Assembly: GCA_017428265.1 (NCBI GenBank)
Contig: JAFRRD010000027.1
Coordinates: 19,209 to 83,208, forward strand
DNA from: Lachnospiraceae bacterium
GTDB lineage: Bacteria; Bacillota; Clostridia; Lachnospirales; Lachnospiraceae
Direction of reading: 5' to 3'
Length of the DNA stretch: 64,000 nt
Both the position numbers and the translations under genes were made by a program. Positions within the stretch are counted from its first letter, which is position 1; every line of letters starts with the position of its first letter. The notes below the pieces were generated by a model. The model worked only from the letters and a program-made list of their open reading frames with translations. It did no database searches and was not told the origin of the DNA. This document shows positions 1 through 64,000 of this stretch, one piece after another.

Positions 1-453
1 CTCCGTCTCGAAAACGCAGGTAAGATCCAGGCTAAGCAGCGCTTTGGACGGCCGCACGCCGAAAGCCTGCGTCATCTCCTCCGTTACCGGGATCTCCGAA
101 AGTTCGAAGGTCGGAAAGTCCATTTCATAGCGCGTACCCTTCCGGACGACACGCAGTTCTCCGCTGCGGCTGTAAAAGAGCACGGCGTCCGCGCCGGGTT
201 CCACATAATTCAGAATAACGAAGGACGAGGCCAGCGTCGCGTGGCCGCAGAGAACCTCTTCATTTTCCGGGGTGAACCAGCGCAGGCGCCAGCCTTCCCC
301 TTCCCTTACCAGAAATGCGGTCTCGGAGAGGCCGTTTTTCTTTGCGAGCGCCTGCATAAACGCGTCGTCCGGCCAGGCCGCCATCACGCAGACGGCAGCC
401 GGATTGCCGGCCCCCGCCTCAGGTGTAAATGCATCAACGATATATTGCTTCAT
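1..453 (-). CDS. PhzF-family isomerase-like protein, N-terminal part (gene runs off the left edge)
   Basis: Own minus-strand translation from ATG at 453-451: MKQYIVDAFTPEAGAGNPAAVCVM...LSETAFLV...LCGHATLAS..., open to position 1. The SETAF and CGHAT motifs fit PhzF/YddE. Absent from the ORF track because it is truncated. Confidence 0.75.
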   Translation of the reverse strand, partial: MKQYIVDAFTPEAGAGNPAAVCVMAAWPDDAFMQALAKKNGLSETAFLVREGEGWRLRWFTPENEEVLCGHATLASSFVILNYVEPGADAVLFYSRSGELRVVRKGTRYEMDFPTFELSEIPVTEEMTQAFGVRPSKALLSLDLTCVFETE

Positions 454-474
454 CTTTCACTCCGGTCTTTCTTA

Positions 475-1239
475 TCAATGACGTAGTTTTTTGACCCACT
501 CGGGGGCCTGTTCCACGCTTTCCTCCGTGCCATAGAGATACACGACGTTTTTCGCCCCCGGGATGCCGGTCCCGTCTTCATCGAACATCAGCAGCCAGTC
601 GCCGTCAAGTCCTTCCACCGTGCAGTAATAGTACCACTGACGGGGATGGTGGGCGCTGTACGCCACTACTTTGCCGATTCCGGCCGCTGCGCTGATTCCC
701 AGCCCTTTCAGAAGATCGTCAAAAGCCCTCGCATTCATCTTTTTGTAAGGAACATAGTACGTTCCCCCGAGGGTAAGCGGGTCTTTTGCGTCGTGCAGTC
801 CCAGCGACTCCAGTTTCTGCAGGTCATACGAAGGCGGGTATTCCTTCTTCTTCAGAAAACATGCCAGAACCAGAAGCACGGCCAGAAGCAGCATGACTGC
901 TGTCACAGTCAGTGTTCTTTTCCTCCCACTGTTATCACTTTGAGCGTCTTTCTTCAGAAGATAAATGATATCCATGACCAGCCAGCCGGCCGTATAACCG
1001 ATGGCGGCGAAGCCGATAAAAAGCGCAAGCAGCTCGATACCGTAGCTGCGTATGTTTTGCCCTGCGAACTCGCAGGCCAGGCAGAGAACGACCGCAGCAA
1101 GTGCCGGCCACAGGCGGCATTTTCTGTCCTTACGGTGCAGAAGCAGCGCAATAAGAGCCCCGGCAGCGACGAGGATCCAGCTGCTGAAATCACTCTGCAG
1201 CAGATTCCGAAGTAACATCAGCTTATTCGGCCATCGCAT
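475..1239 (-). CDS. membrane protein, unknown function
   Basis: 254-aa ORF with several hydrophobic helices followed by a soluble C-terminal domain. No family recognised. Confidence 0.55.
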   Translation of the reverse strand: MRWPNKLMLLRNLLQSDFSSWILVAAGALIALLLHRKDRKCRLWPALAAVVLCLACEFAGQNIRSYGIELLALFIGFAAIGYTAGWLVMDIIYLLKKDAQSDNSGRKRTLTVTAVMLLLAVLLVLACFLKKKEYPPSYDLQKLESLGLHDAKDPLTLGGTYYVPYKKMNARAFDDLLKGLGISAAAGIGKVVAYSAHHPRQWYYYCTVEGLDGDWLLMFDEDGTGIPGAKNVVYLYGTEESVEQAPEWVKKLRH

Positions 1240-1284
1240 AACGCACCTCCTGTTTTTCCGGACTGAAATATCTCTTATGTTTCA

Positions 1285-1293
1285 AGCATAGCA
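1285..1293 (-). promoter_or_regulatory. extended -10 promoter element (TGnTATGCT)
   Basis: Minus strand reads TGTGCTATGCT about 46 nt upstream of the ATG at 1239. It belongs to a recurring TGTGCTAT motif in this window. Confidence 0.3.
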
Positions 1294-1333
1294 CAACAGC
1301 CCGAAAAATGCTATTGACGCTGCGTCAAGGCAC

Positions 1334-1371
1334 AAAAAACGCCCCGTACCGCAGGATCTGCAGTACGGGAC
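1334..1371 (-). terminator. rho-independent terminator after the reductase gene
   Basis: Minus strand has a 12-bp stem (one mismatch) with a 3-nt loop, followed by TTTTTTG. It lies about 20 nt after the stop at 1390. Confidence 0.6.
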
Positions 1372-1389
1372 GCTGTCGTCAGATAGGTT

Positions 1390-3444
1390 TTACAGTTTCA
1401 TCGCGACGTCCCAGGCGCCCCAGATGGCGCTGCGAAGGTTGCCGACCTTCTTGCAGTCGCCGATGAGGTGGACGTTCTTGCCTTCCGCCACTAACGGAGC
1501 CGGACGGTAGCCGACCGAGAAGATGACGGAATCCGCCGGGACCTTGGTCAGTCTCTTGTCCTTGCCTTCGACCAGGACGTAGTCCGGGCCGATCTCTTTC
1601 GTCTTGGCTTCCAGGAAGACCGGAATGTTGTTGGTCTTGAAGCAGTCACGCAGGTAGCTGGAGTTCGCCAGGCAGAGGTTCGGCACCGCCATCAGGTCGT
1701 TCATCATTTCCACGATGGCCGGGTGTTTGCCCTTGCGGAACAGGTCGAGCGTGATCTCGCAGCCGGTCAGGCCGCCGCCGATGATGACGACGTTGTCGCC
1801 GACTTCCTTTTCGCCGAGCAGGTACTCGGTTGCGTCCATGGCGCGCTCCGCACCCGGGATCGGGATCTTCTTCGGCGTGGTGCCGGTGGCGATGATGATC
1901 TCGTCAGCCAGCAGGGAGTTCAGGTCCTTCACCTCGGTATTCAGCTTCACCGGGATGTCCAGTTCCTTCATCTGCAGCTTGAACCATTCGATCAGCTTCT
2001 TGTCATTTTCCTTGAAGGACGGGGCCGCGGCCGCGATGAAAATGCCGCCGAGCTCGCCGCTCTTCTCGTAAATGGTCGGATAGTGGCCGCGCAGTTTCAG
2101 CACGCGGGCCGCTTCCATGCCGCCGATACCGCCGCCGATGATGGCAATGCGCTTCGGATGCTTGGTCGGAACGATCTTGTACTTGCCCGACTGCATGGAA
2201 GGCGGGTTGATCGCGCAGCGGCACATGCCGAGCGTGTCGGAGAAATCCTGATCGTTGCCGGTGCCGTTGTGCTTCGACAGGTTGAAGCAGGCAGCGTGGC
2301 AGCCGATGCACGGACGGATCTCTTCTTCCTTGTCCGCCATGAGCTTGGTGACCCATTCGGGGTCGGCCAGGAACTGACGGCCCACCGCCATGGCGTCGAT
2401 GCCGCCGCGGGCGATCGCTGCGGCGCCGTCCTTCGGCTGCATGCGGCCGGCGCAGACCACCGGGATATCCACGAATTTCTTGATGTGCTCAACGTCCTCA
2501 AGGTTGCAGTTGAGCGGCATGTACTGCGGCGGGTGCGACCAGTACCAGGCATCGTAGGTGCCGTTGTCGCAGTTCAGCATGTCGTAGCCGGCATCCTGCA
2601 GGTACTTCGCGGCCTTCTCGCTCTCTTCCATGTCGCGGCCGATCTCGATGTAGTCCTCACCGGGCATCGCGCCTTCGCGGAAGGCCTTGGTCTTGGAAAT
2701 GACGGAGTAACGCAGCGATACCGGGAAGTCCTTGCCGCAGCGCTTCTTGATCTCCTGTACGATCTCCACGGCGAAGCGGTAGCGGTTCTCGAAGGATCCG
2801 CCGTACTCGTCCTTGCGCTGGTTAGTGTATTTCAGGGTAAACTGGTCAAGCAGGTAGCCTTCGTGCACCGCATGCACTTCCACGCCGTCCACGCCGGCTT
2901 CCTTGCACAGGCGCGCGGTCTCGCCGAAGGCGTAGACCATCTGGGCGATCTCTTTCTTCGTCACTTCGCGGCAGGTGACCTTGTCGTGCCAGCGGTTCGG
3001 GAGCACGCTCGGGGCAGCCGTCAGGTATTCGACGTCGATCACGGGGCTCGCGATGCGGCCGAGGACCTTGTTGGTGGCGAGCATCGCCAGGGCATCCGAC
3101 AGGGCCATGGAGCGGCCGAAGCCGGCCGTCATCTGGATGAACATCTTGGCGCCGGTCTTATGCAGCTCGTCCATGAACTCTTTGAGCTTTTTGAATTTCG
3201 CCTTGTTCTGGTACAGCCACATGCGGCCGAGCACGTCGCGGATCGGAGCGATGCCGGGGATGACCAGACCGCAATTGTTGTCGGCGACGTTCTTCAGGAG
3301 CTTTGCCGCCTCCTTGTCAAAGTGGTTGGGTTCCATCCAACCGAAAATGCAGGTGCCGCCCATGGGTGCCAGCACGATCCTGTTCTTGATTTCCAGGTTG
3401 CCGACTTTCCAGGGGGTGAATAATGCTTGGTATTCCTGCTTCAT
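1390..3444 (-). CDS. NADH:flavin oxidoreductase of the 2-enoate reductase / 2,4-dienoyl-CoA reductase / BaiH type (OYE barrel + 4Fe-4S + FAD/NAD(P) domain)
   Basis: 684-aa ORF. It has an N-terminal OYE-like region (NRIVLAPMGG), a CIGCHAACF cysteine motif, and two Rossmann motifs (IIGGGIGG, IIGGGLTG). Confidence 0.85.
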   Translation of the reverse strand: MKQEYQALFTPWKVGNLEIKNRIVLAPMGGTCIFGWMEPNHFDKEAAKLLKNVADNNCGLVIPGIAPIRDVLGRMWLYQNKAKFKKLKEFMDELHKTGAKMFIQMTAGFGRSMALSDALAMLATNKVLGRIASPVIDVEYLTAAPSVLPNRWHDKVTCREVTKKEIAQMVYAFGETARLCKEAGVDGVEVHAVHEGYLLDQFTLKYTNQRKDEYGGSFENRYRFAVEIVQEIKKRCGKDFPVSLRYSVISKTKAFREGAMPGEDYIEIGRDMEESEKAAKYLQDAGYDMLNCDNGTYDAWYWSHPPQYMPLNCNLEDVEHIKKFVDIPVVCAGRMQPKDGAAAIARGGIDAMAVGRQFLADPEWVTKLMADKEEEIRPCIGCHAACFNLSKHNGTGNDQDFSDTLGMCRCAINPPSMQSGKYKIVPTKHPKRIAIIGGGIGGMEAARVLKLRGHYPTIYEKSGELGGIFIAAAAPSFKENDKKLIEWFKLQMKELDIPVKLNTEVKDLNSLLADEIIIATGTTPKKIPIPGAERAMDATEYLLGEKEVGDNVVIIGGGLTGCEITLDLFRKGKHPAIVEMMNDLMAVPNLCLANSSYLRDCFKTNNIPVFLEAKTKEIGPDYVLVEGKDKRLTKVPADSVIFSVGYRPAPLVAEGKNVHLIGDCKKVGNLRSAIWGAWDVAMKL

Positions 3445-3656
3445 ATTACCTCCTTTTTAACATCCGCAGGTGCCTCCTGCGTCTGAATGAGTACTACATT
3501 GTTTTCGAGGTCGACGGATGCGACGCTCCCGGGAATGCGCTTCGAGGCGCCGAACAGATCGCGGACGGTCACATAGCCGGCTTCCTGCCGGATCTGCGCC
3601 GCGAGTTCCATGATCAGTTCACGGTCCGAGGCGCGGTAGACGTTCGAAAGGCACAT
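3441..3656 (-). CDS. cooT: CooT-family nickel-binding protein
   Basis: 71 aa starting MC (Cys2), with DLFG and VDLENNVVLI segments resembling CooT. The start is 1 nt after the His-rich gene stop, and the stop overlaps the reductase ATG (ATGA). Confidence 0.7.
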   Translation of the reverse strand: MCLSNVYRASDRELIMELAAQIRQEAGYVTVRDLFGASKRIPGSVASVDLENNVVLIQTQEAPADVKKEVI

Positions 3657-3657
3657 C

Positions 3658-4113
3658 TTATGCCTCCTCCTGCGGGGCTGCGGCTTCTTCCTTCGGGGCC
3701 GCCAGTTCGGCCGCTTCCATCAGGGCGAGATCCGCTTCCACCATGCGGGCGCAGGCGGATTTGACCTTCTTCGCGGTCGCCGCGTCGCCGGCATCGGCAA
3801 AGCGTTTGGCGAGCGCCGCCAGATCCTCTTCGTGGTGTTTATTGTGCTCCAGCATGTGGGCAAGGAGGATCCGAGCCTTTTCGAGTTCGCCCAGAGTTGC
3901 GGCATCCCTCACCGGCTCATCGTGGTGATGATGGTGCTCGTGATCATGGCAGCAGTGGTCGTGGTCATGATGATGCTCATGGTCATGGTCGTGGCAGCAG
4001 CCCTCATGCTCATGATCATGCTCATGATCGTGGCAGCAGTCTTCGTGATCATGCTCATGTTCGTGGCAGCAGCAATGCTCCCCGTGATGGTCGTGGTGAT
4101 AATAGAACCTCAT
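3658..4113 (-). CDS. His/Cys-rich metal-binding protein (CooJ/HypB-tail-like role inferred)
   Basis: 151 aa. By hand count the first 65 residues contain about 29 His and 9 Cys (CCC, CC, CC, CC blocks separated by HxH/HD runs). The C-terminal half is a helical Ala/Glu/Leu-rich domain. Confidence 0.6.
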   Translation of the reverse strand: MRFYYHHDHHGEHCCCHEHEHDHEDCCHDHEHDHEHEGCCHDHDHEHHHDHDHCCHDHEHHHHHDEPVRDAATLGELEKARILLAHMLEHNKHHEEDLAALAKRFADAGDAATAKKVKSACARMVEADLALMEAAELAAPKEEAAAPQEEA

Positions 4114-4128
4114 GTCTTTCCTTTCTCT

Positions 4129-4198
4129 GTCATCCTGAGCGCAGCGAAGGATCTTCTCGAGAGGATCCTTCGTCGGACTGCGCCCTCCTCAGGATGAC
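4129..4198. repeat. palindromic MITE/REP-like element, copy 1
   Basis: GTCATCCTGAGCGCAGCGAAGGATC...CCTCAGGATGAC terminal inverted repeats. Related copies lie at 9048-9122 and 15884-15962. Confidence 0.8.
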
Positions 4199-4207
4199 AC
4201 GCCTGTG

Positions 4208-4900
4208 TCATTTCTTCCTTCCGAGGTGCATTTCCTTCATGCCCTCGACCTCGTCGCAGACCGGCTTCAGCGTGCAGTGGCTGCAGTCCGTGGGCAGACC
4301 GTCCAGGATGTGCGAGAGGGTCTTCGTGATGTCTTCGACCTTCTTCGCGTTCGGCTGCAGGGTCTTCACAACTGCTTCGTCGGTAATGAAAACGATCTGC
4401 GCGGCCTTAACGCCCTTCACCGCCCTGTACTTTTCGAGGTAGGCGGCGCCGACCGCGGCAAAGTTTATCCCGCGTTTTGCGGCGTCTTTGCTTACCCGGA
4501 CCTGCTCTTCGTAGCTCGTCGAGGAAACGCGGACCATGTAGCCCGTCGGAAACACGTGATAGCGCACGTACTCCATCGAGCGGATCATGTCGTGGCCTTC
4601 GTCATCCTCCGAGATCTCCTCCGTCTGCAGCACGACGATGCGGGCAAAGGCCGTATCCTTCTTCAGTTCCGGAAGATCCCGGCCCAGCAGGAATACCCCT
4701 TCGCCGCCCGGAAGCGCCGACGTGGTCACGCAGGTATAGTTGACGGACGGGCAGCCGGAGCCGCCCAGTTCAAAGGCGGCGTCCCGCTGCATCACAAGCT
4801 CGCTCCGGCCGAGATCCGGCCAGGCGGGCCTTTCCGGCAGGCGCTTCGCGCCGCCTGCCGCGTCCCTTGTCGCATTGATTATCGCGTCGTATAGCTTCAT
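4208..4900 (-). CDS. stand-alone acetyl-CoA synthase (AcsB/CdhC) middle-domain-like protein
   Basis: 230 aa. VRVSKDAAKRGINFAAVG, QIVFITDEAVVKTL and the C-terminal DCSHCTLKPVC resemble Moorella AcsB segments LRVSKDAVAKGFRFKNYG, VTIFTDEAKVKEY and SCVLCQSFAPNHVC. The AcsB segments are recalled from memory. Confidence 0.6.
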   Translation of the reverse strand: MKLYDAIINATRDAAGGAKRLPERPAWPDLGRSELVMQRDAAFELGGSGCPSVNYTCVTTSALPGGEGVFLLGRDLPELKKDTAFARIVVLQTEEISEDDEGHDMIRSMEYVRYHVFPTGYMVRVSSTSYEEQVRVSKDAAKRGINFAAVGAAYLEKYRAVKGVKAAQIVFITDEAVVKTLQPNAKKVEDITKTLSHILDGLPTDCSHCTLKPVCDEVEGMKEMHLGRKK

Positions 4901-4905
4901 TGCCG

Positions 4906-5073
4906 CTAGAACCGGATGTCTGTCTTCTTCCGGTCAAAGATGGTATTGACTCTGCGGTAGGCCCATTCCATGAGCTTCTGATCGAGATTCCAGAAATAGA
5001 CCACGAAAAGCACGATGCACAGGGCCAGCAGGATCCCCAGGACCACCTTCAGTACTTTGAAAAATTCTTTCAT
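4906..5073 (-). CDS. 55-aa single-pass membrane peptide (paralogue of 13109-13330)
   Basis: Own translation, below the ORF-track length cutoff: MKEFFKVLKVVLGILLALCIVLFVVYFWNLDQKLMEWAYRRVNTIFDRKKTDIRF. It lies 18 nt after the activator stop and 5 nt before the next ATG. Confidence 0.5.
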   Translation of the reverse strand: MKEFFKVLKVVLGILLALCIVLFVVYFWNLDQKLMEWAYRRVNTIFDRKKTDIRF

Positions 5074-5091
5074 GCGCTTTTCCTTTCACGG

Positions 5092-5892
5092 TCAGGCGGT
5101 CTTTTTCGCCATCCCTTTCTGACGGGCATATTCCGCTGCGCCGAGCGCACCCATCAGCTGCGGGTCGGTATCCAGGTCGACGACCTTCAGCTTCAGCACG
5201 TGCTCGATGGCTGCCTTCAGGCCGTCGTTCTTCGCGCAGCCGCCGGTCAGGGTAATGGAATCGGTCGCGCCGGCTTTCTTGCTCATGACAAAGCACCTCT
5301 TCGCGACAGCCATCTGGATGCCGGCCGCGATCTCGTTCATGGGCTTGCCTTCGCCGACCAGGGTGATAACTTCGGATTCCGCAAACACCGTGCACTGCGC
5401 GGTGATCGGGATCACGTTCTTCGCGGACAGGGACAGCTTCGAGAATTCAGGCAGGCTCATTTCAAACGAGCGCGCCATGGCTTCGTAGAAACGGCCGGTA
5501 CCGGCAGCGCATTTGTCGTTCATGGCGAAGTTCTTCACGGTGCCGTCGGCATCGATGGAAATGCCCTTGATGTCCTGGCCGCCGATATCGATGATGGCCT
5601 TGACGCTCGGGTTCGTAACGTGCACGCCCATGGCATGGCAGGAGATCTCGGAGATGTTCTCATCCGCGAACGGGACCTTGTTGCGCCCGTAACCGGTACC
5701 GATGAGGTATTCGAGGTCTTCGGACTTGTCCAGTCCGACCTGTTTCAGGACCTCGGCCATCGCGAGCTTCGCGGATTCTTCCGCGTTGATCTTGCTCTTC
5801 ATCGTGGTATCCGCCACGATTTTGCCGTTCTCGTCCACGATCACTGCCTTGGTGTAAGTCGACCCAACGTCGCAGCCGCCGAAATATTTCAT
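5092..5892 (-). CDS. HgdC/BcrAD-BadFG-type ATP-dependent activator (archerase) of HAD/BCR-family enzymes
   Basis: 266 aa. It has GCDVGSTYTKAV and IDIGGQD ASKHA-fold motifs, plus the two cluster cysteines in DKCAAGTG and AQCTVFAES. Confidence 0.9.
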   Translation of the reverse strand: MKYFGGCDVGSTYTKAVIVDENGKIVADTTMKSKINAEESAKLAMAEVLKQVGLDKSEDLEYLIGTGYGRNKVPFADENISEISCHAMGVHVTNPSVKAIIDIGGQDIKGISIDADGTVKNFAMNDKCAAGTGRFYEAMARSFEMSLPEFSKLSLSAKNVIPITAQCTVFAESEVITLVGEGKPMNEIAAGIQMAVAKRCFVMSKKAGATDSITLTGGCAKNDGLKAAIEHVLKLKVVDLDTDPQLMGALGAAEYARQKGMAKKTA

Positions 5893-6021
5893 GATATATG
5901 TTCTCCTTTATGTGATTCATTAATGAAGTGTTATGACCGCGCTCTCTGCCTTCTCCTTCGCCGGGCCGTGCCCGCCTGCACAAGGCACGCCCTCCGGGTG
6001 TCGGGATGACAGGGAAGATCT

Positions 6022-7806
6022 TTACCAGCTGGCGTCGTCCTCGAAGTCCACGAGCGACGGATCGATGGGCTCTTCGCGCATGACCGTGCGCATGTATTCG
6101 TTGACCTTCGCGCGCATGTCCTTGCGGGAAACGGTGCGCGGATCCATCAGGTCGTGTTCGATCCAGATGAGGCGCACGCCGTGTTCTCTCGCCTGATCGT
6201 CAAAGAGGCCGTTCAGCGTGGACATGTTCTTGCAGGAAACGTGCTGGTACATGATGACGATGTCCGGCTTCCAGATCTCGACCTGGCGCCAGAGTTCGGT
6301 CAGCACGTGGTCGTAGCCGCCGTTCGTGTGACGGCGCATGACCATGCGCTCGTAAAGTCTCGCCATGTCCTTCAGGGCTTCTTCGGGATCTTCGGTCTCC
6401 AGCGGCTTCGTGAAGTTCAGGTTCTCCATTTCCACGAGCACGTTGATGCCCCAGCAGTTCGCCAGCCAGTTGGAGAAGTTGGCGTAGTAGTGCGCCGGCA
6501 CGCTCCAGACGATCGCGCGGTGGCGCATCTTGCCGCGCCACGGCTCTTCCTTCTTCGCGTAGGCCTTCATCATGATCTTGTCGACCTTCTTGAAGGTGTT
6601 CAGGATGCGCGGATCAAGGCCGCCGTCCATCTCGTAGTTCCATTTGCGGAACAGTTCGTAGCACGGACCGATCAGCTGTGGGTACGGCGTCTGGTTGACT
6701 TCCCATTTCTGCAGTTCGTACTGCGTTTCCTTGTTGAAACGCTTCATGGCGGCGAAATAGGCGTCCCAGCTCCATTTCGCGCCGGTCTGCTCTTCGATGA
6801 ACCTGATGCAGCCCTTGATGTCGGCCACGGCCGCCTGCATGGAGGATTCGTCCTCGTAGCGGACCGGGAAGCAGAGGTGGTAGGTCGGCAGATCCTTGAA
6901 GCGCCGGCTCGTGTAGGACGAGGCCATAACGGATCCGTCGCAGGGCATCGAGCTGGAAATGAAGCAGGCGCCCATGTGCGGCAAGGCGTCGATGACGCAG
7001 GCGCCGCATTCGGAGGTCGGGACCGGGCAGGTGTCGGACGGCAGACCGTAGCTCTCGACGGCGTCGATGTACGGCATGCAGGCGAGCTGGTCGATCTCGG
7101 AAAGCAGGAACACCGGCATCAGCTGGTACGGGATGCCCACCAGATCCGGGAAGCCGGCCATGATCTGCGCCATAGTCATTTCGTCAAGCAGCACGATCTT
7201 CTTGGAAAGGTCGGTCGAGTTGCCGTTCTTTTCGTCGCTCTTCATCAGGAGCACCAGGTTCTCCGCCACGTAGCGGAAGATCGCGAAGATCAGTTCGTGG
7301 TGCATCTTGAGCGCGTTGCCGCGCAGGCCGAGCGTATTCTTGTCCATGAAGGAATGGCAGCAGAAATAGGAGATCATCCAGCGGTAGTGGACCGCGCCGT
7401 TCAGGGCCGGAATGAGGTCCTTGGAGAAAGTGGAAAGCAGCATTCCCCACATGTGCAGCCATTCGTAGTAGTCGTAGGCCGTGTCCTTGAGGCCGCGCCA
7501 TTCGCGGCGGACCGTGGCCATCTTGCCGTTCCGGTAAAGCTTGCCGAGCTGCTTCTCGCCGTTGATGAGCCAGTCGAGGCGTTCCTCGTTCGTCATCTTC
7601 GCGAACAGGCCGGCTTCCATCTTGGCGCGTTTGCCGAAGGCCTTCCATTCATTGCCCACGGCCTTGGCGACGCCTTTCCAGTCGGTCTCCTTCAGCATGC
7701 CGCCGACGATGCCGCCGACTTCCTTAAGGTTCGCCAGCTGAGCCTTCCAGTCAATATGGTCCTTCATGCGGAAGAATTTCGGATCGGGATATTTGATCTT
7801 AGCCAT
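6022..7806 (-). CDS. 2-hydroxyacyl-CoA dehydratase / benzoyl-CoA reductase family subunit, long form (594 aa)
   Basis: HGD-D-like C-terminal 400 aa with Cys-rich segments (DTCPVPTSECGAC, MPCDGS) and an N-terminal extension of about 200 aa. Paralogue of 11329-13083. Confidence 0.75.
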   Translation of the reverse strand: MAKIKYPDPKFFRMKDHIDWKAQLANLKEVGGIVGGMLKETDWKGVAKAVGNEWKAFGKRAKMEAGLFAKMTNEERLDWLINGEKQLGKLYRNGKMATVRREWRGLKDTAYDYYEWLHMWGMLLSTFSKDLIPALNGAVHYRWMISYFCCHSFMDKNTLGLRGNALKMHHELIFAIFRYVAENLVLLMKSDEKNGNSTDLSKKIVLLDEMTMAQIMAGFPDLVGIPYQLMPVFLLSEIDQLACMPYIDAVESYGLPSDTCPVPTSECGACVIDALPHMGACFISSSMPCDGSVMASSYTSRRFKDLPTYHLCFPVRYEDESSMQAAVADIKGCIRFIEEQTGAKWSWDAYFAAMKRFNKETQYELQKWEVNQTPYPQLIGPCYELFRKWNYEMDGGLDPRILNTFKKVDKIMMKAYAKKEEPWRGKMRHRAIVWSVPAHYYANFSNWLANCWGINVLVEMENLNFTKPLETEDPEEALKDMARLYERMVMRRHTNGGYDHVLTELWRQVEIWKPDIVIMYQHVSCKNMSTLNGLFDDQAREHGVRLIWIEHDLMDPRTVSRKDMRAKVNEYMRTVMREEPIDPSLVDFEDDASW

Positions 7807-7809
7807 TGT

Positions 7810-9012
7810 TTATTCCTCCCCCTTTGCTTCTGCCGCGTGGATCCGTTTGATCTCCAGGGCTTCCACGAAGGCCTGGAAACGGGTGCGGAGCTGTCCGGAG
7901 TTGCGGACGTTGTACGGACGGTCGATCGAGAGCACCGGCCAGCCGTATTCATCGTGCAGGATGTGGCTCGCGAGCGGGCGTTCGAAGGCCCAGAAATCGC
8001 AGAACTTCATCTGCTCGTAGACGATGCCGTCCGCGCCGTATTCACGGGCAAGGCGGTCGGCCGTCTCGCGGCGCTGCGTGATCTTTTCTTCGCTCATGTA
8101 ACGCGCGCATTCGGAGGTCTTCATGTAGTGCCGGACGATCTGGGTGAGGATATCCTCGCCTTCGTTGATCACGATCTCCTCGCGGCCCGGGGTCGAGCCG
8201 TAGCAGTAGCGGTCGGCCACGACCAGGGCGCCGGCATCTTCCAGCAGGCGGGTGAAATCGAGGTCGTCGATCTCACTGCCGACCACGGCGACTCGCGCGC
8301 GGAACTTCGGCTTCTCGTCGGGTTCGCGGTTCCTGATCTCCTCAAGGGTCTCGCGGAGCTTCGGCAGGATGAGCGCCTTCGGGCAGCAGTAGCTTGCCAG
8401 AACGATCACGTGGAATTCGTAGCCGGTGACCGGCGGATTCGGCAGTTTCCTGAGGTTGCCGATCTCGGTGATGATGCGGCAGACCTCGTTGTGCTCCTCA
8501 ACGGCCTTAAGCAGGGCTTCGTCAGAGGTGTCCACGCCGTAGCGCGCCGTCAGTTCATCCAGGAGATGGAGCCGCATCTGGGTGCGCATCTGCTCCACGG
8601 TATAAGTTTCTACCTTATACGGAATGTCACAGTGGCTGACGAAGAAATTCGGCTTCGTGTTGCAGTTCAGGATCTCCATGTGCTCGTAGCAGCGGTTCAT
8701 GGCGGAGCAGGCGTCAACGCCGGCTAACGCGTCCAGGAACTGGTAGCCGCCCTCGATCGCTCTCTCGAGCAGGGACCTGGCGTACTCGCAGGTGTAGTTG
8801 GACATGTAGTAGGTGGCGATATCGATGCTGGCCGTGCGCGGCGCGCGGATGCGCACTGAGAAGGCCTTGCCTACGTTGCAGAGCACTTCCGGCATGTGGT
8901 AGCAGGTATAGCCGACCGCGATTCCTCCCTCCTCCTGCGCCTGCCGGACCAGCGCGTTGTCCGCGTCCTCCAGCAGGTTTTCAAATTCGATCAGGTATTT
9001 GAGATCTTTCAT
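7810..9012 (-). CDS. 2-hydroxyacyl-CoA dehydratase / benzoyl-CoA reductase family subunit (400 aa)
   Basis: MKDLKYLIEFENLLEDADNALVRQAQEEGGIAVGYTCYHMPEVL aligns with the paralogue at 10124. I chose the ATG at 9012, preceded by GGGAGGTCC, rather than the ORF-track start at 9045. Confidence 0.8.
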   Translation of the reverse strand: MKDLKYLIEFENLLEDADNALVRQAQEEGGIAVGYTCYHMPEVLCNVGKAFSVRIRAPRTASIDIATYYMSNYTCEYARSLLERAIEGGYQFLDALAGVDACSAMNRCYEHMEILNCNTKPNFFVSHCDIPYKVETYTVEQMRTQMRLHLLDELTARYGVDTSDEALLKAVEEHNEVCRIITEIGNLRKLPNPPVTGYEFHVIVLASYCCPKALILPKLRETLEEIRNREPDEKPKFRARVAVVGSEIDDLDFTRLLEDAGALVVADRYCYGSTPGREEIVINEGEDILTQIVRHYMKTSECARYMSEEKITQRRETADRLAREYGADGIVYEQMKFCDFWAFERPLASHILHDEYGWPVLSIDRPYNVRNSGQLRTRFQAFVEALEIKRIHAAEAKGEE

Positions 9013-9047
9013 AGGACCTCCCTTCCTAAAAATGTGCATATTCAACT

Positions 9048-9122
9048 GTCATTCTGAGGAGCGAAGCGACGAAGAATCTTCAAATCAAAAGCAGGAAGAT
9101 CCTTCGCTGCGCTCAGGATGAC
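9048..9122. repeat. palindromic MITE/REP-like element, copy 2
   Basis: GTCATTCTGAGGAGCGAAGCGACGAAGAATCTTCAAATCAAAAGCAGGAAGATCCTTCGCTGCGCTCAGGATGAC. It lies between cooC and the HAD-like gene. Confidence 0.8.
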
Positions 9123-9130
9123 AGAATAAT

Positions 9131-9889
9131 TTACAGCAGTCCCATCTTCTGCAGGATCTCCCGGGCGCCGGCGAGGATCGTCGAGTCGTCCGGCAGGTCG
9201 AAGACGCTTTTTCCTTCGATGTCGTTTTCCGCGTGGGCGGGGTCCGGCGGGATGACGGCGACAAGCGGGACGCCGCCGATCTCCGTTTCGGTGATGCGCT
9301 CGGGCAGGAGCACACGGTTCAGGACCGCGCCGACCCAGTCCGCCGCGACGAGGCTGTCCGAGACCTCCTTGATCGTGGAGATGATCTGAATGCCCTTCCG
9401 GCTCTGGTCCGAGACGCACAGAAGATGCGTCACCTTCTCCATGACGCGGCGGTTGATCTGTTCGATGCCCGCCTCGCCGTCGATGACGACGTAGTCGAAT
9501 TCATTCACGAGCAGGCTGATCACCTGCCTGAGATACGTATTGATGGCGCAGTAACAGCCGGCCGCCTCGGGGCGTCCGATCGCGAGGAAGGCAAAGCCTT
9601 TCTGTTCCTGCATGGCTTCGAAAATGCGGAATTTCGCTTCCGCCAGAATGTCCTGCGTATCCTGCAGACCCTCGGTCACGTCCTTCGCGACGCGCAGCCG
9701 GATCTCGTCCAGCGTTTCTTTTACTTCCACGCCAAGAGCCACGGACAGGCCGATGGCCGGATCCGCGTCGATCGCCAGTATTTTCGCCTCAGGATGCGCT
9801 TCCGTTAAAACTCTCACGATGGCGGCAGACAGCGACGTCTTGCCGACCCCGCCCTTGCCGGTCAGCGCGATAACACTAGCCTGATGCAT
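9131..9889 (-). CDS. cooC: CooC/AcsF-family nickel-insertion ATPase (MinD/ParA class)
   Basis: Started at MHQASVIALTGKGGVGKTS (deviant Walker A). The GCYC CxC metal-binding motif is present and an AAGGAG RBS lies upstream. The upstream part of the 326-aa ORF was rejected. Confidence 0.8.
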   Translation of the reverse strand: MHQASVIALTGKGGVGKTSLSAAIVRVLTEAHPEAKILAIDADPAIGLSVALGVEVKETLDEIRLRVAKDVTEGLQDTQDILAEAKFRIFEAMQEQKGFAFLAIGRPEAAGCYCAINTYLRQVISLLVNEFDYVVIDGEAGIEQINRRVMEKVTHLLCVSDQSRKGIQIISTIKEVSDSLVAADWVGAVLNRVLLPERITETEIGGVPLVAVIPPDPAHAENDIEGKSVFDLPDDSTILAGAREILQKMGLL

Positions 9890-9928
9890 GTCAAACTCCT
9901 TGTTTTTTCGGAATTCTTGGTAATATAT

Positions 9929-9957
9929 AAGGTAACACGATTTCCCGATTTCGTCAA
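9929..9957 (-). promoter_or_regulatory. candidate promoter of the cooC-led operon
   Basis: Minus strand reads TTGACG-N17 (ending TGt)-TACCTT, about 35 nt upstream of the ATG at 9889. Confidence 0.35.
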
Positions 9958-10030
9958 TGAAAAAGCGGCCGGAAAAGGACCCCGGGGAGGGGTTTTTTCG
10001 TCTTTCCCCCTTTTCTTTTCGCGCGGGATG

Positions 10031-10039
10031 TGATAAGAT
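10031..10039 (+). promoter_or_regulatory. candidate extended -10 element for the divergent HAD-like operon
   Basis: TGaTAAGAT about 85 nt upstream of the GTG at 10124. A weaker alternative is the TTGACG at 10067. Confidence 0.25.
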
Positions 10040-10123
10040 TTCTCCAGTGGCTGGCGCCGCCTGTTTTTTGACGGCCCAAGAACGTAAAAACGTAAAAATC
10101 CCTATCTCCAAGGAGGTCCCTGC

Positions 10124-11332
10124 GTGCGTGACCTAATCCACATCATCGAATTTGAAGACCTGCTCCAGGAAGCAGGCAACGACCTCGTGCGGCAGGCAAA
10201 AGAAGAGGGAAAACGCGCCCTCGGCTATACCTGCAACTTCATGCCGGAAGTCCTTCTGGACATCCCCGGCTGCTTCTCCGTGCGCCTTCGCGCGCCCCGG
10301 AGCACTTCACCGGACATCGCGACCTACTACATGACCAATCGTACCTGCATGTACGGCCGATGCCTGCTCGAGCGCGCCATGGAAGGCGGGTTCAACTTCC
10401 TCGACGCCGAAATGGCGACCGAGACCTGCACCGTCACCTGCCGCTTCCAGGAGCATCTGCAGCGGATGGACGTCATCCAGAACCCCGATTTCTTCTGCGA
10501 GTTCACCGACGTCCCCTTCAAGAAGAACGAAAACTCCGTCGACCACTACACCCGCCAGCTGCAGGCGCACGTGCTGGACAAGCTGCATGAGCATTTCGGC
10601 ATCGACGTTTCGGACGAAGCGCTGCTTAAGGCCATCGGGGAACACAACGAGCTCTGCCGCCTGATCCGCGAGATCGGCGAGTACCGGAAGCTCGACAATC
10701 CGACCATCACCGGCCGTGAGTTCCAGATCATCCAGCTGGTGACGCAGGTCTGCCCGAAGTACCTCATCATGGATAAGCTCCGTGACATCGCCGAGCAGTT
10801 AAAGACCCGCGAACCCGACGAGAAGCCTTCGTGGCGCTGCAAGGTGGTCCTGGCCGGCTCCGAAGAGGACGATCCGGATTTCACGAAGCTGATCGAGGAA
10901 TGCGGCGCGCTGGTCGTTGCCGACCGCCACTGCTACGGCTCCCTTCCCGGCCGCGAAGACATCGTCGTAAAGGAAGGCGAGACCCCTCTCTACGCGATCG
11001 CCCGCCACTATCTGGAAAACAGCCAGTGCCCGCGCTTCATGGAACAGCACGTCATGCGGGACCGCAAGGCATATCTCGCGAACGTCGCGAAGGAGTACAA
11101 GGCGGACGGCATCGTCATCGCGCAGATGAAGTTCTGCGAATACTGGAGCTACGAGCGCACGATCGACACCGTCGTCCTGAACCGCGACTACGGCATCCCG
11201 GTCTGTTCCATCGAGAAGGAATACGTCAACAACGCCGTCGGCCAGCTGAGGACCCGTTTCCAGGCCTTCGTCGAGAGCATCGAACTCAAGAAACTTGCCC
11301 AGGAGCAGAAGGCATCCGGAGGTGAAGCATGA
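10124..11332 (+). CDS. 2-hydroxyacyl-CoA dehydratase / benzoyl-CoA reductase family subunit (402 aa), paralogue of 7810-9012
   Basis: GTG start after GGAGGTCC. MRDLIHIIEFEDLLQEAGNDLVRQAKEEGKRALGYTCNFMPEVL is collinear with the other copy along its whole length. Confidence 0.8.
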   Translation: MRDLIHIIEFEDLLQEAGNDLVRQAKEEGKRALGYTCNFMPEVLLDIPGCFSVRLRAPRSTSPDIATYYMTNRTCMYGRCLLERAMEGGFNFLDAEMATETCTVTCRFQEHLQRMDVIQNPDFFCEFTDVPFKKNENSVDHYTRQLQAHVLDKLHEHFGIDVSDEALLKAIGEHNELCRLIREIGEYRKLDNPTITGREFQIIQLVTQVCPKYLIMDKLRDIAEQLKTREPDEKPSWRCKVVLAGSEEDDPDFTKLIEECGALVVADRHCYGSLPGREDIVVKEGETPLYAIARHYLENSQCPRFMEQHVMRDRKAYLANVAKEYKADGIVIAQMKFCEYWSYERTIDTVVLNRDYGIPVCSIEKEYVNNAVGQLRTRFQAFVESIELKKLAQEQKASGGEA

Positions 11333-13083
11333 TCTACAAGACCAATGAAGCAAAGGAGATCCGCCTGTTCTCCAAGGGCTGGCTCAAGGATCTGAAGTTA
11401 AAGGAAGCGGCCGCGGCCAAGCTCGAAAAGCTGAAAGCGACCGACTTCAAACAGAAAGCAGCCGAAGCCGCGGAAAAGATCAAAAATCTTGACGCAAAGA
11501 AAGTCGCGCGCGATTTCATTTACGGCAAGCCGCACGAAGAACGCCGCCTGGGCGACCTGTACGTGCCCGGCACCGGCCTCTACAAGCACCGTGAATGGCG
11601 CGGCGTCAAGGACACCATGTATTATTTCAACATGATCTGGCTGTACAACTACGCCCACATGGTGACCGACATCATGAAATACGGCGGGCCTGTCACGGCC
11701 CTGAAAGGCGCCCTGCGCTACCGCTGGATGGGGCAGTGCTACCTCACCGTCATGCACTGGTTCGACCGCGGCCTGGAAGGCACGCGCGGCGAAGCGCTCC
11801 GGGCTTCCGCCTGGCACTACCGCGGCATGGTCAATGAATCCATCCGCCAGTTCATGCGCATGTTCTCCGCCGATAAGCGCTTAAACGGCGGCGAGGCAAA
11901 TGAACTTTGGAAGAACACCATATCCCATGACGAGACCGTTTCCGGCAACATCTTCTACGGCTGGCGCGACCGCATGGACGACGTGGCCCTGCAGATGATC
12001 CCCTACTTCGTCACCTGCCACGTCAACAACCATACCGTGCTGAACTACATCGACGCCGCGCAGTCCATCGGCCTGCCGGGCGACCCCTGCCCGATGTGCC
12101 AGGCCGAGGCCGGCATCTTCGTGCTGAACGACGTCCCGGATTACAGCCCCGTGGTCGTGACCTCGAACGAAGCCTGCGACGGCTCCGTCGGCACCTCCAT
12201 CCTGCAGGACTGGTTCCTCGACCGCCCGCTCTACGCCATGCCGCAGCCCATGCGCTACGACGACCCGCTCGTGCAGAAGCACTGCCAGGAAGAGATCGAA
12301 GGCTGCTGGCGCTTCATCGAGGAGCAGACCGGCCAGAAGATGAACTGGGACGAATACGTAAAGCACGCGGAAGCCTTCAACAAGCTCACCGAATTCGAGC
12401 ATGAGAAATGGGACATCGCCGCGAATACGGATTACTATCCGATCACCGGCGTCGCGCAGGCGCTGTACCGCATCTACTATTCGCAGGACGGCGACCGTGA
12501 CATCTGGCACTTCGTCGACAAGAAAGTCAAGCGCATCATTGAAAAGTGCGTGACGCAGAAGATCAACTCCTTCCCGAAGACCCGCCACCGCGTGATCGCC
12601 TGGAGCTGCGCGCCGCTGTACTATTCGCACTGGTGCACCTGGGCCTACAACTGCTGGGGCCTCAACTGCATCATCAACATGGACTCCCTGATGTTCGACC
12701 AGATGCTGCGCACCGACACCTACGAACACGCCCTCGAAGACCTGACCTGGTTCAACGAGAAGGCGCCCATGCGCGCGATGGCCGTCGGCGGCCACGAGCA
12801 CATCTTCCAGCTGTGGCAGTTCATGGAACGCTTCAACTGCGACATGGTCATGATGTACGACCAGCTGGCGTGCAAGGGCATGCAGGGTGTCCACGGCATG
12901 TTCGAGGACGAATTCCGCAAACGGAACATCCACGCGATCTGGATGCCGCACGCGCTGCCGGATAAGCGCACGGTCTCCCGCCGCGAGATCCGCCAGATCG
13001 TCAACGACTACATGTTCACCGTCATGCACGAAGAACCGCTTGATCCCACCCTGCTGGATTTCGACGACAACGATTCGTGGTAA
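11329..13083 (+). CDS. 2-hydroxyacyl-CoA dehydratase / benzoyl-CoA reductase family subunit, long form (584 aa), paralogue of 6022-7806
   Basis: There is a 4-nt overlap with the preceding gene. It shares the REWRG(V/L)KDT..., RYRWM and C-terminal EEP(I/L)DP..DF(E/D)D..SW segments with the 594-aa protein. Confidence 0.75.
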   Translation: MIYKTNEAKEIRLFSKGWLKDLKLKEAAAAKLEKLKATDFKQKAAEAAEKIKNLDAKKVARDFIYGKPHEERRLGDLYVPGTGLYKHREWRGVKDTMYYFNMIWLYNYAHMVTDIMKYGGPVTALKGALRYRWMGQCYLTVMHWFDRGLEGTRGEALRASAWHYRGMVNESIRQFMRMFSADKRLNGGEANELWKNTISHDETVSGNIFYGWRDRMDDVALQMIPYFVTCHVNNHTVLNYIDAAQSIGLPGDPCPMCQAEAGIFVLNDVPDYSPVVVTSNEACDGSVGTSILQDWFLDRPLYAMPQPMRYDDPLVQKHCQEEIEGCWRFIEEQTGQKMNWDEYVKHAEAFNKLTEFEHEKWDIAANTDYYPITGVAQALYRIYYSQDGDRDIWHFVDKKVKRIIEKCVTQKINSFPKTRHRVIAWSCAPLYYSHWCTWAYNCWGLNCIINMDSLMFDQMLRTDTYEHALEDLTWFNEKAPMRAMAVGGHEHIFQLWQFMERFNCDMVMMYDQLACKGMQGVHGMFEDEFRKRNIHAIWMPHALPDKRTVSRREIRQIVNDYMFTVMHEEPLDPTLLDFDDNDSW

Positions 13084-13108
13084 AGCATCGGCCTGAAAGG
13101 AGAATCTC

Positions 13109-13330
13109 ATGAAAAAAGCAATCGTTAAGAAGTGCCTGAAAGCGCTGTGGTTCCTGCTTAAGGTCGCCGGCTTTGCCTACCTCATCCTCTTCATCGTTTT
13201 CTTCTTCGATCTGGACGGCAAGCTCCTCTACCACGTGGTGGAACCGAACATGAACGAACATTTCAACAAGATGGAGCGTCCGGACCTGACCGGAACGCCT
13301 TACGGTCCGAAAGAACCGGTAAACGATTAA
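13109..13330 (+). CDS. 73-aa single-pass membrane peptide (paralogue of 4906-5073)
   Basis: One TM helix followed by FFFDLDGKLLYHVV, matching YFWNLDQKLMEWAY in the 55-aa peptide. GGAG lies upstream. Confidence 0.55.
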   Translation: MKKAIVKKCLKALWFLLKVAGFAYLILFIVFFFDLDGKLLYHVVEPNMNEHFNKMERPDLTGTPYGPKEPVND

Positions 13331-13349
13331 AATGCACTGCAAATGAAGC

Positions 13350-13371
13350 GGGGCGGCCTTTAGGCCGCCCC
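13350..13371. terminator. bidirectional terminator hairpin
   Basis: GGGGCGGCC-TTTA-GGCCGCCCC sits between convergent genes and is followed by a T-rich tract. Confidence 0.65.
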
Positions 13372-13406
13372 ATTTCTTTCTATCCGTATCTTTCTGTCTC
13401 TTCGCC

Positions 13407-14084
13407 CTAGTCCGGGTAATAGACCGTGATTCCGGCCTGTTCCGGCGTCAGCATGACAAAGCAGTATTCCTCCCAGCCCATTGCCAACCGTTCGGAAGTC
13501 CACGAAACGAAGACGCTGTACAGATAGCCCGCTTCGGGTTCGAAACTGCCCTTCGACATACTGAACAGCCCGCCCTTCTTCCATTCGTATTCGACCCTTT
13601 CCCTTCCGGTCCAGGTATCTTTCTTCACTGCATCCGTTCCAACCACGTCAAGCGGCCAGCGCCAGACCGCGATATTGTCCGCCTTTGCATCACCGCGTGT
13701 CTTTACGGCAAACCAGAACGCAGCAGTATCATCCTCGATCAGGATTTGCGCTGATGCCATCAGATATTCCGGATCCATCCAGACGCTCAACGGCTGCATT
13801 TCACCGTAACGGATGCCGCCCAGAGGAATATTCTCTCTGTATTCGTTTTCCGACAGCCATATGCCGTTATTAAAGCAGCTCCCGATCGCGCAGGCGCCTC
13901 TGGTCAACTTTGTATAGTTCTGCCCCTGCGTTTCTTTATAAGTACTGTAATAGACCGCGGCGCCGGTATCCTCGGGCAGCCTGTCATGAACAGCGTTTAT
14001 GCACAGCATGGTCAGGATCAGTACGGCCATCGTCCCGAAAATGATGAGAATCCCTTTCCATTCATGATCTATCGGTTTCTTCAC
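13407..14084 (-). CDS. membrane-anchored protein, unknown function
   Basis: 225 aa with an N-terminal TM helix (ILIIFGTMAVLILTMLCI) and an extracytoplasmic domain. No family recognised. Confidence 0.5.
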   Translation of the reverse strand: MKKPIDHEWKGILIIFGTMAVLILTMLCINAVHDRLPEDTGAAVYYSTYKETQGQNYTKLTRGACAIGSCFNNGIWLSENEYRENIPLGGIRYGEMQPLSVWMDPEYLMASAQILIEDDTAAFWFAVKTRGDAKADNIAVWRWPLDVVGTDAVKKDTWTGRERVEYEWKKGGLFSMSKGSFEPEAGYLYSVFVSWTSERLAMGWEEYCFVMLTPEQAGITVYYPD

Positions 14085-14129
14085 GGTCCGCTCCTTTCCT
14101 GCTTTTTTGTTTCGGCAAAGCCGATCCTC

Positions 14130-14810
14130 TCAATAAACGTTTTTCCAAGTGAAGACCATATATGCCGGATAGACAAACGTCTCTCCTTTTTTCTCCGCGC
14201 GGTGGATATCCCGCTTTGTATAGCTGATCCATATACGGACGAAAACGCCTTCCTCCTGCGCGTCCAGCCTGGGTTTCACATCGTCACCGATCCTCGCATC
14301 CGGCATGACCCGGATAATGATCTGTTCAAAATCTCTGTCGATCCGCAGTTTCTGCGAACCGTCCTCTTCTTTCGGAAAATATTCGACGATCTTCCCCGTG
14401 GCAAAGCCGCCTCTTTCTTCGTTCAGTTCCCGGACGACTTCACGGATGCGGAAAAATGCATAGATCCCGGCCAGAACAAGAAAGACAATGAGGACCCGCA
14501 GGACTGCCTGCTTCACTGAGCGCTTCTCCCGCTGACTGCCGTATTCGGCAACGGCCTGCAGGGAGCTTTGCTGCTGCACGGCCGGGTCTTCATCCGGCTC
14601 CCGGCGTTCCCCGTCGATCAGCTCTTTGATATCGACCTTGTAGTACTCCGCCAGCTTCATCAGGGTCTCCAGGTCCGGGATCGTGGCGCCGGTTTCCCAG
14701 CGCGACAGGGTTTTCGAGGAGACAAATAGTTCCTCCGCGGCCTGCTCCTGCGTCAGTCCGCGCTCTTTTCTGAGTTCCCTCAGGAACGCACTCATTTTCT
14801 GCGTTTCCAT
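14130..14810 (-). CDS. XRE-family HTH transcriptional regulator with a membrane-spanning segment
   Basis: LRELRKERGLTQEQAAEELFVSSKTLSRWETG is an HTH_3 motif. A central TM helix (VLRVLIVFLVLAGIYAFF) follows. Confidence 0.8.
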   Translation of the reverse strand: METQKMSAFLRELRKERGLTQEQAAEELFVSSKTLSRWETGATIPDLETLMKLAEYYKVDIKELIDGERREPDEDPAVQQQSSLQAVAEYGSQREKRSVKQAVLRVLIVFLVLAGIYAFFRIREVVRELNEERGGFATGKIVEYFPKEEDGSQKLRIDRDFEQIIIRVMPDARIGDDVKPRLDAQEEGVFVRIWISYTKRDIHRAEKKGETFVYPAYMVFTWKNVY

Positions 14811-14951
14811 CTGGAGGCCCCTCCTTTCCCTGAATATGCCGCCGGATCATATATTGCCCGAACCGTGCACCGCCGGTCACGGCTTTTCTGCCCTTACCAT
14901 AGCCAAAGCGCCTCGAAAAGGCAAGGACATATTTTGAGAATCGGCCCCGGC

Positions 14952-14980
14952 TTGCCTTTGGACGCCGCCTGTGCTATCCT
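14952..14980 (+). promoter_or_regulatory. candidate promoter (TTGCCT-N17-TATCCT with TG extension)
   Basis: TTGCCT at 14952 and TGcTATCCT at 14972-14980, about 37 nt upstream of the ATG at 15017. Confidence 0.35.
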
Positions 14981-15016
14981 TTTCTTACGATTTTCTCCTG
15001 ACAAGTGAGGTTTGCC

Positions 15017-15880
15017 ATGCACAAGACCATCCATACCGTAGTATTTGAAGAAAAGCCGGGCGGGGGCAACCCCGCGCCCGTGACCCTGGACGCGGACGAA
15101 CTCTCCGCGGAAGAAATGCAGGCGATGACCTTCCGCTTCGGCGAGGAATCCGTCTTCCTGATGAAACCCGCGCGGGACGACTGTGACGTCCGGGCGCGCT
15201 ACTTCGTGCCCCTGCACGAGATGGAAATGTGCAGCCACGATACGATCGGTGCCGTGACGGTACTGGTGAAGACCGGGCGGGTGACCAAGTCACCGGTGCG
15301 GCTTGAGACCGCGCTTGGCCAGGTCCTTGTCGACTGGGAACCGGACGGCGATACCGTGAAAGTCTCTCTTTCGCAGTTTCTGCCACGCGTAAAGACAGAA
15401 GCGCCCACGAAGGAGGAAGTCTGCCGCGCTCTCCGGATCACGCCGGATAAGCTCGCGGACCTGCCGATCCAGTCGACCGCCACCTCGCGTTTCAAGCTGA
15501 TCGTGCCGCTCACCGACAAGGAAACGGTGTGCGCGCTGGAGCCCGACTTCGAATATCTCTGGTCGCTCTGCGACAAATACGGAACGACCGGTTTCTACCC
15601 TTACGCAAAGGAACCCGGAGACGATCCCTTCCTCTTCTGCGCGAGGCAGTTCCCCTGCCGCGCCGGCTATCCCGAAGACCCCGCGACCGGCGTCGCCGCC
15701 TCAGCGCTCTCTGCCTATCTCATCGGTCACCGGCTGATCCCGCTTAAGGACGGCTGGAATGAGATCACGGTCCGCCAGGGCGAGGCCATGGGGCGCCCCA
15801 GCCTCATCTACGCCGCCTGCTTCATAGAAAACGGTGAAGTTACCGCTACGAGGATCAGCGGCAAGGCAAGACTGGATTAA
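15017..15880 (+). CDS. PhzF-family (diaminopimelate-epimerase fold) protein
   Basis: MHKTIHTVVFEEKPGGGNPAPV...EESVFL...MCSHDTIGA. I chose the ATG at 15017 (GAGG upstream) rather than the GTG at 15005. Confidence 0.65.
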   Translation: MHKTIHTVVFEEKPGGGNPAPVTLDADELSAEEMQAMTFRFGEESVFLMKPARDDCDVRARYFVPLHEMEMCSHDTIGAVTVLVKTGRVTKSPVRLETALGQVLVDWEPDGDTVKVSLSQFLPRVKTEAPTKEEVCRALRITPDKLADLPIQSTATSRFKLIVPLTDKETVCALEPDFEYLWSLCDKYGTTGFYPYAKEPGDDPFLFCARQFPCRAGYPEDPATGVAASALSAYLIGHRLIPLKDGWNEITVRQGEAMGRPSLIYAACFIENGEVTATRISGKARLD

Positions 15881-15883
15881 ACT

Positions 15884-15962
15884 GTCATCCTGAGGAGGCC
15901 GCAGGCCGACGAAGGATCTTCAAATCAACAGCAAGAAGATCCTTCGCTGCGCTCAGGATGAC
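15884..15962. repeat. palindromic MITE/REP-like element, copy 3
   Basis: GTCATCCTGAGGAGG...GAAGGATCTTCAAATCAACAGCAAGAAGATCCTTCGCTGCGCTCAGGATGAC. The right half is nearly identical to copy 2. Confidence 0.8.
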
Positions 15963-15991
15963 AAATAGGACTTGGTAAAGAAGGAGCAAAC

Positions 15992-16771
15992 ATGTTCTGG
16001 CTTCACGGTGAAGATCTTCCGGCGGACGTCGGAAACGAACGTTTCTGCGCGATGCACCTTGCGTACATCGCGGTCTTTCTTATTGCCACGGTCCTTTATG
16101 CCCTTTTTTACCGGAAACTGGACGAAAAGCAGCGCAGGACCGCGGAGCGGATCACCGGCTCCCTCGTCTTCTTTTTCGGCTTCTGCGAATACTTCATCAC
16201 CTTCCTCGTCGGCCGCTTCACCATCTACACCCTGCCGATCCACGTCTGCAGCCTCATGTACATGCTGGTCCCCCTCCACGCCTGGACGAATACCGCCCGT
16301 CCCGGTTCCTTCGGCGCGAAGCTTCACGCCTTCCTCGGCGCCGTCATCTTCCACCCGGGCATTCTCGGCGCCTGGGCCGCCCTGCTCTTCCCGGACTGGC
16401 TCTACTACCCTTTCTGGAACTACCTCAGCATCTGCGGTTTCATGGGCCACGGCATGGTCTCCGTCTACGGAGCTTCGGTCCTCCTGCGGAACGCGGAAGC
16501 GCCGGAACCGAAAAAACTGATCCTGCGCGACTTCGCGCGCTCGGCCGCCTTCCTCCTTTCCGGCATACTCGTCATGTACTTCTTTGACCGCGCAACAGAT
16601 ACCAATTACTGGTTCATGGCAGGGCCCGGCAACGATTCGCCGCTGACCTTTGCCTATGAGGCCGGCGGCTACGGCGGCTATCTGCTCACCTTCATCGGGG
16701 TCGGGACCGCCGTTACCTTCCTCTGGTACGGTCTCCGGTACCTCTTCCTCCTGCGGCGCAAGCACAAGTGA
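15992..16771 (+). CDS. polytopic membrane protein, YwaF/TIGR02206-like
   Basis: 259 aa with 7-8 TM helices and an LPIHVCSL motif. It is distantly similar to the island protein at 44638-45459 (FQLCTTPV). The family call is from memory. Confidence 0.45.
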   Translation: MFWLHGEDLPADVGNERFCAMHLAYIAVFLIATVLYALFYRKLDEKQRRTAERITGSLVFFFGFCEYFITFLVGRFTIYTLPIHVCSLMYMLVPLHAWTNTARPGSFGAKLHAFLGAVIFHPGILGAWAALLFPDWLYYPFWNYLSICGFMGHGMVSVYGASVLLRNAEAPEPKKLILRDFARSAAFLLSGILVMYFFDRATDTNYWFMAGPGNDSPLTFAYEAGGYGGYLLTFIGVGTAVTFLWYGLRYLFLLRRKHK

Positions 16772-16886
16772 CCTGCTTAGCCGGTCAACGGAACACTATC
16801 CCGCCATGCTCCGGCAGGTTTTTTTATTCTTTTTTTCGTTTTTATTTCCGATTTTTTTCTTTTTCATTGCCCGCGGCGCGGGTTTG

Positions 16887-16895
16887 TGCTATAGT
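16887..16895 (+). promoter_or_regulatory. extended -10 promoter element (TGcTATAGT)
   Basis: TTTGTGCTATAGT lies 50 nt upstream of the ATG at 16945. Confidence 0.35.
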
Positions 16896-16944
16896 CTCCC
16901 TGTGGCACCGCAGCGAAACAGCGGCGCCGGGAAGAGGTACTCAG

Positions 16945-17856
16945 ATGTTCGGAAGACGGCCTGACGGAAGACGCGTCAAAAATCTCGATCCTGTTGTCAG
17001 GATCACGAGCTACGTGATGCCCCAGCGCTGCGACGCACAGATCTTTCTCCGGCACAGGACGGATATGGAACTGCTCGCCGACTATATCCACCGGCAGGCG
17101 GACAAGGGCGAAAAGCTCAGCTACATGACGATCCTGATCGCCGCCTACGTGCGTGCCATCAGCCAGAATCCCACCGTCAACCGCTTCATCATGAACAAAC
17201 AGATCTTCGCGCGGAACAACTGCACCGTTTCCTTCAACATCCTGAAGGATCCGTACCATATCGATAAGGGGGAGTTGATCTGCAAGACCAAATTCGACCT
17301 GAGCGATACCGTTTATGACGTCCGCGACCGGATCGAAGCAGGGATCGAATCCCTGCGCGGCGCGAGCGCGGAGGAAGGCTTTCTGGAGAAGCTCCTGAAC
17401 GTCGGCTTCGCGGTCCCCGGCCTTGCCACCTTCCTGGTGGGACTGATCCGCCTGCTCGACCGCTACGGCCTGTGCCCCGGCGCTCTGCTTGACGAGCTGC
17501 CCTTCCACGTGAGCATGTACGTGACCAACGTTGCCTCCATCCGGCTCCACGAAGTGAACCACCACATTTACAACTTCGGCAGCGTCGGCCTTTTCTTCAG
17601 CCTGGGTACCGCGGAGCGCGTCGCCGTTGAGGAGGACGGTGCCTTCCGCATGAAGCGATTCCTGCCCATCGGCATCACAGCCGATGAGCGTATCTGCTCC
17701 GGCGCGCACTACGCGCACTTCTTCTCCGACATGCGCCGCTACATGCTGCATCCGGAGCTCCTCGAGCAGCCGCCGGAAAAGATCCTCTATGACGAAGGCC
17801 TGGAGTACCACGTGCCTAAGGTGAAGAAAACCGAAAAAACAGCGGAAACCGAATAA
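16945..17856 (+). CDS. 2-oxoacid dehydrogenase E2 catalytic-domain-like (CAT-fold) acyltransferase homologue
   Basis: Started at MFGRRPDGRRVKNLDP after the GGAAGAGG RBS. It has a CAT-like fold, but the usual DHRxxDG motif reads DERICSG here. Confidence 0.55.
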   Translation: MFGRRPDGRRVKNLDPVVRITSYVMPQRCDAQIFLRHRTDMELLADYIHRQADKGEKLSYMTILIAAYVRAISQNPTVNRFIMNKQIFARNNCTVSFNILKDPYHIDKGELICKTKFDLSDTVYDVRDRIEAGIESLRGASAEEGFLEKLLNVGFAVPGLATFLVGLIRLLDRYGLCPGALLDELPFHVSMYVTNVASIRLHEVNHHIYNFGSVGLFFSLGTAERVAVEEDGAFRMKRFLPIGITADERICSGAHYAHFFSDMRRYMLHPELLEQPPEKILYDEGLEYHVPKVKKTEKTAETE

Positions 17857-17915
17857 ATCAAGCCGCAGCGCACGGGGAAACACACCGTCCTGAAAAATGC
17901 GCCGCCGGCACAAAG

Positions 17916-17949
17916 AAAGACCGTACCCGATGGTCAGGGTACGGTCTTT
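17916..17949. terminator. bidirectional terminator hairpin
   Basis: AAAGACCGTACCC-8 nt-GGGTACGGTCTTT sits between convergent genes. Confidence 0.7.
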
Positions 17950-17997
17950 TCTTTCGCTTTTGCATCCCGGACGAGTCCGGTCTTTCGCATCAGCCGC

Positions 17998-19803
17998 TTA
18001 TTTCCTGCCTTCCTTCTTCCCGGACTTGCCGATCAGGACGCCGCCGAGTACACCGGCTGTAACAGCCATGACACCGAGCGCGATCCACAGGCCCGTGTTG
18101 CCGCCGCTTTCCTTCTGCGGTGCCTGGGTAGGAGCGGGCTCCGTCGGCGCAGGCTGCGTCGGGGCTTCCGTCGGAGCCTCTGTAGGGGCTTCGGTGGGAG
18201 CCTCCGTAGGGGCTTCGGTGGGTGCCTCAGTCGGAGGCTCGGTCGGGGCTTCCGTCGGAGCCTCTGTAGGGGCTTCCGTCGGAGCTTCAGTCGGGGCTTC
18301 CGTCGGGGCCTCCGTCGGCGCTTCCGTCGGAGCCGGCTCGAGTTTCGGGATCACCTCCGTCTCCTTATGCGACGGATTGTTGTAGCAGTGCCGTTCCTTC
18401 AGACCCTCTTCCGTCTCCGTGGCCGCCTTCACGACTGTCCATGCCGACCATTTGTGACCGTATGCCTTCGTGATCAGACTGTTGTGGTTCGAAATGAGAC
18501 TCTTGCCCGCGGTGTCCCAGTACCAGTTTCCGCAGCGTTCACATTCGACGTGCCATTTCACGCCGTCGACCGTGCAGGTCACCGTCTTCGCATTGACGGT
18601 CTTCATCTTGTGACCGAGCGCTTTGACGGTCGCATCCGCGTGGTTGCTGATCAGCTTTGTTGCGGCCGCATCCCAGTACCAGGCGCCGCAGGAGCATTCA
18701 TAGTGTTCCTTATTGCCGGCCGCCGTGCAGGTCGCTTCCTTCGCCGCCACTTTCTTCAGGCTGTGTATGTGCACCGGACCCATATTGAAGACGATCTTCG
18801 AATACACACCGGACTCAGCATAGCTGTAGATCGTACTGACAGGGATCTCCAGGGTGTAGGAGCCGAATACGTTCCGGCCGGGCAGGACGGCGATCTGCTC
18901 CGTGCGTCGTGGACCCTCGTAGCGCTCTATCGTAACGTCTTCCATTTCGAGATCCCAGGTCCCATCCTTATCCAGGTCGATGTAGGTATACGTAACGTAA
19001 CCCTTCTCATTCTTGTTAAAGTAGTTTACCTGTCTGTCCACCTCTGATTTGACCAGGCCGCGGTCGCACGCCAGCTGCATGGTCTCTATCACGTCATCGT
19101 CGCACAGGACCTCGTTCTTTTCTCCCGCCGCATTATGGTTCTTGCTGCCCAGATTCTTGTTATGCATCGCCGCCTCGACGGTAACGTTCTGCGCCGGCAT
19201 ATAGAAAGTGTTCTCGGCTAATTTGAAATACCGATTCGCCGGCTCGACGGTCTCGATCTTCAGATTACTCGGCGTTGTCTTATAGACAAACACATACTGG
19301 CTGGGCGGGATATTGCCTATCTGGACCTGTTCCCCCGCATAAAAGCTCGTGGTTTCCGCCCCTCCCCCTAAACGGTATGACACGCAATTCACTGCGGTGA
19401 CCGTATATTTGGTGCCTTTCGGGGCGACGGTCACCTTAAACGTCGGCGAGGTTGCTGTCTTTCCTGTGTTCGATTTCGCGGTGATGCTGAAACTGTATGT
19501 GCCCGCCTTTGTCGGTTCGCCCTCCATAAAGATCCAATTATCCAACTCGTACGGATCTTTATAGATTTCGAAGCCCATGCCGGGCGGAACCGAACCGCTC
19601 GTCGTAAAACTGCTCAGTTTACAGTTGTAGCAGAAGAACGAAATAACGATCTGGTCGTTGTAATACTTCTGCCCCACGGTCAAGTCGCGCACATTGTCAG
19701 CGTCATATTCGATGTTGGATTCCGCCGCCTGCGCCTTCCGGCCGAAGCCGGCTGCCAGAATGATGGCTGCGAAGAGTACCAGCCATATTGTCCGCTTTTT
19801 CAT
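17998..19803 (-). CDS. secreted, C-terminally membrane-anchored surface protein with Ig-like region, Cys-rich triple module and (APTE)n linker
   Basis: 601 aa. It has a signal peptide (MKKRTIWLVLFAAIILAAGFGRKAQA), three CxxxGxK..YxCxxCGxWYWD-type modules, a 75-aa Pro/Thr/Glu/Ala repeat, and a final TM helix with a KKEGRK tail. Confidence 0.75.
   Translation of the reverse strand: MKKRTIWLVLFAAIILAAGFGRKAQAAESNIEYDADNVRDLTVGQKYYNDQIVISFFCYNCKLSSFTTSGSVPPGMGFEIYKDPYELDNWIFMEGEPTKAGTYSFSITAKSNTGKTATSPTFKVTVAPKGTKYTVTAVNCVSYRLGGGAETTSFYAGEQVQIGNIPPSQYVFVYKTTPSNLKIETVEPANRYFKLAENTFYMPAQNVTVEAAMHNKNLGSKNHNAAGEKNEVLCDDDVIETMQLACDRGLVKSEVDRQVNYFNKNEKGYVTYTYIDLDKDGTWDLEMEDVTIERYEGPRRTEQIAVLPGRNVFGSYTLEIPVSTIYSYAESGVYSKIVFNMGPVHIHSLKKVAAKEATCTAAGNKEHYECSCGAWYWDAAATKLISNHADATVKALGHKMKTVNAKTVTCTVDGVKWHVECERCGNWYWDTAGKSLISNHNSLITKAYGHKWSAWTVVKAATETEEGLKERHCYNNPSHKETEVIPKLEPAPTEAPTEAPTEAPTEAPTEAPTEAPTEAPTEPPTEAPTEAPTEAPTEAPTEAPTEAPTQPAPTEPAPTQAPQKESGGNTGLWIALGVMAVTAGVLGGVLIGKSGKKEGRK
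18115..18339 (-). repeat. 12-nt periodic coding tandem repeat encoding (APTE)n
   Basis: GCTTCCGTCGGAGCCTCTGTAGGG-type units encode about 14 APTE/PPTE units plus degenerate ends. Confidence 0.9.
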
Positions 19804-19857
19804 ATTACCCTCCTGTCTGTTGCGTATTGATCTCTCCGATGCTGTCTGCCGGAGCTT

Positions 19858-21627
19858 TTATTTCTTTTCCTTCTTCCCGGAATTTCCGAGCAGGATACCG
19901 CCGAGCAGGCCGGCAATGACGGCCAAAATGCCGAGCACGATCCACAGGACCGTATTCCCGCCGCCGCTTTCCTTCTGCGGGGCCTCGGTCGGGGCCGGCT
20001 GGGTCGGGGCTTCGGTCGGCGCGAGCTGGGTCGAGGCCTCGGTCGGAGCCGCAGTCGTCGGCGCTTCCGTCGGGGCTTCCGTGGTCAGCGGCTCGGTGGG
20101 TGCTTCGGTCGGAGGCTCGGTGGGCGCTTCGGTGGGTGCCTCAGTCGGGGCCTCGGTCGGCGCCTCTGTCGGGGCCGGCGCGAGTTTCGGGATCACTTCC
20201 TGTTCTTTATGCGACGCATTGTTGTAGCAGTGCCGTTCCTTCAGACCTTCTTCGGTCTCAGTAGCCGGCTTTACTATCGTCCAGTTGGACCATTTGTGGC
20301 CGTACGCTTTCGTAATCAGCTTGCTGTGGTCCGCAATGAGGTTTTTGCCCTCGACGTTCCAGTACCAGTTTCCGCATCTCTCGCATTCCACATGCCAGCT
20401 CACGCCGTCGGACGTACAGGTCGCGGCCTTCGCCGTGACGACCTTCATCTTGTGGCCGAGCGCCTTGACGGTCACGTCCGCGTGATTGCTGATCGTTTTC
20501 GTGCCGGCGGCATCCCAGAACCAGGTGCCGCAGGAGCATTTATAGTATTCCTTATTGCCGGCCGCCGTGCAGGTCGCATCCTTCGCCGCCACCTGCTTCG
20601 GGCTGTGCTTGTGGTCCGCTTTGCCCATGTCGAAGACGATCTTCGAATAGAGGCCGGTATCGGAATTCTTGTTGATTTTGGTGACCGGGATCTCCAGCGT
20701 ATACGTCCCGAACACGCTCCGGCCGGGCAGAACGGAGATCGCCTGAGCGTAAGAGGAGGTTGCGGACCAGCGTTCTCCGTGCGCCTTTGTTATTTCGAGA
20801 TCCGGTATTCCATCCTTATCCAGGTCAACATAGTAATATCGGAAAACACCATGATTATACGCATTCGCATCATCGCCTTCATGGTCCCAAAACGAATTGG
20901 CCAGACCGCAGTCTACCGCAAATTCCACGGACGCAATCAGAAGATCATCGCAGAGGATGCCCGTATCTTTTGCGGCGGCATTGTGGTGGATCGTTCCCAG
21001 ATTTTTGATCTTATTCACCGGGTAGACCGTCACATCCTCCGCCGGCATGTAGAAGCTGTTCACCGGGATCCCGTAGATCCTCTCACCCGGATAGCCCGTC
21101 GGGATGGTCTGTTTCGGCGTGGAAACGTAATGGTCCACAAACAGATCCGAGCTGATATTCGGCACCAGGGTGACCAGTTCGCCGGGCAGAAACACACCGG
21201 CTAAACTGCCGTTCTCATGAAACGGCTGGCAGTAGGTCGTCTTCACCTTATAGCCGATGTTGTGCGGTGAGATCCTGACGGTGCGCATCAGCGCATTCGC
21301 ATTCTTCCCGTTGTCCGCTATCCCGGTGATCCCGAAACTGAACTCGCCGGCCTCCGTCGGCGTGCCCTTCAGAACGATCCGGCTCCGGTTCGTCTCTACA
21401 TAAGCATCTACACCGGGCGGCAGCGTGCCGGTCACGACACAGTCGTCCAAGTCGCAATTGTAGCAATAATAGACGGCCATTGCTTCATAGTACAGCCCGA
21501 CCGTCCCGTCATGCAGATTGTCGGTGTCGTAAATGATATTGCTCGTCGCCGCCTGTGCCTTCCGGCCGAAACAGGCTGCCAGAATGATGACTGCGAAGAG
21601 CAGCAGCCATTTTGTCCGCTTCTTCAT
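19858..21627 (-). CDS. paralogous surface protein (mosaic: divergent N-terminal half, conserved C-terminal half)
   Basis: Started at MKKRTKWLLLFAVIILAA after the AGGAGG RBS. The C-terminal architecture matches 17998-19803. Confidence 0.75.
   Translation of the reverse strand: MKKRTKWLLLFAVIILAACFGRKAQAATSNIIYDTDNLHDGTVGLYYEAMAVYYCYNCDLDDCVVTGTLPPGVDAYVETNRSRIVLKGTPTEAGEFSFGITGIADNGKNANALMRTVRISPHNIGYKVKTTYCQPFHENGSLAGVFLPGELVTLVPNISSDLFVDHYVSTPKQTIPTGYPGERIYGIPVNSFYMPAEDVTVYPVNKIKNLGTIHHNAAAKDTGILCDDLLIASVEFAVDCGLANSFWDHEGDDANAYNHGVFRYYYVDLDKDGIPDLEITKAHGERWSATSSYAQAISVLPGRSVFGTYTLEIPVTKINKNSDTGLYSKIVFDMGKADHKHSPKQVAAKDATCTAAGNKEYYKCSCGTWFWDAAGTKTISNHADVTVKALGHKMKVVTAKAATCTSDGVSWHVECERCGNWYWNVEGKNLIADHSKLITKAYGHKWSNWTIVKPATETEEGLKERHCYNNASHKEQEVIPKLAPAPTEAPTEAPTEAPTEAPTEPPTEAPTEPLTTEAPTEAPTTAAPTEASTQLAPTEAPTQPAPTEAPQKESGGGNTVLWIVLGILAVIAGLLGGILLGNSGKKEKK
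19975..20181 (-). repeat. coding tandem repeat encoding degenerate (APTE)n
   Basis: A 69-aa Ala/Pro/Thr/Glu stretch, more degenerate than in the downstream paralogue. Confidence 0.85.
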
Positions 21628-21678
21628 GATCCCCTCCTGCAACGATGATTCTGTTCTGCCGCAGATTATTTATATGTC

Positions 21679-22509
21679 TTACAGTTCCGCCTCGTATTCG
21701 CTGACGTTCAGCACGGTCTCGCCGTCGATCTGCGCCGCGCAGGGGCGGGAGAACTTCACGTGGATCTTGTTGCCGGTGATGACTGTCACCCGGTCCGTCA
21801 TCTCCACATGCTTGCCTTCGAAGATCTTCGGGAACGCCATCAGGGTCTTCAGCCTGGACTTTCCGCAGTAGATCATCACGGTCAGCTTGTCGGAGAAGCG
21901 GTCCTGGCCGGGCGCCAGCATCATGCCGCCGCCGCAGTAACGGCCCTTCATGGCCGGGGCAAGCCAGATGTTGTCGAAATGACGGGTCACGCCGTCGACC
22001 GTCACGTCCGCGCTGCCGGGCTTGAAATCGTAGAGCACGCCCTTGATCGCAATCGAAGTATAGTTGATCTTCTTGCCGGGCGCTTTGGCCTTGATCTTAT
22101 CCGCGACCTCGCAGCAGTAGCCGTCGATCCCGTAGCTCATGTTGTTGATGTACTTCCACTCTTTGCCGTTCACGCGCGCGACCGGCAGGTTCTTCAGATA
22201 CTTATTCAGCAGGATCTCCTTGCCGGGCTTCTCGCCGATATCGTTCAGGAAATCGTTGCCGCTGCCGTTCCCGAGCAGATAGACGTTGTTTTTCAGGTTC
22301 TCGCAGTCGACGTGGTTGATCAGGTAGTTGATCGTGCCGTCGCCGCCGACCATCACCACCTCATCCTCGGGGGCGAGCTTCCCGAAGAACTCCGCATAGT
22401 CGAGCTTCGTCGCGTCGATCGGTTCCGCGCCGGTCTTTTTCAGTTCCTCGAGGGGCACACCGGGCAGGATCCCGTTGTTGGCCAGCGGATTGTACAGATA
22501 GTATTTCAT
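21679..22509 (-). CDS. diacylglycerol-kinase-family lipid kinase (YegS/DagK-like)
   Basis: 276 aa with a VMVGGDGTINY motif and an overall DAGK catalytic-domain pattern. Confidence 0.8.
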   Translation of the reverse strand: MKYYLYNPLANNGILPGVPLEELKKTGAEPIDATKLDYAEFFGKLAPEDEVVMVGGDGTINYLINHVDCENLKNNVYLLGNGSGNDFLNDIGEKPGKEILLNKYLKNLPVARVNGKEWKYINNMSYGIDGYCCEVADKIKAKAPGKKINYTSIAIKGVLYDFKPGSADVTVDGVTRHFDNIWLAPAMKGRYCGGGMMLAPGQDRFSDKLTVMIYCGKSRLKTLMAFPKIFEGKHVEMTDRVTVITGNKIHVKFSRPCAAQIDGETVLNVSEYEAEL

Positions 22510-22526
22510 ACAGGACCTCCTTGTAT

Positions 22527-23186
22527 TTATCTCATGATCAGGCCTAAGATGATCAGGAATTCACCGAGCGAATAGGTCAGCATGACCAAAAAATGCGTCT
22601 TCAGGCGGCTCTCCTTGTTGAAGCGCACGAAGAAGAGCGACGAGTCGGAAATGAAGAACAGCAGGGCGCCGACCGCGGTAATGATGCCGGCAGCCCTTCC
22701 CACCGTGGCGGCCCGGAACCACGCAAAGCAGTTCATCGCGCCGTTTAAAAGCAGATACAGCAGCATCGGCCAGAACAGCATTTTCGGCAGATGCGGCCGC
22801 AGATATTTGAAAATGATGAGCGACGCCGCGGCAAAGACGGCGGGAAACAGGATGAGCAGCCATTTCGGAAGCGCCGCGAAATCGGTATCCTGCACGTAGC
22901 TCAGGATGAAGAAGGCGTGGCTCACCATGAAGGCGATGCCGCCGGCGACGAACCATTTCGTCCCCTTCGGGATCAGCAGGATGTCGCCGAGCCAGGAGAA
23001 AAAGAGCGCCAGGATAACGCTGAGGATGACCGGGTTCGCCGCGCCGAGATAAAAGCCCATAAGCCCAAGCAGGATGAACGGCTTCGTCTTGTTCCGGGCC
23101 GCCTTGTTCTGTTTTAAGGATGCGTTCAAATGGACCGCCGTCGCGAGGACGAACAGGCCCAGCATCGGATATTGTAAGATCTGCAT
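22527..23186 (-). CDS. YhhN-family lysoplasmalogenase-like membrane protein
   Basis: Started at MQILQYPMLG after the GAAGGAG RBS. It is a polytopic protein with SWLGDILL and SHAFFILSY YhhN-type segments. Confidence 0.7.
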   Translation of the reverse strand: MQILQYPMLGLFVLATAVHLNASLKQNKAARNKTKPFILLGLMGFYLGAANPVILSVILALFFSWLGDILLIPKGTKWFVAGGIAFMVSHAFFILSYVQDTDFAALPKWLLILFPAVFAAASLIIFKYLRPHLPKMLFWPMLLYLLLNGAMNCFAWFRAATVGRAAGIITAVGALLFFISDSSLFFVRFNKESRLKTHFLVMLTYSLGEFLIILGLIMR

Positions 23187-23205
23187 ACGAACTCCTTCTG
23201 CGCTT

Positions 23206-23214
23206 ATCATAGCA
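23206..23214 (-). promoter_or_regulatory. extended -10 promoter element (TGcTATGAT)
   Basis: Minus strand reads CGTGCTATGAT about 20 nt upstream of the ATG at 23186. Confidence 0.4.
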
Positions 23215-23302
23215 CGACACCTATGGATTGGCAACGAAAAGGAAGGAAGAGCCGCAAAAAAAGGACCCGCGAAGGTCCTTTTGCTCAGGCTTCAGAGGGG
23301 GA

Positions 23303-23884
23303 TCAGACATCCGTTTCTTCCCGAAGCATTTCCCTGATCCGTACGAGAAGACGCGCCGTAAAGCCCCAGATCCCGTAAGGGCCGTACTCCCAGTAGAAGG
23401 TCGTGCGCTTCTTCCTGTTTTCATAATTTTTCAAATACTGTCTCAGTTTTAAAGGCAGGTCTTCGTCTGCCGGGCCGCCGATCTCAAAGACCGTCGGCGG
23501 GTGCGCCATCAGCCAGGCCAACGGCAGCGTAAACACCCCGGCAACTTCCTCCTTTCTCAGCTTCAGGCTGTCCGGCTCAAAGGGGTCGATATCCGCCAGC
23601 ACCGGATAGACGAGCATGTCCCGGATATGCCGCTCCGGTTCCATTTCCTTCCGTACCCGAACGGATGAAGCGGGGATCCCGAGTTCTTCATAGGTCTCCC
23701 GGATCGCCGCTTCAACGCCGCTCTCGCCTTCCTCAATATGGCCGCCCGGGAAGCAGACCTCGCCCGGCTGCCAGACGTTCATCGACCGGACCTCCAGCAG
23801 GATCGCCGGCCCGTCCTTTTCCCGGACGATCGGAATGAGGACGGCCGCGCGGCGCGGCAGGTTTTCATTATTCTCTGAATGCAT
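23303..23884 (-). CDS. NUDIX hydrolase, CoA-pyrophosphatase-like
   Basis: Nudix box GGHIEEGESGVEAAIRETYEELGI in a 193-aa protein. Confidence 0.8.
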   Translation of the reverse strand: MHSENNENLPRRAAVLIPIVREKDGPAILLEVRSMNVWQPGEVCFPGGHIEEGESGVEAAIRETYEELGIPASSVRVRKEMEPERHIRDMLVYPVLADIDPFEPDSLKLRKEEVAGVFTLPLAWLMAHPPTVFEIGGPADEDLPLKLRQYLKNYENRKKRTTFYWEYGPYGIWGFTARLLVRIREMLREETDV

Positions 23885-23963
23885 CGTTCCTCCTTCGCCG
23901 GCCTTGTCTTCCCGGCTGTGATGATCATGACGAAACGGCGGTTTTTTCAGTCGTGTCCGGAAT

Positions 23964-25244
23964 TCACTTCTGCCGGTCGGCGGCGATGATGCAGAACACG
24001 CTCGCGACGGAGATCCCGACGCCGATGAGCAGGACCGGCAGGTAGGAATACCAGGCCTCGTACATCAGGCTGACGACGGTGATGGCGCCGGAAGAGGCCA
24101 TCGTAAGCAGCATGGTGATCTTCGGATAAACGCGGCGGTACACCGCAGGCGCATACAGATGCCGCGCCAGCATCGGGACGCACATCGAGCAGAGCGGCAT
24201 ACAGATACCGGCGAGAACAGAAGCCGGATAGAGCAGGAAATTACCGGCGCCGACGATCATTCCGGTGAAACCGAGCCCCATCGTGATCGCCGACAAAATG
24301 AGTGTTTTCGGCGTCCCGATGCGGTCGTTCAGCGCGCCGATCCCGAACTTGCTGGCGATATTGCCCGCCATCGCACAGGAAACGAGCGCGGCGCCGATGG
24401 CGGGCGTCAGACCGATCGTTACGGCATATTTGGCAAAGTGCTGGTTGTAGGCATTCGTGATCGATGCCAGAACGGTGAACAGCAGGACCCAGACGAGGAC
24501 GCGCTTATCACGGGCGGAAACGGGAGCGTTTTCATCGGGGGCCTGTTCTGCGGGAGTCTCCTCTTTGTCTTTTTCCGCAGCGATCTCCCCTGCCGGAGCT
24601 TCCTCTCCCTCGCCGAGGCGCATAAGGCCCACGTCCTCCGGCTGCCGGCTGCGGATAAGCAGCACAGCCGGCATCGCCAGTGCGAAGGCGAGAAGGCCCT
24701 GGGCCCGGTAGCCTGTCCGCCAGCCCGCCGATTCGATCACGGCAGCAAGCAGCGGATTGATCACGACGCCCGCAAGCCCCGAGAAGGCTGCAGAGAGCCC
24801 CATCGCCATGCCGTAATGCTTTTTAAACCAGTTGCTGATCAGAAAGGGAGAGATAAAGAATATCAGAAGCGAGCCGCCGGCGCCCTGCAGAAAACCGAGG
24901 GTCCAGAAGGCCGGCAGCGTGGAAACGGAGCCCATGAGCGCCGTCATGCCGCAGAACAGGGTGACCGCCGCCGTCAGCGCGATCCGCGGGTGCACCCGGT
25001 TGAAGAAGCGGACGGAAAAGGGCATACAGAGAAAACTCCCGATCCCATGGAAGAGGGAGTAAAGGGTAAAGGCCGAGATCTCCAGCCCCAGGTCATTGCA
25101 GACGGCGTTGTAAAACACGCCGCGTCCGTTCTGAACCACCCCTAAAATAGCGCTCTGCATCAGACAGCAGGCCGCCAGGATCACCCAGGCATAATGAAAG
25201 CGGGACTTCGCCGCATTTTTCGTTTCGTTCACGCAGGACCTCAA
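23964..25244 (-). CDS. MFS transporter
   Basis: 426 aa with 12 predicted TM segments and a central charged loop. Confidence 0.8.
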   Translation of the reverse strand: MRSCVNETKNAAKSRFHYAWVILAACCLMQSAILGVVQNGRGVFYNAVCNDLGLEISAFTLYSLFHGIGSFLCMPFSVRFFNRVHPRIALTAAVTLFCGMTALMGSVSTLPAFWTLGFLQGAGGSLLIFFISPFLISNWFKKHYGMAMGLSAAFSGLAGVVINPLLAAVIESAGWRTGYRAQGLLAFALAMPAVLLIRSRQPEDVGLMRLGEGEEAPAGEIAAEKDKEETPAEQAPDENAPVSARDKRVLVWVLLFTVLASITNAYNQHFAKYAVTIGLTPAIGAALVSCAMAGNIASKFGIGALNDRIGTPKTLILSAITMGLGFTGMIVGAGNFLLYPASVLAGICMPLCSMCVPMLARHLYAPAVYRRVYPKITMLLTMASSGAITVVSLMYEAWYSYLPVLLIGVGISVASVFCIIAADRQK

Positions 25245-25307
25245 CTTCCGCCCGGAAACAGCTGCTTCCGGTTTTTTCCAGAGCTCAATGATCTCCCGGA
25301 TCCCGCG

Positions 25308-26067
25308 TCACTGCGTGATCCGGCTGCAGCCGTTAAACCTTGCCAGCCGTCCGACGGCTGCATCAACGGCGGCATTCAGTTTCTTTGTCTGACGGATCCC
25401 CACCTCATACCAGACGTTCTTAATGACGAGCGTTTCCGCTTTTCTGTCTGCTGCGGCTTCGATCCGGCCGGCCATCTTTTCTCCGCAAACCATCGGAAGG
25501 ACATAATAGCCGAATTTTCTTTTTTCGGCCGGCGTATAGATCTCCCACGAATACTGGTAATCCCAGATCGCCTCGATCAGCTTTCTATCCCACAGCATCG
25601 GATCCAGCGGAGCAAGAAACTCAAGGCGGGGCCTCAGGTCAACCGCGTCCGCCAGAACTGCCTCGGCCAAAGGCATGTCCTCCGCCAGGAAATACAGGGG
25701 AAAACAGATCCCTTCCACCGCTGTCTTCCGGATCGCGCCTTCTGCTTCCAGTTCTTCAAATGCCTTATCTCGCTGATCAGGCGTCATCTCAATGCCCAGA
25801 AAAGCATCCGAGCGTCTGTTCCACAGCAGGCCGACCGCTCCGATCCGCCGCCTGATCCGCAAGCGTCTTTCTGGAAAAGCCGCGCACACGGGACTGCAGG
25901 GTCAGTTCGGCGTTTTTCCCGCATACATCCACAGGATCATACTGAATGCAGCCCGCCTGGCGGACATACTGATATGCCCCCTCTTTTCCGGCAAAACGAT
26001 AATGCCCCAGCAATCCCTGTTTGCTGAGGATGAAGCGTCTTGCTTGTTCACGGGTCATGGTTATCAT
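25308..26067 (-). pseudogene. winged-helix DNA glycosylase AlkZ/YcaQ-like gene, disrupted
   Basis: The N-terminal piece (REQARRFILSKQGLLG...CIQYDPVDVCGKNAELTLQSRV) and the C-terminal piece (RRIGAVGLLWNR...YVLP...GRIE) lie in different frames and overlap at 25789-25889. The summed length is about 250 aa, versus about 400 that I recall for the family. Confidence 0.55.
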
Positions 26068-26145
26068 GTTTTAAGCGACCTCACTGACAGCCGTCATATT
26101 GTCCTGACAGATCCGAGTTGTCGGAATGATTTCCCTACAATGTGT

Positions 26146-26154
26146 ATCATAGCA
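26146..26154 (-). promoter_or_regulatory. extended -10 promoter element (TGcTATGAT)
   Basis: Minus strand reads CTGTGCTATGAT upstream of the YcaQ-like start. Confidence 0.35.
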
Positions 26155-26207
26155 CAGGTATGCTGCAGGCGGAAGATGGGATATGCGAAACGCATTATTT
26201 TACAGGC

Positions 26208-26236
26208 TTGCCGACCGTGGCTTTCTGTGCTAAAAA
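26208..26236 (+). promoter_or_regulatory. candidate promoter of the ABC operon
   Basis: TTGCCG-N17 (ending TGc)-TAAAAA lies 48 nt upstream of the ATG at 26284. Confidence 0.35.
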
Positions 26237-26283
26237 AAGAACTGCAGGACTGCGTAATTTGCAGAAAAGGGGGCGTTTTGCCC

Positions 26284-27288
26284 ATGATCGAAGTAAAAGA
26301 ATTGACAAAGGTGTTCCGGAAACCGATCCGCGGAGAGGGCCTGTCCGGGATGGTGAAAACGCTGTTTTCACGGAAATACGAAGAAGTCCGGGCAGTGGAC
26401 GGTATCAGTTTTACTGTGCCCGACGGGGAGATCGTGGGCTATATCGGTGCCAACGGCGCGGGCAAGTCGACGACGATCAAGATGATGTGCGGCATCCTCA
26501 CGCCGACCTCCGGCAGCGTCCTCGTCGACGGGCTGGAGCCCTACCGGAAAAGGCGGCAGGTCGCGCAGAACATCGGCGTCGTCTTCGGGCAGAAGACGCA
26601 GCTCTGGTGGGACATCCCTCTGATCGAGTCGTTCAAGGTGCTCAAGGAGATCTACCAGATCTCCGACGCCGACTACAAGGAACGCATGGCTTTCCTCGGC
26701 GAGGTGCTGGACATCACGCGCTTTCTCTCCCAGCCGGTGCGCACGCTCTCGTTGGGCGAACGCATGCGGGCAGATCTCGCCGCGTCGATGCTCCACAACC
26801 CGCGCATTCTCTTTCTCGACGAACCGACCATAGGGCTGGACGTGTTGGTGAAGGAGAAAATCCGGCAGGCGATCCACGCGCTGAACAGGACCTACGGCAC
26901 GACGGTTGTGTTGACCACGCACGACATGACCGACATTGAGGACCTCTGCTCGCGCATCATCCTGCTTGAAAAGGGGAGCATCCTCTACGACGGCCCGCTG
27001 ACCAGCCTCAAAAACCGCTTCGGCAATCTCAAGACCCTGACGCTGACCGTCCCGGCGGAGATCCGGGCCGAGACCGCGCCCGTGCTCTCGGAAGAGATCG
27101 CCCTCGCCGAGGAGGACGGCCGTCTGGTGCTGCGCTTCGACGCAGATAAGATCGCGCTCGAGCAGGTGATCCAGTATGCCTTCCGCGATCTGCGGGCCAT
27201 GGATATGAAGATCGCCGACATCTCGATCGGCGACGTGGTCAAGACGATCCTCGAGCAACAGGAGGCGGAGCATGCTGAAAAAGTATAA
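26284..27288 (+). CDS. ABC transporter ATP-binding protein
   Basis: Started at MIEVKELTKVF. It has Walker A GANGAGKST, signature LSLGERMR and Walker B ILFLDEPT. The upstream 164 codons of the ORF were rejected. Confidence 0.85.
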   Translation: MIEVKELTKVFRKPIRGEGLSGMVKTLFSRKYEEVRAVDGISFTVPDGEIVGYIGANGAGKSTTIKMMCGILTPTSGSVLVDGLEPYRKRRQVAQNIGVVFGQKTQLWWDIPLIESFKVLKEIYQISDADYKERMAFLGEVLDITRFLSQPVRTLSLGERMRADLAASMLHNPRILFLDEPTIGLDVLVKEKIRQAIHALNRTYGTTVVLTTHDMTDIEDLCSRIILLEKGSILYDGPLTSLKNRFGNLKTLTLTVPAEIRAETAPVLSEEIALAEEDGRLVLRFDADKIALEQVIQYAFRDLRAMDMKIADISIGDVVKTILEQQEAEHAEKV

Positions 27289-28105
27289 ACCCTTCCTCCG
27301 CGCCGGCGCAATCGACACGATGGCCTACCGCTTCAACATCCTGATGTGGGCGCTCATCACGGTGTTCGAGGTGGCCTGTCTGGTCTTTTTGTGGCTGGCG
27401 GTCTACCGGTCGAGCGCGGGCGGTATGGACGCCGAGATCCACGGCTTCACCTACCGCGAGATGATCTCCTACGTTGTGCTGACAACGGTCTTCGGCTTTA
27501 TCACCTTCAACAACGACACGCTGTGGAACATCAACAACGACATCCGAAAAGGCACGGTCGGCAACTACCTCATCAAACCCATCAGCTACCGCGGGAAATT
27601 TGCCGCGACCAGCCTCGGCAGCCTGCTCACGATGACAGTGATGTTCGGCGTACCGTTTTACACCGCTGCGCTGGTGACGCTCCGCGCCCTCGGCTTCCTC
27701 CCGGATCTGAACTTCCCGGGCTTCTTTGCCCATCTGGTACTGTTTCTGATCTCCGGGCTGTGCGCTTCGCTGCTCAACGACGTGATCGCCTACATCTTCG
27801 GTGTGCTGTGCTTTTACACCACCGCCGCCTGGGGCCTGAATTCGCTCAAGACCACGGTGATCTCTTTTCTGTCCGGCACGCTGCTGCCGCTGGCCTTCTT
27901 CCCGGCGGGACTGCGGGAGCTCGTGAGCTGGATGCCTTTCGCAGGCATGAGCCAGAACCCGGTTCTGATCCTGATGATGAAATACGACCTTGCCGAGTCT
28001 CTGCGCTGCGTCGCGCTGTCGACAGCGTGGATCGTCGTGCTGGAGCTGTTCGCGAAGCTCCTGTTCTCGCACGCCGTCCGCAAGGTCACGGTACAGGGGG
28101 GCTGA
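27272..28105 (+). CDS. ABC-2-type transporter permease
   Basis: 277-aa polytopic protein that overlaps the ATPase gene by 17 nt. Confidence 0.7.
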   Translation: MLKKYKPFLRAGAIDTMAYRFNILMWALITVFEVACLVFLWLAVYRSSAGGMDAEIHGFTYREMISYVVLTTVFGFITFNNDTLWNINNDIRKGTVGNYLIKPISYRGKFAATSLGSLLTMTVMFGVPFYTAALVTLRALGFLPDLNFPGFFAHLVLFLISGLCASLLNDVIAYIFGVLCFYTTAAWGLNSLKTTVISFLSGTLLPLAFFPAGLRELVSWMPFAGMSQNPVLILMMKYDLAESLRCVALSTAWIVVLELFAKLLFSHAVRKVTVQGG

Positions 28106-28106
28106 T

Positions 28107-28898
28107 ATGCGCTACGTTCATCTGTATTTCACCTGTATCAAGCGCAGCATGATCTCCCGGCTGGAGTACAAGAAGGACACGGTCGTGGCGCTGTTCTCGT
28201 TCTTCTTCTCCAACTTCTGCTCGCTGGCCGCGATCTATTTCATCCTGCAGGCCATCCCGGCACTGGCGGGCTATTCGCTCTATGAGGTCGGCTTTTTCTA
28301 TGGCTTCTCGATGCTGCCGATCGCGCTCGACCACCTGTTCAGCGACGAATTCTGGCTCGTGGCCTACCGCCGGGTCAAGGAAGGGGACATGGACATGCTC
28401 TTCCTGCGCCCTGTGCCGGTGATGTTCCAGGTCTTTGCCGAGACCTTCCAGCCGGAGGGCTTCGGGGAACTGATCCTTGGTGTGGCACTGATCGCCGTCT
28501 GCTCCGCGAATCTCACGGTCAAGGTTACCTTCGGGGCCGTCGCCGTGCTCTGCGTCGGCGCCGTCTTCGGCGCGGTGATCATCACCTCGCTCAAGGTGGC
28601 GATGGCGGCGCTGGCCTTCATCTTCAAGCGCAGCGGGCCGCTGCTTCAGGTCATTTACAATTTCTCATCCTATGCGAAATACCCGCTGGCTATCTATCCG
28701 GCCCTCGTCAGGGCGCTGCTGATCTTCGTGCTGCCCTTCGGCCTGTTCATTTCGCTGCCGGTCGACACGCTGCTCCACGGTGCGCACAACCCGTGGCTGC
28801 TCTGCGGCGCGATCATCGGCTGTGCCGCCGTATTTTTCGCCCTCGCCGTGTGGGTCTGGACCGCCTGCGAGCGCCGCTATGAATCGACGGGAAGCTGA
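28107..28898 (+). CDS. ABC-2-type transporter permease
   Basis: Started at MRYVHLYFTCIKRS, with the ATG 1 nt after the preceding stop. It is polytopic. Confidence 0.7.
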   Translation: MRYVHLYFTCIKRSMISRLEYKKDTVVALFSFFFSNFCSLAAIYFILQAIPALAGYSLYEVGFFYGFSMLPIALDHLFSDEFWLVAYRRVKEGDMDMLFLRPVPVMFQVFAETFQPEGFGELILGVALIAVCSANLTVKVTFGAVAVLCVGAVFGAVIITSLKVAMAALAFIFKRSGPLLQVIYNFSSYAKYPLAIYPALVRALLIFVLPFGLFISLPVDTLLHGAHNPWLLCGAIIGCAAVFFALAVWVWTACERRYESTGS

Positions 28899-28904
28899 AA
28901 AAAG

Positions 28905-29135
28905 AGAGCCTCGGGGCACCCTCCGCAAGGAAGGTTCCCCGAGGATTTGCCTGCCCTCGTCTGCACCTCATCCGACTTCGCTTTGTTTGGTCACCTTCCC
29001 CTCAAGAGGAAGGCTTGTGGAACATGCCGCCCAAAGGCTTCCCCTCGAGGGGAAGCTGTCAGCCGCAAGGCTGACTGATGAGGTGGTCAACGGATTGCCG
29101 CGCTGCCGTAGGCTCGCAATAACAGCGTTCTCATC
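28905..29135. repeat. nested-palindrome intergenic repeat block
   Basis: It contains CCTCGGGG...CCCCGAGG, CCTTCCCCTCAAGAGGAAGG, the perfect palindrome CTTCCCCTCGAGGGGAAG, TCAGCCGCAAGGCTGA, and the outer pair GCACCTCATC/GATGAGGTG. Confidence 0.6.
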
Positions 29136-29177
29136 AAAAAAATGTTGAGCCAGGATATAACCGGCAAAAAGAACATG

Positions 29178-29211
29178 AAACAGGCGTGACCGCTGCGTTC
29201 ACGCCTGTTTT
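29178..29211. terminator. bidirectional terminator hairpin
   Basis: AAACAGGCGTGA-8 nt-TCACGCCTGTTT. Confidence 0.7.
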
Positions 29212-29305
29212 ATATCTCGGATTTTTGGGTGCAAAATCCGATGCTCGTTATACCTGCGGACAGCACCAGACCTGACCGACAAACAGGAATTCAACGCGCT
29301 CTGTA

Positions 29306-29803
29306 TTACAGCTTCAATACTGCGACGATTTCGTCGCCGTCCATTTCGCCATTTTCCGTAAATCCCAAGGAACGGTATAACTCTCTTGCCACTTCGTTCT
29401 CCGGCTCGTAAGAAAGGGAGCAATACTCAGCTTTTCCGCAGGGCCACGTTCTGATAAAGTCGAGAGCCAGTTTTATCGCTTCTCTGCCGTAACCGCGTTT
29501 TTGATATCGCTTGTCAATCATCAAACGCCAGAGGGAGTAGTTGTTGACAAGTGACTTGGGAGCTTCAACGTCATCCCAGTTTTCATACATCGCAGCCTCG
29601 TTAAAACCGATCATCAGGAACCCAACTGGTCTTTTGTCGTTATAGATGGCAAAGGGAAACGCAGCTGTGGCCGAATTCCGAACACCGTATGCCTGAACGA
29701 TACTTACCCAGTTTGCCGCAACGAAGTTTTTCTGAGATTTGAATACCTTCAGATCAACTATCTCCCATATGTTAGTTGAATCGATTATTTCCAGACGTAT
29801 CAT
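29306..29803 (-). CDS. GNAT-family N-acetyltransferase
   Basis: Started at MIRLEIIDSTN. It has the acetyl-CoA motif RLMIDKRYQKRGYGREA. G+C is visibly lower than in the left flank. Confidence 0.8.
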   Translation of the reverse strand: MIRLEIIDSTNIWEIVDLKVFKSQKNFVAANWVSIVQAYGVRNSATAAFPFAIYNDKRPVGFLMIGFNEAAMYENWDDVEAPKSLVNNYSLWRLMIDKRYQKRGYGREAIKLALDFIRTWPCGKAEYCSLSYEPENEVARELYRSLGFTENGEMDGDEIVAVLKL

Positions 29804-29938
29804 ATCTTTTTTCCTCACACAACTGCGATTTGTATGAATCATTGTACCATTTCTGACTGGCGTGGTCAATGACCTCATGTTCAAGCCCGAAGGAGGCGCT
29901 TCCTTGGGAAGCGCCTCCTTCACGGGCTCTCCTTTTTC

Positions 29939-29958
29939 GCGGAGAAGGGGGGATTGAG
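29939..29958. repeat. degenerate copy of the tRNA-Ser 3' end (old att remnant?)
   Basis: GCGGAGAAGGGGGGATTGAG compared with GCGGAGAAGGAGGGATTTGAA in the tRNA. Confidence 0.35.
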
Positions 29959-30154
29959 CGAAGCGACGAGCCGTGCAGGGTGACAAAGACGGCAACGGGC
30001 CGCTTGCGGACCGATTTGCCGTATGACGTCACCCTATAGGGCGGCCGCCCGGTTGAGCAGCCCGCAGGGCTGCGAATGTGCACGGCTCGTGTGCGAGCCG
30101 CAGCGCGAAGCGCTGCTTCAAAGCCCGACTCTCCGCTCAAAAACCCATAAATAA

Positions 30155-30188
30155 CAAAAAATCCGTGGACGATTCCACGGGTTTTTTG
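30155..30188. terminator. bidirectional terminator hairpin next to the att copy
   Basis: AAAAAATCCGTGGA-CGAT-TCCACGGGTTTTTT. Confidence 0.65.
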
Positions 30189-30189
30189 A

Positions 30190-30210
30190 GCGGAGAAGGA
30201 GGGATTTGAA
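30190..30210. repeat. 21-bp direct repeat of the tRNA-Ser 3' end (att site)
   Basis: GCGGAGAAGGAGGGATTTGAA is identical to 57327-57347. Confidence 0.8.
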
Positions 30211-30405
30211 TCTGTCCAGATTTTCAAAAAACATTGAAAACAGGAGATTTTCGCGCCTTCGTTTAGCTCTGGACTCAAATTTGGACTCAAAAAACGAACA
30301 CAAAACAGAAAAGCAAAAAGAAAAAGCCGGTCAGAAGCACAGGGACATCCCTCCTTCCGACAGGCATTTTCAGTTGTTTTGCTTAAAGTCAAGACGTGCT
30401 TCAAC

Positions 30406-31317
30406 TTACGATTCCGGACGTTTGAACACGTCCGATACGTCCTGGAGAGAAATAAACGCTTTTTTGTCCTTTTTGCCAACGATTGTCTTCAGCTTATTGA
30501 TCTGAAAACGGTTGACGATAAAATAAATGATCTGCTTTTCATCTTTTGAGTAGCCGCCGATAGCGTTGACGATGGTTCCGCCCGCCTTGAACTGTTCGGA
30601 CAGTGCCTCTGTGATCTCCGCCGCCTTATTGGTTACAATCATGGCGCACATCGAACGGTCAAAGCCCTTGACGACATAATCGACTGTCTTTGACCCGATG
30701 GAATAGGTGACGATCGAATACAGCGGCAGGATCCAGCTCTTAATGACGATGCCGCAGATGATATAAAGGGTTGCATTGAAGACCATCACGAACGAACCGA
30801 CCGAGATCCCAATTTCTCCGGCGAAAATGACGGACAGTACGTCGATGCCGTCGATCGCGCCGCCAAAGCGGATCGTCAGACCGCTTCCTATCCCTGAAAT
30901 CAGCCCGCCGAAGACCGCGCACAGCAGAAGATCTGAACCGGCCAGGGGCGAGACGAAATTGACATCGATCGGCAGCACATGCATGATCAGGAACGAAACC
31001 AGCGAATAGACGCCAACGGCAAAGAGGGAATAGAGCGTAAAAAGCAGACCCTGCCTTTTCAGCCCGAAAAGGAAGATGGGGATGTTGAAGATCAGCAGGA
31101 AAAGCGACAACGTCAGCGAGGGCGGCGTAACCTGGTCAAGCAGCATGGACAACCCTGAAATACCGCTGTCATAGAGTTTTACCGGGTATAAAAACAACGT
31201 GACTCCAAATGCATTGACCGTACCTGCAATCAGCAGAAAAATAAAATTGGCCGGCTTGATATCTCGGATCTGTCTTTTGATGATTTCTGCTGCCTTCCGC
31301 GCTTTCTTTTTACTCAT
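30406..31317 (-). CDS. YitT-family membrane protein (with DUF2179-type C-terminal domain)
   Basis: 303 aa. The N-terminus reads ...FIFLLIAGTVNAFGVTLFLYPVKLYDSGISG, which is typical YitT. Confidence 0.75.
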   Translation of the reverse strand: MSKKKARKAAEIIKRQIRDIKPANFIFLLIAGTVNAFGVTLFLYPVKLYDSGISGLSMLLDQVTPPSLTLSLFLLIFNIPIFLFGLKRQGLLFTLYSLFAVGVYSLVSFLIMHVLPIDVNFVSPLAGSDLLLCAVFGGLISGIGSGLTIRFGGAIDGIDVLSVIFAGEIGISVGSFVMVFNATLYIICGIVIKSWILPLYSIVTYSIGSKTVDYVVKGFDRSMCAMIVTNKAAEITEALSEQFKAGGTIVNAIGGYSKDEKQIIYFIVNRFQINKLKTIVGKKDKKAFISLQDVSDVFKRPES

Positions 31318-31410
31318 ACTTATCTCTCCCGCTGTTGGATCAGTAACGCGTATTATACCACAACGATCCTCAGGCCGGAAGCGTGGTCTTTATCCTGCTG
31401 CGCCTTTTAC

Positions 31411-32127
31411 TTACGCCTGCGGCTCCGCCATGCGGTACCCGACGCCGACTTCCGTAAAAATATAGTGCGGTTCGTTGGGATTTTCTTCGATCTTCCGTCG
31501 GATGCTGGCCATATGGACGCGCAGGATCTTGTTGTCCATACCGGAGGCAGGTCCCCATAGTTCCCGCAGCATCATTTTATATGTCAGCACTCTCCCGGGA
31601 TGCCGCCCCAGAAGGCCCACGATCCTGAACTCCTGAGGCGTAAGGCCAGCATCCCGCTCGTTAATGTAAGCTCGCATTTTCTTGTAATCGACAAGCAATC
31701 CGTCGACACGGTACATGTCTGTCAGGGCCAGTTCTTCGTTTTCTGCTGAAGTTCGGGTGTGCCGCAGTGCCGTGCGGATCCTTGCCAGCAGTTCAACGCT
31801 CCCAAAAGGCTTTGTCAGGTAATCGTCGGCCCCCATGTCCAAGGCGTTGGCCTTGTCATTTTCCGTCCCGCGCGCGGAAAGCACAATAATCGGTGTCTGC
31901 GTCCACCCCCTGACGCTCTTAATGATTTCTCCGCCGTCCATATCCGGCAGACCCAGGTCCAACAAAATGCAGTCAGGGCAATGGGACTGAATCATACTGA
32001 GCGCGCTTTTACCGCTTGCCGCCGTCAGCACATCATAAGATGCCGCCTGCAGAGTCTTTTTCAGCGGAAGAACAATCCCCGCGTCGTCTTCGACGATCAG
32101 TATTCTGGCATGGCTATTTTCCGTCAT
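31411..32127 (-). CDS. kdpE: OmpR-family response regulator, KdpE-like
   Basis: ILIVEDD...LLDLGLPDMDG...PIIVLSARGTENDKANALDMGADDYLTKPF followed by a winged-helix domain. It overlaps the kinase gene by 4 nt. Confidence 0.7.
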   Translation of the reverse strand: MTENSHARILIVEDDAGIVLPLKKTLQAASYDVLTAASGKSALSMIQSHCPDCILLDLGLPDMDGGEIIKSVRGWTQTPIIVLSARGTENDKANALDMGADDYLTKPFGSVELLARIRTALRHTRTSAENEELALTDMYRVDGLLVDYKKMRAYINERDAGLTPQEFRIVGLLGRHPGRVLTYKMMLRELWGPASGMDNKILRVHMASIRRKIEENPNEPHYIFTEVGVGYRMAEPQA

Positions 32128-33185
32128 CTGTTTTCTTCCTTTCGCGGCAGACTGAAACCGATTTTGGCGCCGCCGTGTTGCATACTGTTTTCAATATAAA
32201 ACGTACCGCCGTGCGCATGAATAATAGCACGGCAGACAGACAGGCCGATTCCCATATGCCGCTGCTTATCGGAAAGACCAGTCTGCAGGAGAGCCGTCCC
32301 CTCCGAAAGTCTTCTTCTCATAATGAGGGAGAGCCCCGGTCCATTATCTTCCACGTAAATGCTTACTTTATCTTCCTCCGGGTAAATATGCAGCCAGATC
32401 CGGGTGGCGCCATCGGCATGGGCGCTGACATTGTCAAATAAATTGATCAACACCTGCTCGATCAGCGTCCCGTCCATAGGAACAGTTACGATTTCCGACA
32501 CGGCGTCCACTGTGACCGGCAGGGCATTTGCCATACGGCGGTATTTTAGAACTGCACTTCCCACGATTTCTTCCAGCACTTCTTCCCCCTTTCGAATCGA
32601 CGCATTTTCCCCCGCAACACGGGTGACTGACAGCAGGTTTTCCGTGATCCGGATCAGCCAATCCGCATCGCGAGAGATCCCCGCCGCCATTTCCTTTTGC
32701 TCTGCCGGCGGAAGATCCTGCTCCTGCAGCACCGAAGCGGCACCGGTGATCGCGGCAAGAGGCGTCCGGATATCGTGCGCGAGCGCTCGCAGCAGGTCTG
32801 CACGCAGTTTCTCCGCCTCCATTTCCGCACGCAGCTGCTCTTGTTTTTTGATCTGCGTGGTCAGCGCGCTGATGAGAATGGAAACGATCAGCATTGCAGC
32901 GAAAGTCAGCGGGTAGCCGGGGTAGGTCACATTGAACTGCCAGAACGGCCGCGTGAACATATAGTTGACGCAGAAGGTCCCGGCCAGCGAGGCAGTGATC
33001 CCCCAGGCGTAGCCGTCCGTCAACCTGGCGATTACGGCGACAGCCAGGATGAAAAGCGCCATTGCAAAGGGATTGTTGTCGTCATCCACTCGCGCCAGCA
33101 GCAGAGAAAAAAGTACAGCCAAGCCCAGGATCACAATAAAGATCAGTAATTGCAGCAAGAGTTTCCTGATTTGCGTCTTTTTCAT
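32124..33185 (-). CDS. sensor histidine kinase resembling the C-terminal half of KdpD (TM/DUF4118 + HisKA + HATPase)
   Basis: 353 aa with four TM helices, then LLRALAHDIRTPLAAI (H-box) and N/G boxes. There is no N-terminal KdpD/Usp sensor domain. Confidence 0.7.
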   Translation of the reverse strand: MKKTQIRKLLLQLLIFIVILGLAVLFSLLLARVDDDNNPFAMALFILAVAVIARLTDGYAWGITASLAGTFCVNYMFTRPFWQFNVTYPGYPLTFAAMLIVSILISALTTQIKKQEQLRAEMEAEKLRADLLRALAHDIRTPLAAITGAASVLQEQDLPPAEQKEMAAGISRDADWLIRITENLLSVTRVAGENASIRKGEEVLEEIVGSAVLKYRRMANALPVTVDAVSEIVTVPMDGTLIEQVLINLFDNVSAHADGATRIWLHIYPEEDKVSIYVEDNGPGLSLIMRRRLSEGTALLQTGLSDKQRHMGIGLSVCRAIIHAHGGTFYIENSMQHGGAKIGFSLPRKEENR

Positions 33186-33247
33186 ACATCTCCCCGCGGT
33201 CCGTTTTCAGAGCGGCTCCCGTCATTTAGTCATAATAATACAGTTTA

Positions 33248-33256
33248 ATCATAGCA
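33248..33256 (-). promoter_or_regulatory. extended -10 promoter element (TGcTATGAT)
   Basis: Minus strand reads CGTGCTATGAT about 63 nt upstream of the ATG at 33185. Confidence 0.35.
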
Positions 33257-33375
33257 CGAAATCTTTGTGCCGAAGGCGGCGGTGCCATTTCTTTCCGGAT
33301 TCTTAGCAACAAAGCGGCTTATGATATCAAAAGAAGCATATCCATATAAAAAAGAATGAAAAAGGAGGCAAAGCT

Positions 33376-33588
33376 ATGGGATTATTTGGAAACAAAAAGA
33401 AAAATAAAGAGCCGCAATATCAGACTTTCCGCATCTCCATGAATACGAGCGGTAAGGCGGCGGATGGGGCGACCGAGACCCTGATTATTCGGGAAGATTG
33501 TGAGTTCAACGCCATTCGGGCTGCAGAAAAACAGAGGCCTCGCCTGAAAGTCTGCAAATCGGAGAGAATTGACGCCGAAACTGAATGA
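33376..33588 (+). CDS. small hypothetical protein (70 aa)
   Basis: A strong RBS (AAAGGAGG) lies 7 nt upstream of the ATG. No family recognised. Confidence 0.45.
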   Translation: MGLFGNKKKNKEPQYQTFRISMNTSGKAADGATETLIIREDCEFNAIRAAEKQRPRLKVCKSERIDAETE

Positions 33589-33625
33589 CATGTGTCTGTC
33601 AAAATGCAAAACGGAGCGTGACGCG

Positions 33626-33838
33626 ATGAAAACCTTTATTATTCTGGCTTGTTATCTGCTGCTTGCTGTTCTGACGTATCTTTTCCTGCGCCCTAGAGTC
33701 GTAAAATGGGAAATGGGGCAGGTTGACGCGGTTCTGCTCGGTCTGCTCTGGCCGCTGTTTCTCCTGTTCGTCATCGACTGGGGCTTCGGTGATCTGGTCG
33801 ACAAAGCCACCGATAAACTGTTCAGGAAGCAAGCATAG
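33626..33838 (+). CDS. small membrane protein (70 aa)
   Basis: Started at MKTFIILACYLLLAVLTYLF. It has two TM helices. Confidence 0.4.
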   Translation: MKTFIILACYLLLAVLTYLFLRPRVVKWEMGQVDAVLLGLLWPLFLLFVIDWGFGDLVDKATDKLFRKQA

Positions 33839-33870
33839 GAACGCGCCTTGATAAAACCTCTTGCAAAAAC

Positions 33871-33901
33871 AAAAACCCGCGAATGATTTCGCGGGTTTTT
33901 G
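33871..33901. terminator. bidirectional terminator hairpin
   Basis: AAAAACCCGCGAA-TGAT-TTCGCGGGTTTTT. Confidence 0.7.
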
Positions 33902-34044
33902 TTGAGTTGAGAAAGAGGATTGCTCTTGTGCTTCCTTGTGACTCCTTCCCGGTGCTTAACATTTGCCTCCATAAAATTCGGAAACAATGGAACTACTTAG
34001 AATAAAAGGAAGCGCGGAATCTGTCAAATGTGCGATTGGCTGCA

Positions 34045-34084
34045 AACAAAAAGCAGCAAGTTCTTTTGCGGAATCTTGCTGCTT
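34045..34084 (-). terminator. terminator after the SDR gene
   Basis: Minus strand reads AAGCAGCAAG-14 nt-CTTGCTGCTT followed by TTTGTTTG. Confidence 0.5.
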
Positions 34085-34108
34085 CTTGTGAATTTGCCTT
34101 TGGAACAC

Positions 34109-34870
34109 TTAAGCTGTGCACCAGCCTCCGTCAACAGCCAACTCGGCGCCGCTGATATAACCAGCCTCATCCCCCGCCAGGAATAAAACTGCTTTCGCAA
34201 TTTCAATCGGATCGCCGGGAGCAGGAGCTGTTGCCAGATTTGCTTTCAGCTTGCCGTACGCTTCCATATTGGGCATCCCCATGGAACCGGAAATCTCGGT
34301 CTTAAAACCGCCGGCAATAATGCAGTTGGAACGGATCCCCTCCGCCTTGTACATATAGGCCGTATTCCGGGAAAGCGTCACGACCGCGGATTTGCTGGCA
34401 CAGTAGACAGCTCCGGCACAGGTCTTATACGCACCTTCCGACGCAATATGTACGATTGATCCGGGCGTTCCCTGTGCTTTAAAGGTATTCACTGCCTTGC
34501 GGGTCGCATAGAAAGGACCGAAGACGTTAACATTAAAGACGGCCTGCAGTTTTTCGTCGCTGAAATCTCCGACAGCTGCCATATCGTCCATAATACCGGC
34601 ATTATTGACCAGAATATCCAGTTTCCCGAATTCACTGACCGCAAAATCGATCATGGCTTCGTTGACATCTTTCTGAGAAATGTCCCCGGGATACACGGCT
34701 ACAACGCCTTCTTCACCGCTTAAGTTCTTTGCAAGCTCTTCCAGGCGCTCTTTTCTTCTGGCAACCGCCACGACCTTGGCGCCTTCTTTGGCAAACAGCG
34801 TAACAATCTCTTTGCCCATTCCGCTGCTGGCTCCGGTAACTACTGCCACCTTACCTGTAAGTCTTCCCAT
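34109..34870 (-). CDS. short-chain dehydrogenase/reductase (SDR) family oxidoreductase
   Basis: TGASSGMGKE cofactor motif, NNAG, and a YxxxK-type motif (YCASK). Confidence 0.85.
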   Translation of the reverse strand: MGRLTGKVAVVTGASSGMGKEIVTLFAKEGAKVVAVARRKERLEELAKNLSGEEGVVAVYPGDISQKDVNEAMIDFAVSEFGKLDILVNNAGIMDDMAAVGDFSDEKLQAVFNVNVFGPFYATRKAVNTFKAQGTPGSIVHIASEGAYKTCAGAVYCASKSAVVTLSRNTAYMYKAEGIRSNCIIAGGFKTEISGSMGMPNMEAYGKLKANLATAPAPGDPIEIAKAVLFLAGDEAGYISGAELAVDGGWCTA

Positions 34871-35019
34871 TTTTATCCCTTCTTTCTTTATTTCCCGCCT
34901 GCACGGTTATTATGTATTAACAAAGATACCATTTTTTGTCGTCAACTTCAAGTTGATTCTCTTACCTACTGCTCTTCGAAACGCAGACGCCAAACAATCT
35001 CCGGACGAAAGTATATCGG

Positions 35020-35223
35020 ATGTGCCGGGATTTGGAGATCCAGCAGCGATCTCCACACAAATTCCGCAAGACTTTCATCTCGCGGCTGATCAATGGCGGA
35101 GCCGACGTCGATTTCGTCCGGGAACAGGCCGGTCATCAGCAGATCGCAACCACGTACAACGCGTATGTTTTCTCGACTACGCGGGACGAAGAAAAGATCA
35201 ATTTGCTTAATTCCCTAAGCTGA
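35020..35223 (+). pseudogene. tyrosine recombinase, C-terminal 67-aa remnant
   Basis: RSPHKFRKTFISRLINGGADVDFVREQAGHQQIATTYNAYVFST aligns with the C-terminus of the integrase at 56505-57187. No N-terminal part lies upstream. Confidence 0.7.
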
Positions 35224-35486
35224 AAATGAGCACAAAAAAAGCGTTCAAATTCGGCTTTGGCCTCAATGCTTTTTGAACACTCAAAAAATCAGATTATTTC
35301 AAAAAAAACAGACCACAACAGCGCTTAAGAAACTTAAGCGAAGCACGCTAAAAACTTAATATAATTCTGTTTTCGACACTTTTTTGCCCATTCAGAAGAC
35401 CTTGGCCTCAATTTGGCCTCAATTTCTACCCGTATCAAAAAAGCTCGAAATCGCTGATACAACAACGCTTTTCGAGCTTTTCGCGA

Positions 35487-35508
35487 GCGGAGAAGGAGGG
35501 TTTTGAAC
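35487..35508. repeat. direct repeat of the tRNA-Ser 3' end (att site, 1 mismatch)
   Basis: GCGGAGAAGGAGGGTTTTGAAC compared with GCGGAGAAGGAGGGATTTGAAC in the tRNA. Confidence 0.75.
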
Positions 35509-35650
35509 TCAGGGGCCAACCTTCAAAAAACCTAGTAAAAATAAGGAGGTTTCGTGCATCGTCCCTTTCCCCGGAACATAATTGTGCCACTTTTTCGGGT
35601 TTTCAGAGCGCGTCGTTAAACGACACTCTCCGTTCCTATTTGAATCCTCT

Positions 35651-36367
35651 TTACTTCAGTTCTATTGCAATCGTCTGGATCTCCAGTCCTTCCGTGTTGA
35701 TCTCCGGGAGATTGCTGACTCTTCCCGGCCAGTTGTCATTGCAATAGGCCTTTACCCCGATAATATAGTACATCGTGCTGCCATCAGTGACCAGAAACAG
35801 CGGATCATCCGGAGAAGTCAAGGATGACAGAGACATTAGAATATTGTCTGGAGTATTCTTTCCCTCATCGGCATAATTCCCCTCATAACCGGTAATAATA
35901 CGTCCGTCAGTCAGTTTCGTTCCCAGGCAGATCCTGCAGATCCTGTCATTTTCCATTACGGGATAACAGAAGGTGTGCTCAGAGTCCGCATCGCCCTGAA
36001 AGCGAAAGATCCGCATTGCCTTGGAAACATCGGCGCCTTCGTGCTCTGCAGCAATCAGCTCGCCAACAGAGCTGTCGCCGGCAACGGTTGCCACATACAA
36101 AGTTGCCACCTCATATTTATCCGGCACCTCATATTCAACCAACTGATAGGCATTCCCCGCATGTACCGTGCTGCTGTCGCCTTCCTTTGGCTGATTATTT
36201 AATACTATCCCAACGGACAAAAGGATCAGCAGACAGGCTGCGGCAACGCCCCATGTCTTCCACGACAGGAGAGCCTGTGCGGCGCCGCTTCGTTTATATT
36301 CGATCGCATCATTCAGAAGAGAATCATCAAGATAATTCATTGCTTCCGTTACAACGTATTCATTCAA
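35651..36367 (-). CDS. putative anti-sigma factor (single-pass membrane protein)
   Basis: 238 aa with a 4-nt overlap (ATGA) with the sigma-factor gene. It has a short cytoplasmic N-terminus, one TM helix and an extracytoplasmic domain. Confidence 0.5.
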   Translation of the reverse strand: MNEYVVTEAMNYLDDSLLNDAIEYKRSGAAQALLSWKTWGVAAACLLILLSVGIVLNNQPKEGDSSTVHAGNAYQLVEYEVPDKYEVATLYVATVAGDSSVGELIAAEHEGADVSKAMRIFRFQGDADSEHTFCYPVMENDRICRICLGTKLTDGRIITGYEGNYADEGKNTPDNILMSLSSLTSPDDPLFLVTDGSTMYYIIGVKAYCNDNWPGRVSNLPEINTEGLEIQTIAIELK

Positions 36368-36918
36368 ATCTCAACACCCCTTTCACTTAAATAATCTTTC
36401 AACCGTTTTCGGCAGCGGGATAATTTGTTTTTAACCTGACTCTCCGAAAACGCATACCGCTTTGCGATTTCTTCTATCGAATCAAAGAAGAAATACTTTC
36501 GGATAAATATGCCGCGTGTACTCTCTTTTTCTGTTTTGAGAAAATCATTGATCAGTTTTCCCAGCTGTTCCGCGTCAGGATCCGGCATACTGAAACTACC
36601 GGGCAGCACTTCTTCCAGTTCCTCTATCGACACTTCTGTCATGCGAGACCGTTTCTGCGCGGCTCCCTGCCGAAATCTTTTTAATGAAATATTCCTTGCA
36701 ATTCGGCTGAGATAAGCCGGAAAGCAACGTGGCTTCGCCGGCGGAATCGTTGTCCATAAACTCATGTACGTATCATTTACGCATTCTTCCGCATCATATT
36801 CATTTCCAAGAATATTGAAAGCTATTCCGAAGCAGAGTTTTCTGTATTTCGTGTCAGTTTCCCTTATTGCATCCTCATTTCTTTCCCAGAACATCTGGAT
36901 CAATTTCTGATCGTCCAT
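36364..36918 (-). CDS. RNA polymerase sigma-70 family factor (ECF-like)
   Basis: Started at MDDQKLIQMFWERNEDAIRET. It has region 2 (AEECVNDTYMSLW) and region 4 (IEEIAKRYAFSESQVKNKLSRCRKRL). Confidence 0.8.
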   Translation of the reverse strand: MDDQKLIQMFWERNEDAIRETDTKYRKLCFGIAFNILGNEYDAEECVNDTYMSLWTTIPPAKPRCFPAYLSRIARNISLKRFRQGAAQKRSRMTEVSIEELEEVLPGSFSMPDPDAEQLGKLINDFLKTEKESTRGIFIRKYFFFDSIEEIAKRYAFSESQVKNKLSRCRKRLKDYLSERGVEI

Positions 36919-37237
36919 GCGCCCCTCCTTTCTTCGCGTTTTGAAAGGTCCTTTCACTTTATACGTACCATTTTCGAGAGCAAGGTATCACAAAAATGTT
37001 GTATTCTAAAAAATTTCCTGTTGTGAAGCCGCGGTTGATATAAATCCTGCAGTGTTTATTGATGTTATGGAGAAACACTTCACCGAAAACAATAACCGCA
37101 TAAGAATGACTTGATTGCGGAAGTTAGTTCCGCAATCAAGTGCTACATTAACAACAACACAAGAAAGGAGGCTCCGGCGATTCCACTTCTTTCTAAACGT
37201 AACTCAATGAAGCTAACTTGATTAACGAAGCAGAATG

Positions 37238-37298
37238 CTCTATCTTTCTTACCCATACGACCATTATACACCCAGTGTCACTTTTTCACCCCAGTCCA
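37238..37298 (-). mobile_element. solo terminal fragment (about 60 bp) of the IS3-family element
   Basis: CTTACCCATACGACCATTATACACCCAGTGTCACTTTTTCACCCCAGTCCA is closely similar to 56455-56504 and ends at the same CAGTCCA terminus. Confidence 0.7.
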
Positions 37299-37370
37299 AT
37301 ACCCTACATAAAAAAGAAGTGCGCGGGCCAATGCATGGCTCTGAACGCACTTCTATTTTCAAATAATCGT

Positions 37371-37799
37371 TTAAAAACCGGGTTTCTGCTCAAACAGTTT
37401 GCCAAGCGTTGCTCTTGCCAACACCTTGTCTGTTCTTTTTTGTACATTCTGAATCTGCATCTCACAGTTCTTGTAAACTGCGGATCTCTTGTCAAAAACG
37501 GCGAAAAGCTGGCCGGTACCTTCGACGGCTTCTATAACATCTAGAAGAGTAGTGTTTAAAAGCGTTCCATCTGAAGCGTAGACTCTTTCTGCCGCCTCTT
37601 GTTCGCTGATCATTTTTATCATCCCGCTTTCCTTTAGATTTTCACACACACGTCCGGCAACGATTTTCGGCGTTCCTGTCTGTGCGGCAATCTCTGTTAA
37701 CGTCATGCCATGTGTTGTGTCCGTACCTCGATCGTCATTGTTTAGTTTTAAGCAATACAGAATCCTAAGTGCATAATCCGTATCTCTTTTAAGCTGCAT
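37371..37799 (-). CDS. Rrf2-family transcriptional regulator
   Basis: MQLKRDTDYALRILYCL... followed by HTH LTEIAAQTGTPKIVAGRVCENL. Confidence 0.75.
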   Translation of the reverse strand: MQLKRDTDYALRILYCLKLNNDDRGTDTTHGMTLTEIAAQTGTPKIVAGRVCENLKESGMIKMISEQEAAERVYASDGTLLNTTLLDVIEAVEGTGQLFAVFDKRSAVYKNCEMQIQNVQKRTDKVLARATLGKLFEQKPGF

Positions 37800-37912
37800 T
37801 ATGGCAAAGCCTCCTTTGTTAATCTCAATTCACACAATAGTGCTGTATCAACCAAGCTTCATCTATCCTTGCAACGAGGTTATCAGGTTGTTGCTAACAC
37901 CATCCAAACAAA

Positions 37913-37944
37913 TAACAGCGACCCTCATTTTATAGGGCCGCTGT
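37913..37944 (-). terminator. terminator after the response-regulator gene
   Basis: AACAGCGACCCT-8 nt-AGGGCCGCTGTT, with a T-rich tract on the minus strand. Confidence 0.55.
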
Positions 37945-37964
37945 TGTTTAAATAAAACTTATTC

Positions 37965-38753
37965 TTATATTATTTCGTTTAGAATACCAGCAAGGATGTA
38001 TTCTCCCCATGAGTACTCAGACATAAACTCGCCCTCAAAACGATCTCTTTTGCCCATGTTCTTATCTTGCCAGGCGTAATAGTCACAATCAAAGAGCGCG
38101 GTGTTCACCAACTGTCCTCTTTGTGTAGAGATCAAAAGATCTTCAAGATGTTCGGCCTTCAACACCTGCTTTAATCTTCTTAGCGCATTATAGTATACGG
38201 TCATTTCAACATTCCCGTAAGGCCGATCTTCCCAAACGGTACTATAGATTTCTTCGTTGCTGATCTCTTTCCCGCGCCGCGTAACAATTAGAGCTAATAT
38301 TTCTTTTGCTTTTCCGGATAGAGGGAGGGGCTTTCCGTTTCTTAACACCAGAAATCGGCCAAAGGTTTGGATAAACAGATCCTTTTGTTGTCGTTGCAAA
38401 AGCAAACGCAGTTTTTCCATCGTCATTTTAAGAGTTTCTTGGTTGTATGGCTTTATTATGTAGTAATCTCCCCCAATTTGATTAAAATCCCACAGATATT
38501 CATCGTAGGCAGAAACGAAAACGATGATAACATCCGGACGAATTCCTCGGAGTTCTTTTGCAAGCTCAATGCCGTTTGTAATAGGCATTGCAACATCAAG
38601 AAAAGCAGCCTCAAAAGGATGCTCTTTCGCAAAAGCAACTGCTCTTTGTGCCGATTCAAACTGTCCGACAATATTAAGATCTGCAATATCAGCACTTAGC
38701 CTTGCAAAGCGTTTCAGCATAAGAGGCTCATCATCTACTATAATTGCTCTCAT
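37965..38753 (-). CDS. response regulator: REC domain fused to a SARP/OmpR-type winged-helix domain
   Basis: IIVDDEP...FLDVAMP...KPY receiver, followed by FGRFLVLRNGKPLPLSGKAKEILALIVTRRGKEISNEEIYSTVWED. Confidence 0.75.
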   Translation of the reverse strand: MRAIIVDDEPLMLKRFARLSADIADLNIVGQFESAQRAVAFAKEHPFEAAFLDVAMPITNGIELAKELRGIRPDVIIVFVSAYDEYLWDFNQIGGDYYIIKPYNQETLKMTMEKLRLLLQRQQKDLFIQTFGRFLVLRNGKPLPLSGKAKEILALIVTRRGKEISNEEIYSTVWEDRPYGNVEMTVYYNALRRLKQVLKAEHLEDLLISTQRGQLVNTALFDCDYYAWQDKNMGKRDRFEGEFMSEYSWGEYILAGILNEII

Positions 38754-40266
38754 TTATTTGTTTCTCCCTTGGAATCGCTATGGTAACATTTGTTCCTACT
38801 CCGATACAGCTTTGGATGTCAACGGAGGCATTCATCATTCTATCAAGACGGAACATGATGTTTTTCAAGCCGGTAGAGTCTTTTTCTCCTGAGGAAATCG
38901 CCATTTGATATGCTTCCACATCGAAGCCGACTCCATTGTCCTCAACAGTAATCAAAACATTGCCTTCCCTTTCTGCTGTTTTTATCGTTACCACTCCGCC
39001 TTCTTCGCCTCGTTCATAGATCCCATGTCGGATCGCATTTTCGACAATCGGCTGAACACTCAACGGAAGAATCGAAAAGTCTCTTTTCTGAATGTCATAA
39101 AGGACGGTCAATTTATCACCAAAACGCATCTTTTCAATGTTGACGTAAGCCTTAATGTTTGCAAGTTCCTGCTCAAAAGGGATCGGCGCATCATTTGCCA
39201 TGGCACGAATGCAACTGCGAAGATGAATTGTAAAATCACCAATCAACTCTGATGCATACGCAGGATCTTCTAACACTATTTCCTGTATAGAACCAAGTGC
39301 GTTATAGAGAAAATGCGGCTGCATCTGGCTGGTAAAGTTTCTGAGACGACTCATTTGAAGCGCGTTCTCCAGGTCCCGGAGTTCCTTCTCTTTGCGCTGC
39401 TGCTCTGTCAGGTCATAAAGGACGCAGAAGGATAGAATGTCTCCTGTAGATGTGTCATGATACAGGTAAAAGACGATTTTACATGGCTGTAACTGACCGT
39501 CCATCATCCTCATCGAGAAAGAGGCTGAAGCACGTTTTTCGCCATGTTCATAACAGTTGATCAAGTAGTTTCTGTCACTGATTTTTTTGTATTTTTCCTT
39601 GTTTTCTGCTACAAGATGCTCAACGTGCCATTTCTCAAAGGCGCTGTATGATAAAGTGCCTTCTTTTGCCGAGTCATGAAAACTTGCAGGGAGCGCCGCA
39701 GGAAGCTTATATGGCGAATACTCAAGGATAAGGTCTTTTGTGAGATTTGCTTCCAAATATCCCTCAGCACTGGCAAGAATCGCTTCAAGATGATTCAGCT
39801 CCTTGTTGTGCATTGAAGAAAGCTTTTCCGCCAAGGCCTTGTCTTGCCTGAAAGCGGCGTCTACATTTCGAATTCCGATTAAAAAGTGTGGTCGTCCCTC
39901 TACAAGGCCCATAGTGGCCCTCAGCTTATGATACAGTGGTTGCCCATCTATCATTAGTCTGTAAACAAAAGAATAGAATCTTTCCTTGCTTAAGCCAGAA
40001 GACAGAGCCTCCTTTGACAACATGTATCGAACAAAATCCCGGTCCTCGAAATAGACTGCTTGGATCGCTTCTTCGTCTAGGGCGTTAAAAAAGCTATTAC
40101 CTTGCCCCTTAAGATGCAGCGAACTGTAGGAGTCGCTTTCATGAAAGCATTTATATGCCGATGTTTCTGCGTCGACTGCATAAATGCTTTCATAGTTTTC
40201 AAACAACGCTTGGACAATCGCGTCATGAGACAAAGCTTCATGTTTCTTAATGCTGTTGCCGTCCAT
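38731..40266 (-). CDS. soluble LytS/YesM-type sensor histidine kinase
   Basis: 511 aa with no obvious TM helix. It has QMQPHFLYNALGSIQ (His_kinase motif) and an HATPase_c domain (VENAIRHG, DNGVGF). It overlaps the RR gene by 23 nt. Confidence 0.75.
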   Translation of the reverse strand: MDGNSIKKHEALSHDAIVQALFENYESIYAVDAETSAYKCFHESDSYSSLHLKGQGNSFFNALDEEAIQAVYFEDRDFVRYMLSKEALSSGLSKERFYSFVYRLMIDGQPLYHKLRATMGLVEGRPHFLIGIRNVDAAFRQDKALAEKLSSMHNKELNHLEAILASAEGYLEANLTKDLILEYSPYKLPAALPASFHDSAKEGTLSYSAFEKWHVEHLVAENKEKYKKISDRNYLINCYEHGEKRASASFSMRMMDGQLQPCKIVFYLYHDTSTGDILSFCVLYDLTEQQRKEKELRDLENALQMSRLRNFTSQMQPHFLYNALGSIQEIVLEDPAYASELIGDFTIHLRSCIRAMANDAPIPFEQELANIKAYVNIEKMRFGDKLTVLYDIQKRDFSILPLSVQPIVENAIRHGIYERGEEGGVVTIKTAEREGNVLITVEDNGVGFDVEAYQMAISSGEKDSTGLKNIMFRLDRMMNASVDIQSCIGVGTNVTIAIPREKQINESNYSR

Positions 40267-40429
40267 TGTGCCTTTCCTTTCTCAGAAGAGCGTAAACGGG
40301 ATCATTAATAAACACAAACCGCTTACTAACAAACACTATCAACATCATACTAATGCCAAACTAACAACATGTTGCTTTTATAGACTATGTGAATCCATAT
40401 GAGTAGATTTACTCCACATTTTGTGTCAT

Positions 40430-40624
40430 TCAGTCATGTTTGCCATTGTTGTACAGATCATTTTTGCGCGGGTCTTTTGGTTTTTCTGCGTCGGCGGGAA
40501 TCGCCCAAGATCGTCCGAAACGCTCTGCTCCCGGGACTCTGCCTTGAGAGAGGTATTGATTAACACGACGCTCTGATACGTTCCATTTGCCCGCTGCGTC
40601 ACGAATTGAAATATAGTCTTTCAT
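40430..40624 (-). CDS. small helix-turn-helix DNA-binding protein (excisionase/MerR-like HTH)
   Basis: Started at MKDYISIRDAAGKWNVSERRVNQYLSQGRVPGAERFGRSWAIP. Confidence 0.6.
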   Translation of the reverse strand: MKDYISIRDAAGKWNVSERRVNQYLSQGRVPGAERFGRSWAIPADAEKPKDPRKNDLYNNGKHD

Positions 40625-40919
40625 CTTTCCCTCCATGAAATGATCACAATAATACATGTATTGTATTCTATACGAATATTCGTATCTTTTCAAGCCTTTA
40701 TCACGAATTCTATAAAGATACAAAGCAAATACAGTAAGAGACCGAGCACTGTCATTATTCGCTTTGTTGGACTGCTCGTTAATAATTCTCTATCAGTTTT
40801 TAGTTTTGTGTTAGTCCGAAGCATGTATAAAAACAATTAACGTTGCAAATGAAGAAAGACTTTTGCGGCATCTAAAACAAGACGATCTTATCCAGCTCAA
40901 AAAGAAAGGAGGTATTTAT

Positions 40920-42038
40920 TTGGTTCATTTCGTGAACGTTACCATGGCATACGGGTCTCATATTGTGATCGACAAGCTGAATCTCCACGTGGAAGAAGGA
41001 CAATTGGTAGTGTTGATCGGGCCCTCTGGATGTGGAAAAACAACAACGCTGCAATTGATCAACCGATTGATCAAGCCTACAGAAGGAGATATCTTGGTCA
41101 ACAGACAGAACATTAAAAATGTTGACCCTGTAGAACTTCGCCGGAAGGTAGGGTACGTAATCCAGGAAATTGGCCTATTTCCTCATATGACTATAAAACA
41201 AAACATAGAGATCGTACCGCGGTTGCTGGGCTGGGACGAAGAGAGAAAGGCTGCCCGGACCGAAGAACTGATTCAACTGGTAAACTTGGACAGAAAGTAT
41301 CTGAAGCGTTATCCTTCAGAGCTATCCGGAGGACAGCAGCAGCGGATTGGCCTTCTTCGTGCTTTGGCCGTCGAGCCCCCAATCATATTAATGGACGAGC
41401 CGTTTGGCGCACTAGATCCCATCACGAGAGAGTCTCTTCAAAACGAAATTGTTGCCTTGCAGAAAAGATTAAAAAAGACTATCGTCTTTGTTACTCATGA
41501 CATGGATGAGGCTATTAAGATTGCCGACCGAATTGTTCTGATGAAGGATGGAAAAATTGTGCAGGCAGCAGCCTCAAAAGAGTTGCTCAGTAATCCAGCC
41601 AATGAATTTGTGGAGCAGTTCATCGGGCGGCACCGGCTCTATAGCGGAAAAGCCGACACGGTGGCTGACGTGATGAGCGATGAAATCGTCTGTGCTGAAA
41701 AGACCCTGAGTCTTATTGAGGCGGTCGCTTTAATGCGTCACAAAAAAGTGCCGGGGCTGTTTGTGATAGATGATACAAAAAAACTCCAGGGGAAAGTCTC
41801 CATTGAACAGATTCGCAAATCGGAGCTTTCAGAGCAAGACGCACTGGAGACAATCGGCATAGAACAGATCTGTCCTGCTTTTGAAAACCAGTCTGCAAGA
41901 GAAGTTTTCGATAGAATGGAGGCGGAGAAGATTGATGCCCTTCCGGTAGTTGATGAGGCAAACACCGTAATAGGGGTGGTCACGCGGTCCAGCATCGTTA
42001 GGTCTTTGGCGGAGGTGGTTTGGGGGAATCAATCATGA
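40920..42038 (+). CDS. glycine betaine/carnitine/choline-type ABC transporter ATP-binding protein with tandem CBS domains (OpuCA-like)
   Basis: TTG start 7 nt after AAAGGAGG. It has GPSGCGKTT, LSGGQQQR and LMDEPFGALD, plus a C-terminal CBS pair. Confidence 0.8.
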   Translation: MVHFVNVTMAYGSHIVIDKLNLHVEEGQLVVLIGPSGCGKTTTLQLINRLIKPTEGDILVNRQNIKNVDPVELRRKVGYVIQEIGLFPHMTIKQNIEIVPRLLGWDEERKAARTEELIQLVNLDRKYLKRYPSELSGGQQQRIGLLRALAVEPPIILMDEPFGALDPITRESLQNEIVALQKRLKKTIVFVTHDMDEAIKIADRIVLMKDGKIVQAAASKELLSNPANEFVEQFIGRHRLYSGKADTVADVMSDEIVCAEKTLSLIEAVALMRHKKVPGLFVIDDTKKLQGKVSIEQIRKSELSEQDALETIGIEQICPAFENQSAREVFDRMEAEKIDALPVVDEANTVIGVVTRSSIVRSLAEVVWGNQS

Positions 42039-42682
42039 GCAGCTTTCTTACAGAATTGAGCAGGAACTCCCACGCGGTGCTGATCGCTATCGGGCAGCAT
42101 ATAGGGCTTAGCGCAGTTGCGATTTTGTTGGGGATTCTTGTTGCTGTACCGGTGGGTGTACTGCTTACGTATCATACAAGAGCGGCAAAGATCGTTTTAG
42201 GCATATTCAGCGTGGTGAATACCATCCCTAGCATTGTTCTTTTGGGCTTTGCTATGATTTTTCTCGGCATAGGGTATATCCCTGCAACAATAGTTTTGTT
42301 TGTTTACTCTCTGTTACCCATTATGCGCGGAACTTATACAGGGATAAAAGAGGTTAACCCCAATGCACTGAAAGCTGCCAAGGGGATGGGAATGAACCGC
42401 CCCCAGATGCTGCGTTTGGTTCAGTTTCCTCTGGCGATGCCCGCCATCATTACCGGCATCCGCCTCTCTACTATTTATATCATAAGTTGGGCCACTCTGG
42501 CAGCATTTATCGGCGGCGGGGGCCTTGGGGACCTGATCTGGATGGGGCTTCAGTCATATAACTTCCACCTTGTTCTGTGTGGCGCTGTCCCGGTAACGAT
42601 TCTTTCCCTATTAGTAAGTTTTCTCTTGAATCATCTAATCAAACGCGCAAGCCGGCACAAAGGAAAGGAGGTTGCAACATGA
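42035..42682 (+). CDS. osmoprotectant ABC transporter permease
   Basis: Started at MSSFLTEL (ATGA overlap). BPD-type permease with an EAA-like loop. Confidence 0.75.
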   Translation: MSSFLTELSRNSHAVLIAIGQHIGLSAVAILLGILVAVPVGVLLTYHTRAAKIVLGIFSVVNTIPSIVLLGFAMIFLGIGYIPATIVLFVYSLLPIMRGTYTGIKEVNPNALKAAKGMGMNRPQMLRLVQFPLAMPAIITGIRLSTIYIISWATLAAFIGGGGLGDLIWMGLQSYNFHLVLCGAVPVTILSLLVSFLLNHLIKRASRHKGKEVAT

Positions 42683-43290
42683 GCAATATACTTCCTGCCA
42701 TGCTTTCTCACCTAAGGATCACCTTTCTGGGGGTGTTGGCAGCGGTGATTCTGGGATTGCCGACCGCAGCATTTTTGATCCGCCACGATAAACTCCGAAA
42801 AATGTTATTTATTATCGTTGACGCCATCCAGACAGTCCCTTCCCTGGCGATGCTGACGTTTGTGATGCTGATATTTGGCCTCAATGACACCACTGTGATC
42901 GTGGCGATCTTTTTGTACTCTTTGTTCCCTGTTCTCCGAAACACCTATGTTGGGCTGGCGTCTGTGGACAAGGGGACGATCCGCGCCGGCAAGGGAATTG
43001 GCATGACTGATCTGCAGATCTTTTCCATGATACGGTTTCCGTTAGCGGCGCCCATGATTCTCACGGGTATACGCTTGTCGATCGTTTCTGCTTTGGGGCT
43101 TGCAACGACCGGGGTGTTTATCGGCGCGGGCGGACTTGGCATGCTGATCTGGAGAGGGATCCAGACTCGGAACATGGGAATGATGATGTCCGGCGCGGTC
43201 CCGGTTTTTCTGCTGGCGATCCTGTTTGAATATGTCATTGGGCTTTTTGAGAAACAACTAAATAAACGACAAAGGAGGTCCATTTCATGA
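42679..43290 (+). CDS. osmoprotectant ABC transporter permease
   Basis: Started at MSNILPAML (ATGA overlap). Paralogous to the preceding permease. Confidence 0.75.
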   Translation: MSNILPAMLSHLRITFLGVLAAVILGLPTAAFLIRHDKLRKMLFIIVDAIQTVPSLAMLTFVMLIFGLNDTTVIVAIFLYSLFPVLRNTYVGLASVDKGTIRAGKGIGMTDLQIFSMIRFPLAAPMILTGIRLSIVSALGLATTGVFIGAGGLGMLIWRGIQTRNMGMMMSGAVPVFLLAILFEYVIGLFEKQLNKRQRRSIS

Positions 43291-44429
43291 AAAAGAAAAA
43301 CACAATTACCTTGTTCCTTGCAATGCTGCTGCTTCTGTCTATGCTTTCGGGATGCGGTAAATCGAAAGGCGTCACGGTTGGTTCTAAACAGTTTACGGAG
43401 AACATCTTGCTGGGAGAAATTTATGCGCAGCTTATAGAAGCAAAAACAGACATTCCGGTGACACGGAAACTCAACCTGGGAGGGACTGCCGTTTGCCACC
43501 TGGCTGCTCAAAAAGGTGAGATCGACATGTACTTTGAATATACCGGCACCGCGTACAACGAACTGCTTAACCACGCGCTTGAAGCAGGCGTCACAAAAGA
43601 AGAGATCCTTGCCGTCTGCCAGAAGGAGCTAAACGAGAATTCCCAGATGACACTTTTTGACCCGCTTGGGTTCAACAACACTTATGCTGTTGCCGTCAAA
43701 ACATCAAGGCTAGAAGAGCTTGGTGTTGAAACACTATCTGACCTGTCAACCATTTCCGATCAAATTAAATTTGGTGCGGGCCACGCTTTTTACACCAGAC
43801 TTCATGACGGATACAACGGCTTGGTCGATACATATGGCATGAAGTTTAAAGAGACCCTGAAGATGGATACCTCTCTGCTATATGAGGCTGCGCATACTGA
43901 GGACCTAGACGCTATTATCGTATTTACAACAGACGGACTTCTGAAAAAATACGACCTGACCTGCCTGGTTGATGACAAAACCCTGTTTCCTCCTTATGAG
44001 GGGGCCATTCTTTGCAGAAACGATGTTTTAGAGAGATATCCGGAGCTTCGTGACGAATTAAACACGCTTGCAGGCAAAATTGATGATGAAACCATGCAAA
44101 TGCTGAACTACCAAGTGGATATCGAAAACCGTAGTGTTGAAGAGGTGGCAAAAGAATTCTTGATCAGTAATGGCTACATCTCCATAACTGATCAGGATAA
44201 TAGCAAAATATACACTGAACAAGAGGTGCTGGATATTGCGTATAAAGAAGCGGGAATCAATTCTAGTCAGGCAAGCGAGATAGAGGTTGAACTGAAAACA
44301 AAAGACAGTGTTGAGGTATACGAAATCGAGTTCGATTATGATGGGTATGAGTATGATTATGTGATTAATGCCAAAACAGGAGAAATCCTGTCTAAATCAC
44401 GAGAAAAAGAAGAACTGCCGACGACTTAG
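43287..44429 (+). CDS. osmoprotectant-binding lipoprotein (OpuCC-like) with a C-terminal PepSY-like domain
   Basis: Lipobox LSGCG and an OpuBC-type SBP (GSKQFTENILLGEIY). The last 80 aa or so (VEVYEIEFDYDGYEYDYVINAKTGEIL) look like PepSY. Confidence 0.7.
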   Translation: MKKKNTITLFLAMLLLLSMLSGCGKSKGVTVGSKQFTENILLGEIYAQLIEAKTDIPVTRKLNLGGTAVCHLAAQKGEIDMYFEYTGTAYNELLNHALEAGVTKEEILAVCQKELNENSQMTLFDPLGFNNTYAVAVKTSRLEELGVETLSDLSTISDQIKFGAGHAFYTRLHDGYNGLVDTYGMKFKETLKMDTSLLYEAAHTEDLDAIIVFTTDGLLKKYDLTCLVDDKTLFPPYEGAILCRNDVLERYPELRDELNTLAGKIDDETMQMLNYQVDIENRSVEEVAKEFLISNGYISITDQDNSKIYTEQEVLDIAYKEAGINSSQASEIEVELKTKDSVEVYEIEFDYDGYEYDYVINAKTGEILSKSREKEELPTT

Positions 44430-44513
44430 TCAACCTGCTGCTAAATGAACAAAGAAACCCATATACACCCTCTTGGATCTTTTCCAAAGCCAAGGGGAAA
44501 AGATTTATTTACC

Positions 44514-44548
44514 GAGGGGTCTTGGCAACCTTTCTGTCAAGACCCCTT
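44514..44548 (+). terminator. putative terminator after the opuC-like operon
   Basis: GAGGGGTCTTG-13 nt-CAAGACCCCTT followed by a T-rich tract. Confidence 0.4.
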
Positions 44549-44637
44549 CTTATATTTATTTGTATATCAGGGCATCGAAAAAGCGAAAGGACCATCTTGT
44601 GAATTCGAATTGATGCTCTTCACAAGGGATAATCTTT

Positions 44638-45459
44638 ATGGAAATATTTACTCGGTTGATTATAGCTTTGCAATACGAGATTGAACGGCCAAAGAGCTGG
44701 CATTCTTTTCACTTATTTTGGATTGGCTTGTGCATTTTAACCACATACGCTTTAATCCGTTATAAGCCAAAGGATCGTGAAAGATATTTGAAAACCATCT
44801 TAGGTGTGTATGGGATCATTGCCTTGGTCTTGGAGATAAGTAAACAGATCATTTGGTCTTACGACGGAACTTGGCATTATCAGTGGTATTCCGCGCCATT
44901 TCAGTTGTGCACAACCCCTGTTTTCGCGTCATTAATTGCGTTGTTCCTTCGGAAAGGTAAGTTCAGAGACCATCTGCTGTCTTATATGGCCTTCGTGACT
45001 ATATTGGGGTCGTTTGCAACAGCTGTTTATCCTGAGACTTGCTTCGTGAGAACACTACTGGTTGATGTGCACACGATGTTTCTGCACATGGGTAGTCTGG
45101 CGGTTTCTCTTTATCTTCTGGCTAAAGAGGTTGACATCTCGTGGAAATCCTTCCGAGGGGCTTACTGTGTTTTTCTTATGTTCGCCTTTATTGCTGAAAT
45201 GCTGAATGTCATTGTTTATAATACGGGAACACTGAATGGGCAGACATTTAACATGTTCTATATTAGCCCATATTTTATTAGTCCACTGCCGGTCCTTAAT
45301 GCTATACAGAGGGCAGTGCCGTTCCCCGTGTTTTTGATGAGCTATCTTTATGCCGTCTTTCTGGGATCTGGACTTGTTTTGATTATTGCTTCGAGAGTAA
45401 AACTGATCGCTTCCGGGAAAAACCTCCAGCATAACAAGAGAAAACTACCACAACACTAA
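44638..45459 (+). CDS. polytopic membrane protein, YwaF/TIGR02206-like
   Basis: 273 aa with about 8 TM helices and an FQLCTTPVF motif. Compare the core gene at 15992-16771. Confidence 0.45.
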   Translation: MEIFTRLIIALQYEIERPKSWHSFHLFWIGLCILTTYALIRYKPKDRERYLKTILGVYGIIALVLEISKQIIWSYDGTWHYQWYSAPFQLCTTPVFASLIALFLRKGKFRDHLLSYMAFVTILGSFATAVYPETCFVRTLLVDVHTMFLHMGSLAVSLYLLAKEVDISWKSFRGAYCVFLMFAFIAEMLNVIVYNTGTLNGQTFNMFYISPYFISPLPVLNAIQRAVPFPVFLMSYLYAVFLGSGLVLIIASRVKLIASGKNLQHNKRKLPQH

Positions 45460-45541
45460 GGTGAAATCAGAATAGGGAAACTCTATGCTTAATCACAAAA
45501 CATCTTCCTTAGCTTAGAAGATAAGTAATGTCAGGCGAGAA

Positions 45542-45976
45542 TTATTCTTGTCGAATGGCTACAGCTTGCAGGCAGATTGACAAGAGAATCGCTCCAAAAA
45601 CCGCATAGCTTGCAACTGTCATGCCAATCGTCCCAAACAAAAATAGCGGAACAATCGAAAAAACTAGTGAGAAGATGCTACAAATAAATATGGCTTTTTT
45701 GAGTTTAGTTGTGTTATTAAATTTAAACAAGGCAATTACACCGAGCAAGATTATCACTATTGTCAGGACTCCTGTTATCATAGGAAAGACATTCGCGTAC
45801 CCTACGGGAAGCATGCTGAAATATGAAAGCACTTCAATAGTTCGTTCGGTTGGACTTGTCGCAAAAACCATTACCGCACCAATCGGCAGTATCTCTAAAA
45901 CTAATGCCACCCCCTGAAGCATAAGAGCTGATAGATAAAGATTTAAATTCTTCTTGGCGCCTTTTCTATACATCAT
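45542..45976 (-). CDS. small membrane protein (144 aa, 4 TM)
   Basis: ORF with four hydrophobic helices. No family recognised. Confidence 0.45.
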   Translation of the reverse strand: MMYRKGAKKNLNLYLSALMLQGVALVLEILPIGAVMVFATSPTERTIEVLSYFSMLPVGYANVFPMITGVLTIVIILLGVIALFKFNNTTKLKKAIFICSIFSLVFSIVPLFLFGTIGMTVASYAVFGAILLSICLQAVAIRQE

Positions 45977-45997
45977 TGCCTCGTAGTTGTTTGAGGC

Positions 45998-46381
45998 TTA
46001 ATCGTAACTTTTGCCTTTCATTTGTGACATTAACCATTCCATGAGTATTAAGGCGGGATCAAAATTAGCACTTCTTCCCGTATATAGCAGTAACACATCT
46101 TGATTCTCTATAACTGCATTCAATTCACAAGCCAACGCTTTTGCTGCGGGGTTGGCGTCAAGTTCTGTATAATATAAAGACACATATTCGCCAAATCGCT
46201 CTTTATCGTGTCTGAATCTTTTGAAGAGTTCCGGCGATGGAGCAACATCCTTTGCCCAAAGATCTAACTGCAGTTTTTCTTTTCGAAAGCCGCCAGGCCA
46301 TTGCCGCTCCACCAAAACACGATATCCTTCTGTGTCATCTGACAGATCACAAACACGAAGCAATCGAAGAATGTGTGACAT
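45998..46381 (-). CDS. DUF488-family protein
   Basis: YRVLVERQWPGGFRKEKLQLDLWAKDVAPSPELFKRF matches the DUF488 pattern as I recall it. Confidence 0.65.
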   Translation of the reverse strand: MSHILRLLRVCDLSDDTEGYRVLVERQWPGGFRKEKLQLDLWAKDVAPSPELFKRFRHDKERFGEYVSLYYTELDANPAAKALACELNAVIENQDVLLLYTGRSANFDPALILMEWLMSQMKGKSYD

Positions 46382-46610
46382 GGCTCAGGCCACCTCTGTA
46401 AAAGAAGAGGCCAAAGGTGTTGTACTCTTAGTTTTTTTGATTGATACAGCAACACCTCGTTCCTTGCTTCTGTCCGACACAAAGCCCGGAAAACGGAACA
46501 AGATATACATCGTACTTTTGCCTCCTTGTTTCACGTTGCACAATTCACTCGAACTTACTTGCTTGAGGCTTTTGTCTTGCCACCAGAGTTTAAATCCCAA
46601 TTCACAATCT

Positions 46611-46925
46611 CTACTGTAGTACCGGCAAAACGAATGTAACGAATAAGCAGGTCCAAATAATCCACAGGATATTTAGACCAATGCCATAATCGAATCGAAC
46701 TATGTATCCTACGATAAACCCCAATATGTATCCTGCCACGGTTAATATGGGTAACCGTTTACACTTACAACCGAATCCTGAAACTACGATAACAATAAAT
46801 CCGATAATAAACAGATAAAAAGGCCATTGTTTCATGCCGTGTAAGTGAAACAATGGATAGCGCAGCAATAAGTAAGCCACAATTAATAGACTCAAAGAAG
46901 CAATGGAAACAAAAAACTTTTTCAC
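46611..46925 (-). CDS. small membrane protein (104 aa, 4 TM)
   Basis: Hydrophobic ORF with GGAGG upstream. Confidence 0.45.
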   Translation of the reverse strand: MKKFFVSIASLSLLIVAYLLLRYPLFHLHGMKQWPFYLFIIGFIVIVVSGFGCKCKRLPILTVAGYILGFIVGYIVRFDYGIGLNILWIIWTCLFVTFVLPVLQ

Positions 46926-47036
46926 GAGGCCTCCTTCAAACTGTTAACAGTAAACTATGACAGCACCTGGATGGCATTATAAAACAGATGCAATACTCTC
47001 GGCCTTCCATACATGTTTCTTCACCAGAAACAATAA

Positions 47037-47336
47037 TCAAATCTCTATCCTGAACTCTTTAGGGTTGCTTTCTTGATAAAAAACCTTTACTGTTGTCCCT
47101 GCAGAAAGAGGGGCACGGGTTGGACGCAAGAACTTCCTCTTGACATATTCGTGGCCATTGACAGAGTACCTGATTTTGATGATTTGAGGAAATGCAGCCC
47201 CATCCAAAGCGTGTGCTCTGACCGGCCTGGTGTTGATTTTTAACCACCAGCACAGCTTTGCTGACACGACAGTCCCTGTTGTTTTTTCTTTCTCCCATAT
47301 CAACCTTTCTTGCTTAGCGGATTTTTCTGGCAACAC
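47037..47336 (-). CDS. DUF3592-like beta-domain protein (possibly the distal half of a split gene)
   Basis: TTGTVVSAKL...IIKIRYSVNGHEYVKRKF...GTTVKVFYQESNP pattern. It is in frame with 47343-47603, separated by one TAA. Confidence 0.4.
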   Translation of the reverse strand: MLPEKSAKQERLIWEKEKTTGTVVSAKLCWWLKINTRPVRAHALDGAAFPQIIKIRYSVNGHEYVKRKFLRPTRAPLSAGTTVKVFYQESNPKEFRIEI

Positions 47337-47342
47337 AAGCTT

Positions 47343-47603
47343 TTATTTTCCAACGTTCTTTCTTTTTTTCCTAATGGCAATGACAATCTCTGCGAAGAAG
47401 AAGCAGAGAGAAATGATGCCGACGATTAAGAATATTCTCTGACAGCCAGAAATGTCTATAGAGTAATCTTCCGCTGAATAACCTGCTTGGTGTACGATCA
47501 GCCTTGAATGAATGCTCTTTTCAAGCAAAATTCTTACATAATCAGAGAGTGCATAGAGCCAGAAAGAAATTGTTGCCAATACAGCGAATCTAGATCTTAC
47601 CAT
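47343..47603 (-). CDS. small membrane protein (86 aa, 2 TM), possibly the proximal half of a split gene
   Basis: Two TM helices and a basic tail (IRKKRKNVGK), followed by a TAA stop. Confidence 0.4.
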   Translation of the reverse strand: MVRSRFAVLATISFWLYALSDYVRILLEKSIHSRLIVHQAGYSAEDYSIDISGCQRIFLIVGIISLCFFFAEIVIAIRKKRKNVGK

Positions 47604-47756
47604 GATAGCCTCCGTTTTAAATTGATTTACGAGAGCTGCCTTTATATGTCTGGTTTTTTATAAACCAATCGGCAGTTCTATACTATACTAAGTAATATAG
47701 TCGCTGACCTCTAACCACTTCCTAACACAAAGGAAAGTTGGTGATGAAAAAAGTTC

Positions 47757-48020
47757 TTAATAAGGATTCTTTGCACCTTCTTCGCAAATTGTGCTGTTTG
47801 AGCGTTTCAGGATAACATAACCTTCTTCGGTAACACCAAGAAGATAAGCTGCTACTTCGTTTCGGTTATACACGACGTAAACTGATGGCGTATCTGTGCC
47901 TAATGATCTACGTATGATATTCATTTCTTCTTCGGTGGGTTCCGCACCATAATTCGCACATGCACAGAAAGTGAATACAATCATTACCAGTATCATAAGG
48001 ATGATTGACAATTTTTTCAT
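47757..48020 (-). CDS. small lipoprotein/secreted protein (87 aa)
   Basis: Signal peptide MKKLSIILMILVMIVFTFCAC, with GGAGG upstream. Confidence 0.5.
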   Translation of the reverse strand: MKKLSIILMILVMIVFTFCACANYGAEPTEEEMNIIRRSLGTDTPSVYVVYNRNEVAAYLLGVTEEGYVILKRSNSTICEEGAKNPY

Positions 48021-48117
48021 AATGGCCTCCTTTTAGTCAACAATCCGCCTTCTCGTAGAAGGAAATGTAACAGTTTTCCTTATCCCCTCCTTTTCTAGAT
48101 CCTGCATGTCCATTTTA

Positions 48118-48393
48118 TCAAGTGCTTTTTGGCCTGATTTTTTCACGGCAACTAAAGTAAATTGCCAAAAGAACAATTGTCAGAGTAATGGAAGTTATTA
48201 GCGCAAAAACGTTCCACCAAGACATACTATCCGTCGTTACAGTCTGGAAAACGATCAATATCGAAAAGATAAAAGTAATAAACGGAAGTATCAGGCCCAA
48301 CCACTTGCTTTCTTCTTGTGAAAGAAAGATTTGTAACAATATACCCGCGGCTATAGTTACAAACAAGAAAAACAAAAATATCGCTGTTCTCAC
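48118..48393 (-). CDS. small membrane protein (91 aa, 3 TM)
   Basis: Hydrophobic ORF with an AAAGGAGG RBS upstream. Confidence 0.5.
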   Translation of the reverse strand: MRTAIFLFFLFVTIAAGILLQIFLSQEESKWLGLILPFITFIFSILIVFQTVTTDSMSWWNVFALITSITLTIVLLAIYFSCREKIRPKST

Positions 48394-48819
48394 TTATTTT
48401 GCCTCCTTTTAGTGAACCGTCTGATTTTTTAGAAGGAATTGTGACGGTTTTATTAACCAATTCTCCCCACATTAATACACCGGGTTAATGCGAAACAGGT
48501 TTTTGTTTTGTCATAGGTAGATTCTCATTAATAGCATGATAATGAGTGCTAGTCCTTTCTATTTCGTCTTGGTTATTAAACGTTAAGATTATCATCCTAA
48601 CGCGGTACTAACTTAAGGCAAACCCAACGAAAAGGCAGTCAAAATAAGCGTATTAATGTTCCAAGGAAGAACCGGTGGCTACACCGGTTCTTCCTTGGTG
48701 TTAGTAATAGCTTAGTTGCCTTGCTGTAAAAAGATATGGGCATTAAAAACAGTTAGAGAGGCAATTATGGATATCACAATCAAAGATCTTAAATCGGCCA
48801 AAGAGTTGAAAGAAAGTAT

Positions 48820-49254
48820 GTGCATTGGAAATCCTGGCAAGAGACATATCCGGGAAAGGTGGATCAGCGCTATCTTGCAGCTCTATCGCCTGAAAGATGC
48901 GAGGAAATCGCATACAAGCGATTCGATAACACAATTATTGCAAAAGATGGAGATCGTGTCATTGGTTTTGCAGATTACGGGGAATATCGCAACAACGAGC
49001 TGCCTGATACCGGAGAAATCTTTGCTCTTTATGTTTTGGCAGAATACTATGGCCATGGTGTTGGGAAAGCACTCATGCTGGCGGCTTTAGGAAAACTCGC
49101 GTTTTCACAAGTCGCGGTATGGGTGCTGAAAGGCAATGATCGTGCTATTCGGTTTTACGAAAAGTGTGGGTTTCGCTTTGACGGCTGCGCAGAGGATATC
49201 ATACTGGGATCACCAGTCACAGAACTAAGAATGATATTAAAAAACAGGCCGTAG
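48820..49254 (+). CDS. GNAT-family N-acetyltransferase (N-terminus probably frameshifted)
   Basis: LYVLAEYYGHGVGKALM acetyl-CoA motif. A likely original N-terminus (MDITIKDLKSAKELKESM, ATG 48767) is in another frame. Confidence 0.65.
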   Translation: MHWKSWQETYPGKVDQRYLAALSPERCEEIAYKRFDNTIIAKDGDRVIGFADYGEYRNNELPDTGEIFALYVLAEYYGHGVGKALMLAALGKLAFSQVAVWVLKGNDRAIRFYEKCGFRFDGCAEDIILGSPVTELRMILKNRP

Positions 49255-49274
49255 CGGTATTCTATGATATAAGA

Positions 49275-50015
49275 ATGGATCTGGATATGGATTTTGAGGT
49301 TAAACAGGTTTTCTACTCCTACGGGAAGACTCTTGCGTTGGACGGAATTTCATTTTCCGCTAGCCGTGGACAGATTGTTGGCTTGGTTGGAGAAAATGGA
49401 GCCGGAAAATCAACGATTATTAATAATATATATCGATTTCTGAAACCGGACAGGGGCTTCATAACACTTGATGGGAGAGACATCTTTTCTTATCCAATAG
49501 AGAACTATCCGGTTTCATATATTCCGGACGTTCCGGTCTTCTATGAAGAACTGTCATTGCTAGAGCATCTTTACTTTACAAAGGCGATTTATCCGCGTGG
49601 TAGCATTTCAATTGATGAATTGCTTGAAAAGCTGGACATGAAGGAGCACCTGAACAAAATACCCGCAGCTTTATCCAAAGGAACAAGACAAAAGCTGATG
49701 GTTGCTATGGCCTTGATGAGGGAGTATGATCTGTTAATTGCGGACGAGCCTTTTTCCGGGCTTGATCCAAAGCAAATCGCTTCACTAAAGGCGCTGCTCA
49801 TCGAACAAAAGCAGAATGGTAAAATTGTTCTTTTGTCCAGCCATTTACTTGACGTGACAGAAAATATTTGTGATCAGTATGTTGTGTTAAAGAACGGGAA
49901 GTGTCTGTTGTCTGGCACGAAAGAGGATTTGCTTTTGGCAACACACCTTCCGGCGGGCAGCACAATGGAGGCAATATATTTAGGATTGGTGGAACAAGAT
50001 GAAGTATCAAGCTGA
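49275..50015 (+). CDS. ABC transporter ATP-binding protein
   Basis: GENGAGKST, LSKGTRQKL and LLIADEPFSGLD motifs. Confidence 0.8.
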   Translation: MDLDMDFEVKQVFYSYGKTLALDGISFSASRGQIVGLVGENGAGKSTIINNIYRFLKPDRGFITLDGRDIFSYPIENYPVSYIPDVPVFYEELSLLEHLYFTKAIYPRGSISIDELLEKLDMKEHLNKIPAALSKGTRQKLMVAMALMREYDLLIADEPFSGLDPKQIASLKALLIEQKQNGKIVLLSSHLLDVTENICDQYVVLKNGKCLLSGTKEDLLLATHLPAGSTMEAIYLGLVEQDEVSS

Positions 50016-51279
50016 AATCCTGCTCCTGAAGAACAAATTTCGTCTTATGAAGGGCACCATTAGGCACGGATGGCAAGGAATTATCGGCATCGTTGCCGTT
50101 GGCAGCATCTTTTTTTACCAGTTCTTCTTTGTCATTGCAAAAGCAGGGTATGGGACAGCTGCCTCGTCGGAAGGAGTCTTCTATGCCTTGCTTTTCGTGG
50201 TTGCTATCAATCTATATCGAGTATTCATAAACCAATCGCCTGTATTCAGGATCGAAGCAGCATCCGTACTTCATACATATAACACAAGCCTTTTTAGAAA
50301 AAGTCTCTTCCGCAAGCAGATCCTATCTATGTTTTCATCGCTTCTTGTTTCTGGGATCTTTGCCTATATATTAAGCGGATTCATCTTCAATCTATCTTTT
50401 TTGAAGATGTGGTTCTCTTTCTCGCTTTACAATAGCAACAGCACATTTTTGTCTTGGCTTTTCTATCACAAAAAAGGAAAGAGTCGTTGGATTGTGCTCG
50501 TTATCTTTTCTCTTTGTACTGTCGGCCTATTTCTCAAATCAGCACCTGCAACTGTTGTTTTAGCCATTTTCCTGTGCGCTGTTTGGGCTTATGCCCAATG
50601 GTATTTGAGAATGGACATGCCAAAATACTTTGAGCGATTACAAAGAAATGAAGCGGCATCCGTCGCCTTTAGCCAAAACGATTATGCAAGAATGGTACAA
50701 ATTGCGGAAGAAAACCGTCCCGCTTTCGTCAGAGGCCCCATGATATATCACTTAAGGCTGACTAAAAAGACTGCTTTATGGGGTAAAAGCATGCTGGAAC
50801 TGTTCCGAATGCAAAAGCAGCCCATAATTCTTCTTGCCCTTCTTATGTTGACAGGATGGCTTGTCAGCCAGACAAGTCTACTTTCCTTTCTGCCCTTGTT
50901 AGATGATCCAGCCATATCCCGCGTTTTTGCTGTCTTTTGCACAACAACAGCACTCTGCAGTTTCTATCAGTTACTGATTAAACAGGCAAAAACTGTTTCC
51001 GAAAAACGGCGCCTTGGGTTATCACTTCCGTATTCAACAAAACAAATCGTCACGTCTTATGGGCTGACTGCGGTTTCTCTAAATCTGCTTATAACGATTG
51101 CCATCAGTCTGGTGTATTCTGTTTTTTCGATGCGGTTGGTTTTGTTCTTCTTTTCGGAAACGATTGCTTATTTTGTTCCCTGCTGTTCGCAGCTTTACGA
51201 AACAAGGTTCCAACGCGCAGCAAATACATTGTCTAATATGCTTCTTTTAGCGGGAGTGGGCTTTCTCTTGGCAGGTTAG
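49999..51279 (+). CDS. polytopic membrane protein, putative ABC exporter partner
   Basis: 426 aa with about 10 TM helices. It overlaps the ATPase gene by 17 nt. Confidence 0.5.
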   Translation: MKYQAEILLLKNKFRLMKGTIRHGWQGIIGIVAVGSIFFYQFFFVIAKAGYGTAASSEGVFYALLFVVAINLYRVFINQSPVFRIEAASVLHTYNTSLFRKSLFRKQILSMFSSLLVSGIFAYILSGFIFNLSFLKMWFSFSLYNSNSTFLSWLFYHKKGKSRWIVLVIFSLCTVGLFLKSAPATVVLAIFLCAVWAYAQWYLRMDMPKYFERLQRNEAASVAFSQNDYARMVQIAEENRPAFVRGPMIYHLRLTKKTALWGKSMLELFRMQKQPIILLALLMLTGWLVSQTSLLSFLPLLDDPAISRVFAVFCTTTALCSFYQLLIKQAKTVSEKRRLGLSLPYSTKQIVTSYGLTAVSLNLLITIAISLVYSVFSMRLVLFFFSETIAYFVPCCSQLYETRFQRAANTLSNMLLLAGVGFLLAG

Positions 51280-51344
51280 TGTCTGTTGGAGGAAGCGCAT
51301 GTGAATTGTTGCGGGCACAACGGAACAAATCAGAGGAACAGATT

Positions 51345-52007
51345 ATGAATAACAACATTTTTGATGAAGACATCTATTGCAGTTACATAATAAAAGGTGA
51401 TCTTTTAGGAGCAATCTATTATGTAAAACAGTTTTCAGAACAGACAGGACTTTATCAGCGGTATATGACCGTCTTTGATAAAGAACAATATCTGACCTAT
51501 GAAATCGGTGAACCGCTCAACACTTTTTTGTATGCTTATCAACAGTATTATCGAGACGTGTTCTTTCTGCGCCTCGACAGAGTCGTGGCTGCCGATAAGC
51601 TGCGGGCAAGGCTGGCGGCGCTCCTTCATATCACTGATGTGAACATAAGCCTTGATGATATTGAACAGGAGGCCATTGCCGGAGAATTTCTGCGCAGAGG
51701 CTTTTATTTTCTCGGTGGCAAGACGGGCGGCTACTATGGGCCATACGTCTGGAAATCAATGGAGAAAAGGACCTATGAAGTTGAATTGCCGGACAGAACA
51801 CAGCCTTATGCCGTGAAGTTGCTGGACGGCTTTATTATGAGAAGTTGGTTGGACTATCTCTCTTTCGGGAGAGTAAACACGGGGGGCTGGACAGATACCG
51901 ATGGGATCATCAACTGTGTAAAATCCGCCTATGACTTTGACAGTGAACATTTCCGAGTATCGCTTCTCAAACACGAAGCGCAGCACGCATGCGATTTAGT
52001 TCTCTAA
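51345..52007 (+). CDS. hypothetical protein ending in an HExxH motif
   Basis: Started at MNNNIFDEDIY (AGAGGA upstream). The C-terminus reads ...LLKHEAQHACDLVL, only 7 residues after HEAQH. Confidence 0.45.
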   Translation: MNNNIFDEDIYCSYIIKGDLLGAIYYVKQFSEQTGLYQRYMTVFDKEQYLTYEIGEPLNTFLYAYQQYYRDVFFLRLDRVVAADKLRARLAALLHITDVNISLDDIEQEAIAGEFLRRGFYFLGGKTGGYYGPYVWKSMEKRTYEVELPDRTQPYAVKLLDGFIMRSWLDYLSFGRVNTGGWTDTDGIINCVKSAYDFDSEHFRVSLLKHEAQHACDLVL

Positions 52008-52036
52008 AGTAATTGAGAAAGCTGAAATGCTTCATG

Positions 52037-52066
52037 CCGTCAGCGTGTAAAAGGCTGGCGGTTTTT
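52037..52066 (+). terminator. rho-independent terminator
   Basis: CCGTCAGC-9 nt-GCTGGCGG followed by TTTTT. Confidence 0.55.
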
Positions 52067-52347
52067 ATTGCGCTATAGAAGATATCTTATGATCAGAGGA
52101 ACTTCTAGCCCCTTTAGCGGATAGTCACTATTTGAAAAAATTCTCATTACAAGGCGCTGAAAAGCACTCTAAAGCCTTGATTTATAAGAAAAAACCTTCT
52201 TTTGTTAGTAGAAAAGTGTTTTTTGTTTGTTGGCTGTTTGTTCTCGCGCGATATACACATAAATGAAGAATGGGGTGATGGATTATGTGGGAAGAAATGA
52301 AAACCCAGCAGTGAACTTTTCGTATTATAAACCAAGGAGGCACTTTT

Positions 52348-53703
52348 ATGAAAGTATCATCTACGATTTCCAGATTGGGTTTAACAAAGGTTTTTGACCA
52401 CCTCTACAAGGATCCGGAAACCAATCTGCGCCATTTGATTGGTTGGGCGGATAGAGTTTCAGGTGGCCGTTTCCCAAAGCAACGCGCGTCGATCCGCGCT
52501 GCTATTGAAGATCCAAATAATGCATATTATCCTTATGTCCGCCATGTTGTTAAGGATGTAGATCCTGAAGTGATGAAGACTGCGGCGGTAAATTTCTTTA
52601 TCAAGGCAAACCTTATAAGTGCACCAATTCAGGATGAATTGAGAAAAAAATACAATTGCAACATTCCTTGGGCAATTCTGTTAGATCCCACGTCTGCCTG
52701 CAATCTTCATTGTGTGGGCTGCTGGGCGGCTGATTATGGCAATCACTTAAACCTCACTTTTGAAGAGATGGACGATATCATTAAGCAAGGCGAGAGAATG
52801 GGCGTATACTTTTACCTGTTTTCCGGCGGCGAGCCATTAGTGCGAAAAAAGGATATTATTCGTCTTTGCGAGAAACATGAGGATTGTATGTTTACAGCTT
52901 TTACCAATGGGACTCTAATTGACGAAGATTTTGCCGACGAAATGCTAAGAGTAAAGAATTTTGCCCCTGCGATTTCTTTGGAGGGCTTCGAAGAGGCAAC
53001 AGATTCTAGACGCGGCCGGGGCGTATATAAAGATGTTCTGAGGGCCATGAGAATCCTTCATAAGAAGAAATTGATCTACGGTATTTCATGCTGCTATACC
53101 AGCGAGAACTATAAGTCGATTACATCAGAAGAATATTGGGACATGATAATTGAAAATGGTGCGTACTTTGTCTGGTGCTTTCACTACATGCCCGTCGGGG
53201 TTGATGCAAGCCCGAAACTTCTTTTAAAGCCTGAGCAACGTGAGTTCGTGTACAAACGCATCCGAGAACTCCGCAGCACAAAGCCTCTTTTTGCCATTGA
53301 CTTCCAAAACGATGGGGAGTTTGTTAATGGATGTATTGCAGGGGGACGACGTTACCTTCACATCAATGCAAACGGTGACGCGGAACCTTGTGCTTTTATT
53401 CACTACGCAGACTCAAACATTCGCGAAAAGAGTCTGCTAGAAATAATGCGATCCCCCTTATTCATGACTTATCACGATGGGCAGCCCTTTAACGAAAACA
53501 TGATCCAGCCATGTCCTATGCTTGAAAACCCTGACAAATTACGTGCCATTGTAGAAACGTCGGGGGCAAAATCCACCGATATGCAATCGCCTGAAACGGT
53601 CGATCATCTCTGTTCAAAGTGTGATACCTACGCTGCATGTTGGGAGCCAAAAGCTGATGAACTGTGGAAGGCAAGACAAGCACAGAAGGAAAAAGAATAC
53701 TAG
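52348..53703 (+). CDS. radical SAM enzyme with an N-terminal extension of about 110 aa and a Cys-rich C-terminal domain
   Basis: CNLHCVGC (CX3CX2C) at about residue 118, plus GGEPL. Later cysteines are CIAGG...EPCAF...QPCPM...CSKCDTYAAC. Confidence 0.8.
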   Translation: MKVSSTISRLGLTKVFDHLYKDPETNLRHLIGWADRVSGGRFPKQRASIRAAIEDPNNAYYPYVRHVVKDVDPEVMKTAAVNFFIKANLISAPIQDELRKKYNCNIPWAILLDPTSACNLHCVGCWAADYGNHLNLTFEEMDDIIKQGERMGVYFYLFSGGEPLVRKKDIIRLCEKHEDCMFTAFTNGTLIDEDFADEMLRVKNFAPAISLEGFEEATDSRRGRGVYKDVLRAMRILHKKKLIYGISCCYTSENYKSITSEEYWDMIIENGAYFVWCFHYMPVGVDASPKLLLKPEQREFVYKRIRELRSTKPLFAIDFQNDGEFVNGCIAGGRRYLHINANGDAEPCAFIHYADSNIREKSLLEIMRSPLFMTYHDGQPFNENMIQPCPMLENPDKLRAIVETSGAKSTDMQSPETVDHLCSKCDTYAACWEPKADELWKARQAQKEKEY

Positions 53704-53712
53704 AGAAAAGAA

Positions 53713-54690
53713 ATGACAAACAACAACCACAAACAGAATATTGGGAGGTTAGGCGGGGCTCTGCTGGCCACCACCGTTCTGGCCTCCCTTTCATCATTTA
53801 TCACAACAAAATTTCTTATGAATATGGCGGTTGATCGAGAAGCCCCTAAACTGATGAAGCTGATAGAGAAACGAATCACTCGTTCATGCGAGGAAGAACG
53901 CTTTCTCTCTGCGAGGGTTCAGTCTGGTGAAATTCTTAAACAAAAGCCGAATGAAAAGGTCAGCATCGTCAGCCATGATGGTATAACACTTGTTGGTCAT
54001 TGGTTCCCTGTTGATAAACCAAAACGGATCCTGATCGCTGTCCATGGCTGGCGCGCGACCTGGTACCAGACATTCGGACTTATAGCCGACGACTGGGAAA
54101 AAGCCGGTTGCAGCGTTCTATTTATCGAGCAGCGCGCCACCGATCAAAGCGGCGGAGATATTATTAGCTTTGGCTTGGTAGAACGCTTTGACTGTCTTGA
54201 TTGGATCAATTGGGTCATCGACCATTTTGGTTCGACTTTGCCAATTTATCTATGTGGAGTATCTATGGGCGCAACGACAGTTCTTATGGCTACAGGGCAA
54301 GATCTTCCCCAAAATGTACACGGAGTAATATCAGACTGTGGATACACTTCTCCTCATGCCATATGGAAGTATACCACAAACAATAATTTACATATGTTTT
54401 ATGGGGTTCGAGGCATAATTGTCGATATGATTCTCCGGCAGAAAATCCAGATGGGATCCAAAGACTATTCGACACTGGAAGCACTGAAGACAAATCGCAT
54501 ACCCGTAATCTTTATTCATGGAAGCGATGATACGCTTGTACCGGTGGAAATGACCTATGAAAACTATAAGGCCTGTGCAGAAGAAAAGCAGCTACTAATC
54601 GTTCCTGGGGCTGATCACGGCATGAGCTATTTTGTGGACAAAAACAGATATCGTGAAGAAATAAATCGTTTTTGGGAGAAGTACGATTGA
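53713..54690 (+). CDS. membrane-anchored alpha/beta hydrolase
   Basis: N-terminal TM helix (LLATTVLASLSSFITTKFL), HGW oxyanion region, nucleophile elbow GVSMG, and late D and H residues (GSDD, ADHG). Confidence 0.75.
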   Translation: MTNNNHKQNIGRLGGALLATTVLASLSSFITTKFLMNMAVDREAPKLMKLIEKRITRSCEEERFLSARVQSGEILKQKPNEKVSIVSHDGITLVGHWFPVDKPKRILIAVHGWRATWYQTFGLIADDWEKAGCSVLFIEQRATDQSGGDIISFGLVERFDCLDWINWVIDHFGSTLPIYLCGVSMGATTVLMATGQDLPQNVHGVISDCGYTSPHAIWKYTTNNNLHMFYGVRGIIVDMILRQKIQMGSKDYSTLEALKTNRIPVIFIHGSDDTLVPVEMTYENYKACAEEKQLLIVPGADHGMSYFVDKNRYREEINRFWEKYD

Positions 54691-54825
54691 CAAAAACCTC
54701 TGCTTCATCGCGTTTTATGCCTCGTTTACGCTTATTGTTAATGTGTTCGTTTGTTGGAGATTAGTTTTTTGACGCTATATTTATCATGTACACCGCTTTA
54801 TTTAAGTAAAAAGGAGGTTTTCGAT

Positions 54826-55065
54826 ATGACAGACAAGAAGGAAAAGAGCGCTGTTAAGTGCGCAGAGACAATCTTTTTGCAGTTTAACGGCAAGGAGGTC
54901 TGCCTTGACACAGTAAGGACAGCTATCAAAGAGAACTATGATTCTGTGAAAAAAGGTAACGATGCTGCAAAGGATCTTAAAATCTACGTAAAGCCGGAGG
55001 ATGCCAAAGCGTATTACGTAATCAATGACGATTATGCTGGCGAAGTAGATTTGCTTCTTGAGTAA
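54826..55065 (+). CDS. small hypothetical protein (79 aa)
   Basis: Strong RBS (AAAGGAGG) 7 nt before the ATG. The sequence starts MTDKKEKSAVKCAETIFLQFNGKEV. Confidence 0.5.
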   Translation: MTDKKEKSAVKCAETIFLQFNGKEVCLDTVRTAIKENYDSVKKGNDAAKDLKIYVKPEDAKAYYVINDDYAGEVDLLLE

Positions 55066-55222
55066 AGGTGTTTATATCATACTTGCCATTTGCGAGGAAA
55101 AGCGAAAAGACAGTCTCAAGTCACCTTAAGCGGGGGTACATTGTGCTGTCTTTTCGCTTGGACTGCGACGGTTTTCTGACACTGGCTGTCAGGCGAACAT
55201 ATGGGTACTATGTCCTTGTTTT

Positions 55223-56098
55223 TCAGGCACTGTGTGCCAACCTGTATTCTACCGGGCTCATATAGCCCAGATACGAATGCATACGTTTTCTGTTGTAGAA
55301 CAGTTCGATATGCTCAAATACATCTGCCTTGACTTCGTCTATTGTAGCATAGTTTTTCAGGTAAATGCATTCTTTCTTTGCTGTTGCAAAGAAACTTTCC
55401 GAGCAGGCATTATCATAAGGGCATCCGGCTCGGCTCATGCTCTGCCTGATACCATTTTCCCTCAGCATCCTTTGATAGCTCTCACTGTTGTACTGGGTGC
55501 CTCTGTCGGAATGAAATACCGCGCCTTGCAGGCCTCCCTTTCGAGCGATCGCATTCCCCAGGGCTCTTTTTACCAGTTCACTGTCGATGTGCTGGCTGAC
55601 CGAGTATCCCAACACTTCCCGGTTATACAGATCCATTACGATTGCCAGATACACCCAACCGATGTTTGTCCTGATATATGTGATGTCTCCGACCAGGATC
55701 TTCCCGGGCTCATGCGATACGAATTCCTGCTTCAGTTCATCTGGTGAATGCGGAACCCGGACCGAAAGACTGCGTCCCGGCCGATATCGCCTGATGCTCA
55801 CAGGGTACAACCCGTTCTTCCGCATGAGCAGCCGTATCTTATACTCACTCAGCAGAATCCCTTGTTTTTCCAGGCTTTTACGTATCTTTCGATATCCGTA
55901 CAGCCTTTTGTTTTCAAGGAATACTTTCCGTATGACCGCAACGGTCTCTCTTTCTTTTTCCTCCCGTTCCTCTCTCTGTATTTGCCGTCTTTTCCACCGG
56001 TAATAGTTTTCCGCACGCAGCCTCATGGCTTCGCACATCTTCCTCACAGAGAATTCCCGGCTGCCGGTCTGTATGGCATATATTGCTTCATACTTCAT
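55223..56098 (-). CDS. IS3-family transposase OrfB (DDE/rve domain)
   Basis: 291 aa containing YGYRKIRKSL..., HSDRGTQY and a C-terminal YNRKRMHSYLGYMSPVEY. Confidence 0.9.
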   Translation of the reverse strand: MKYEAIYAIQTGSREFSVRKMCEAMRLRAENYYRWKRRQIQREEREEKERETVAVIRKVFLENKRLYGYRKIRKSLEKQGILLSEYKIRLLMRKNGLYPVSIRRYRPGRSLSVRVPHSPDELKQEFVSHEPGKILVGDITYIRTNIGWVYLAIVMDLYNREVLGYSVSQHIDSELVKRALGNAIARKGGLQGAVFHSDRGTQYNSESYQRMLRENGIRQSMSRAGCPYDNACSESFFATAKKECIYLKNYATIDEVKADVFEHIELFYNRKRMHSYLGYMSPVEYRLAHSA

Positions 56099-56439
56099 TC
56101 TTGTGCTTGCATAAAGATGTGCAGGTTTTTTTTTAGTATTTCGACTTTCTCCTGTTCGTTCAGCAGTTCTTTCCTTAGGCGGCGGTTCTCTCTCTCGAGA
56201 TCACGGATCCGTTGGCTTTCTTCGCTCGGATCCTTCGGCCACAAGTCATGGATGCCTTTTTCTTCCGCGTAACTCGGCAACCCATTCTTTTTTCGATACG
56301 CCCTGACCCAAGTGCAAACAGTTCCTTTGTCGATTCCAATTTCTTCTGCGACACTCGTGGCTGATTTTCCGCTTTCCACCACGTATTGCGCGGTCTCTTC
56401 TCTAAACTCCGGGGTGTACTTTGCATTGTTGCTTGGCAT
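56095..56439 (-). CDS. IS3-family transposase OrfA (HTH)
   Basis: 114 aa with the TPEFREETAQYVVESGKSATSVAEEIGI HTH and a leucine-zipper-like tail. A -1 frameshift at the A9 run (plus strand T-run 56126-56134) would fuse it to OrfB. Confidence 0.9.
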   Translation of the reverse strand: MPSNNAKYTPEFREETAQYVVESGKSATSVAEEIGIDKGTVCTWVRAYRKKNGLPSYAEEKGIHDLWPKDPSEESQRIRDLERENRRLRKELLNEQEKVEILKKNLHIFMQAQE

Positions 56440-56504
56440 GGTTTCCTCTCTTTCCTACCCATACGCGCATTATACACCTACTGTCACTTTTTCACCCCAG
56501 TCCA

Positions 56505-57187
56505 CCTTTAATCAGGTGCATTTTCGTCCCAACGCCTTCCGCCGTGTCGTAAAAAAGACCGCCGATACGCAGATCTTCTATCCGGATGAGGTGAAAGCCC
56601 TCTGTGATCTGGCCTATAAACGGGCCGAAGCCACAGGTGACGAAAGCTGGCTGGCGATCCCGCTGCTGAAGTGCCTGGGACTCAGGATTTCAGAATGCCT
56701 CGGCCTTGCGTTTGACGATTTCGACCGAAGCACCAATCTGGTCTATATCCACCGCTCATTTGCGGTGGTGGACAGTCTCGGGAAGGACGGCAAATGGAGC
56801 ACCAGGCGATATCAGGTGACCGACTACCTGAAACAGAACGCCCCGCCCCGAACGATCCTTGCCAATGACGAATGCTTCGACATCGTGGACAAGATCCGCA
56901 AGATACTGAAAGCAAAGGACATTGAAAGAGAATACCTTTTCGACGTTCAGACGCCGAACAACATCGAAATGAAGCTGTATCACCTCTGTGACGAGCTGAA
57001 GATCGAGCGCCGTTCCCCTCACAAACTGAGAAAAACCTACGTTTCGCATTTGCTGAACAACGGTTTCGATCAGGATTTCGTCCGGGAGCAGGTCGGTCAC
57101 CAGATGCTGCAGACGACACTGAACTACTATGTGTATTCGACTACCCGCAACACTCAGCAGATCGAGCGACTGAACAAGGTTCTGTAA
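56505..57187 (+). pseudogene. tyrosine recombinase/integrase, 5'-truncated by the IS3 element
   Basis: The catalytic domain is retained (GLRISE, HKLRKT, GHQ, YYVYST), but only about 227 codons follow the IS end. No N-terminal domain lies left of the IS. Confidence 0.75.
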
Positions 57188-57327
57188 GCCTTTTGCAGTA
57201 CCTGCCGCAGGATCTGCCCGGCACACTCAATTTTGTGCCACTTTTTCGGGCTTTTGTGCCACATTTCCGTCCAAAAAGAAAACGCAGAATTCGCTGATAT
57301 TTCAACGAATTCTGCATCTCCTCGTCG

Positions 57328-57416
57328 CGGAGAAGGAGGGATTTGAACCCTCGCGCCGGTTCACCCGACCTACACCCTTAGCAGGGGCGCCTCTTCGGCC
57401 TCTTGAGTACTTCTCC
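57328..57416 (-). tRNA. tRNA-Ser (anticodon GCU), no encoded CCA
   Basis: Hand-folded cloverleaf: acceptor GGAGAAG/CTTCTCC, anticodon stem CGCCC/GGGTG with loop CTGCTAA, a long variable arm, and T arm GAGGG-TTCAAAT-CCCTC. Confidence 0.9.
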
Positions 57417-57534
57417 GAATGCTGATTTCCTATGTGGCGCACCTCGCATTTTCGATGCGCAAGGGTGATTATACAATACCGTTCGGCGGCTTGTCAATTG
57501 CTTTTTTACGCAGCGGCAGCCGCCTTCCTGTCTT

Positions 57535-58788
57535 CTACAGCACGATTCGTATGCGGGTGCCGAGTTCTTCGCGTGAGACGATCTCAAAATGGCCGCCGTG
57601 CTTGTCGACGATCCATTTGGCTATGGACAGGCCAAGCCCGGTTCCTTCAAAACTTCTGGCTTCATCGGCGCGGTAGAAGCGCTCAAACATGTGCTCCACG
57701 TCCGCCTCAGCCATACCGATCCCGGTGTCCTGCACCTGCAGATAGACCTGCCCCTCCTGCCGGCCGCAGCTCAAGATGATCTCGTCGCCCTTTGCCGTAT
57801 ATTTGGCCGCGTTGTCAAGAAGGATGCGCACCGCCTGCTTCAAAAGCCCCTGGTCCGCCTGCAAGGTCAGGGCCTCGCCGCTTACCTGCAGCCGGTAGAC
57901 GTGGTCTTCGTCGATCATGACCGACTCTTCGTAGGCTTCTTTCAGCAGGGCGCCGGCATCGATCTCCTCGAGCTGCAGCTGCGTCTTGCCGCTGTCGCCG
58001 CGGGCGAGGAATAGGAGCTGTTCCACCAGATGCTTCATGCGCGCCGTCTCGGTGCGGATCGCCGCGATGGATTCGTTCAGGACCTTCTCGTCATCCTTGC
58101 CCCAGCGTTCCAGCATGTCCGCGTAGCCCCCGATCACGGCGATGGGCGTGCGGAGCTCGTGCGAGGCGTCGTTGACGAAGCGCGCCTGCTGGCGGTTGCT
58201 CTCGCGAATGCGGGTAAGGAGGTTGTTGACGGCGGCTTCGATCCCCATCAGTTCGCTGTCGCGAAGGGAGAGCCGGCCGCCCTCGTCCAGCTGCGTGATC
58301 GCATCCTCCAGCAGCTGATATTTGTCTTCTCCGAACTCCAGGCGTGACAGCTCGTCCGCCTTTGCGGCAAGTTCATTGATCGGCGCGAGGATCCGTGCGG
58401 TGCGCCGCCGCTGTTCGGGAAAGGATAAGGCGAAAAGCCAGAGGAGCCGCAGCAGGAAGATGAAGCCGCAGACGGCCAGCCAGCCCTTCAGCTCCGGCAG
58501 GACGTTCAGGACCAGTTCCTGTCCGTCTTTCGTCACCGCGCGGTAGGTCAGTTCCTCTGCTTTGCCGCCTTCGTCCCGCACCACGGCAAAGGTCCGCTCC
58601 GTTTTCCGGGAGAGGCCGCCGAACTGCGCGGCTTCCCTGACGCCCAGATAAGCCGCCGGGACCAGCAGCAAAAGAAGCAGCACGGAAAGAAACAGTCTTC
58701 CCAGACGGTCTCCCAGCCAGGCCCCCATAAGGCGCCGGTTGATGGAGCTCATCCGCCGCTCTTCGGTATTATTCTGACCGGATGACAT
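57535..58788 (-). CDS. sensor histidine kinase (2 TM, HisKA + HATPase_c)
   Basis: H-box FVNDASHELRTPIAVI, N box LDNAAKYT and G box DTGIGM. The start may be the internal ATG at 58752. Confidence 0.85.
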   Translation of the reverse strand: MSSGQNNTEERRMSSINRRLMGAWLGDRLGRLFLSVLLLLLLVPAAYLGVREAAQFGGLSRKTERTFAVVRDEGGKAEELTYRAVTKDGQELVLNVLPELKGWLAVCGFIFLLRLLWLFALSFPEQRRRTARILAPINELAAKADELSRLEFGEDKYQLLEDAITQLDEGGRLSLRDSELMGIEAAVNNLLTRIRESNRQQARFVNDASHELRTPIAVIGGYADMLERWGKDDEKVLNESIAAIRTETARMKHLVEQLLFLARGDSGKTQLQLEEIDAGALLKEAYEESVMIDEDHVYRLQVSGEALTLQADQGLLKQAVRILLDNAAKYTAKGDEIILSCGRQEGQVYLQVQDTGIGMAEADVEHMFERFYRADEARSFEGTGLGLSIAKWIVDKHGGHFEIVSREELGTRIRIVL

Positions 58789-59464
58789 AGCCTGCTCCTC
58801 TCACCGTTTCCAGCATCTTTACCCCGTAGACCTCATCGATCTTCGCCCTGAGGTGCCGCACGTACACGTCCACGATATTGGTCTCGCCCACGTAGTCGTA
58901 GCCGCAGACGCGGTCGAGCAGCGTTTCGCGCGACAGCACGATATCGCGGTTTTCCAGCAGCGTCTTCAGCATCAGGAACTCCCGGTTCGTGAGGGCAATG
59001 CGCTGCCCGTCCCAGCTGACGGTCTTTCGGACGTCGTCCAGACGCAGGGCCTGCCAGGTCAGGACGCCTTCTTCGGCGGCAGCCGTCTTCTCGGCGCCCG
59101 CGCTCCGGAACTTCAGAGCGACCCTGATCCGCGCGAGCAGTTCTTCGATTGCGAAGGGCTTGGTGATGTAATCCACCGCGCCGGCATCCAGCCCGGCCAC
59201 CTTGTCCATGACGGAATCGCGAGCCGTGAGCAGGATGACGGGCGTGTTTTTCTCCTGGCGGAGACGCCGCAGCACCTCCATGCCGGAAAGGCCCGGCAGC
59301 ATGATGTCCAGCAGGATCAGATCGTAGTCGTTTCTCAGCGCTTCCTCGAGCGCGGCGCGGCCGTCAAAGGCCTTTCGGACCTCATAATTTTCGTGCTGAA
59401 GCTCCAGCTCCGTAAAGCGGGCCAGCTTTTCTTCATCTTCCACGATCAGGATCTTCGCTGCCAT
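58769..59464 (-). CDS. OmpR-family response regulator
   Basis: ILIVEDEE...LLDIMLPGLSG...KPF receiver plus a winged-helix domain (VSWDGQRIALTNREFLMLKTL). Confidence 0.9.
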   Translation of the reverse strand: MAAKILIVEDEEKLARFTELELQHENYEVRKAFDGRAALEEALRNDYDLILLDIMLPGLSGMEVLRRLRQEKNTPVILLTARDSVMDKVAGLDAGAVDYITKPFAIEELLARIRVALKFRSAGAEKTAAAEEGVLTWQALRLDDVRKTVSWDGQRIALTNREFLMLKTLLENRDIVLSRETLLDRVCGYDYVGETNIVDVYVRHLRAKIDEVYGVKMLETVRGAGYVIRSE

Positions 59465-59559
59465 GGCTGCTCCTTCCTAACGGCTGTTTCCGGAACCGCC
59501 CCCTCCGGGCGCTCCGGACGCGTCAGCCCTCCCTGCTGCGGGGAGGGCTTTCCGTAAAC

Positions 59560-60084
59560 TTATTTCTTAAACTCTTCCTTCGCCTTGTCTGCCGCGTTCG
59601 CCGCCTTATCCATGATGTCGTTCGCGGCCTGCATGTCGGCTTCGCCCACGAAGCGGTAGCGGCAGCCGAAGAACAGCGAAACGACCACCAGGACCAGAAC
59701 GGTGAACCAGGACGCAAACAGGATGATCAGCGCCACCCAAAGCGGGATCTTGACCAGCGTCTCGCCGTTCCGGCAGATCGCGAGAAAGTTCCGGGAGAGC
59801 ACGTGCCAGATCCTGCCGAGCACTTCCTTGATCTTCTGTCCGGCGTTTTCGCCCTCCGCTTCTTTTCCCTGTTCGATCCGTTCCGTGACCGAAACATACT
59901 GGGTCTGATCCTCGTAGCGGGTCGAGTAAGTGCTCTTTTTCGGCCCCGCCGTCTTGCCGGCGCGCTCCAGCATGATCATCGCGTCTAAAAGATCGCCGTT
60001 CGACGCGTCAAGCGCCGCTTTGGCCTCTTCGTAGCTTACGCCTGCCTTCTGTACCAGTTTCTCAACTTTTTCAAAGTATTCCAT
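59560..60084 (-). CDS. DUF4342-like protein (UBA-like N-terminus + membrane segment)
   Basis: Started at MEYFEKVEKLVQKAGVSYEEAKAALDASNGDLLDAMIMLE. A TM helix lies near the C-terminus. Confidence 0.55.
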   Translation of the reverse strand: MEYFEKVEKLVQKAGVSYEEAKAALDASNGDLLDAMIMLERAGKTAGPKKSTYSTRYEDQTQYVSVTERIEQGKEAEGENAGQKIKEVLGRIWHVLSRNFLAICRNGETLVKIPLWVALIILFASWFTVLVLVVVSLFFGCRYRFVGEADMQAANDIMDKAANAADKAKEEFKK

Positions 60085-60257
60085 TCTGATTTCCTTCCCC
60101 GGGTCCCTGCCCGTTTTTTTTGTTGAGGCAAGCATATCGCGCGAAGCTTAACGAGTCTTTTCGCTCAGATTAAAAACAGATGAATTTTCAAAAAGACCCC
60201 CGGCACGAAGCCGGGGGCCTTCTCTGGTCCCTTACGGGAATGGTCAGGAACGATTCC

Positions 60258-61217
60258 TTACCACAGGTTCAGGCTCTTCATGTTGTCTTCAACGCCCTGA
60301 ATGAAGGCTTCGAAGTCAGCACCGAACAGCATGTGGATGCCCATGCCCTGCTTATTCGCCGTTTCGATGAACTTCGGATCTTTTTCGATCTCTTTCAGCG
60401 CATTGACGATCTTTTCCAGAACAGCGGGATCCAGTTCCTTGCAGGCGACCATGCCGCGGTCGGAGGAGCTGACCAGGTCAATGCCCTGTTCCTTCGCGGT
60501 GGCGATCTCCGGCATCAGGCTGCTGCGTTCGTTGTCGAACACGGCCAGCACGCGGACGGCATCTTCACCGGTGGTGTTGTACTTGTCATAGTAGTTGGAG
60601 ACGTTGCAGGCCTGCGCGACAACGACTTTGCCGAACAGAGCGGTCTTCGCATCAGAATCACCCTTGTTGCCGCCGGGGACGAACTGGGTGCCGTATTTCT
60701 GGTTGATCAGACGGATCAGAACGTCATCATCGGAGCCGGTCGCACCGCCGGTGGAGATCGTCAGGGCTTCCTTCTTGCCGGCCTCGATCAGATCGCCAAG
60801 GGTCTGATAAGGGCTGTCCGGAAGAACGGCAATGATGCCCGGGTCATGGACGATGTCAGCGACGTTGGTGAAGCTCTTGAAGGTGTGCGGGATATTGTTC
60901 TTCGGGTTCAGATAGCCGCCGACCTGTCCGGGGTAGTTCGAGAAGCCCAGGATATAGCCGTCGCCCTTGGCTTCCAGGACCTGGCCGTAGCCGATCCAGT
61001 TGCCGCCGCCTTCAACGTTGGAGACGGTGACGTTAACGCCAAGCTTCGGGCCGAGGAATTCCGCTACCAGACGGGCGGAACGGTCCATGGCGCCGCCGGC
61101 TGCGAACGGGCAGATAATGGTGATGTCGCCGGTCGGCCATTCTTTTTTCTTGCCGCCGCAGGCTACCAGGCTGAGAGCCAGAAGCACTGCAAGTGCAAGT
61201 GCAGCAAACTTCTTCAT
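60258..61217 (-). CDS. tctC: tripartite tricarboxylate transporter substrate-binding lipoprotein (TctC/Bug family)
   Basis: Lipobox LSLVACGG and a 319-aa Bug-type SBP. It sits next to tctA and tctB. Confidence 0.75.
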   Translation of the reverse strand: MKKFAALALAVLLALSLVACGGKKKEWPTGDITIICPFAAGGAMDRSARLVAEFLGPKLGVNVTVSNVEGGGNWIGYGQVLEAKGDGYILGFSNYPGQVGGYLNPKNNIPHTFKSFTNVADIVHDPGIIAVLPDSPYQTLGDLIEAGKKEALTISTGGATGSDDDVLIRLINQKYGTQFVPGGNKGDSDAKTALFGKVVVAQACNVSNYYDKYNTTGEDAVRVLAVFDNERSSLMPEIATAKEQGIDLVSSSDRGMVACKELDPAVLEKIVNALKEIEKDPKFIETANKQGMGIHMLFGADFEAFIQGVEDNMKSLNLW

Positions 61218-61331
61218 TGTGTTTCCTCCTAAAATATTGGTTTTATTTTACGCTGGGGACCTGTCCCCTATTATACAATATTAACAGTTTTTTAACAAGC
61301 CTTTTTTAGATCAGGCCGCCTGTCTCCGGCA

Positions 61332-62882
61332 TCAGATGTCTTCCGCTGCCTCGCCGACTTCGCCGTACTTCTTCTTGTAGCTCTTGGAGATCAGCTTGGA
61401 GATCAGCGGGGAGAAGAGTCCGAGCACGATCAGCCCCAGCAGAACCAGGCAGATCGGACGGGACATCATGTACTGGAAGAAGGTTATGCCGCCCATACCG
61501 GCCGCCTGCATGGTGCCCTGGTAGATCTGTTCGTCGGCCATCGGGCCCAGGATCAGTGCCAGCACGACCGGCGCGGTCGGGATCCCGTACTTGCGCATCA
61601 GGAAGCCGAGCAGGCCGAAGATAAGGCAGACATAGACCGTAAACATATTCTGTTTGGTCGCGTACGCACCGATGATGGAAAGCATCGCGATGCAGGGCAG
61701 CAGGATCGGGATCGGGACCTTGGAGACCTTGGTCAGATAGCGTCCGGCGGCCCAGCCGACCAGACCCATCAGGATGTTGGCGACCAGGAAGCCGATGATG
61801 ACGGCGTAGGTGATGCCGGCAAATTTGCTGAACAGTTCGAAACCGGGGTTCAGGCCGTGGATCGTCAGGCCGCCCAGCATGACCGCAGCAGTGGAGCTGC
61901 CGGGGATGCCCAGGGTCAGCAGCGGGATCAGCGCGCCGCCGGTAACCGCGTTGTTGGCGGCTTCGGGCGCAGCCACGCCTTCCGGAATGCCGGTGCCGAA
62001 GAGTTCTTTATGCTTGGACTGATTCTTGGCCAGGTTCAGGCCGACCCAGGAGGCGATATCGCCGCCGGCGCCGGGCAGGATGCCGATGAACACGCCGACC
62101 ACGGAGCATTCGAGGATCAGCGGGAGCAGACCGACGAATTCCTTGGCAGGAGGCAGGAATCGGCCCTGGATAACGGCCTCTTCTTTCACCGTGGAGCTGT
62201 GCTTGCCTCTCTCTTCCCCGAGGACCATGACCTGGGAAATGGAGAACAGGCCGATCATGGCCGGGATCAGGTCGATGCCGCCGTTCAGCTTAAAGTTGCC
62301 GAAGGTGAAGCGGGCATAGACTTCCGGAGACAGGCCGATCAGACCGACAACCAGGCCGATCGCACCGGCCAGCAGGCCTTTCAGCATGTTGCCGGAAGCA
62401 AGCGAGCCAATCAGGGTCAGGCCGAAGAAAGCGATCAGGAAATATTCCGGCGCCTGGAAGTTCAGGGACAGCCTGGCCAGAGGGGGCGCGATGAGCAGCA
62501 GCGCGATAGCGGAAATGATACCGCCGATCACGGAAGCCGTGGTGGACAGGCCGATCGCATGCAGGGCTTCACCCTTCTGCGTCATCGGATAACCGTCCAG
62601 ACAGGTCGCCGCCGAAGACGGCGTGCCGGGCGTGTGGATCAGAATGGCGGAAATGGAGCCGCCGTATACCGCGGAGGTATAGATCGCAGCCATCATCAGG
62701 ATGGCAGCCGTCTGGTCCATGCCGTAGGTGATAGGGATCAGCAGTGCGATACCCATTGTAGCGGAAAGACCCGGCAGAGCGCCGATGATCATGCCGCCGA
62801 CAACGCCGATGACCAGACCGAGAGCTGCCTGAAGGGTAAACAGATGGGCAAATGCCTGAGAAATGCCTTCCCAAATAGTCAT
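61332..62882 (-). CDS. tctA: tripartite tricarboxylate transporter permease, large subunit (TctA)
   Basis: 516-aa polytopic protein with GALPGLSATMGIALL and GILPGAGGDIASW TctA motifs. Confidence 0.85.
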   Translation of the reverse strand: MTIWEGISQAFAHLFTLQAALGLVIGVVGGMIIGALPGLSATMGIALLIPITYGMDQTAAILMMAAIYTSAVYGGSISAILIHTPGTPSSAATCLDGYPMTQKGEALHAIGLSTTASVIGGIISAIALLLIAPPLARLSLNFQAPEYFLIAFFGLTLIGSLASGNMLKGLLAGAIGLVVGLIGLSPEVYARFTFGNFKLNGGIDLIPAMIGLFSISQVMVLGEERGKHSSTVKEEAVIQGRFLPPAKEFVGLLPLILECSVVGVFIGILPGAGGDIASWVGLNLAKNQSKHKELFGTGIPEGVAAPEAANNAVTGGALIPLLTLGIPGSSTAAVMLGGLTIHGLNPGFELFSKFAGITYAVIIGFLVANILMGLVGWAAGRYLTKVSKVPIPILLPCIAMLSIIGAYATKQNMFTVYVCLIFGLLGFLMRKYGIPTAPVVLALILGPMADEQIYQGTMQAAGMGGITFFQYMMSRPICLVLLGLIVLGLFSPLISKLISKSYKKKYGEVGEAAEDI

Positions 62883-62900
62883 GGTTCTTTCCCCCTTTCC

Positions 62901-63341
62901 TTAGAACAGCAGGTCCGCGGGCAAGCGCACGTGGAGCTGGGTCACGAACAGGAAATAGATGAAACCGAGGGTCCCGATCGTAGTGGCGATCATGGGGATC
63001 GGCTTGCGGTAGCCCATAAAGAGCATCAGGGCCGGCATGATGACGGCGCTGGCCACAAAGAAACCGATCTTGTCGATCATGATGACATACACCAGGATGA
63101 TCAGGAAGATCAGCATCGGGTTTTTAAAGTCCTTGATGTGTACTTCTTCCGGTCCGGGCTTTTTGCCGTTGATCAGCGAAGTCAGGACCAGAACGGCGCC
63201 GATCACCAGGAAGATGATCAGAACGATGCGGCTGAACAGCTGCGTGACACCCGGGAAATCTTTTGTCTGAATGAACAGAAAGATCCCGATCGCCACCGCG
63301 ATCACACCAATGACTAAATCTTGGATTCTGCCTTTGAGCAT
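62901..63341 (-). CDS. tctB: tripartite tricarboxylate transporter small subunit (TctB)
   Basis: 146 aa with 4 TM helices, immediately upstream of tctA. Confidence 0.7.
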   Translation of the reverse strand: MLKGRIQDLVIGVIAVAIGIFLFIQTKDFPGVTQLFSRIVLIIFLVIGAVLVLTSLINGKKPGPEEVHIKDFKNPMLIFLIILVYVIMIDKIGFFVASAVIMPALMLFMGYRKPIPMIATTIGTLGFIYFLFVTQLHVRLPADLLF

Positions 63342-63571
63342 AGCGACTCCTTCCTCTTCTTTAAATTACTTCTGTTCCATTATTAAATTTCCGCGGCTGG
63401 ATCTCCGATGATTCGCCTAATATTCTTAAGAATCCGGTCACAGAAATTTAACAATGTACAGCTTATCTTATAACACACGCCCCCTGATGTCAAGCATTTT
63501 CCTTTGGTGCTTGTGCTTTTCGGGGCGCTGCGCTATACTTTTTCCGTATTCTTTTCATACAAGGAGCCGTT

Positions 63572-64000
63572 ATGTTCAGATACAGCGTGACCAAAGACGA
63601 TTTCACGGAAATGACCGTCCACATCATGAAACAGAAAAGCGCCAAACTATCTTCCAAGATTAAGCTGGTGCTCTTCACCATCGTCCAGATGGGCATCGTT
63701 GCCTGGCTGATCACCCTTAAGAACGACGCCTCCACGACGCTCCGCGTGCTGATGGGCATCGCTTCCGTGATCTGGGCCGTACAGACCGTCATGTCGTACG
63801 GCTGCTACCGGATGCGCGCGAAAATGATGCTCACGCGCCAGAAGGATCAGGACCCGAACGGAGATTTCTGGAAGGAACACCGGCTGCAGCTGAAAGACGG
63901 CAAAGTCGAGATCGGTTACGGAAATGCAAAAGCCTCTCTGGAATGCGCCGAGATCACCGGGACACAGGAGACCGGGAACCTGACACTTCTGATGAACGGC
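63572..64000 (+). CDS. YcxB-like membrane protein, N-terminal part (runs off the right edge)
   Basis: Own translation from the ATG at 63572 (AAGGAG upstream): MFRYSVTKDDFTEMTVHIMKQKSAKLSSKIKLVLFTIVQMG... It is open to position 64000. The family call is tentative. Confidence 0.5.
   Translation, partial: MFRYSVTKDDFTEMTVHIMKQKSAKLSSKIKLVLFTIVQMGIVAWLITLKNDASTTLRVLMGIASVIWAVQTVMSYGCYRMRAKMMLTRQKDQDPNGDFWKEHRLQLKDGKVEIGYGNAKASLECAEITGTQETGNLTLLMNG

Follow-up and report, generated by a model that had tools for sequence, protein, structure and literature searches.

Class I benzoyl-CoA reductases (BCRs), 2-hydroxyacyl-CoA dehydratases (HADs) and the double-cubane proteins (DCCPs) belong to one superfamily, and DCCP is not known to need CooC- or ACS-like factors for its maturation in Escherichia coli. 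BzdNO matures there without them; in BzdNO, the [8Fe-9S] ligands of BzdN are C36, C73, C100, C263, C293 and C327 and the catalytic cluster of BzdO has three Cys ligands, whereas HAD beta subunits carry three cluster Cys only, against six in BzdN (PMC11971306). Members of the superfamily can be partnered with OYE-type enzymes, as in the functional pairing of FldBC/FldI with the Fe-S flavoenzyme FldZ and in the anaerobic naphthalene pathway, where OYE-type 2-naphthoyl-CoA reductases (NCR; 6QKG) precede a tetrahydronaphthoyl-CoA reductase that is BCR-like and ATP-dependent. In CODH/ACS maturation, CooC, CooT and CooJ act on CODH and AcsF on ACS; CooC is general in CODH operons, CooT and CooJ sporadic (PMC13056359). 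Nickel-chaperone homologues are also known from Acetobacterium wieringae: in its putative isoprene reductase operon (IsrA with HypA/HypB), HypA/HypB do not serve their usual client in the genome, and a nickel dependence has been deduced (PMC10134865).

The DNA analysed here, referred to as the window, comprises 64,000 nt of the Lachnospiraceae bacterium GCA_017428265.1 (contig JAFRRD010000027.1, positions 19,209-83,208 of the forward strand). It harbours a cluster of two divergent operons (1338-13372), each with a strong terminator at its end (Table 1). Pfam and NCBIfam searches were run on the cluster proteins, and structure comparisons were added for several of them. An ORF check located all the twelve genes of a preliminary description where it had placed them, and the short gaps reported between the minus-strand genes were measured as at most 129 nt, with a 4-base overlap at the lower extreme; the start of the 400-aa gene, put at TTG 9045, was corrected to ATG 9012. 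The public gene calls for the contig match this layout except for the His-rich gene, which they shorten, a spurious antisense ORF covering its His-rich half. The minus-strand terminator begins 16 nt past the OYE stop codon, while the terminator of the plus-strand operon, 20 nt past the 73-aa gene, reads on both strands. The region between the operons presumably houses the promoters of both; a sigma-70 consensus scan of this region found no promoter-like site.

Table 1. Features of the two divergent operons and their positions in the window
Feature	Position	Strand	Details
Intrinsic terminator, minus-strand operon end	1338..1374	-	17-bp stem, 10 G-C pairs, T run
OYE-type FMN / [4Fe-4S] / FAD-NAD(P)H reductase, 684 aa	1390..3444	-	PF00724 1.7e-56, PF07992 2e-30
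CooT homologue, 71 aa	3441..3656	-	PF10133 7.2e-14, 52 bits, cut-off 27
His/Cys-rich DUF8180 protein, 151 aa	3658..4113	-	N-terminal metal-binding tract and helical C-terminal domain
ACS middle (A2) domain homologue, stand-alone, 230 aa	4208..4900	-	C-terminal Cx2Cx5C
Single-pass membrane peptide, 55 aa	4906..5073	-	Hydrophobic 19-mer, residues 7-25, Kyte-Doolittle 3.15
HgdC/BcrAD-type ATP-dependent activase, 266 aa	5092..5892	-	PF01869 2.3e-57; TIGR00241
Large HGD-D subunit, pair 1, 594 aa	6022..7806	-	PF06050 1.9e-35, residues 246-571
Small HGD-D subunit, pair 1, 400 aa	7810..9012	-	PF06050 1e-90
CooC/AcsF-type MinD-family ATPase, 252 aa	9131..9889	-	Deviant Walker A GKGGVGKT
Divergent intergenic region between operons	9890..10123	.	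234 bp, assigned by position only
Small HGD-D subunit, pair 2, 402 aa	10124..11332	+	PF06050 1.4e-87
Large HGD-D subunit, pair 2, 584 aa	11329..13083	+	PF06050, precomputed contig annotation
Single-pass membrane peptide, 73 aa	13109..13330	+	Hydrophobic 19-mer, residues 15-33, Kyte-Doolittle 2.49
Bidirectional terminator, plus-strand operon end	13350..13372	.	Stem of 9-10 pairs, 9 G-C

The enzyme system that the cluster encodes is self-contained and falls into the superfamily of class I benzoyl-CoA reductases, 2-hydroxyacyl-CoA dehydratases and double-cubane proteins, and the gene content of the cluster recurs widely. Synteny was counted in 48 species-level genomes with sufficient flank, which contain CooC (48), the activase (47, with identities of 84-99%), the HGD pair (46), the OYE-type enzyme (45) and the 55-aa peptide (41), with pair 2 in 37-39 loci, its 584-aa large subunit in 37 and the 73-aa peptide in 35. 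Four distant loci from other lineages (L090-L093), in which the ACS-like protein is 21-45% identical, keep the CooC-like protein, the small and large subunits, the activase, the membrane peptide and the ACS-like protein. A loss of synteny in related genomes, or a cooS/acs operon nearby, had been set against the proposed system beforehand; synteny was instead conserved in about 46 of the 48 species-level genomes and in the distant lineages, and neither cooS nor acsB lies in the 64 kb or, at any locus with an inspected gene table, less than 10 kb away. As the flanking genes vary among the inspected genomes, the nickel genes are part of the HGD cluster and not of a neighbouring cooS/acs operon. 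The usual partners, said to be missing from the window, are indeed absent (cooS, acsB, hydrogenase, urease and CoA-transferase genes were found neither among its larger ORFs nor in the 4 kb preceding its start), but this does not extend to the distant relatives L090 and L093, which have CoA-transferase or CoA-ligase genes. A published description of the cluster was not found, and the cluster, conserved among rumen and gut bacteria, is apparently undescribed.

The two HGD-D pairs are paralogous, as had been proposed, with 52.6% identity between the small and 34.7% between the large subunits. The best solved relative of the 400-aa small subunit is BzdN (8s02_B, 1.1e-20), the match to HadC being weaker (3.9e-16), and its residues C37, C75, C102, C270, C302 and C338 align with the six BzdN ligands. 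These six are 98-100% conserved among 61 homologues, their equivalents in the 402-aa subunit are invariant (n=50), and all six are kept in the small subunits of the distant relatives. Judged from sequence, the small subunits are predicted to be BzdN-like carriers of an [8Fe-9S] double cubane, a property by which the enzymes would resemble reductases more than dehydratases. The large subunits, divergent but similar to BzdO and HadB and each with a long helical N-terminal extension, appear to be of the catalytic type. The core of the AF2 model of the 594-aa subunit matches HadB (3o3m_A, 1.2e-11), BzdO (8s02, 1e-10) and DCCP, and residues 1-190 of the model are helical with no match, the helical N-terminal extension of the pair 1 large subunit measuring about 190-245 aa. 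C260, C289 and C525 are the only Cys it has in common with distant relatives, and the 584-aa subunit, whose conserved acidic C-terminus has Trp as the final residue, keeps C254, C283 and C515 as the catalytic-cluster Cys; the universal Cys of the large subunits number only three, equal to the ligand count of the BzdO catalytic cluster.

The activase scores 218.6 bits against TIGR00241 (cut-off 125.4), and its C128 and C167 are invariant among homologues. Only one activase gene is present in the cluster, and its product is therefore presumably a homodimer working for both the HGD-D pairs. Membrane peptides number one per pair, and strongly hydrophobic 19-mers occur within the cluster only in these two peptides, one in each. 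The 73-aa peptide is a paralogue of the 55-aa peptide and has an FFDLDGK-type motif in common with relatives. In L090-L093, peptides of 49-78 aa occupy the position equivalent to that of the 55-aa peptide, and those translated from L090 and L091 have, like the latter, a [FWY][FW]xLDxK motif.

The 684-aa protein belongs to the 2,4-dienoyl-CoA reductase / 2-enoate reductase / naphthoyl-CoA reductase class, its best solved relatives being DCR (1ps9, 9.5e-53) and NCR (6qkg, 1.6e-52, full length), and it scores 347 bits against BaiCD (cut-off 825) and 345 bits against BilR (cut-off 750). C379, C382, C386 and C410, along with H191 and H194 at HxxH spacing, are invariant among 66 homologues; we take the two His to be the putative pair by which OYE enzymes bind the activating carbonyl of a substrate. 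The enzyme is not universal, being absent from L090 and L091 and represented in L093 by another Fe-S flavoprotein. In the Clostridia loci, as in L092 (OYE) and L093 (a Fer4/Pyr_redox_2/nitroreductase protein), an Fe-S flavoprotein gene comes after the ACS-like gene.

The universal accessory pair consists of the CooC-like ATPase and the ACS-middle-domain protein. The former matches only the generic MinD/CbiA family models, but among solved structures CooC1 comes nearest to it (3kje, 2.4e-14, against 2.3e-8 for MinD) and its C112-Y-C114 aligns with the C-Y-C of CooC1, the CxC being invariant in 64 homologues and found in the distant loci as well. The CxC sites of the CooC family also bind Zn in vitro. 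The 230-aa protein, earlier regarded as an ACS fragment, proved to be complete: it belongs to a large family of stand-alone proteins, which counts 713 clusters when grouped at 50% identity. It matches PF03598 at 6e-4, under the gathering score, and the NCBIfam CdhC model PRK04456 at 1.9e-8; the family profile matches ACS residues 298-482 (1.8e-7), and the 23 matches of the AF2 model (pLDDT 85) are to ACS/CdhC chains only (best 4.8e-10), with no significant match found outside these. C206, C209 and C215 are invariant throughout the family. The Cys tail searched by itself found no sequence match to ACS, no universally conserved His was found beside the three Cys, and the protein has neither the Cys-Gly-Cys nickel motif nor any part of the A3 domain. 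The two accessory genes remain together in loci without HGD genes (L081, L077, L038 and L089), which suggests that the ACS-like protein is the client of CooC, and the fusion of the ACS-like domain to a 2x[4Fe-4S] ferredoxin domain in one family member (P0384) supports a redox role for it.

CooT and the His-rich protein are confined to the rumen/gut Clostridia branch. CooT, with an invariant Cys2 (n=35), was found by family HMM in 43 of the 48 loci and DUF8180 in 37, the two genes adjoining in 51 of the 55 loci that possess both; neither occurs in any of five deeply divergent loci, nor in L081 and L077. The His/Cys-rich protein contains 33 His and 10 Cys, of which 29 and 9, respectively, lie in the first 66 residues, and PF26551 (DUF8180) is annotated on its C-terminal 65 aa. 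Its relatives begin without exception with His-rich tracts, and the DUF8180 ORFs of the loci have a median of 13 His.

On balance, we lean towards an ATP-driven, membrane-tethered low-potential reductase, of which the CooC-type ATPase and the ACS-like Fe-S protein are obligate components and for which CooT and the His-rich protein provide supply in the rumen clade. At the expense of ATP, the activase would load the small subunit's double cubane with a low-potential electron, which would pass on to the open [4Fe-4S] cluster of the large subunit. There, a substrate that is difficult to reduce would be reduced or undergo radical dehydration, and the small peptide would hold the complex at the membrane. 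The OYE-type flavoenzyme may next reduce an alpha,beta-unsaturated carbonyl product, or may instead supply the system with electrons from NAD(P)H. The CooC-type ATPase would act on the ACS-like protein, as AcsF does on ACS, to build on the three Cys a metal centre that may serve as the dedicated redox partner of the system; since BzdNO matures without CooC or ACS-like proteins and DCCP is not known to need them, the pair is dispensable for the double cubane as such. In the rumen/gut Clostridia, CooT and DUF8180 would bring metal, most probably nickel, to CooC. Features of the nickel type are the CxC aligned to CooC1, the invariant Cys2 of CooT and the His-rich tracts of DUF8180. A nickel site is not visible, the large subunits having only the three catalytic-cluster Cys and the ACS-like protein lacking Cys-Gly-Cys, and it is therefore the chaperone homologues that suggest nickel dependence. 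The preliminary description is supported in part: the conserved link of HAD/BCR-type enzymes to CODH/ACS-type maturation homologues stands, and the nickel dependence is putative.

A possible alternative, which we view with some doubt, is that the CooC-like and ACS-like proteins form an iron-sulfur, non-nickel, assembly or electron-transfer module. Nbp35 and ApbC, which are related MinD-type ATPases, bear Fe-S clusters, and the CooC-like CxC might similarly bridge or deliver a [4Fe-4S] cluster, with the ACS-like protein, simply an Fe-S electron carrier with three Cys, serving either the activase or the flavoprotein, and with CooT and the His-rich protein handling another metal or buffering metals in a single lineage. 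The bare Cx2Cx5C of the ACS-like protein, its ferredoxin fusion, and the distant loci that keep the core but not CooT and DUF8180 agree with such a module, as does the failure to find a nickel transporter or a NiCo riboswitch within the 64-kb window. However, CooC1 is a far nearer relative of the ATPase than MinD is, with an exact match at the nickel-binding CxC, and the adjacent CooT and His-rich pair (37-43 of 48 loci) is the canonical nickel-delivery set. Its patchiness is no argument against nickel, since CooT and CooJ are sporadic in CODH operons too (PMC13056359).

We regard it as unlikely that the HGD pairs work as radical dehydratases of the classical kind, turning a 2-hydroxyacyl thioester into an enoyl compound for saturation by the OYE-type enoate reductase, in a reductive fermentation branch like that of Clostridium sporogenes (FldABC/FldI and FldZ), with CoA handled elsewhere or by the ACS-like protein. 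PF06050 in both subunits, the fold of the large subunit, which matches HadB best, the single-gene HgdC type of the activase, the invariant OYE His pair (putatively carbonyl-binding) and two family III CoA-transferase genes in L090, typical of HAD clusters, are in line with this reading; against it, the small subunits keep six double-cubane Cys like BzdN, while HAD beta has three (PMC11971306), the 400-aa one scores better with BzdN than with HadC, and neither a CoA-transferase nor a 2-hydroxyacid dehydrogenase was found in the window or in the gene tables of five related loci (L002-L006). That CooC, CooT, the His-rich and the ACS-like proteins, whose closest characterised relatives all lie in CODH/ACS maturation or ACS, serve a CODH/ACS elsewhere in the genome, their adjacency to HGD genes reflecting chance or co-regulation, is highly improbable and close to refuted, as these genes are interleaved with those of HGD, activase and OYE in one terminator-bounded operon, recur so in 46-48 of 48 species, with differing flanks in the inspected loci, and in lineages only 21-45% identical, and have no cooS/acsB in the window or within 10 kb at the inspected loci.

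The cluster joins BCR-family radical reductases to proteins otherwise known only from the building of CODH/ACS nickel centres, a combination suggestive of a metalloenzyme system of a new type. With the Bzd-type class I BCR (BzdNOPQ; 8S02, 8S1T, 8S2R; PMC11971306), it shares a heterodimer built from HGD-D subunits, of which the small one is nearest to BzdN with six [8Fe-9S] Cys and the large one resembles BzdO with three Cys for an open catalytic [4Fe-4S], and an ATP-driven ASKHA-type electron-activating module. It differs in having a single activase gene where the Bzd type has both BzdP and BzdQ, a large subunit with the helical N-terminal extension and the acidic, Trp-ending C-terminus, dedicated membrane peptides and the obligate CooC-type ATPase and ACS-like protein; CoA ligase genes (absent from the window as a whole) and ferredoxin genes are missing from the cluster, and its proteins score far under the cut-offs of all the Bzd/Bcr NCBIfam models. 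The dehydratases HadBC/HadI, HgdAB/HgdC and FldBC/FldI similarly have a PF06050 heterodimer and an HgdC-type single-gene activator with bridging Cys, and differ in their three-Cys small subunit, in the CoA-transferase and 2-hydroxyacid dehydrogenase that the window lacks, and in having no counterparts to the CooC, ACS-like, CooT, His-rich and membrane components. DCCP with DCCP-R (6ENO, 7YYL) also has the [8Fe-9S] signature of six Cys, an activase of the homodimer type and a substrate that is not necessarily a CoA ester; it is, however, a homodimer whose active site is the double cubane, whereas the heterodimer here probably uses it as an electron relay, and the DCCP model NF040772 gives 137 bits, the cut-off being 350. 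Likeness to CODH/ACS maturation lies in the CooC-type ATPase with deviant Walker A and aligned CxC, in CooT with Cys2 beside a His-rich protein, and in an ACS homologue that is probably the client, parallel to AcsF-ACS; here, by contrast, CODH and full ACS are missing, the client comprises only the ACS middle domain and Cx2Cx5C, the His tract of DUF8180 is N-terminal and that of CooJ C-terminal, and the genes sit within a radical-enzyme operon. The naphthalene pathway likewise adds class I BCR-like reductases to an OYE/[4Fe-4S]/FAD enzyme in the stepwise reduction of a conjugated system, and its NCR ranks best among the solved relatives that match the 684-aa protein over the full length, but the pathway belongs to other organisms and another habitat, includes CoA-ligase/carboxylase genes missing here and has no nickel-chaperone or ACS-like genes. 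The putative isoprene reductase operon of A. wieringae likewise recruits nickel-chaperone homologues to an Fe-S/flavin reductase operon, of the Hyp type there and of the Coo type here, where they accompany HGD-D enzymes, an activase and an ACS-like protein that the former does not have.

The two divergent operons encode a system of the benzoyl-CoA reductase/2-hydroxyacyl-CoA dehydratase/double-cubane cluster protein (BCR/HAD/DCCP) superfamily with a new, conserved accessory module. All the twelve genes were found where the preliminary description had placed them, and the public gene calls for the same contig (metagenome assembly ENA ERZ28654133, scaffold_621) agree; the start of the 400-aa HGD-D (PF06050) subunit is an ATG and not the upstream TTG. 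In the public call the His/Cys-rich gene (13610-14149 in L001, the window's own contig in the public records) is split: the C-terminal 65 aa (DUF8180) alone are annotated, and an antisense ORF of 113 aa lies over the His-rich half. The 151-aa reading is right, since its relatives begin with the same M-[KR]-[YF]-Y-H-H-D-H-H-G-E-H. A terminator with a 17-bp stem lies 3' of the gene for the OYE/[4Fe-4S]/FAD reductase (hereafter OYE) and a bidirectional terminator 3' of the 73-aa gene, and the unit is thus delimited as two divergent operons at 1338-13372. The proposed paralogy of the two HGD-D pairs is borne out by identities of 52.6% between the small and 34.7% between the large subunits. Transmembrane-grade hydrophobic segments occur in the cluster only in the 55-aa and 73-aa peptides.

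Genes of the two divergent operons (window coordinates) and occurrence of the components in 48 related loci
Product	Position	Strand	Loci	Search
CooC-type ATPase	9131-9889	minus, first transcribed	48/48	tblastn
400-aa HGD-D, small, pair 1	7810-9012	minus	46/48 (both subunits)	tblastn
594-aa HGD-D, large, pair 1	6022-7806	minus	46/48 (both subunits)	tblastn
HgdC-type activase	5092-5892	minus	47/48	tblastn
55-aa membrane peptide	4906-5073	minus	41/48	tblastn
230-aa ACS-like protein	4208-4900	minus		
151-aa His/Cys-rich (DUF8180) protein	3658-4113	minus	37/48	family HMM
CooT	3441-3656	minus	43/48	family HMM
684-aa OYE/[4Fe-4S]/FAD reductase	1390-3444	minus, last transcribed	45/48	tblastn
402-aa HGD-D, small, pair 2	10124-11332	plus, divergent	37-39/48 (pair)	tblastn
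584-aa HGD-D, large, pair 2	11329-13083	plus, divergent	37-39/48 (pair)	tblastn
73-aa membrane peptide	13109-13330	plus, divergent	35/48	tblastn

The genomes nearest to the contig are two rumen Lachnospiraceae MAGs, RUG10682 and RUG13475 (98-99% identity). The flanks of the cluster in this genome include two PhzF-family isomerase-like genes (window 15005-15880 and, beyond the window start, L001 17354-18139) and XRE-type HTH regulators, with a rubredoxin gene and a DcuC-type transporter gene just beyond the window edge; these flanking genes are missing from the inspected gene tables of five related loci (L002-L006), and the genes beyond the cluster vary between the genomes with inspected gene tables. 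Elsewhere, window 34000-56000 forms a low-GC island (40-48% G+C against 55-61% in the surroundings), which is probably a horizontally acquired element. Its mobile genes are a phage-integrase fragment, an rve transposase (55223-56098) and a tyrosine integrase (56312-57187), accompanied by an Rrf2 regulator, a sigma factor, a two-component system, an OpuA-type betaine ABC transporter and a radical-SAM/SPASM gene (52348-53703) that adjoins ABC-transporter genes and resembles a RiPP-type cluster.

PF06050 was identified in all the four HGD-D subunits (three scanned, the 584-aa one from precomputed annotation). The best solved relative of the small subunit is BzdN (1.1e-20, against 3.9e-16 for HadC), in which the [8Fe-9S] double cubane is ligated by C36, C73, C100, C263, C293 and C327 (PMC11971306). 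These six ligands align with C37, C75, C102, C270, C302 and C338 of the small subunit, which are 98-100% conserved in the family of the 400-aa subunit (61 homologues) and invariant in that of the 402-aa subunit (50 homologues), and which are also kept in two deeply divergent loci (L090 and L091). The core of the large-subunit AF2 model (pLDDT 80, pTM 0.85) matches the catalytic subunits HadB, BzdO, DCCP and MbdO (1e-11 to 5e-9), while the helical extension made up of residues 1-190 has no structural counterpart. C260, C289 and C525 are the only large-subunit cysteines common to both paralogues and the distant relatives; the first two align with two DCCP cysteines (phmmer), and their number is that of the Cys ligands of the BzdO catalytic cluster (PMC11971306). 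The large subunit is predicted from its sequence to carry a three-Cys catalytic-type [4Fe-4S] cluster with an open site, as expected of a class I BCR. An extra universal metal (nickel) site in the large subunit was dropped, since C243, C267, C333 and C451, invariant along with several His in the near family only, are lost in the paralogue and the distant relatives. The C-terminus of the large subunit is strikingly conserved as ...DF[ED]D followed by three variable residues and a final Trp. The acidic tails of the large subunits in the window (C-termini in 6022-6060 and 11329-13083) and in L090 and L091 read ...DFEDDASW, ...DFDDNDSW, ...VFDDSKDW and ...DFEDDLAW; we are aware of nothing like them in HadB or BzdO, and the tail may be a docking element. 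The activase (TIGR00241, 218.6 bits against a cut-off of 125.4) has C128 and C167 invariant in its homologues, which we take to be the cluster-bridging pair of HgdC.

The ACS-like protein is related to acetyl-CoA synthase (ACS) through the middle domain. Its family profile matches ACS residues 298-482 within that domain (1.8e-7), and its AF2 model (pLDDT 85) yielded 23 significant Foldseek matches, all ACS/CdhC and nothing else; it scores 20.2 bits with PF03598 (cut-off 24) and 24.6 with the CdhC equivalog (cut-off 356). The protein terminates at residue 230 with a Cx2Cx5C motif invariant across the whole family; it has neither the fourth cubane Cys nor the Cys-Gly-Cys site for nickel, and the A3 domain is missing altogether. 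Judged by position only, this motif would be the counterpart of the ACS cubane ligands C506, C509 and C518; the profile alignment stops at ACS residue 482, some 20 residues short of the first ACS Cys, and a search of the PDB sequences with the C-terminal Cys-motif tail alone gave no ACS match, only coiled-coil noise. An exhaustive profile search recovered 713 clusters of the family at 50% identity (154 with E <= 1e-30), nearly all of them stand-alone proteins of ~235 aa, and one member, P0384 (308 aa), has a C-terminal 2x[4Fe-4S] ferredoxin domain fused. The public label of the ACS-like protein is 'carbon monoxide dehydrogenase' and that of the HGD proteins '2-hydroxyacyl-CoA dehydratase'.

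Among the remaining components, the CooC-like ATPase carries the deviant Walker A motif GKGGVGKT (pattern GKGGxGK[ST]). Its best PDB match is CooC1 (3kje, 2.4e-14), six orders of magnitude better than MinD; C112-Y-C114 falls exactly on the C-Y-C motif of CooC1, and the CxC is invariant in 64 homologues and the distant loci. CooT (PF10133, 52.3 bits against a gathering cut-off of 27) has its Cys2 invariant in 35 homologues. The DUF8180 proteins all begin with a His-rich tract, which is enlarged in the window copy (29 His and 9 Cys in 66 residues). They may or may not correspond to CooJ, a coiled-coil protein with a His-rich nickel-binding tail and a gene next to cooT and cooC: a His-rich tract, a helical domain and a gene adjoining CooT were observed, with the tract at the N-terminus and DUF8180 as the domain. 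The OYE contains PF00724 and PF07992, an invariant [4Fe-4S] motif CxxCxxxC...C (C379, C382, C386 and C410) and invariant H191 and H194 in HxxH spacing, and its nearest solved relatives are 2,4-dienoyl-CoA reductase (1ps9) and 2-naphthoyl-CoA reductase (6qkg), at ~1e-52. Its identification as BaiCD (347 bits against a cut-off of 825) or as the bilirubin reductase BilR (345 against 750) was rejected.

At 90% clustering the ACS-like protein has no fewer than 1368 relatives, and a scan of 185,579 species-representative genomes found it in 213. The 80 loci fetched belong to rumen/gut Lachnospiraceae, many Butyrivibrio, Pseudobutyrivibrio, Oscillospiraceae, mouse-gut Dorea, Eubacterium, Acutalibacteraceae and horse-gut Limimonas, with the cultured hosts Butyrivibrio MC2021, XPD2006, NC2007, VCB2006, FCS014, INlla14 and CB08 and B. 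proteoclasticus P6B7. The twelve window proteins were mapped on these, and the components were counted in the 48 loci having at least 9 kb upstream and at least 3 kb downstream of the ACS-like gene. HGD genes always occur as small/large pairs in the related loci, with one activase gene in the window and one activase match per related locus examined, and the CooT and DUF8180 genes lie side by side in 51 of the 55 loci that have both. The association is real: neither of the two findings by which the preliminary description would be refuted, a synteny lost in related genomes or a cooS/acs operon alongside, was made. One Lachnospiraceae locus (L057, 8352-11280) holds CooC, the activase, the ACS-like protein, an 83-aa DUF8180-like gene and CooT with no HGD pair or OYE within 10 kb, and is either a remnant or a split system.

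Five divergent ACS-like members, sharing only 21-45% identity among themselves or with the window protein, were compared for gene order, together with Clostridia loci that have no HGD genes.

Gene orders in five deeply divergent loci and in three Clostridia loci without HGD genes
Locus	Genes
L089	ACS-like and CooC-like, adjoining beta-oxidation genes; no HGD nearby
L090	ACS-like, CooC-like, HGD 390, HGD 482, activase, 49-aa peptide, two family III CoA-transferases
L091	CooC-like, HGD 401, HGD 509, activase, 51-aa peptide, ACS-like, methyltransferase
L092 (rumen)	second HGD pair, 67-aa peptide, HSP90, CooC-like, HGD 399, HGD 665, activase, 78-aa peptide, ACS-like, OYE
L093	SDR, epimerase, CooC-like, HGD 390, HGD 483, activase, 51-aa peptide, ACS-like, 815-aa Fer4/Pyr_redox_2/nitroreductase protein, thiolase, AMP-ligase
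L081	OYE, CooC, ACS-like, OYE
L077	OYE, CooC, ACS-like
L038	CooC, ACS-like, CooT

The gene orders in the divergent loci define a universal core of a CooC-like ATPase, a small and a large subunit, an activase, a membrane peptide and an ACS-like protein. The tightest pair inside this core is that of CooC and the ACS-like protein, which are still paired in the HGD-less Clostridia loci. CooT and DUF8180 are missing from all the five divergent loci (L089-L093) and are an addition of the rumen/gut Clostridia branch. The translated small peptides of L090 and L091 have a common [FWY][FW]xLDxK motif directly after the membrane helix. The Acutalibacteraceae locus (L081, 3996-14404), which also lacks an activase, implies that the CooC/ACS-like pair can work with a flavoenzyme alone; its neighbours are the large and small subunits of aconitase-X, an M28-like protein and an amidohydrolase. 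The HSP90 gene of the divergent rumen variant (L092, 3015-4904) is HtpG-like. In another lineage (L089, 10001-18274 of a 1.1-Mb contig), the ACS-like and CooC-like genes lie downstream of a sigma-54 two-component system and are followed by an ABC ATPase and then by enoyl-CoA hydratase, acetyl-CoA hydrolase/transferase, 3-hydroxyacyl-CoA dehydrogenase and thiolase genes, a full beta-oxidation set.

Composition, conservation and ligand patterns of the system being matters of observation, an architecture and electron path can be proposed which are very probably correct. ATP hydrolysis by the activase would drive electrons of low potential to the small-subunit double cubane, which would hand them on to the open [4Fe-4S] cluster of the large subunit, the putative site of substrate reduction; a small subunit with six Cys speaks for reduction of the BCR type rather than dehydration of the HAD type. 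Each heterodimer would be tethered to the membrane by its small peptide, possibly via the N-terminal extension of the large subunit. The flavoprotein encoded shortly after the ACS-like gene (OYE in the Clostridia, a different Fe-S flavoprotein in L093) may reduce the enone/enoyl product or supply NAD(P)H electrons. Fatty-acid biohydrogenation by Butyrivibrio was considered as a substrate idea because of the membrane anchoring and the rumen hosts, and found no support.

By analogy with AcsF and ACS, the CooC-type ATPase may mature a metal centre at the three cysteines of the ACS-like protein, and the chances that the latter is such a client are about even. The matured ACS-like protein would be the redox partner, a role supported by the ferredoxin fusion in P0384. 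A general part of the CooC/ACS-like pair in double-cubane maturation was rejected, since DCCP is not known to need such factors for its double-cubane assembly in E. coli. BzdNO assembles its double cubane there without them (PMC11971306). The adjacent CooT and His-rich pair in the rumen/gut branch argues that the metal is nickel, a reading with at best even prospects; CODH operons are likewise patchy, CooC being general and CooT and CooJ sporadic (PMC13056359). It is rather unlikely, taken as a whole, that an Fe-S centre which contains nickel or is matured with it is present on the ACS-like protein, with a CooC/AcsF-type ATPase as builder and CooT and the His-rich DUF8180 protein as suppliers, and that this centre is the obligatory redox or catalytic partner of a widespread clade of membrane-tethered archerase-driven double-cubane reductases.

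An iron-sulfur-only role of the CooC/ACS-like pair, to which the adjacent CooT and His-rich genes are opposed, agrees with the loss of CooT/DUF8180 in the distant lineages, with the absence of an identifiable nickel site from the cluster proteins (Cys/His conservation and tail search) and with that of a nickel transporter or riboswitch nearby (Pfam and Rfam, window); Rfam had no match in the window, which thus has no NiCo riboswitch. We consider this role somewhat doubtful, but a rival to be taken seriously. A classical dehydratase and enoate reductase pathway would fit the PF06050 heterodimers with their activator and the OYE, but is improbable in view of the six-Cys small subunits and the missing CoA-transferase. 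The preliminary description had noted the absence of the usual partners, and indeed the larger ORFs of the 64-kb window and of 4 kb before its start yielded no cooS, acsB, hydrogenase, urease or CoA-transferase. Chance adjacency of the nickel-type genes to a remote CODH/ACS is far-fetched, as the gene order is kept across related genomes in the 48-locus counts and no cooS/acs operon or separate cooS or acsB occurs in the window or in any locus with an inspected gene table.

Some of the most strongly reducing reactions in biology are those of the BCR/HAD/DCCP superfamily, whose members are not known to use anything but iron-sulfur clusters. With a CooC-type ATPase and an ACS-domain protein as constant partners, joined in gut and rumen Clostridia by CooT and a His-rich chaperone, this clade would either bring nickel biochemistry to a new class of enzymes or show the Coo machinery in a task other than nickel. 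If the nickel reading is true, the ACS-like protein would join CODH and ACS as a third class of client for the Coo maturation machinery, and this would be the first nickel link in the superfamily; a confirmed nickel centre would be categorically new chemistry for it. The stand-alone ACS-domain family may also bear on the origin of the ACS A-cluster domain. The cluster, no description of which was found by full-text searching of the literature, probably gives the rumen and gut microbiome a reductive activity that has gone unrecognised, and its occurrence in 213 genomes including cultured Butyrivibrio and B. proteoclasticus makes experiments feasible. Surveys of CODH that count CooC, CooT or CdhC-like genes will include this system wrongly.

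Among the known systems, class I benzoyl-CoA reductase is resembled in the six double-cubane cysteines of BzdN, but has two ATPase subunits (BzdP/Q or BcrA/D) in place of the one activase gene; the scores with the bzdN (75 and 92 bits against 454) and bcrC (51 and 56 against 421) models are far below the cut-offs, and the CoA ligase of the aryl-CoA pathways of Bzd/Bcr is absent from the window. With 2-hydroxyacyl-CoA dehydratase the system shares the PF06050 heterodimer and the HgdC-type activator, whereas the HAD beta subunit has a single three-Cys cluster where six Cys occur here, the HadC model scores 75 bits against 700, and neither a CoA ligase nor the partner CoA-transferase was found in the window. 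Double-cubane cluster proteins (NF040772, 137.7 and 134.7 bits against a cut-off of 350) are homodimers with the double cubane as active site, in contrast to the small/large pairs, and the SAO/double-cubane locus of Haft and Gwadz is a different system. The deviant Walker A and CxC in a MinD-type ATPase are those of the CooC/AcsF nickel-insertion ATPases, without their cooS/acsB association in the window and the inspected loci. The fold of the middle (A2) domain is that of acetyl-CoA synthase (AcsB/CdhC), without the full A-cluster ligands (four cubane Cys and Cys-Gly-Cys) or A3. The FMN barrel, [4Fe-4S] motif and FAD/NAD(P)H domain place the OYE with the Fe-S flavoenzymes of the 2,4-dienoyl-CoA/2-enoate reductase class. 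The closest analogue in the literature is the putative isoprene reductase operon with its recruited HypA and HypB (PMC10134865).
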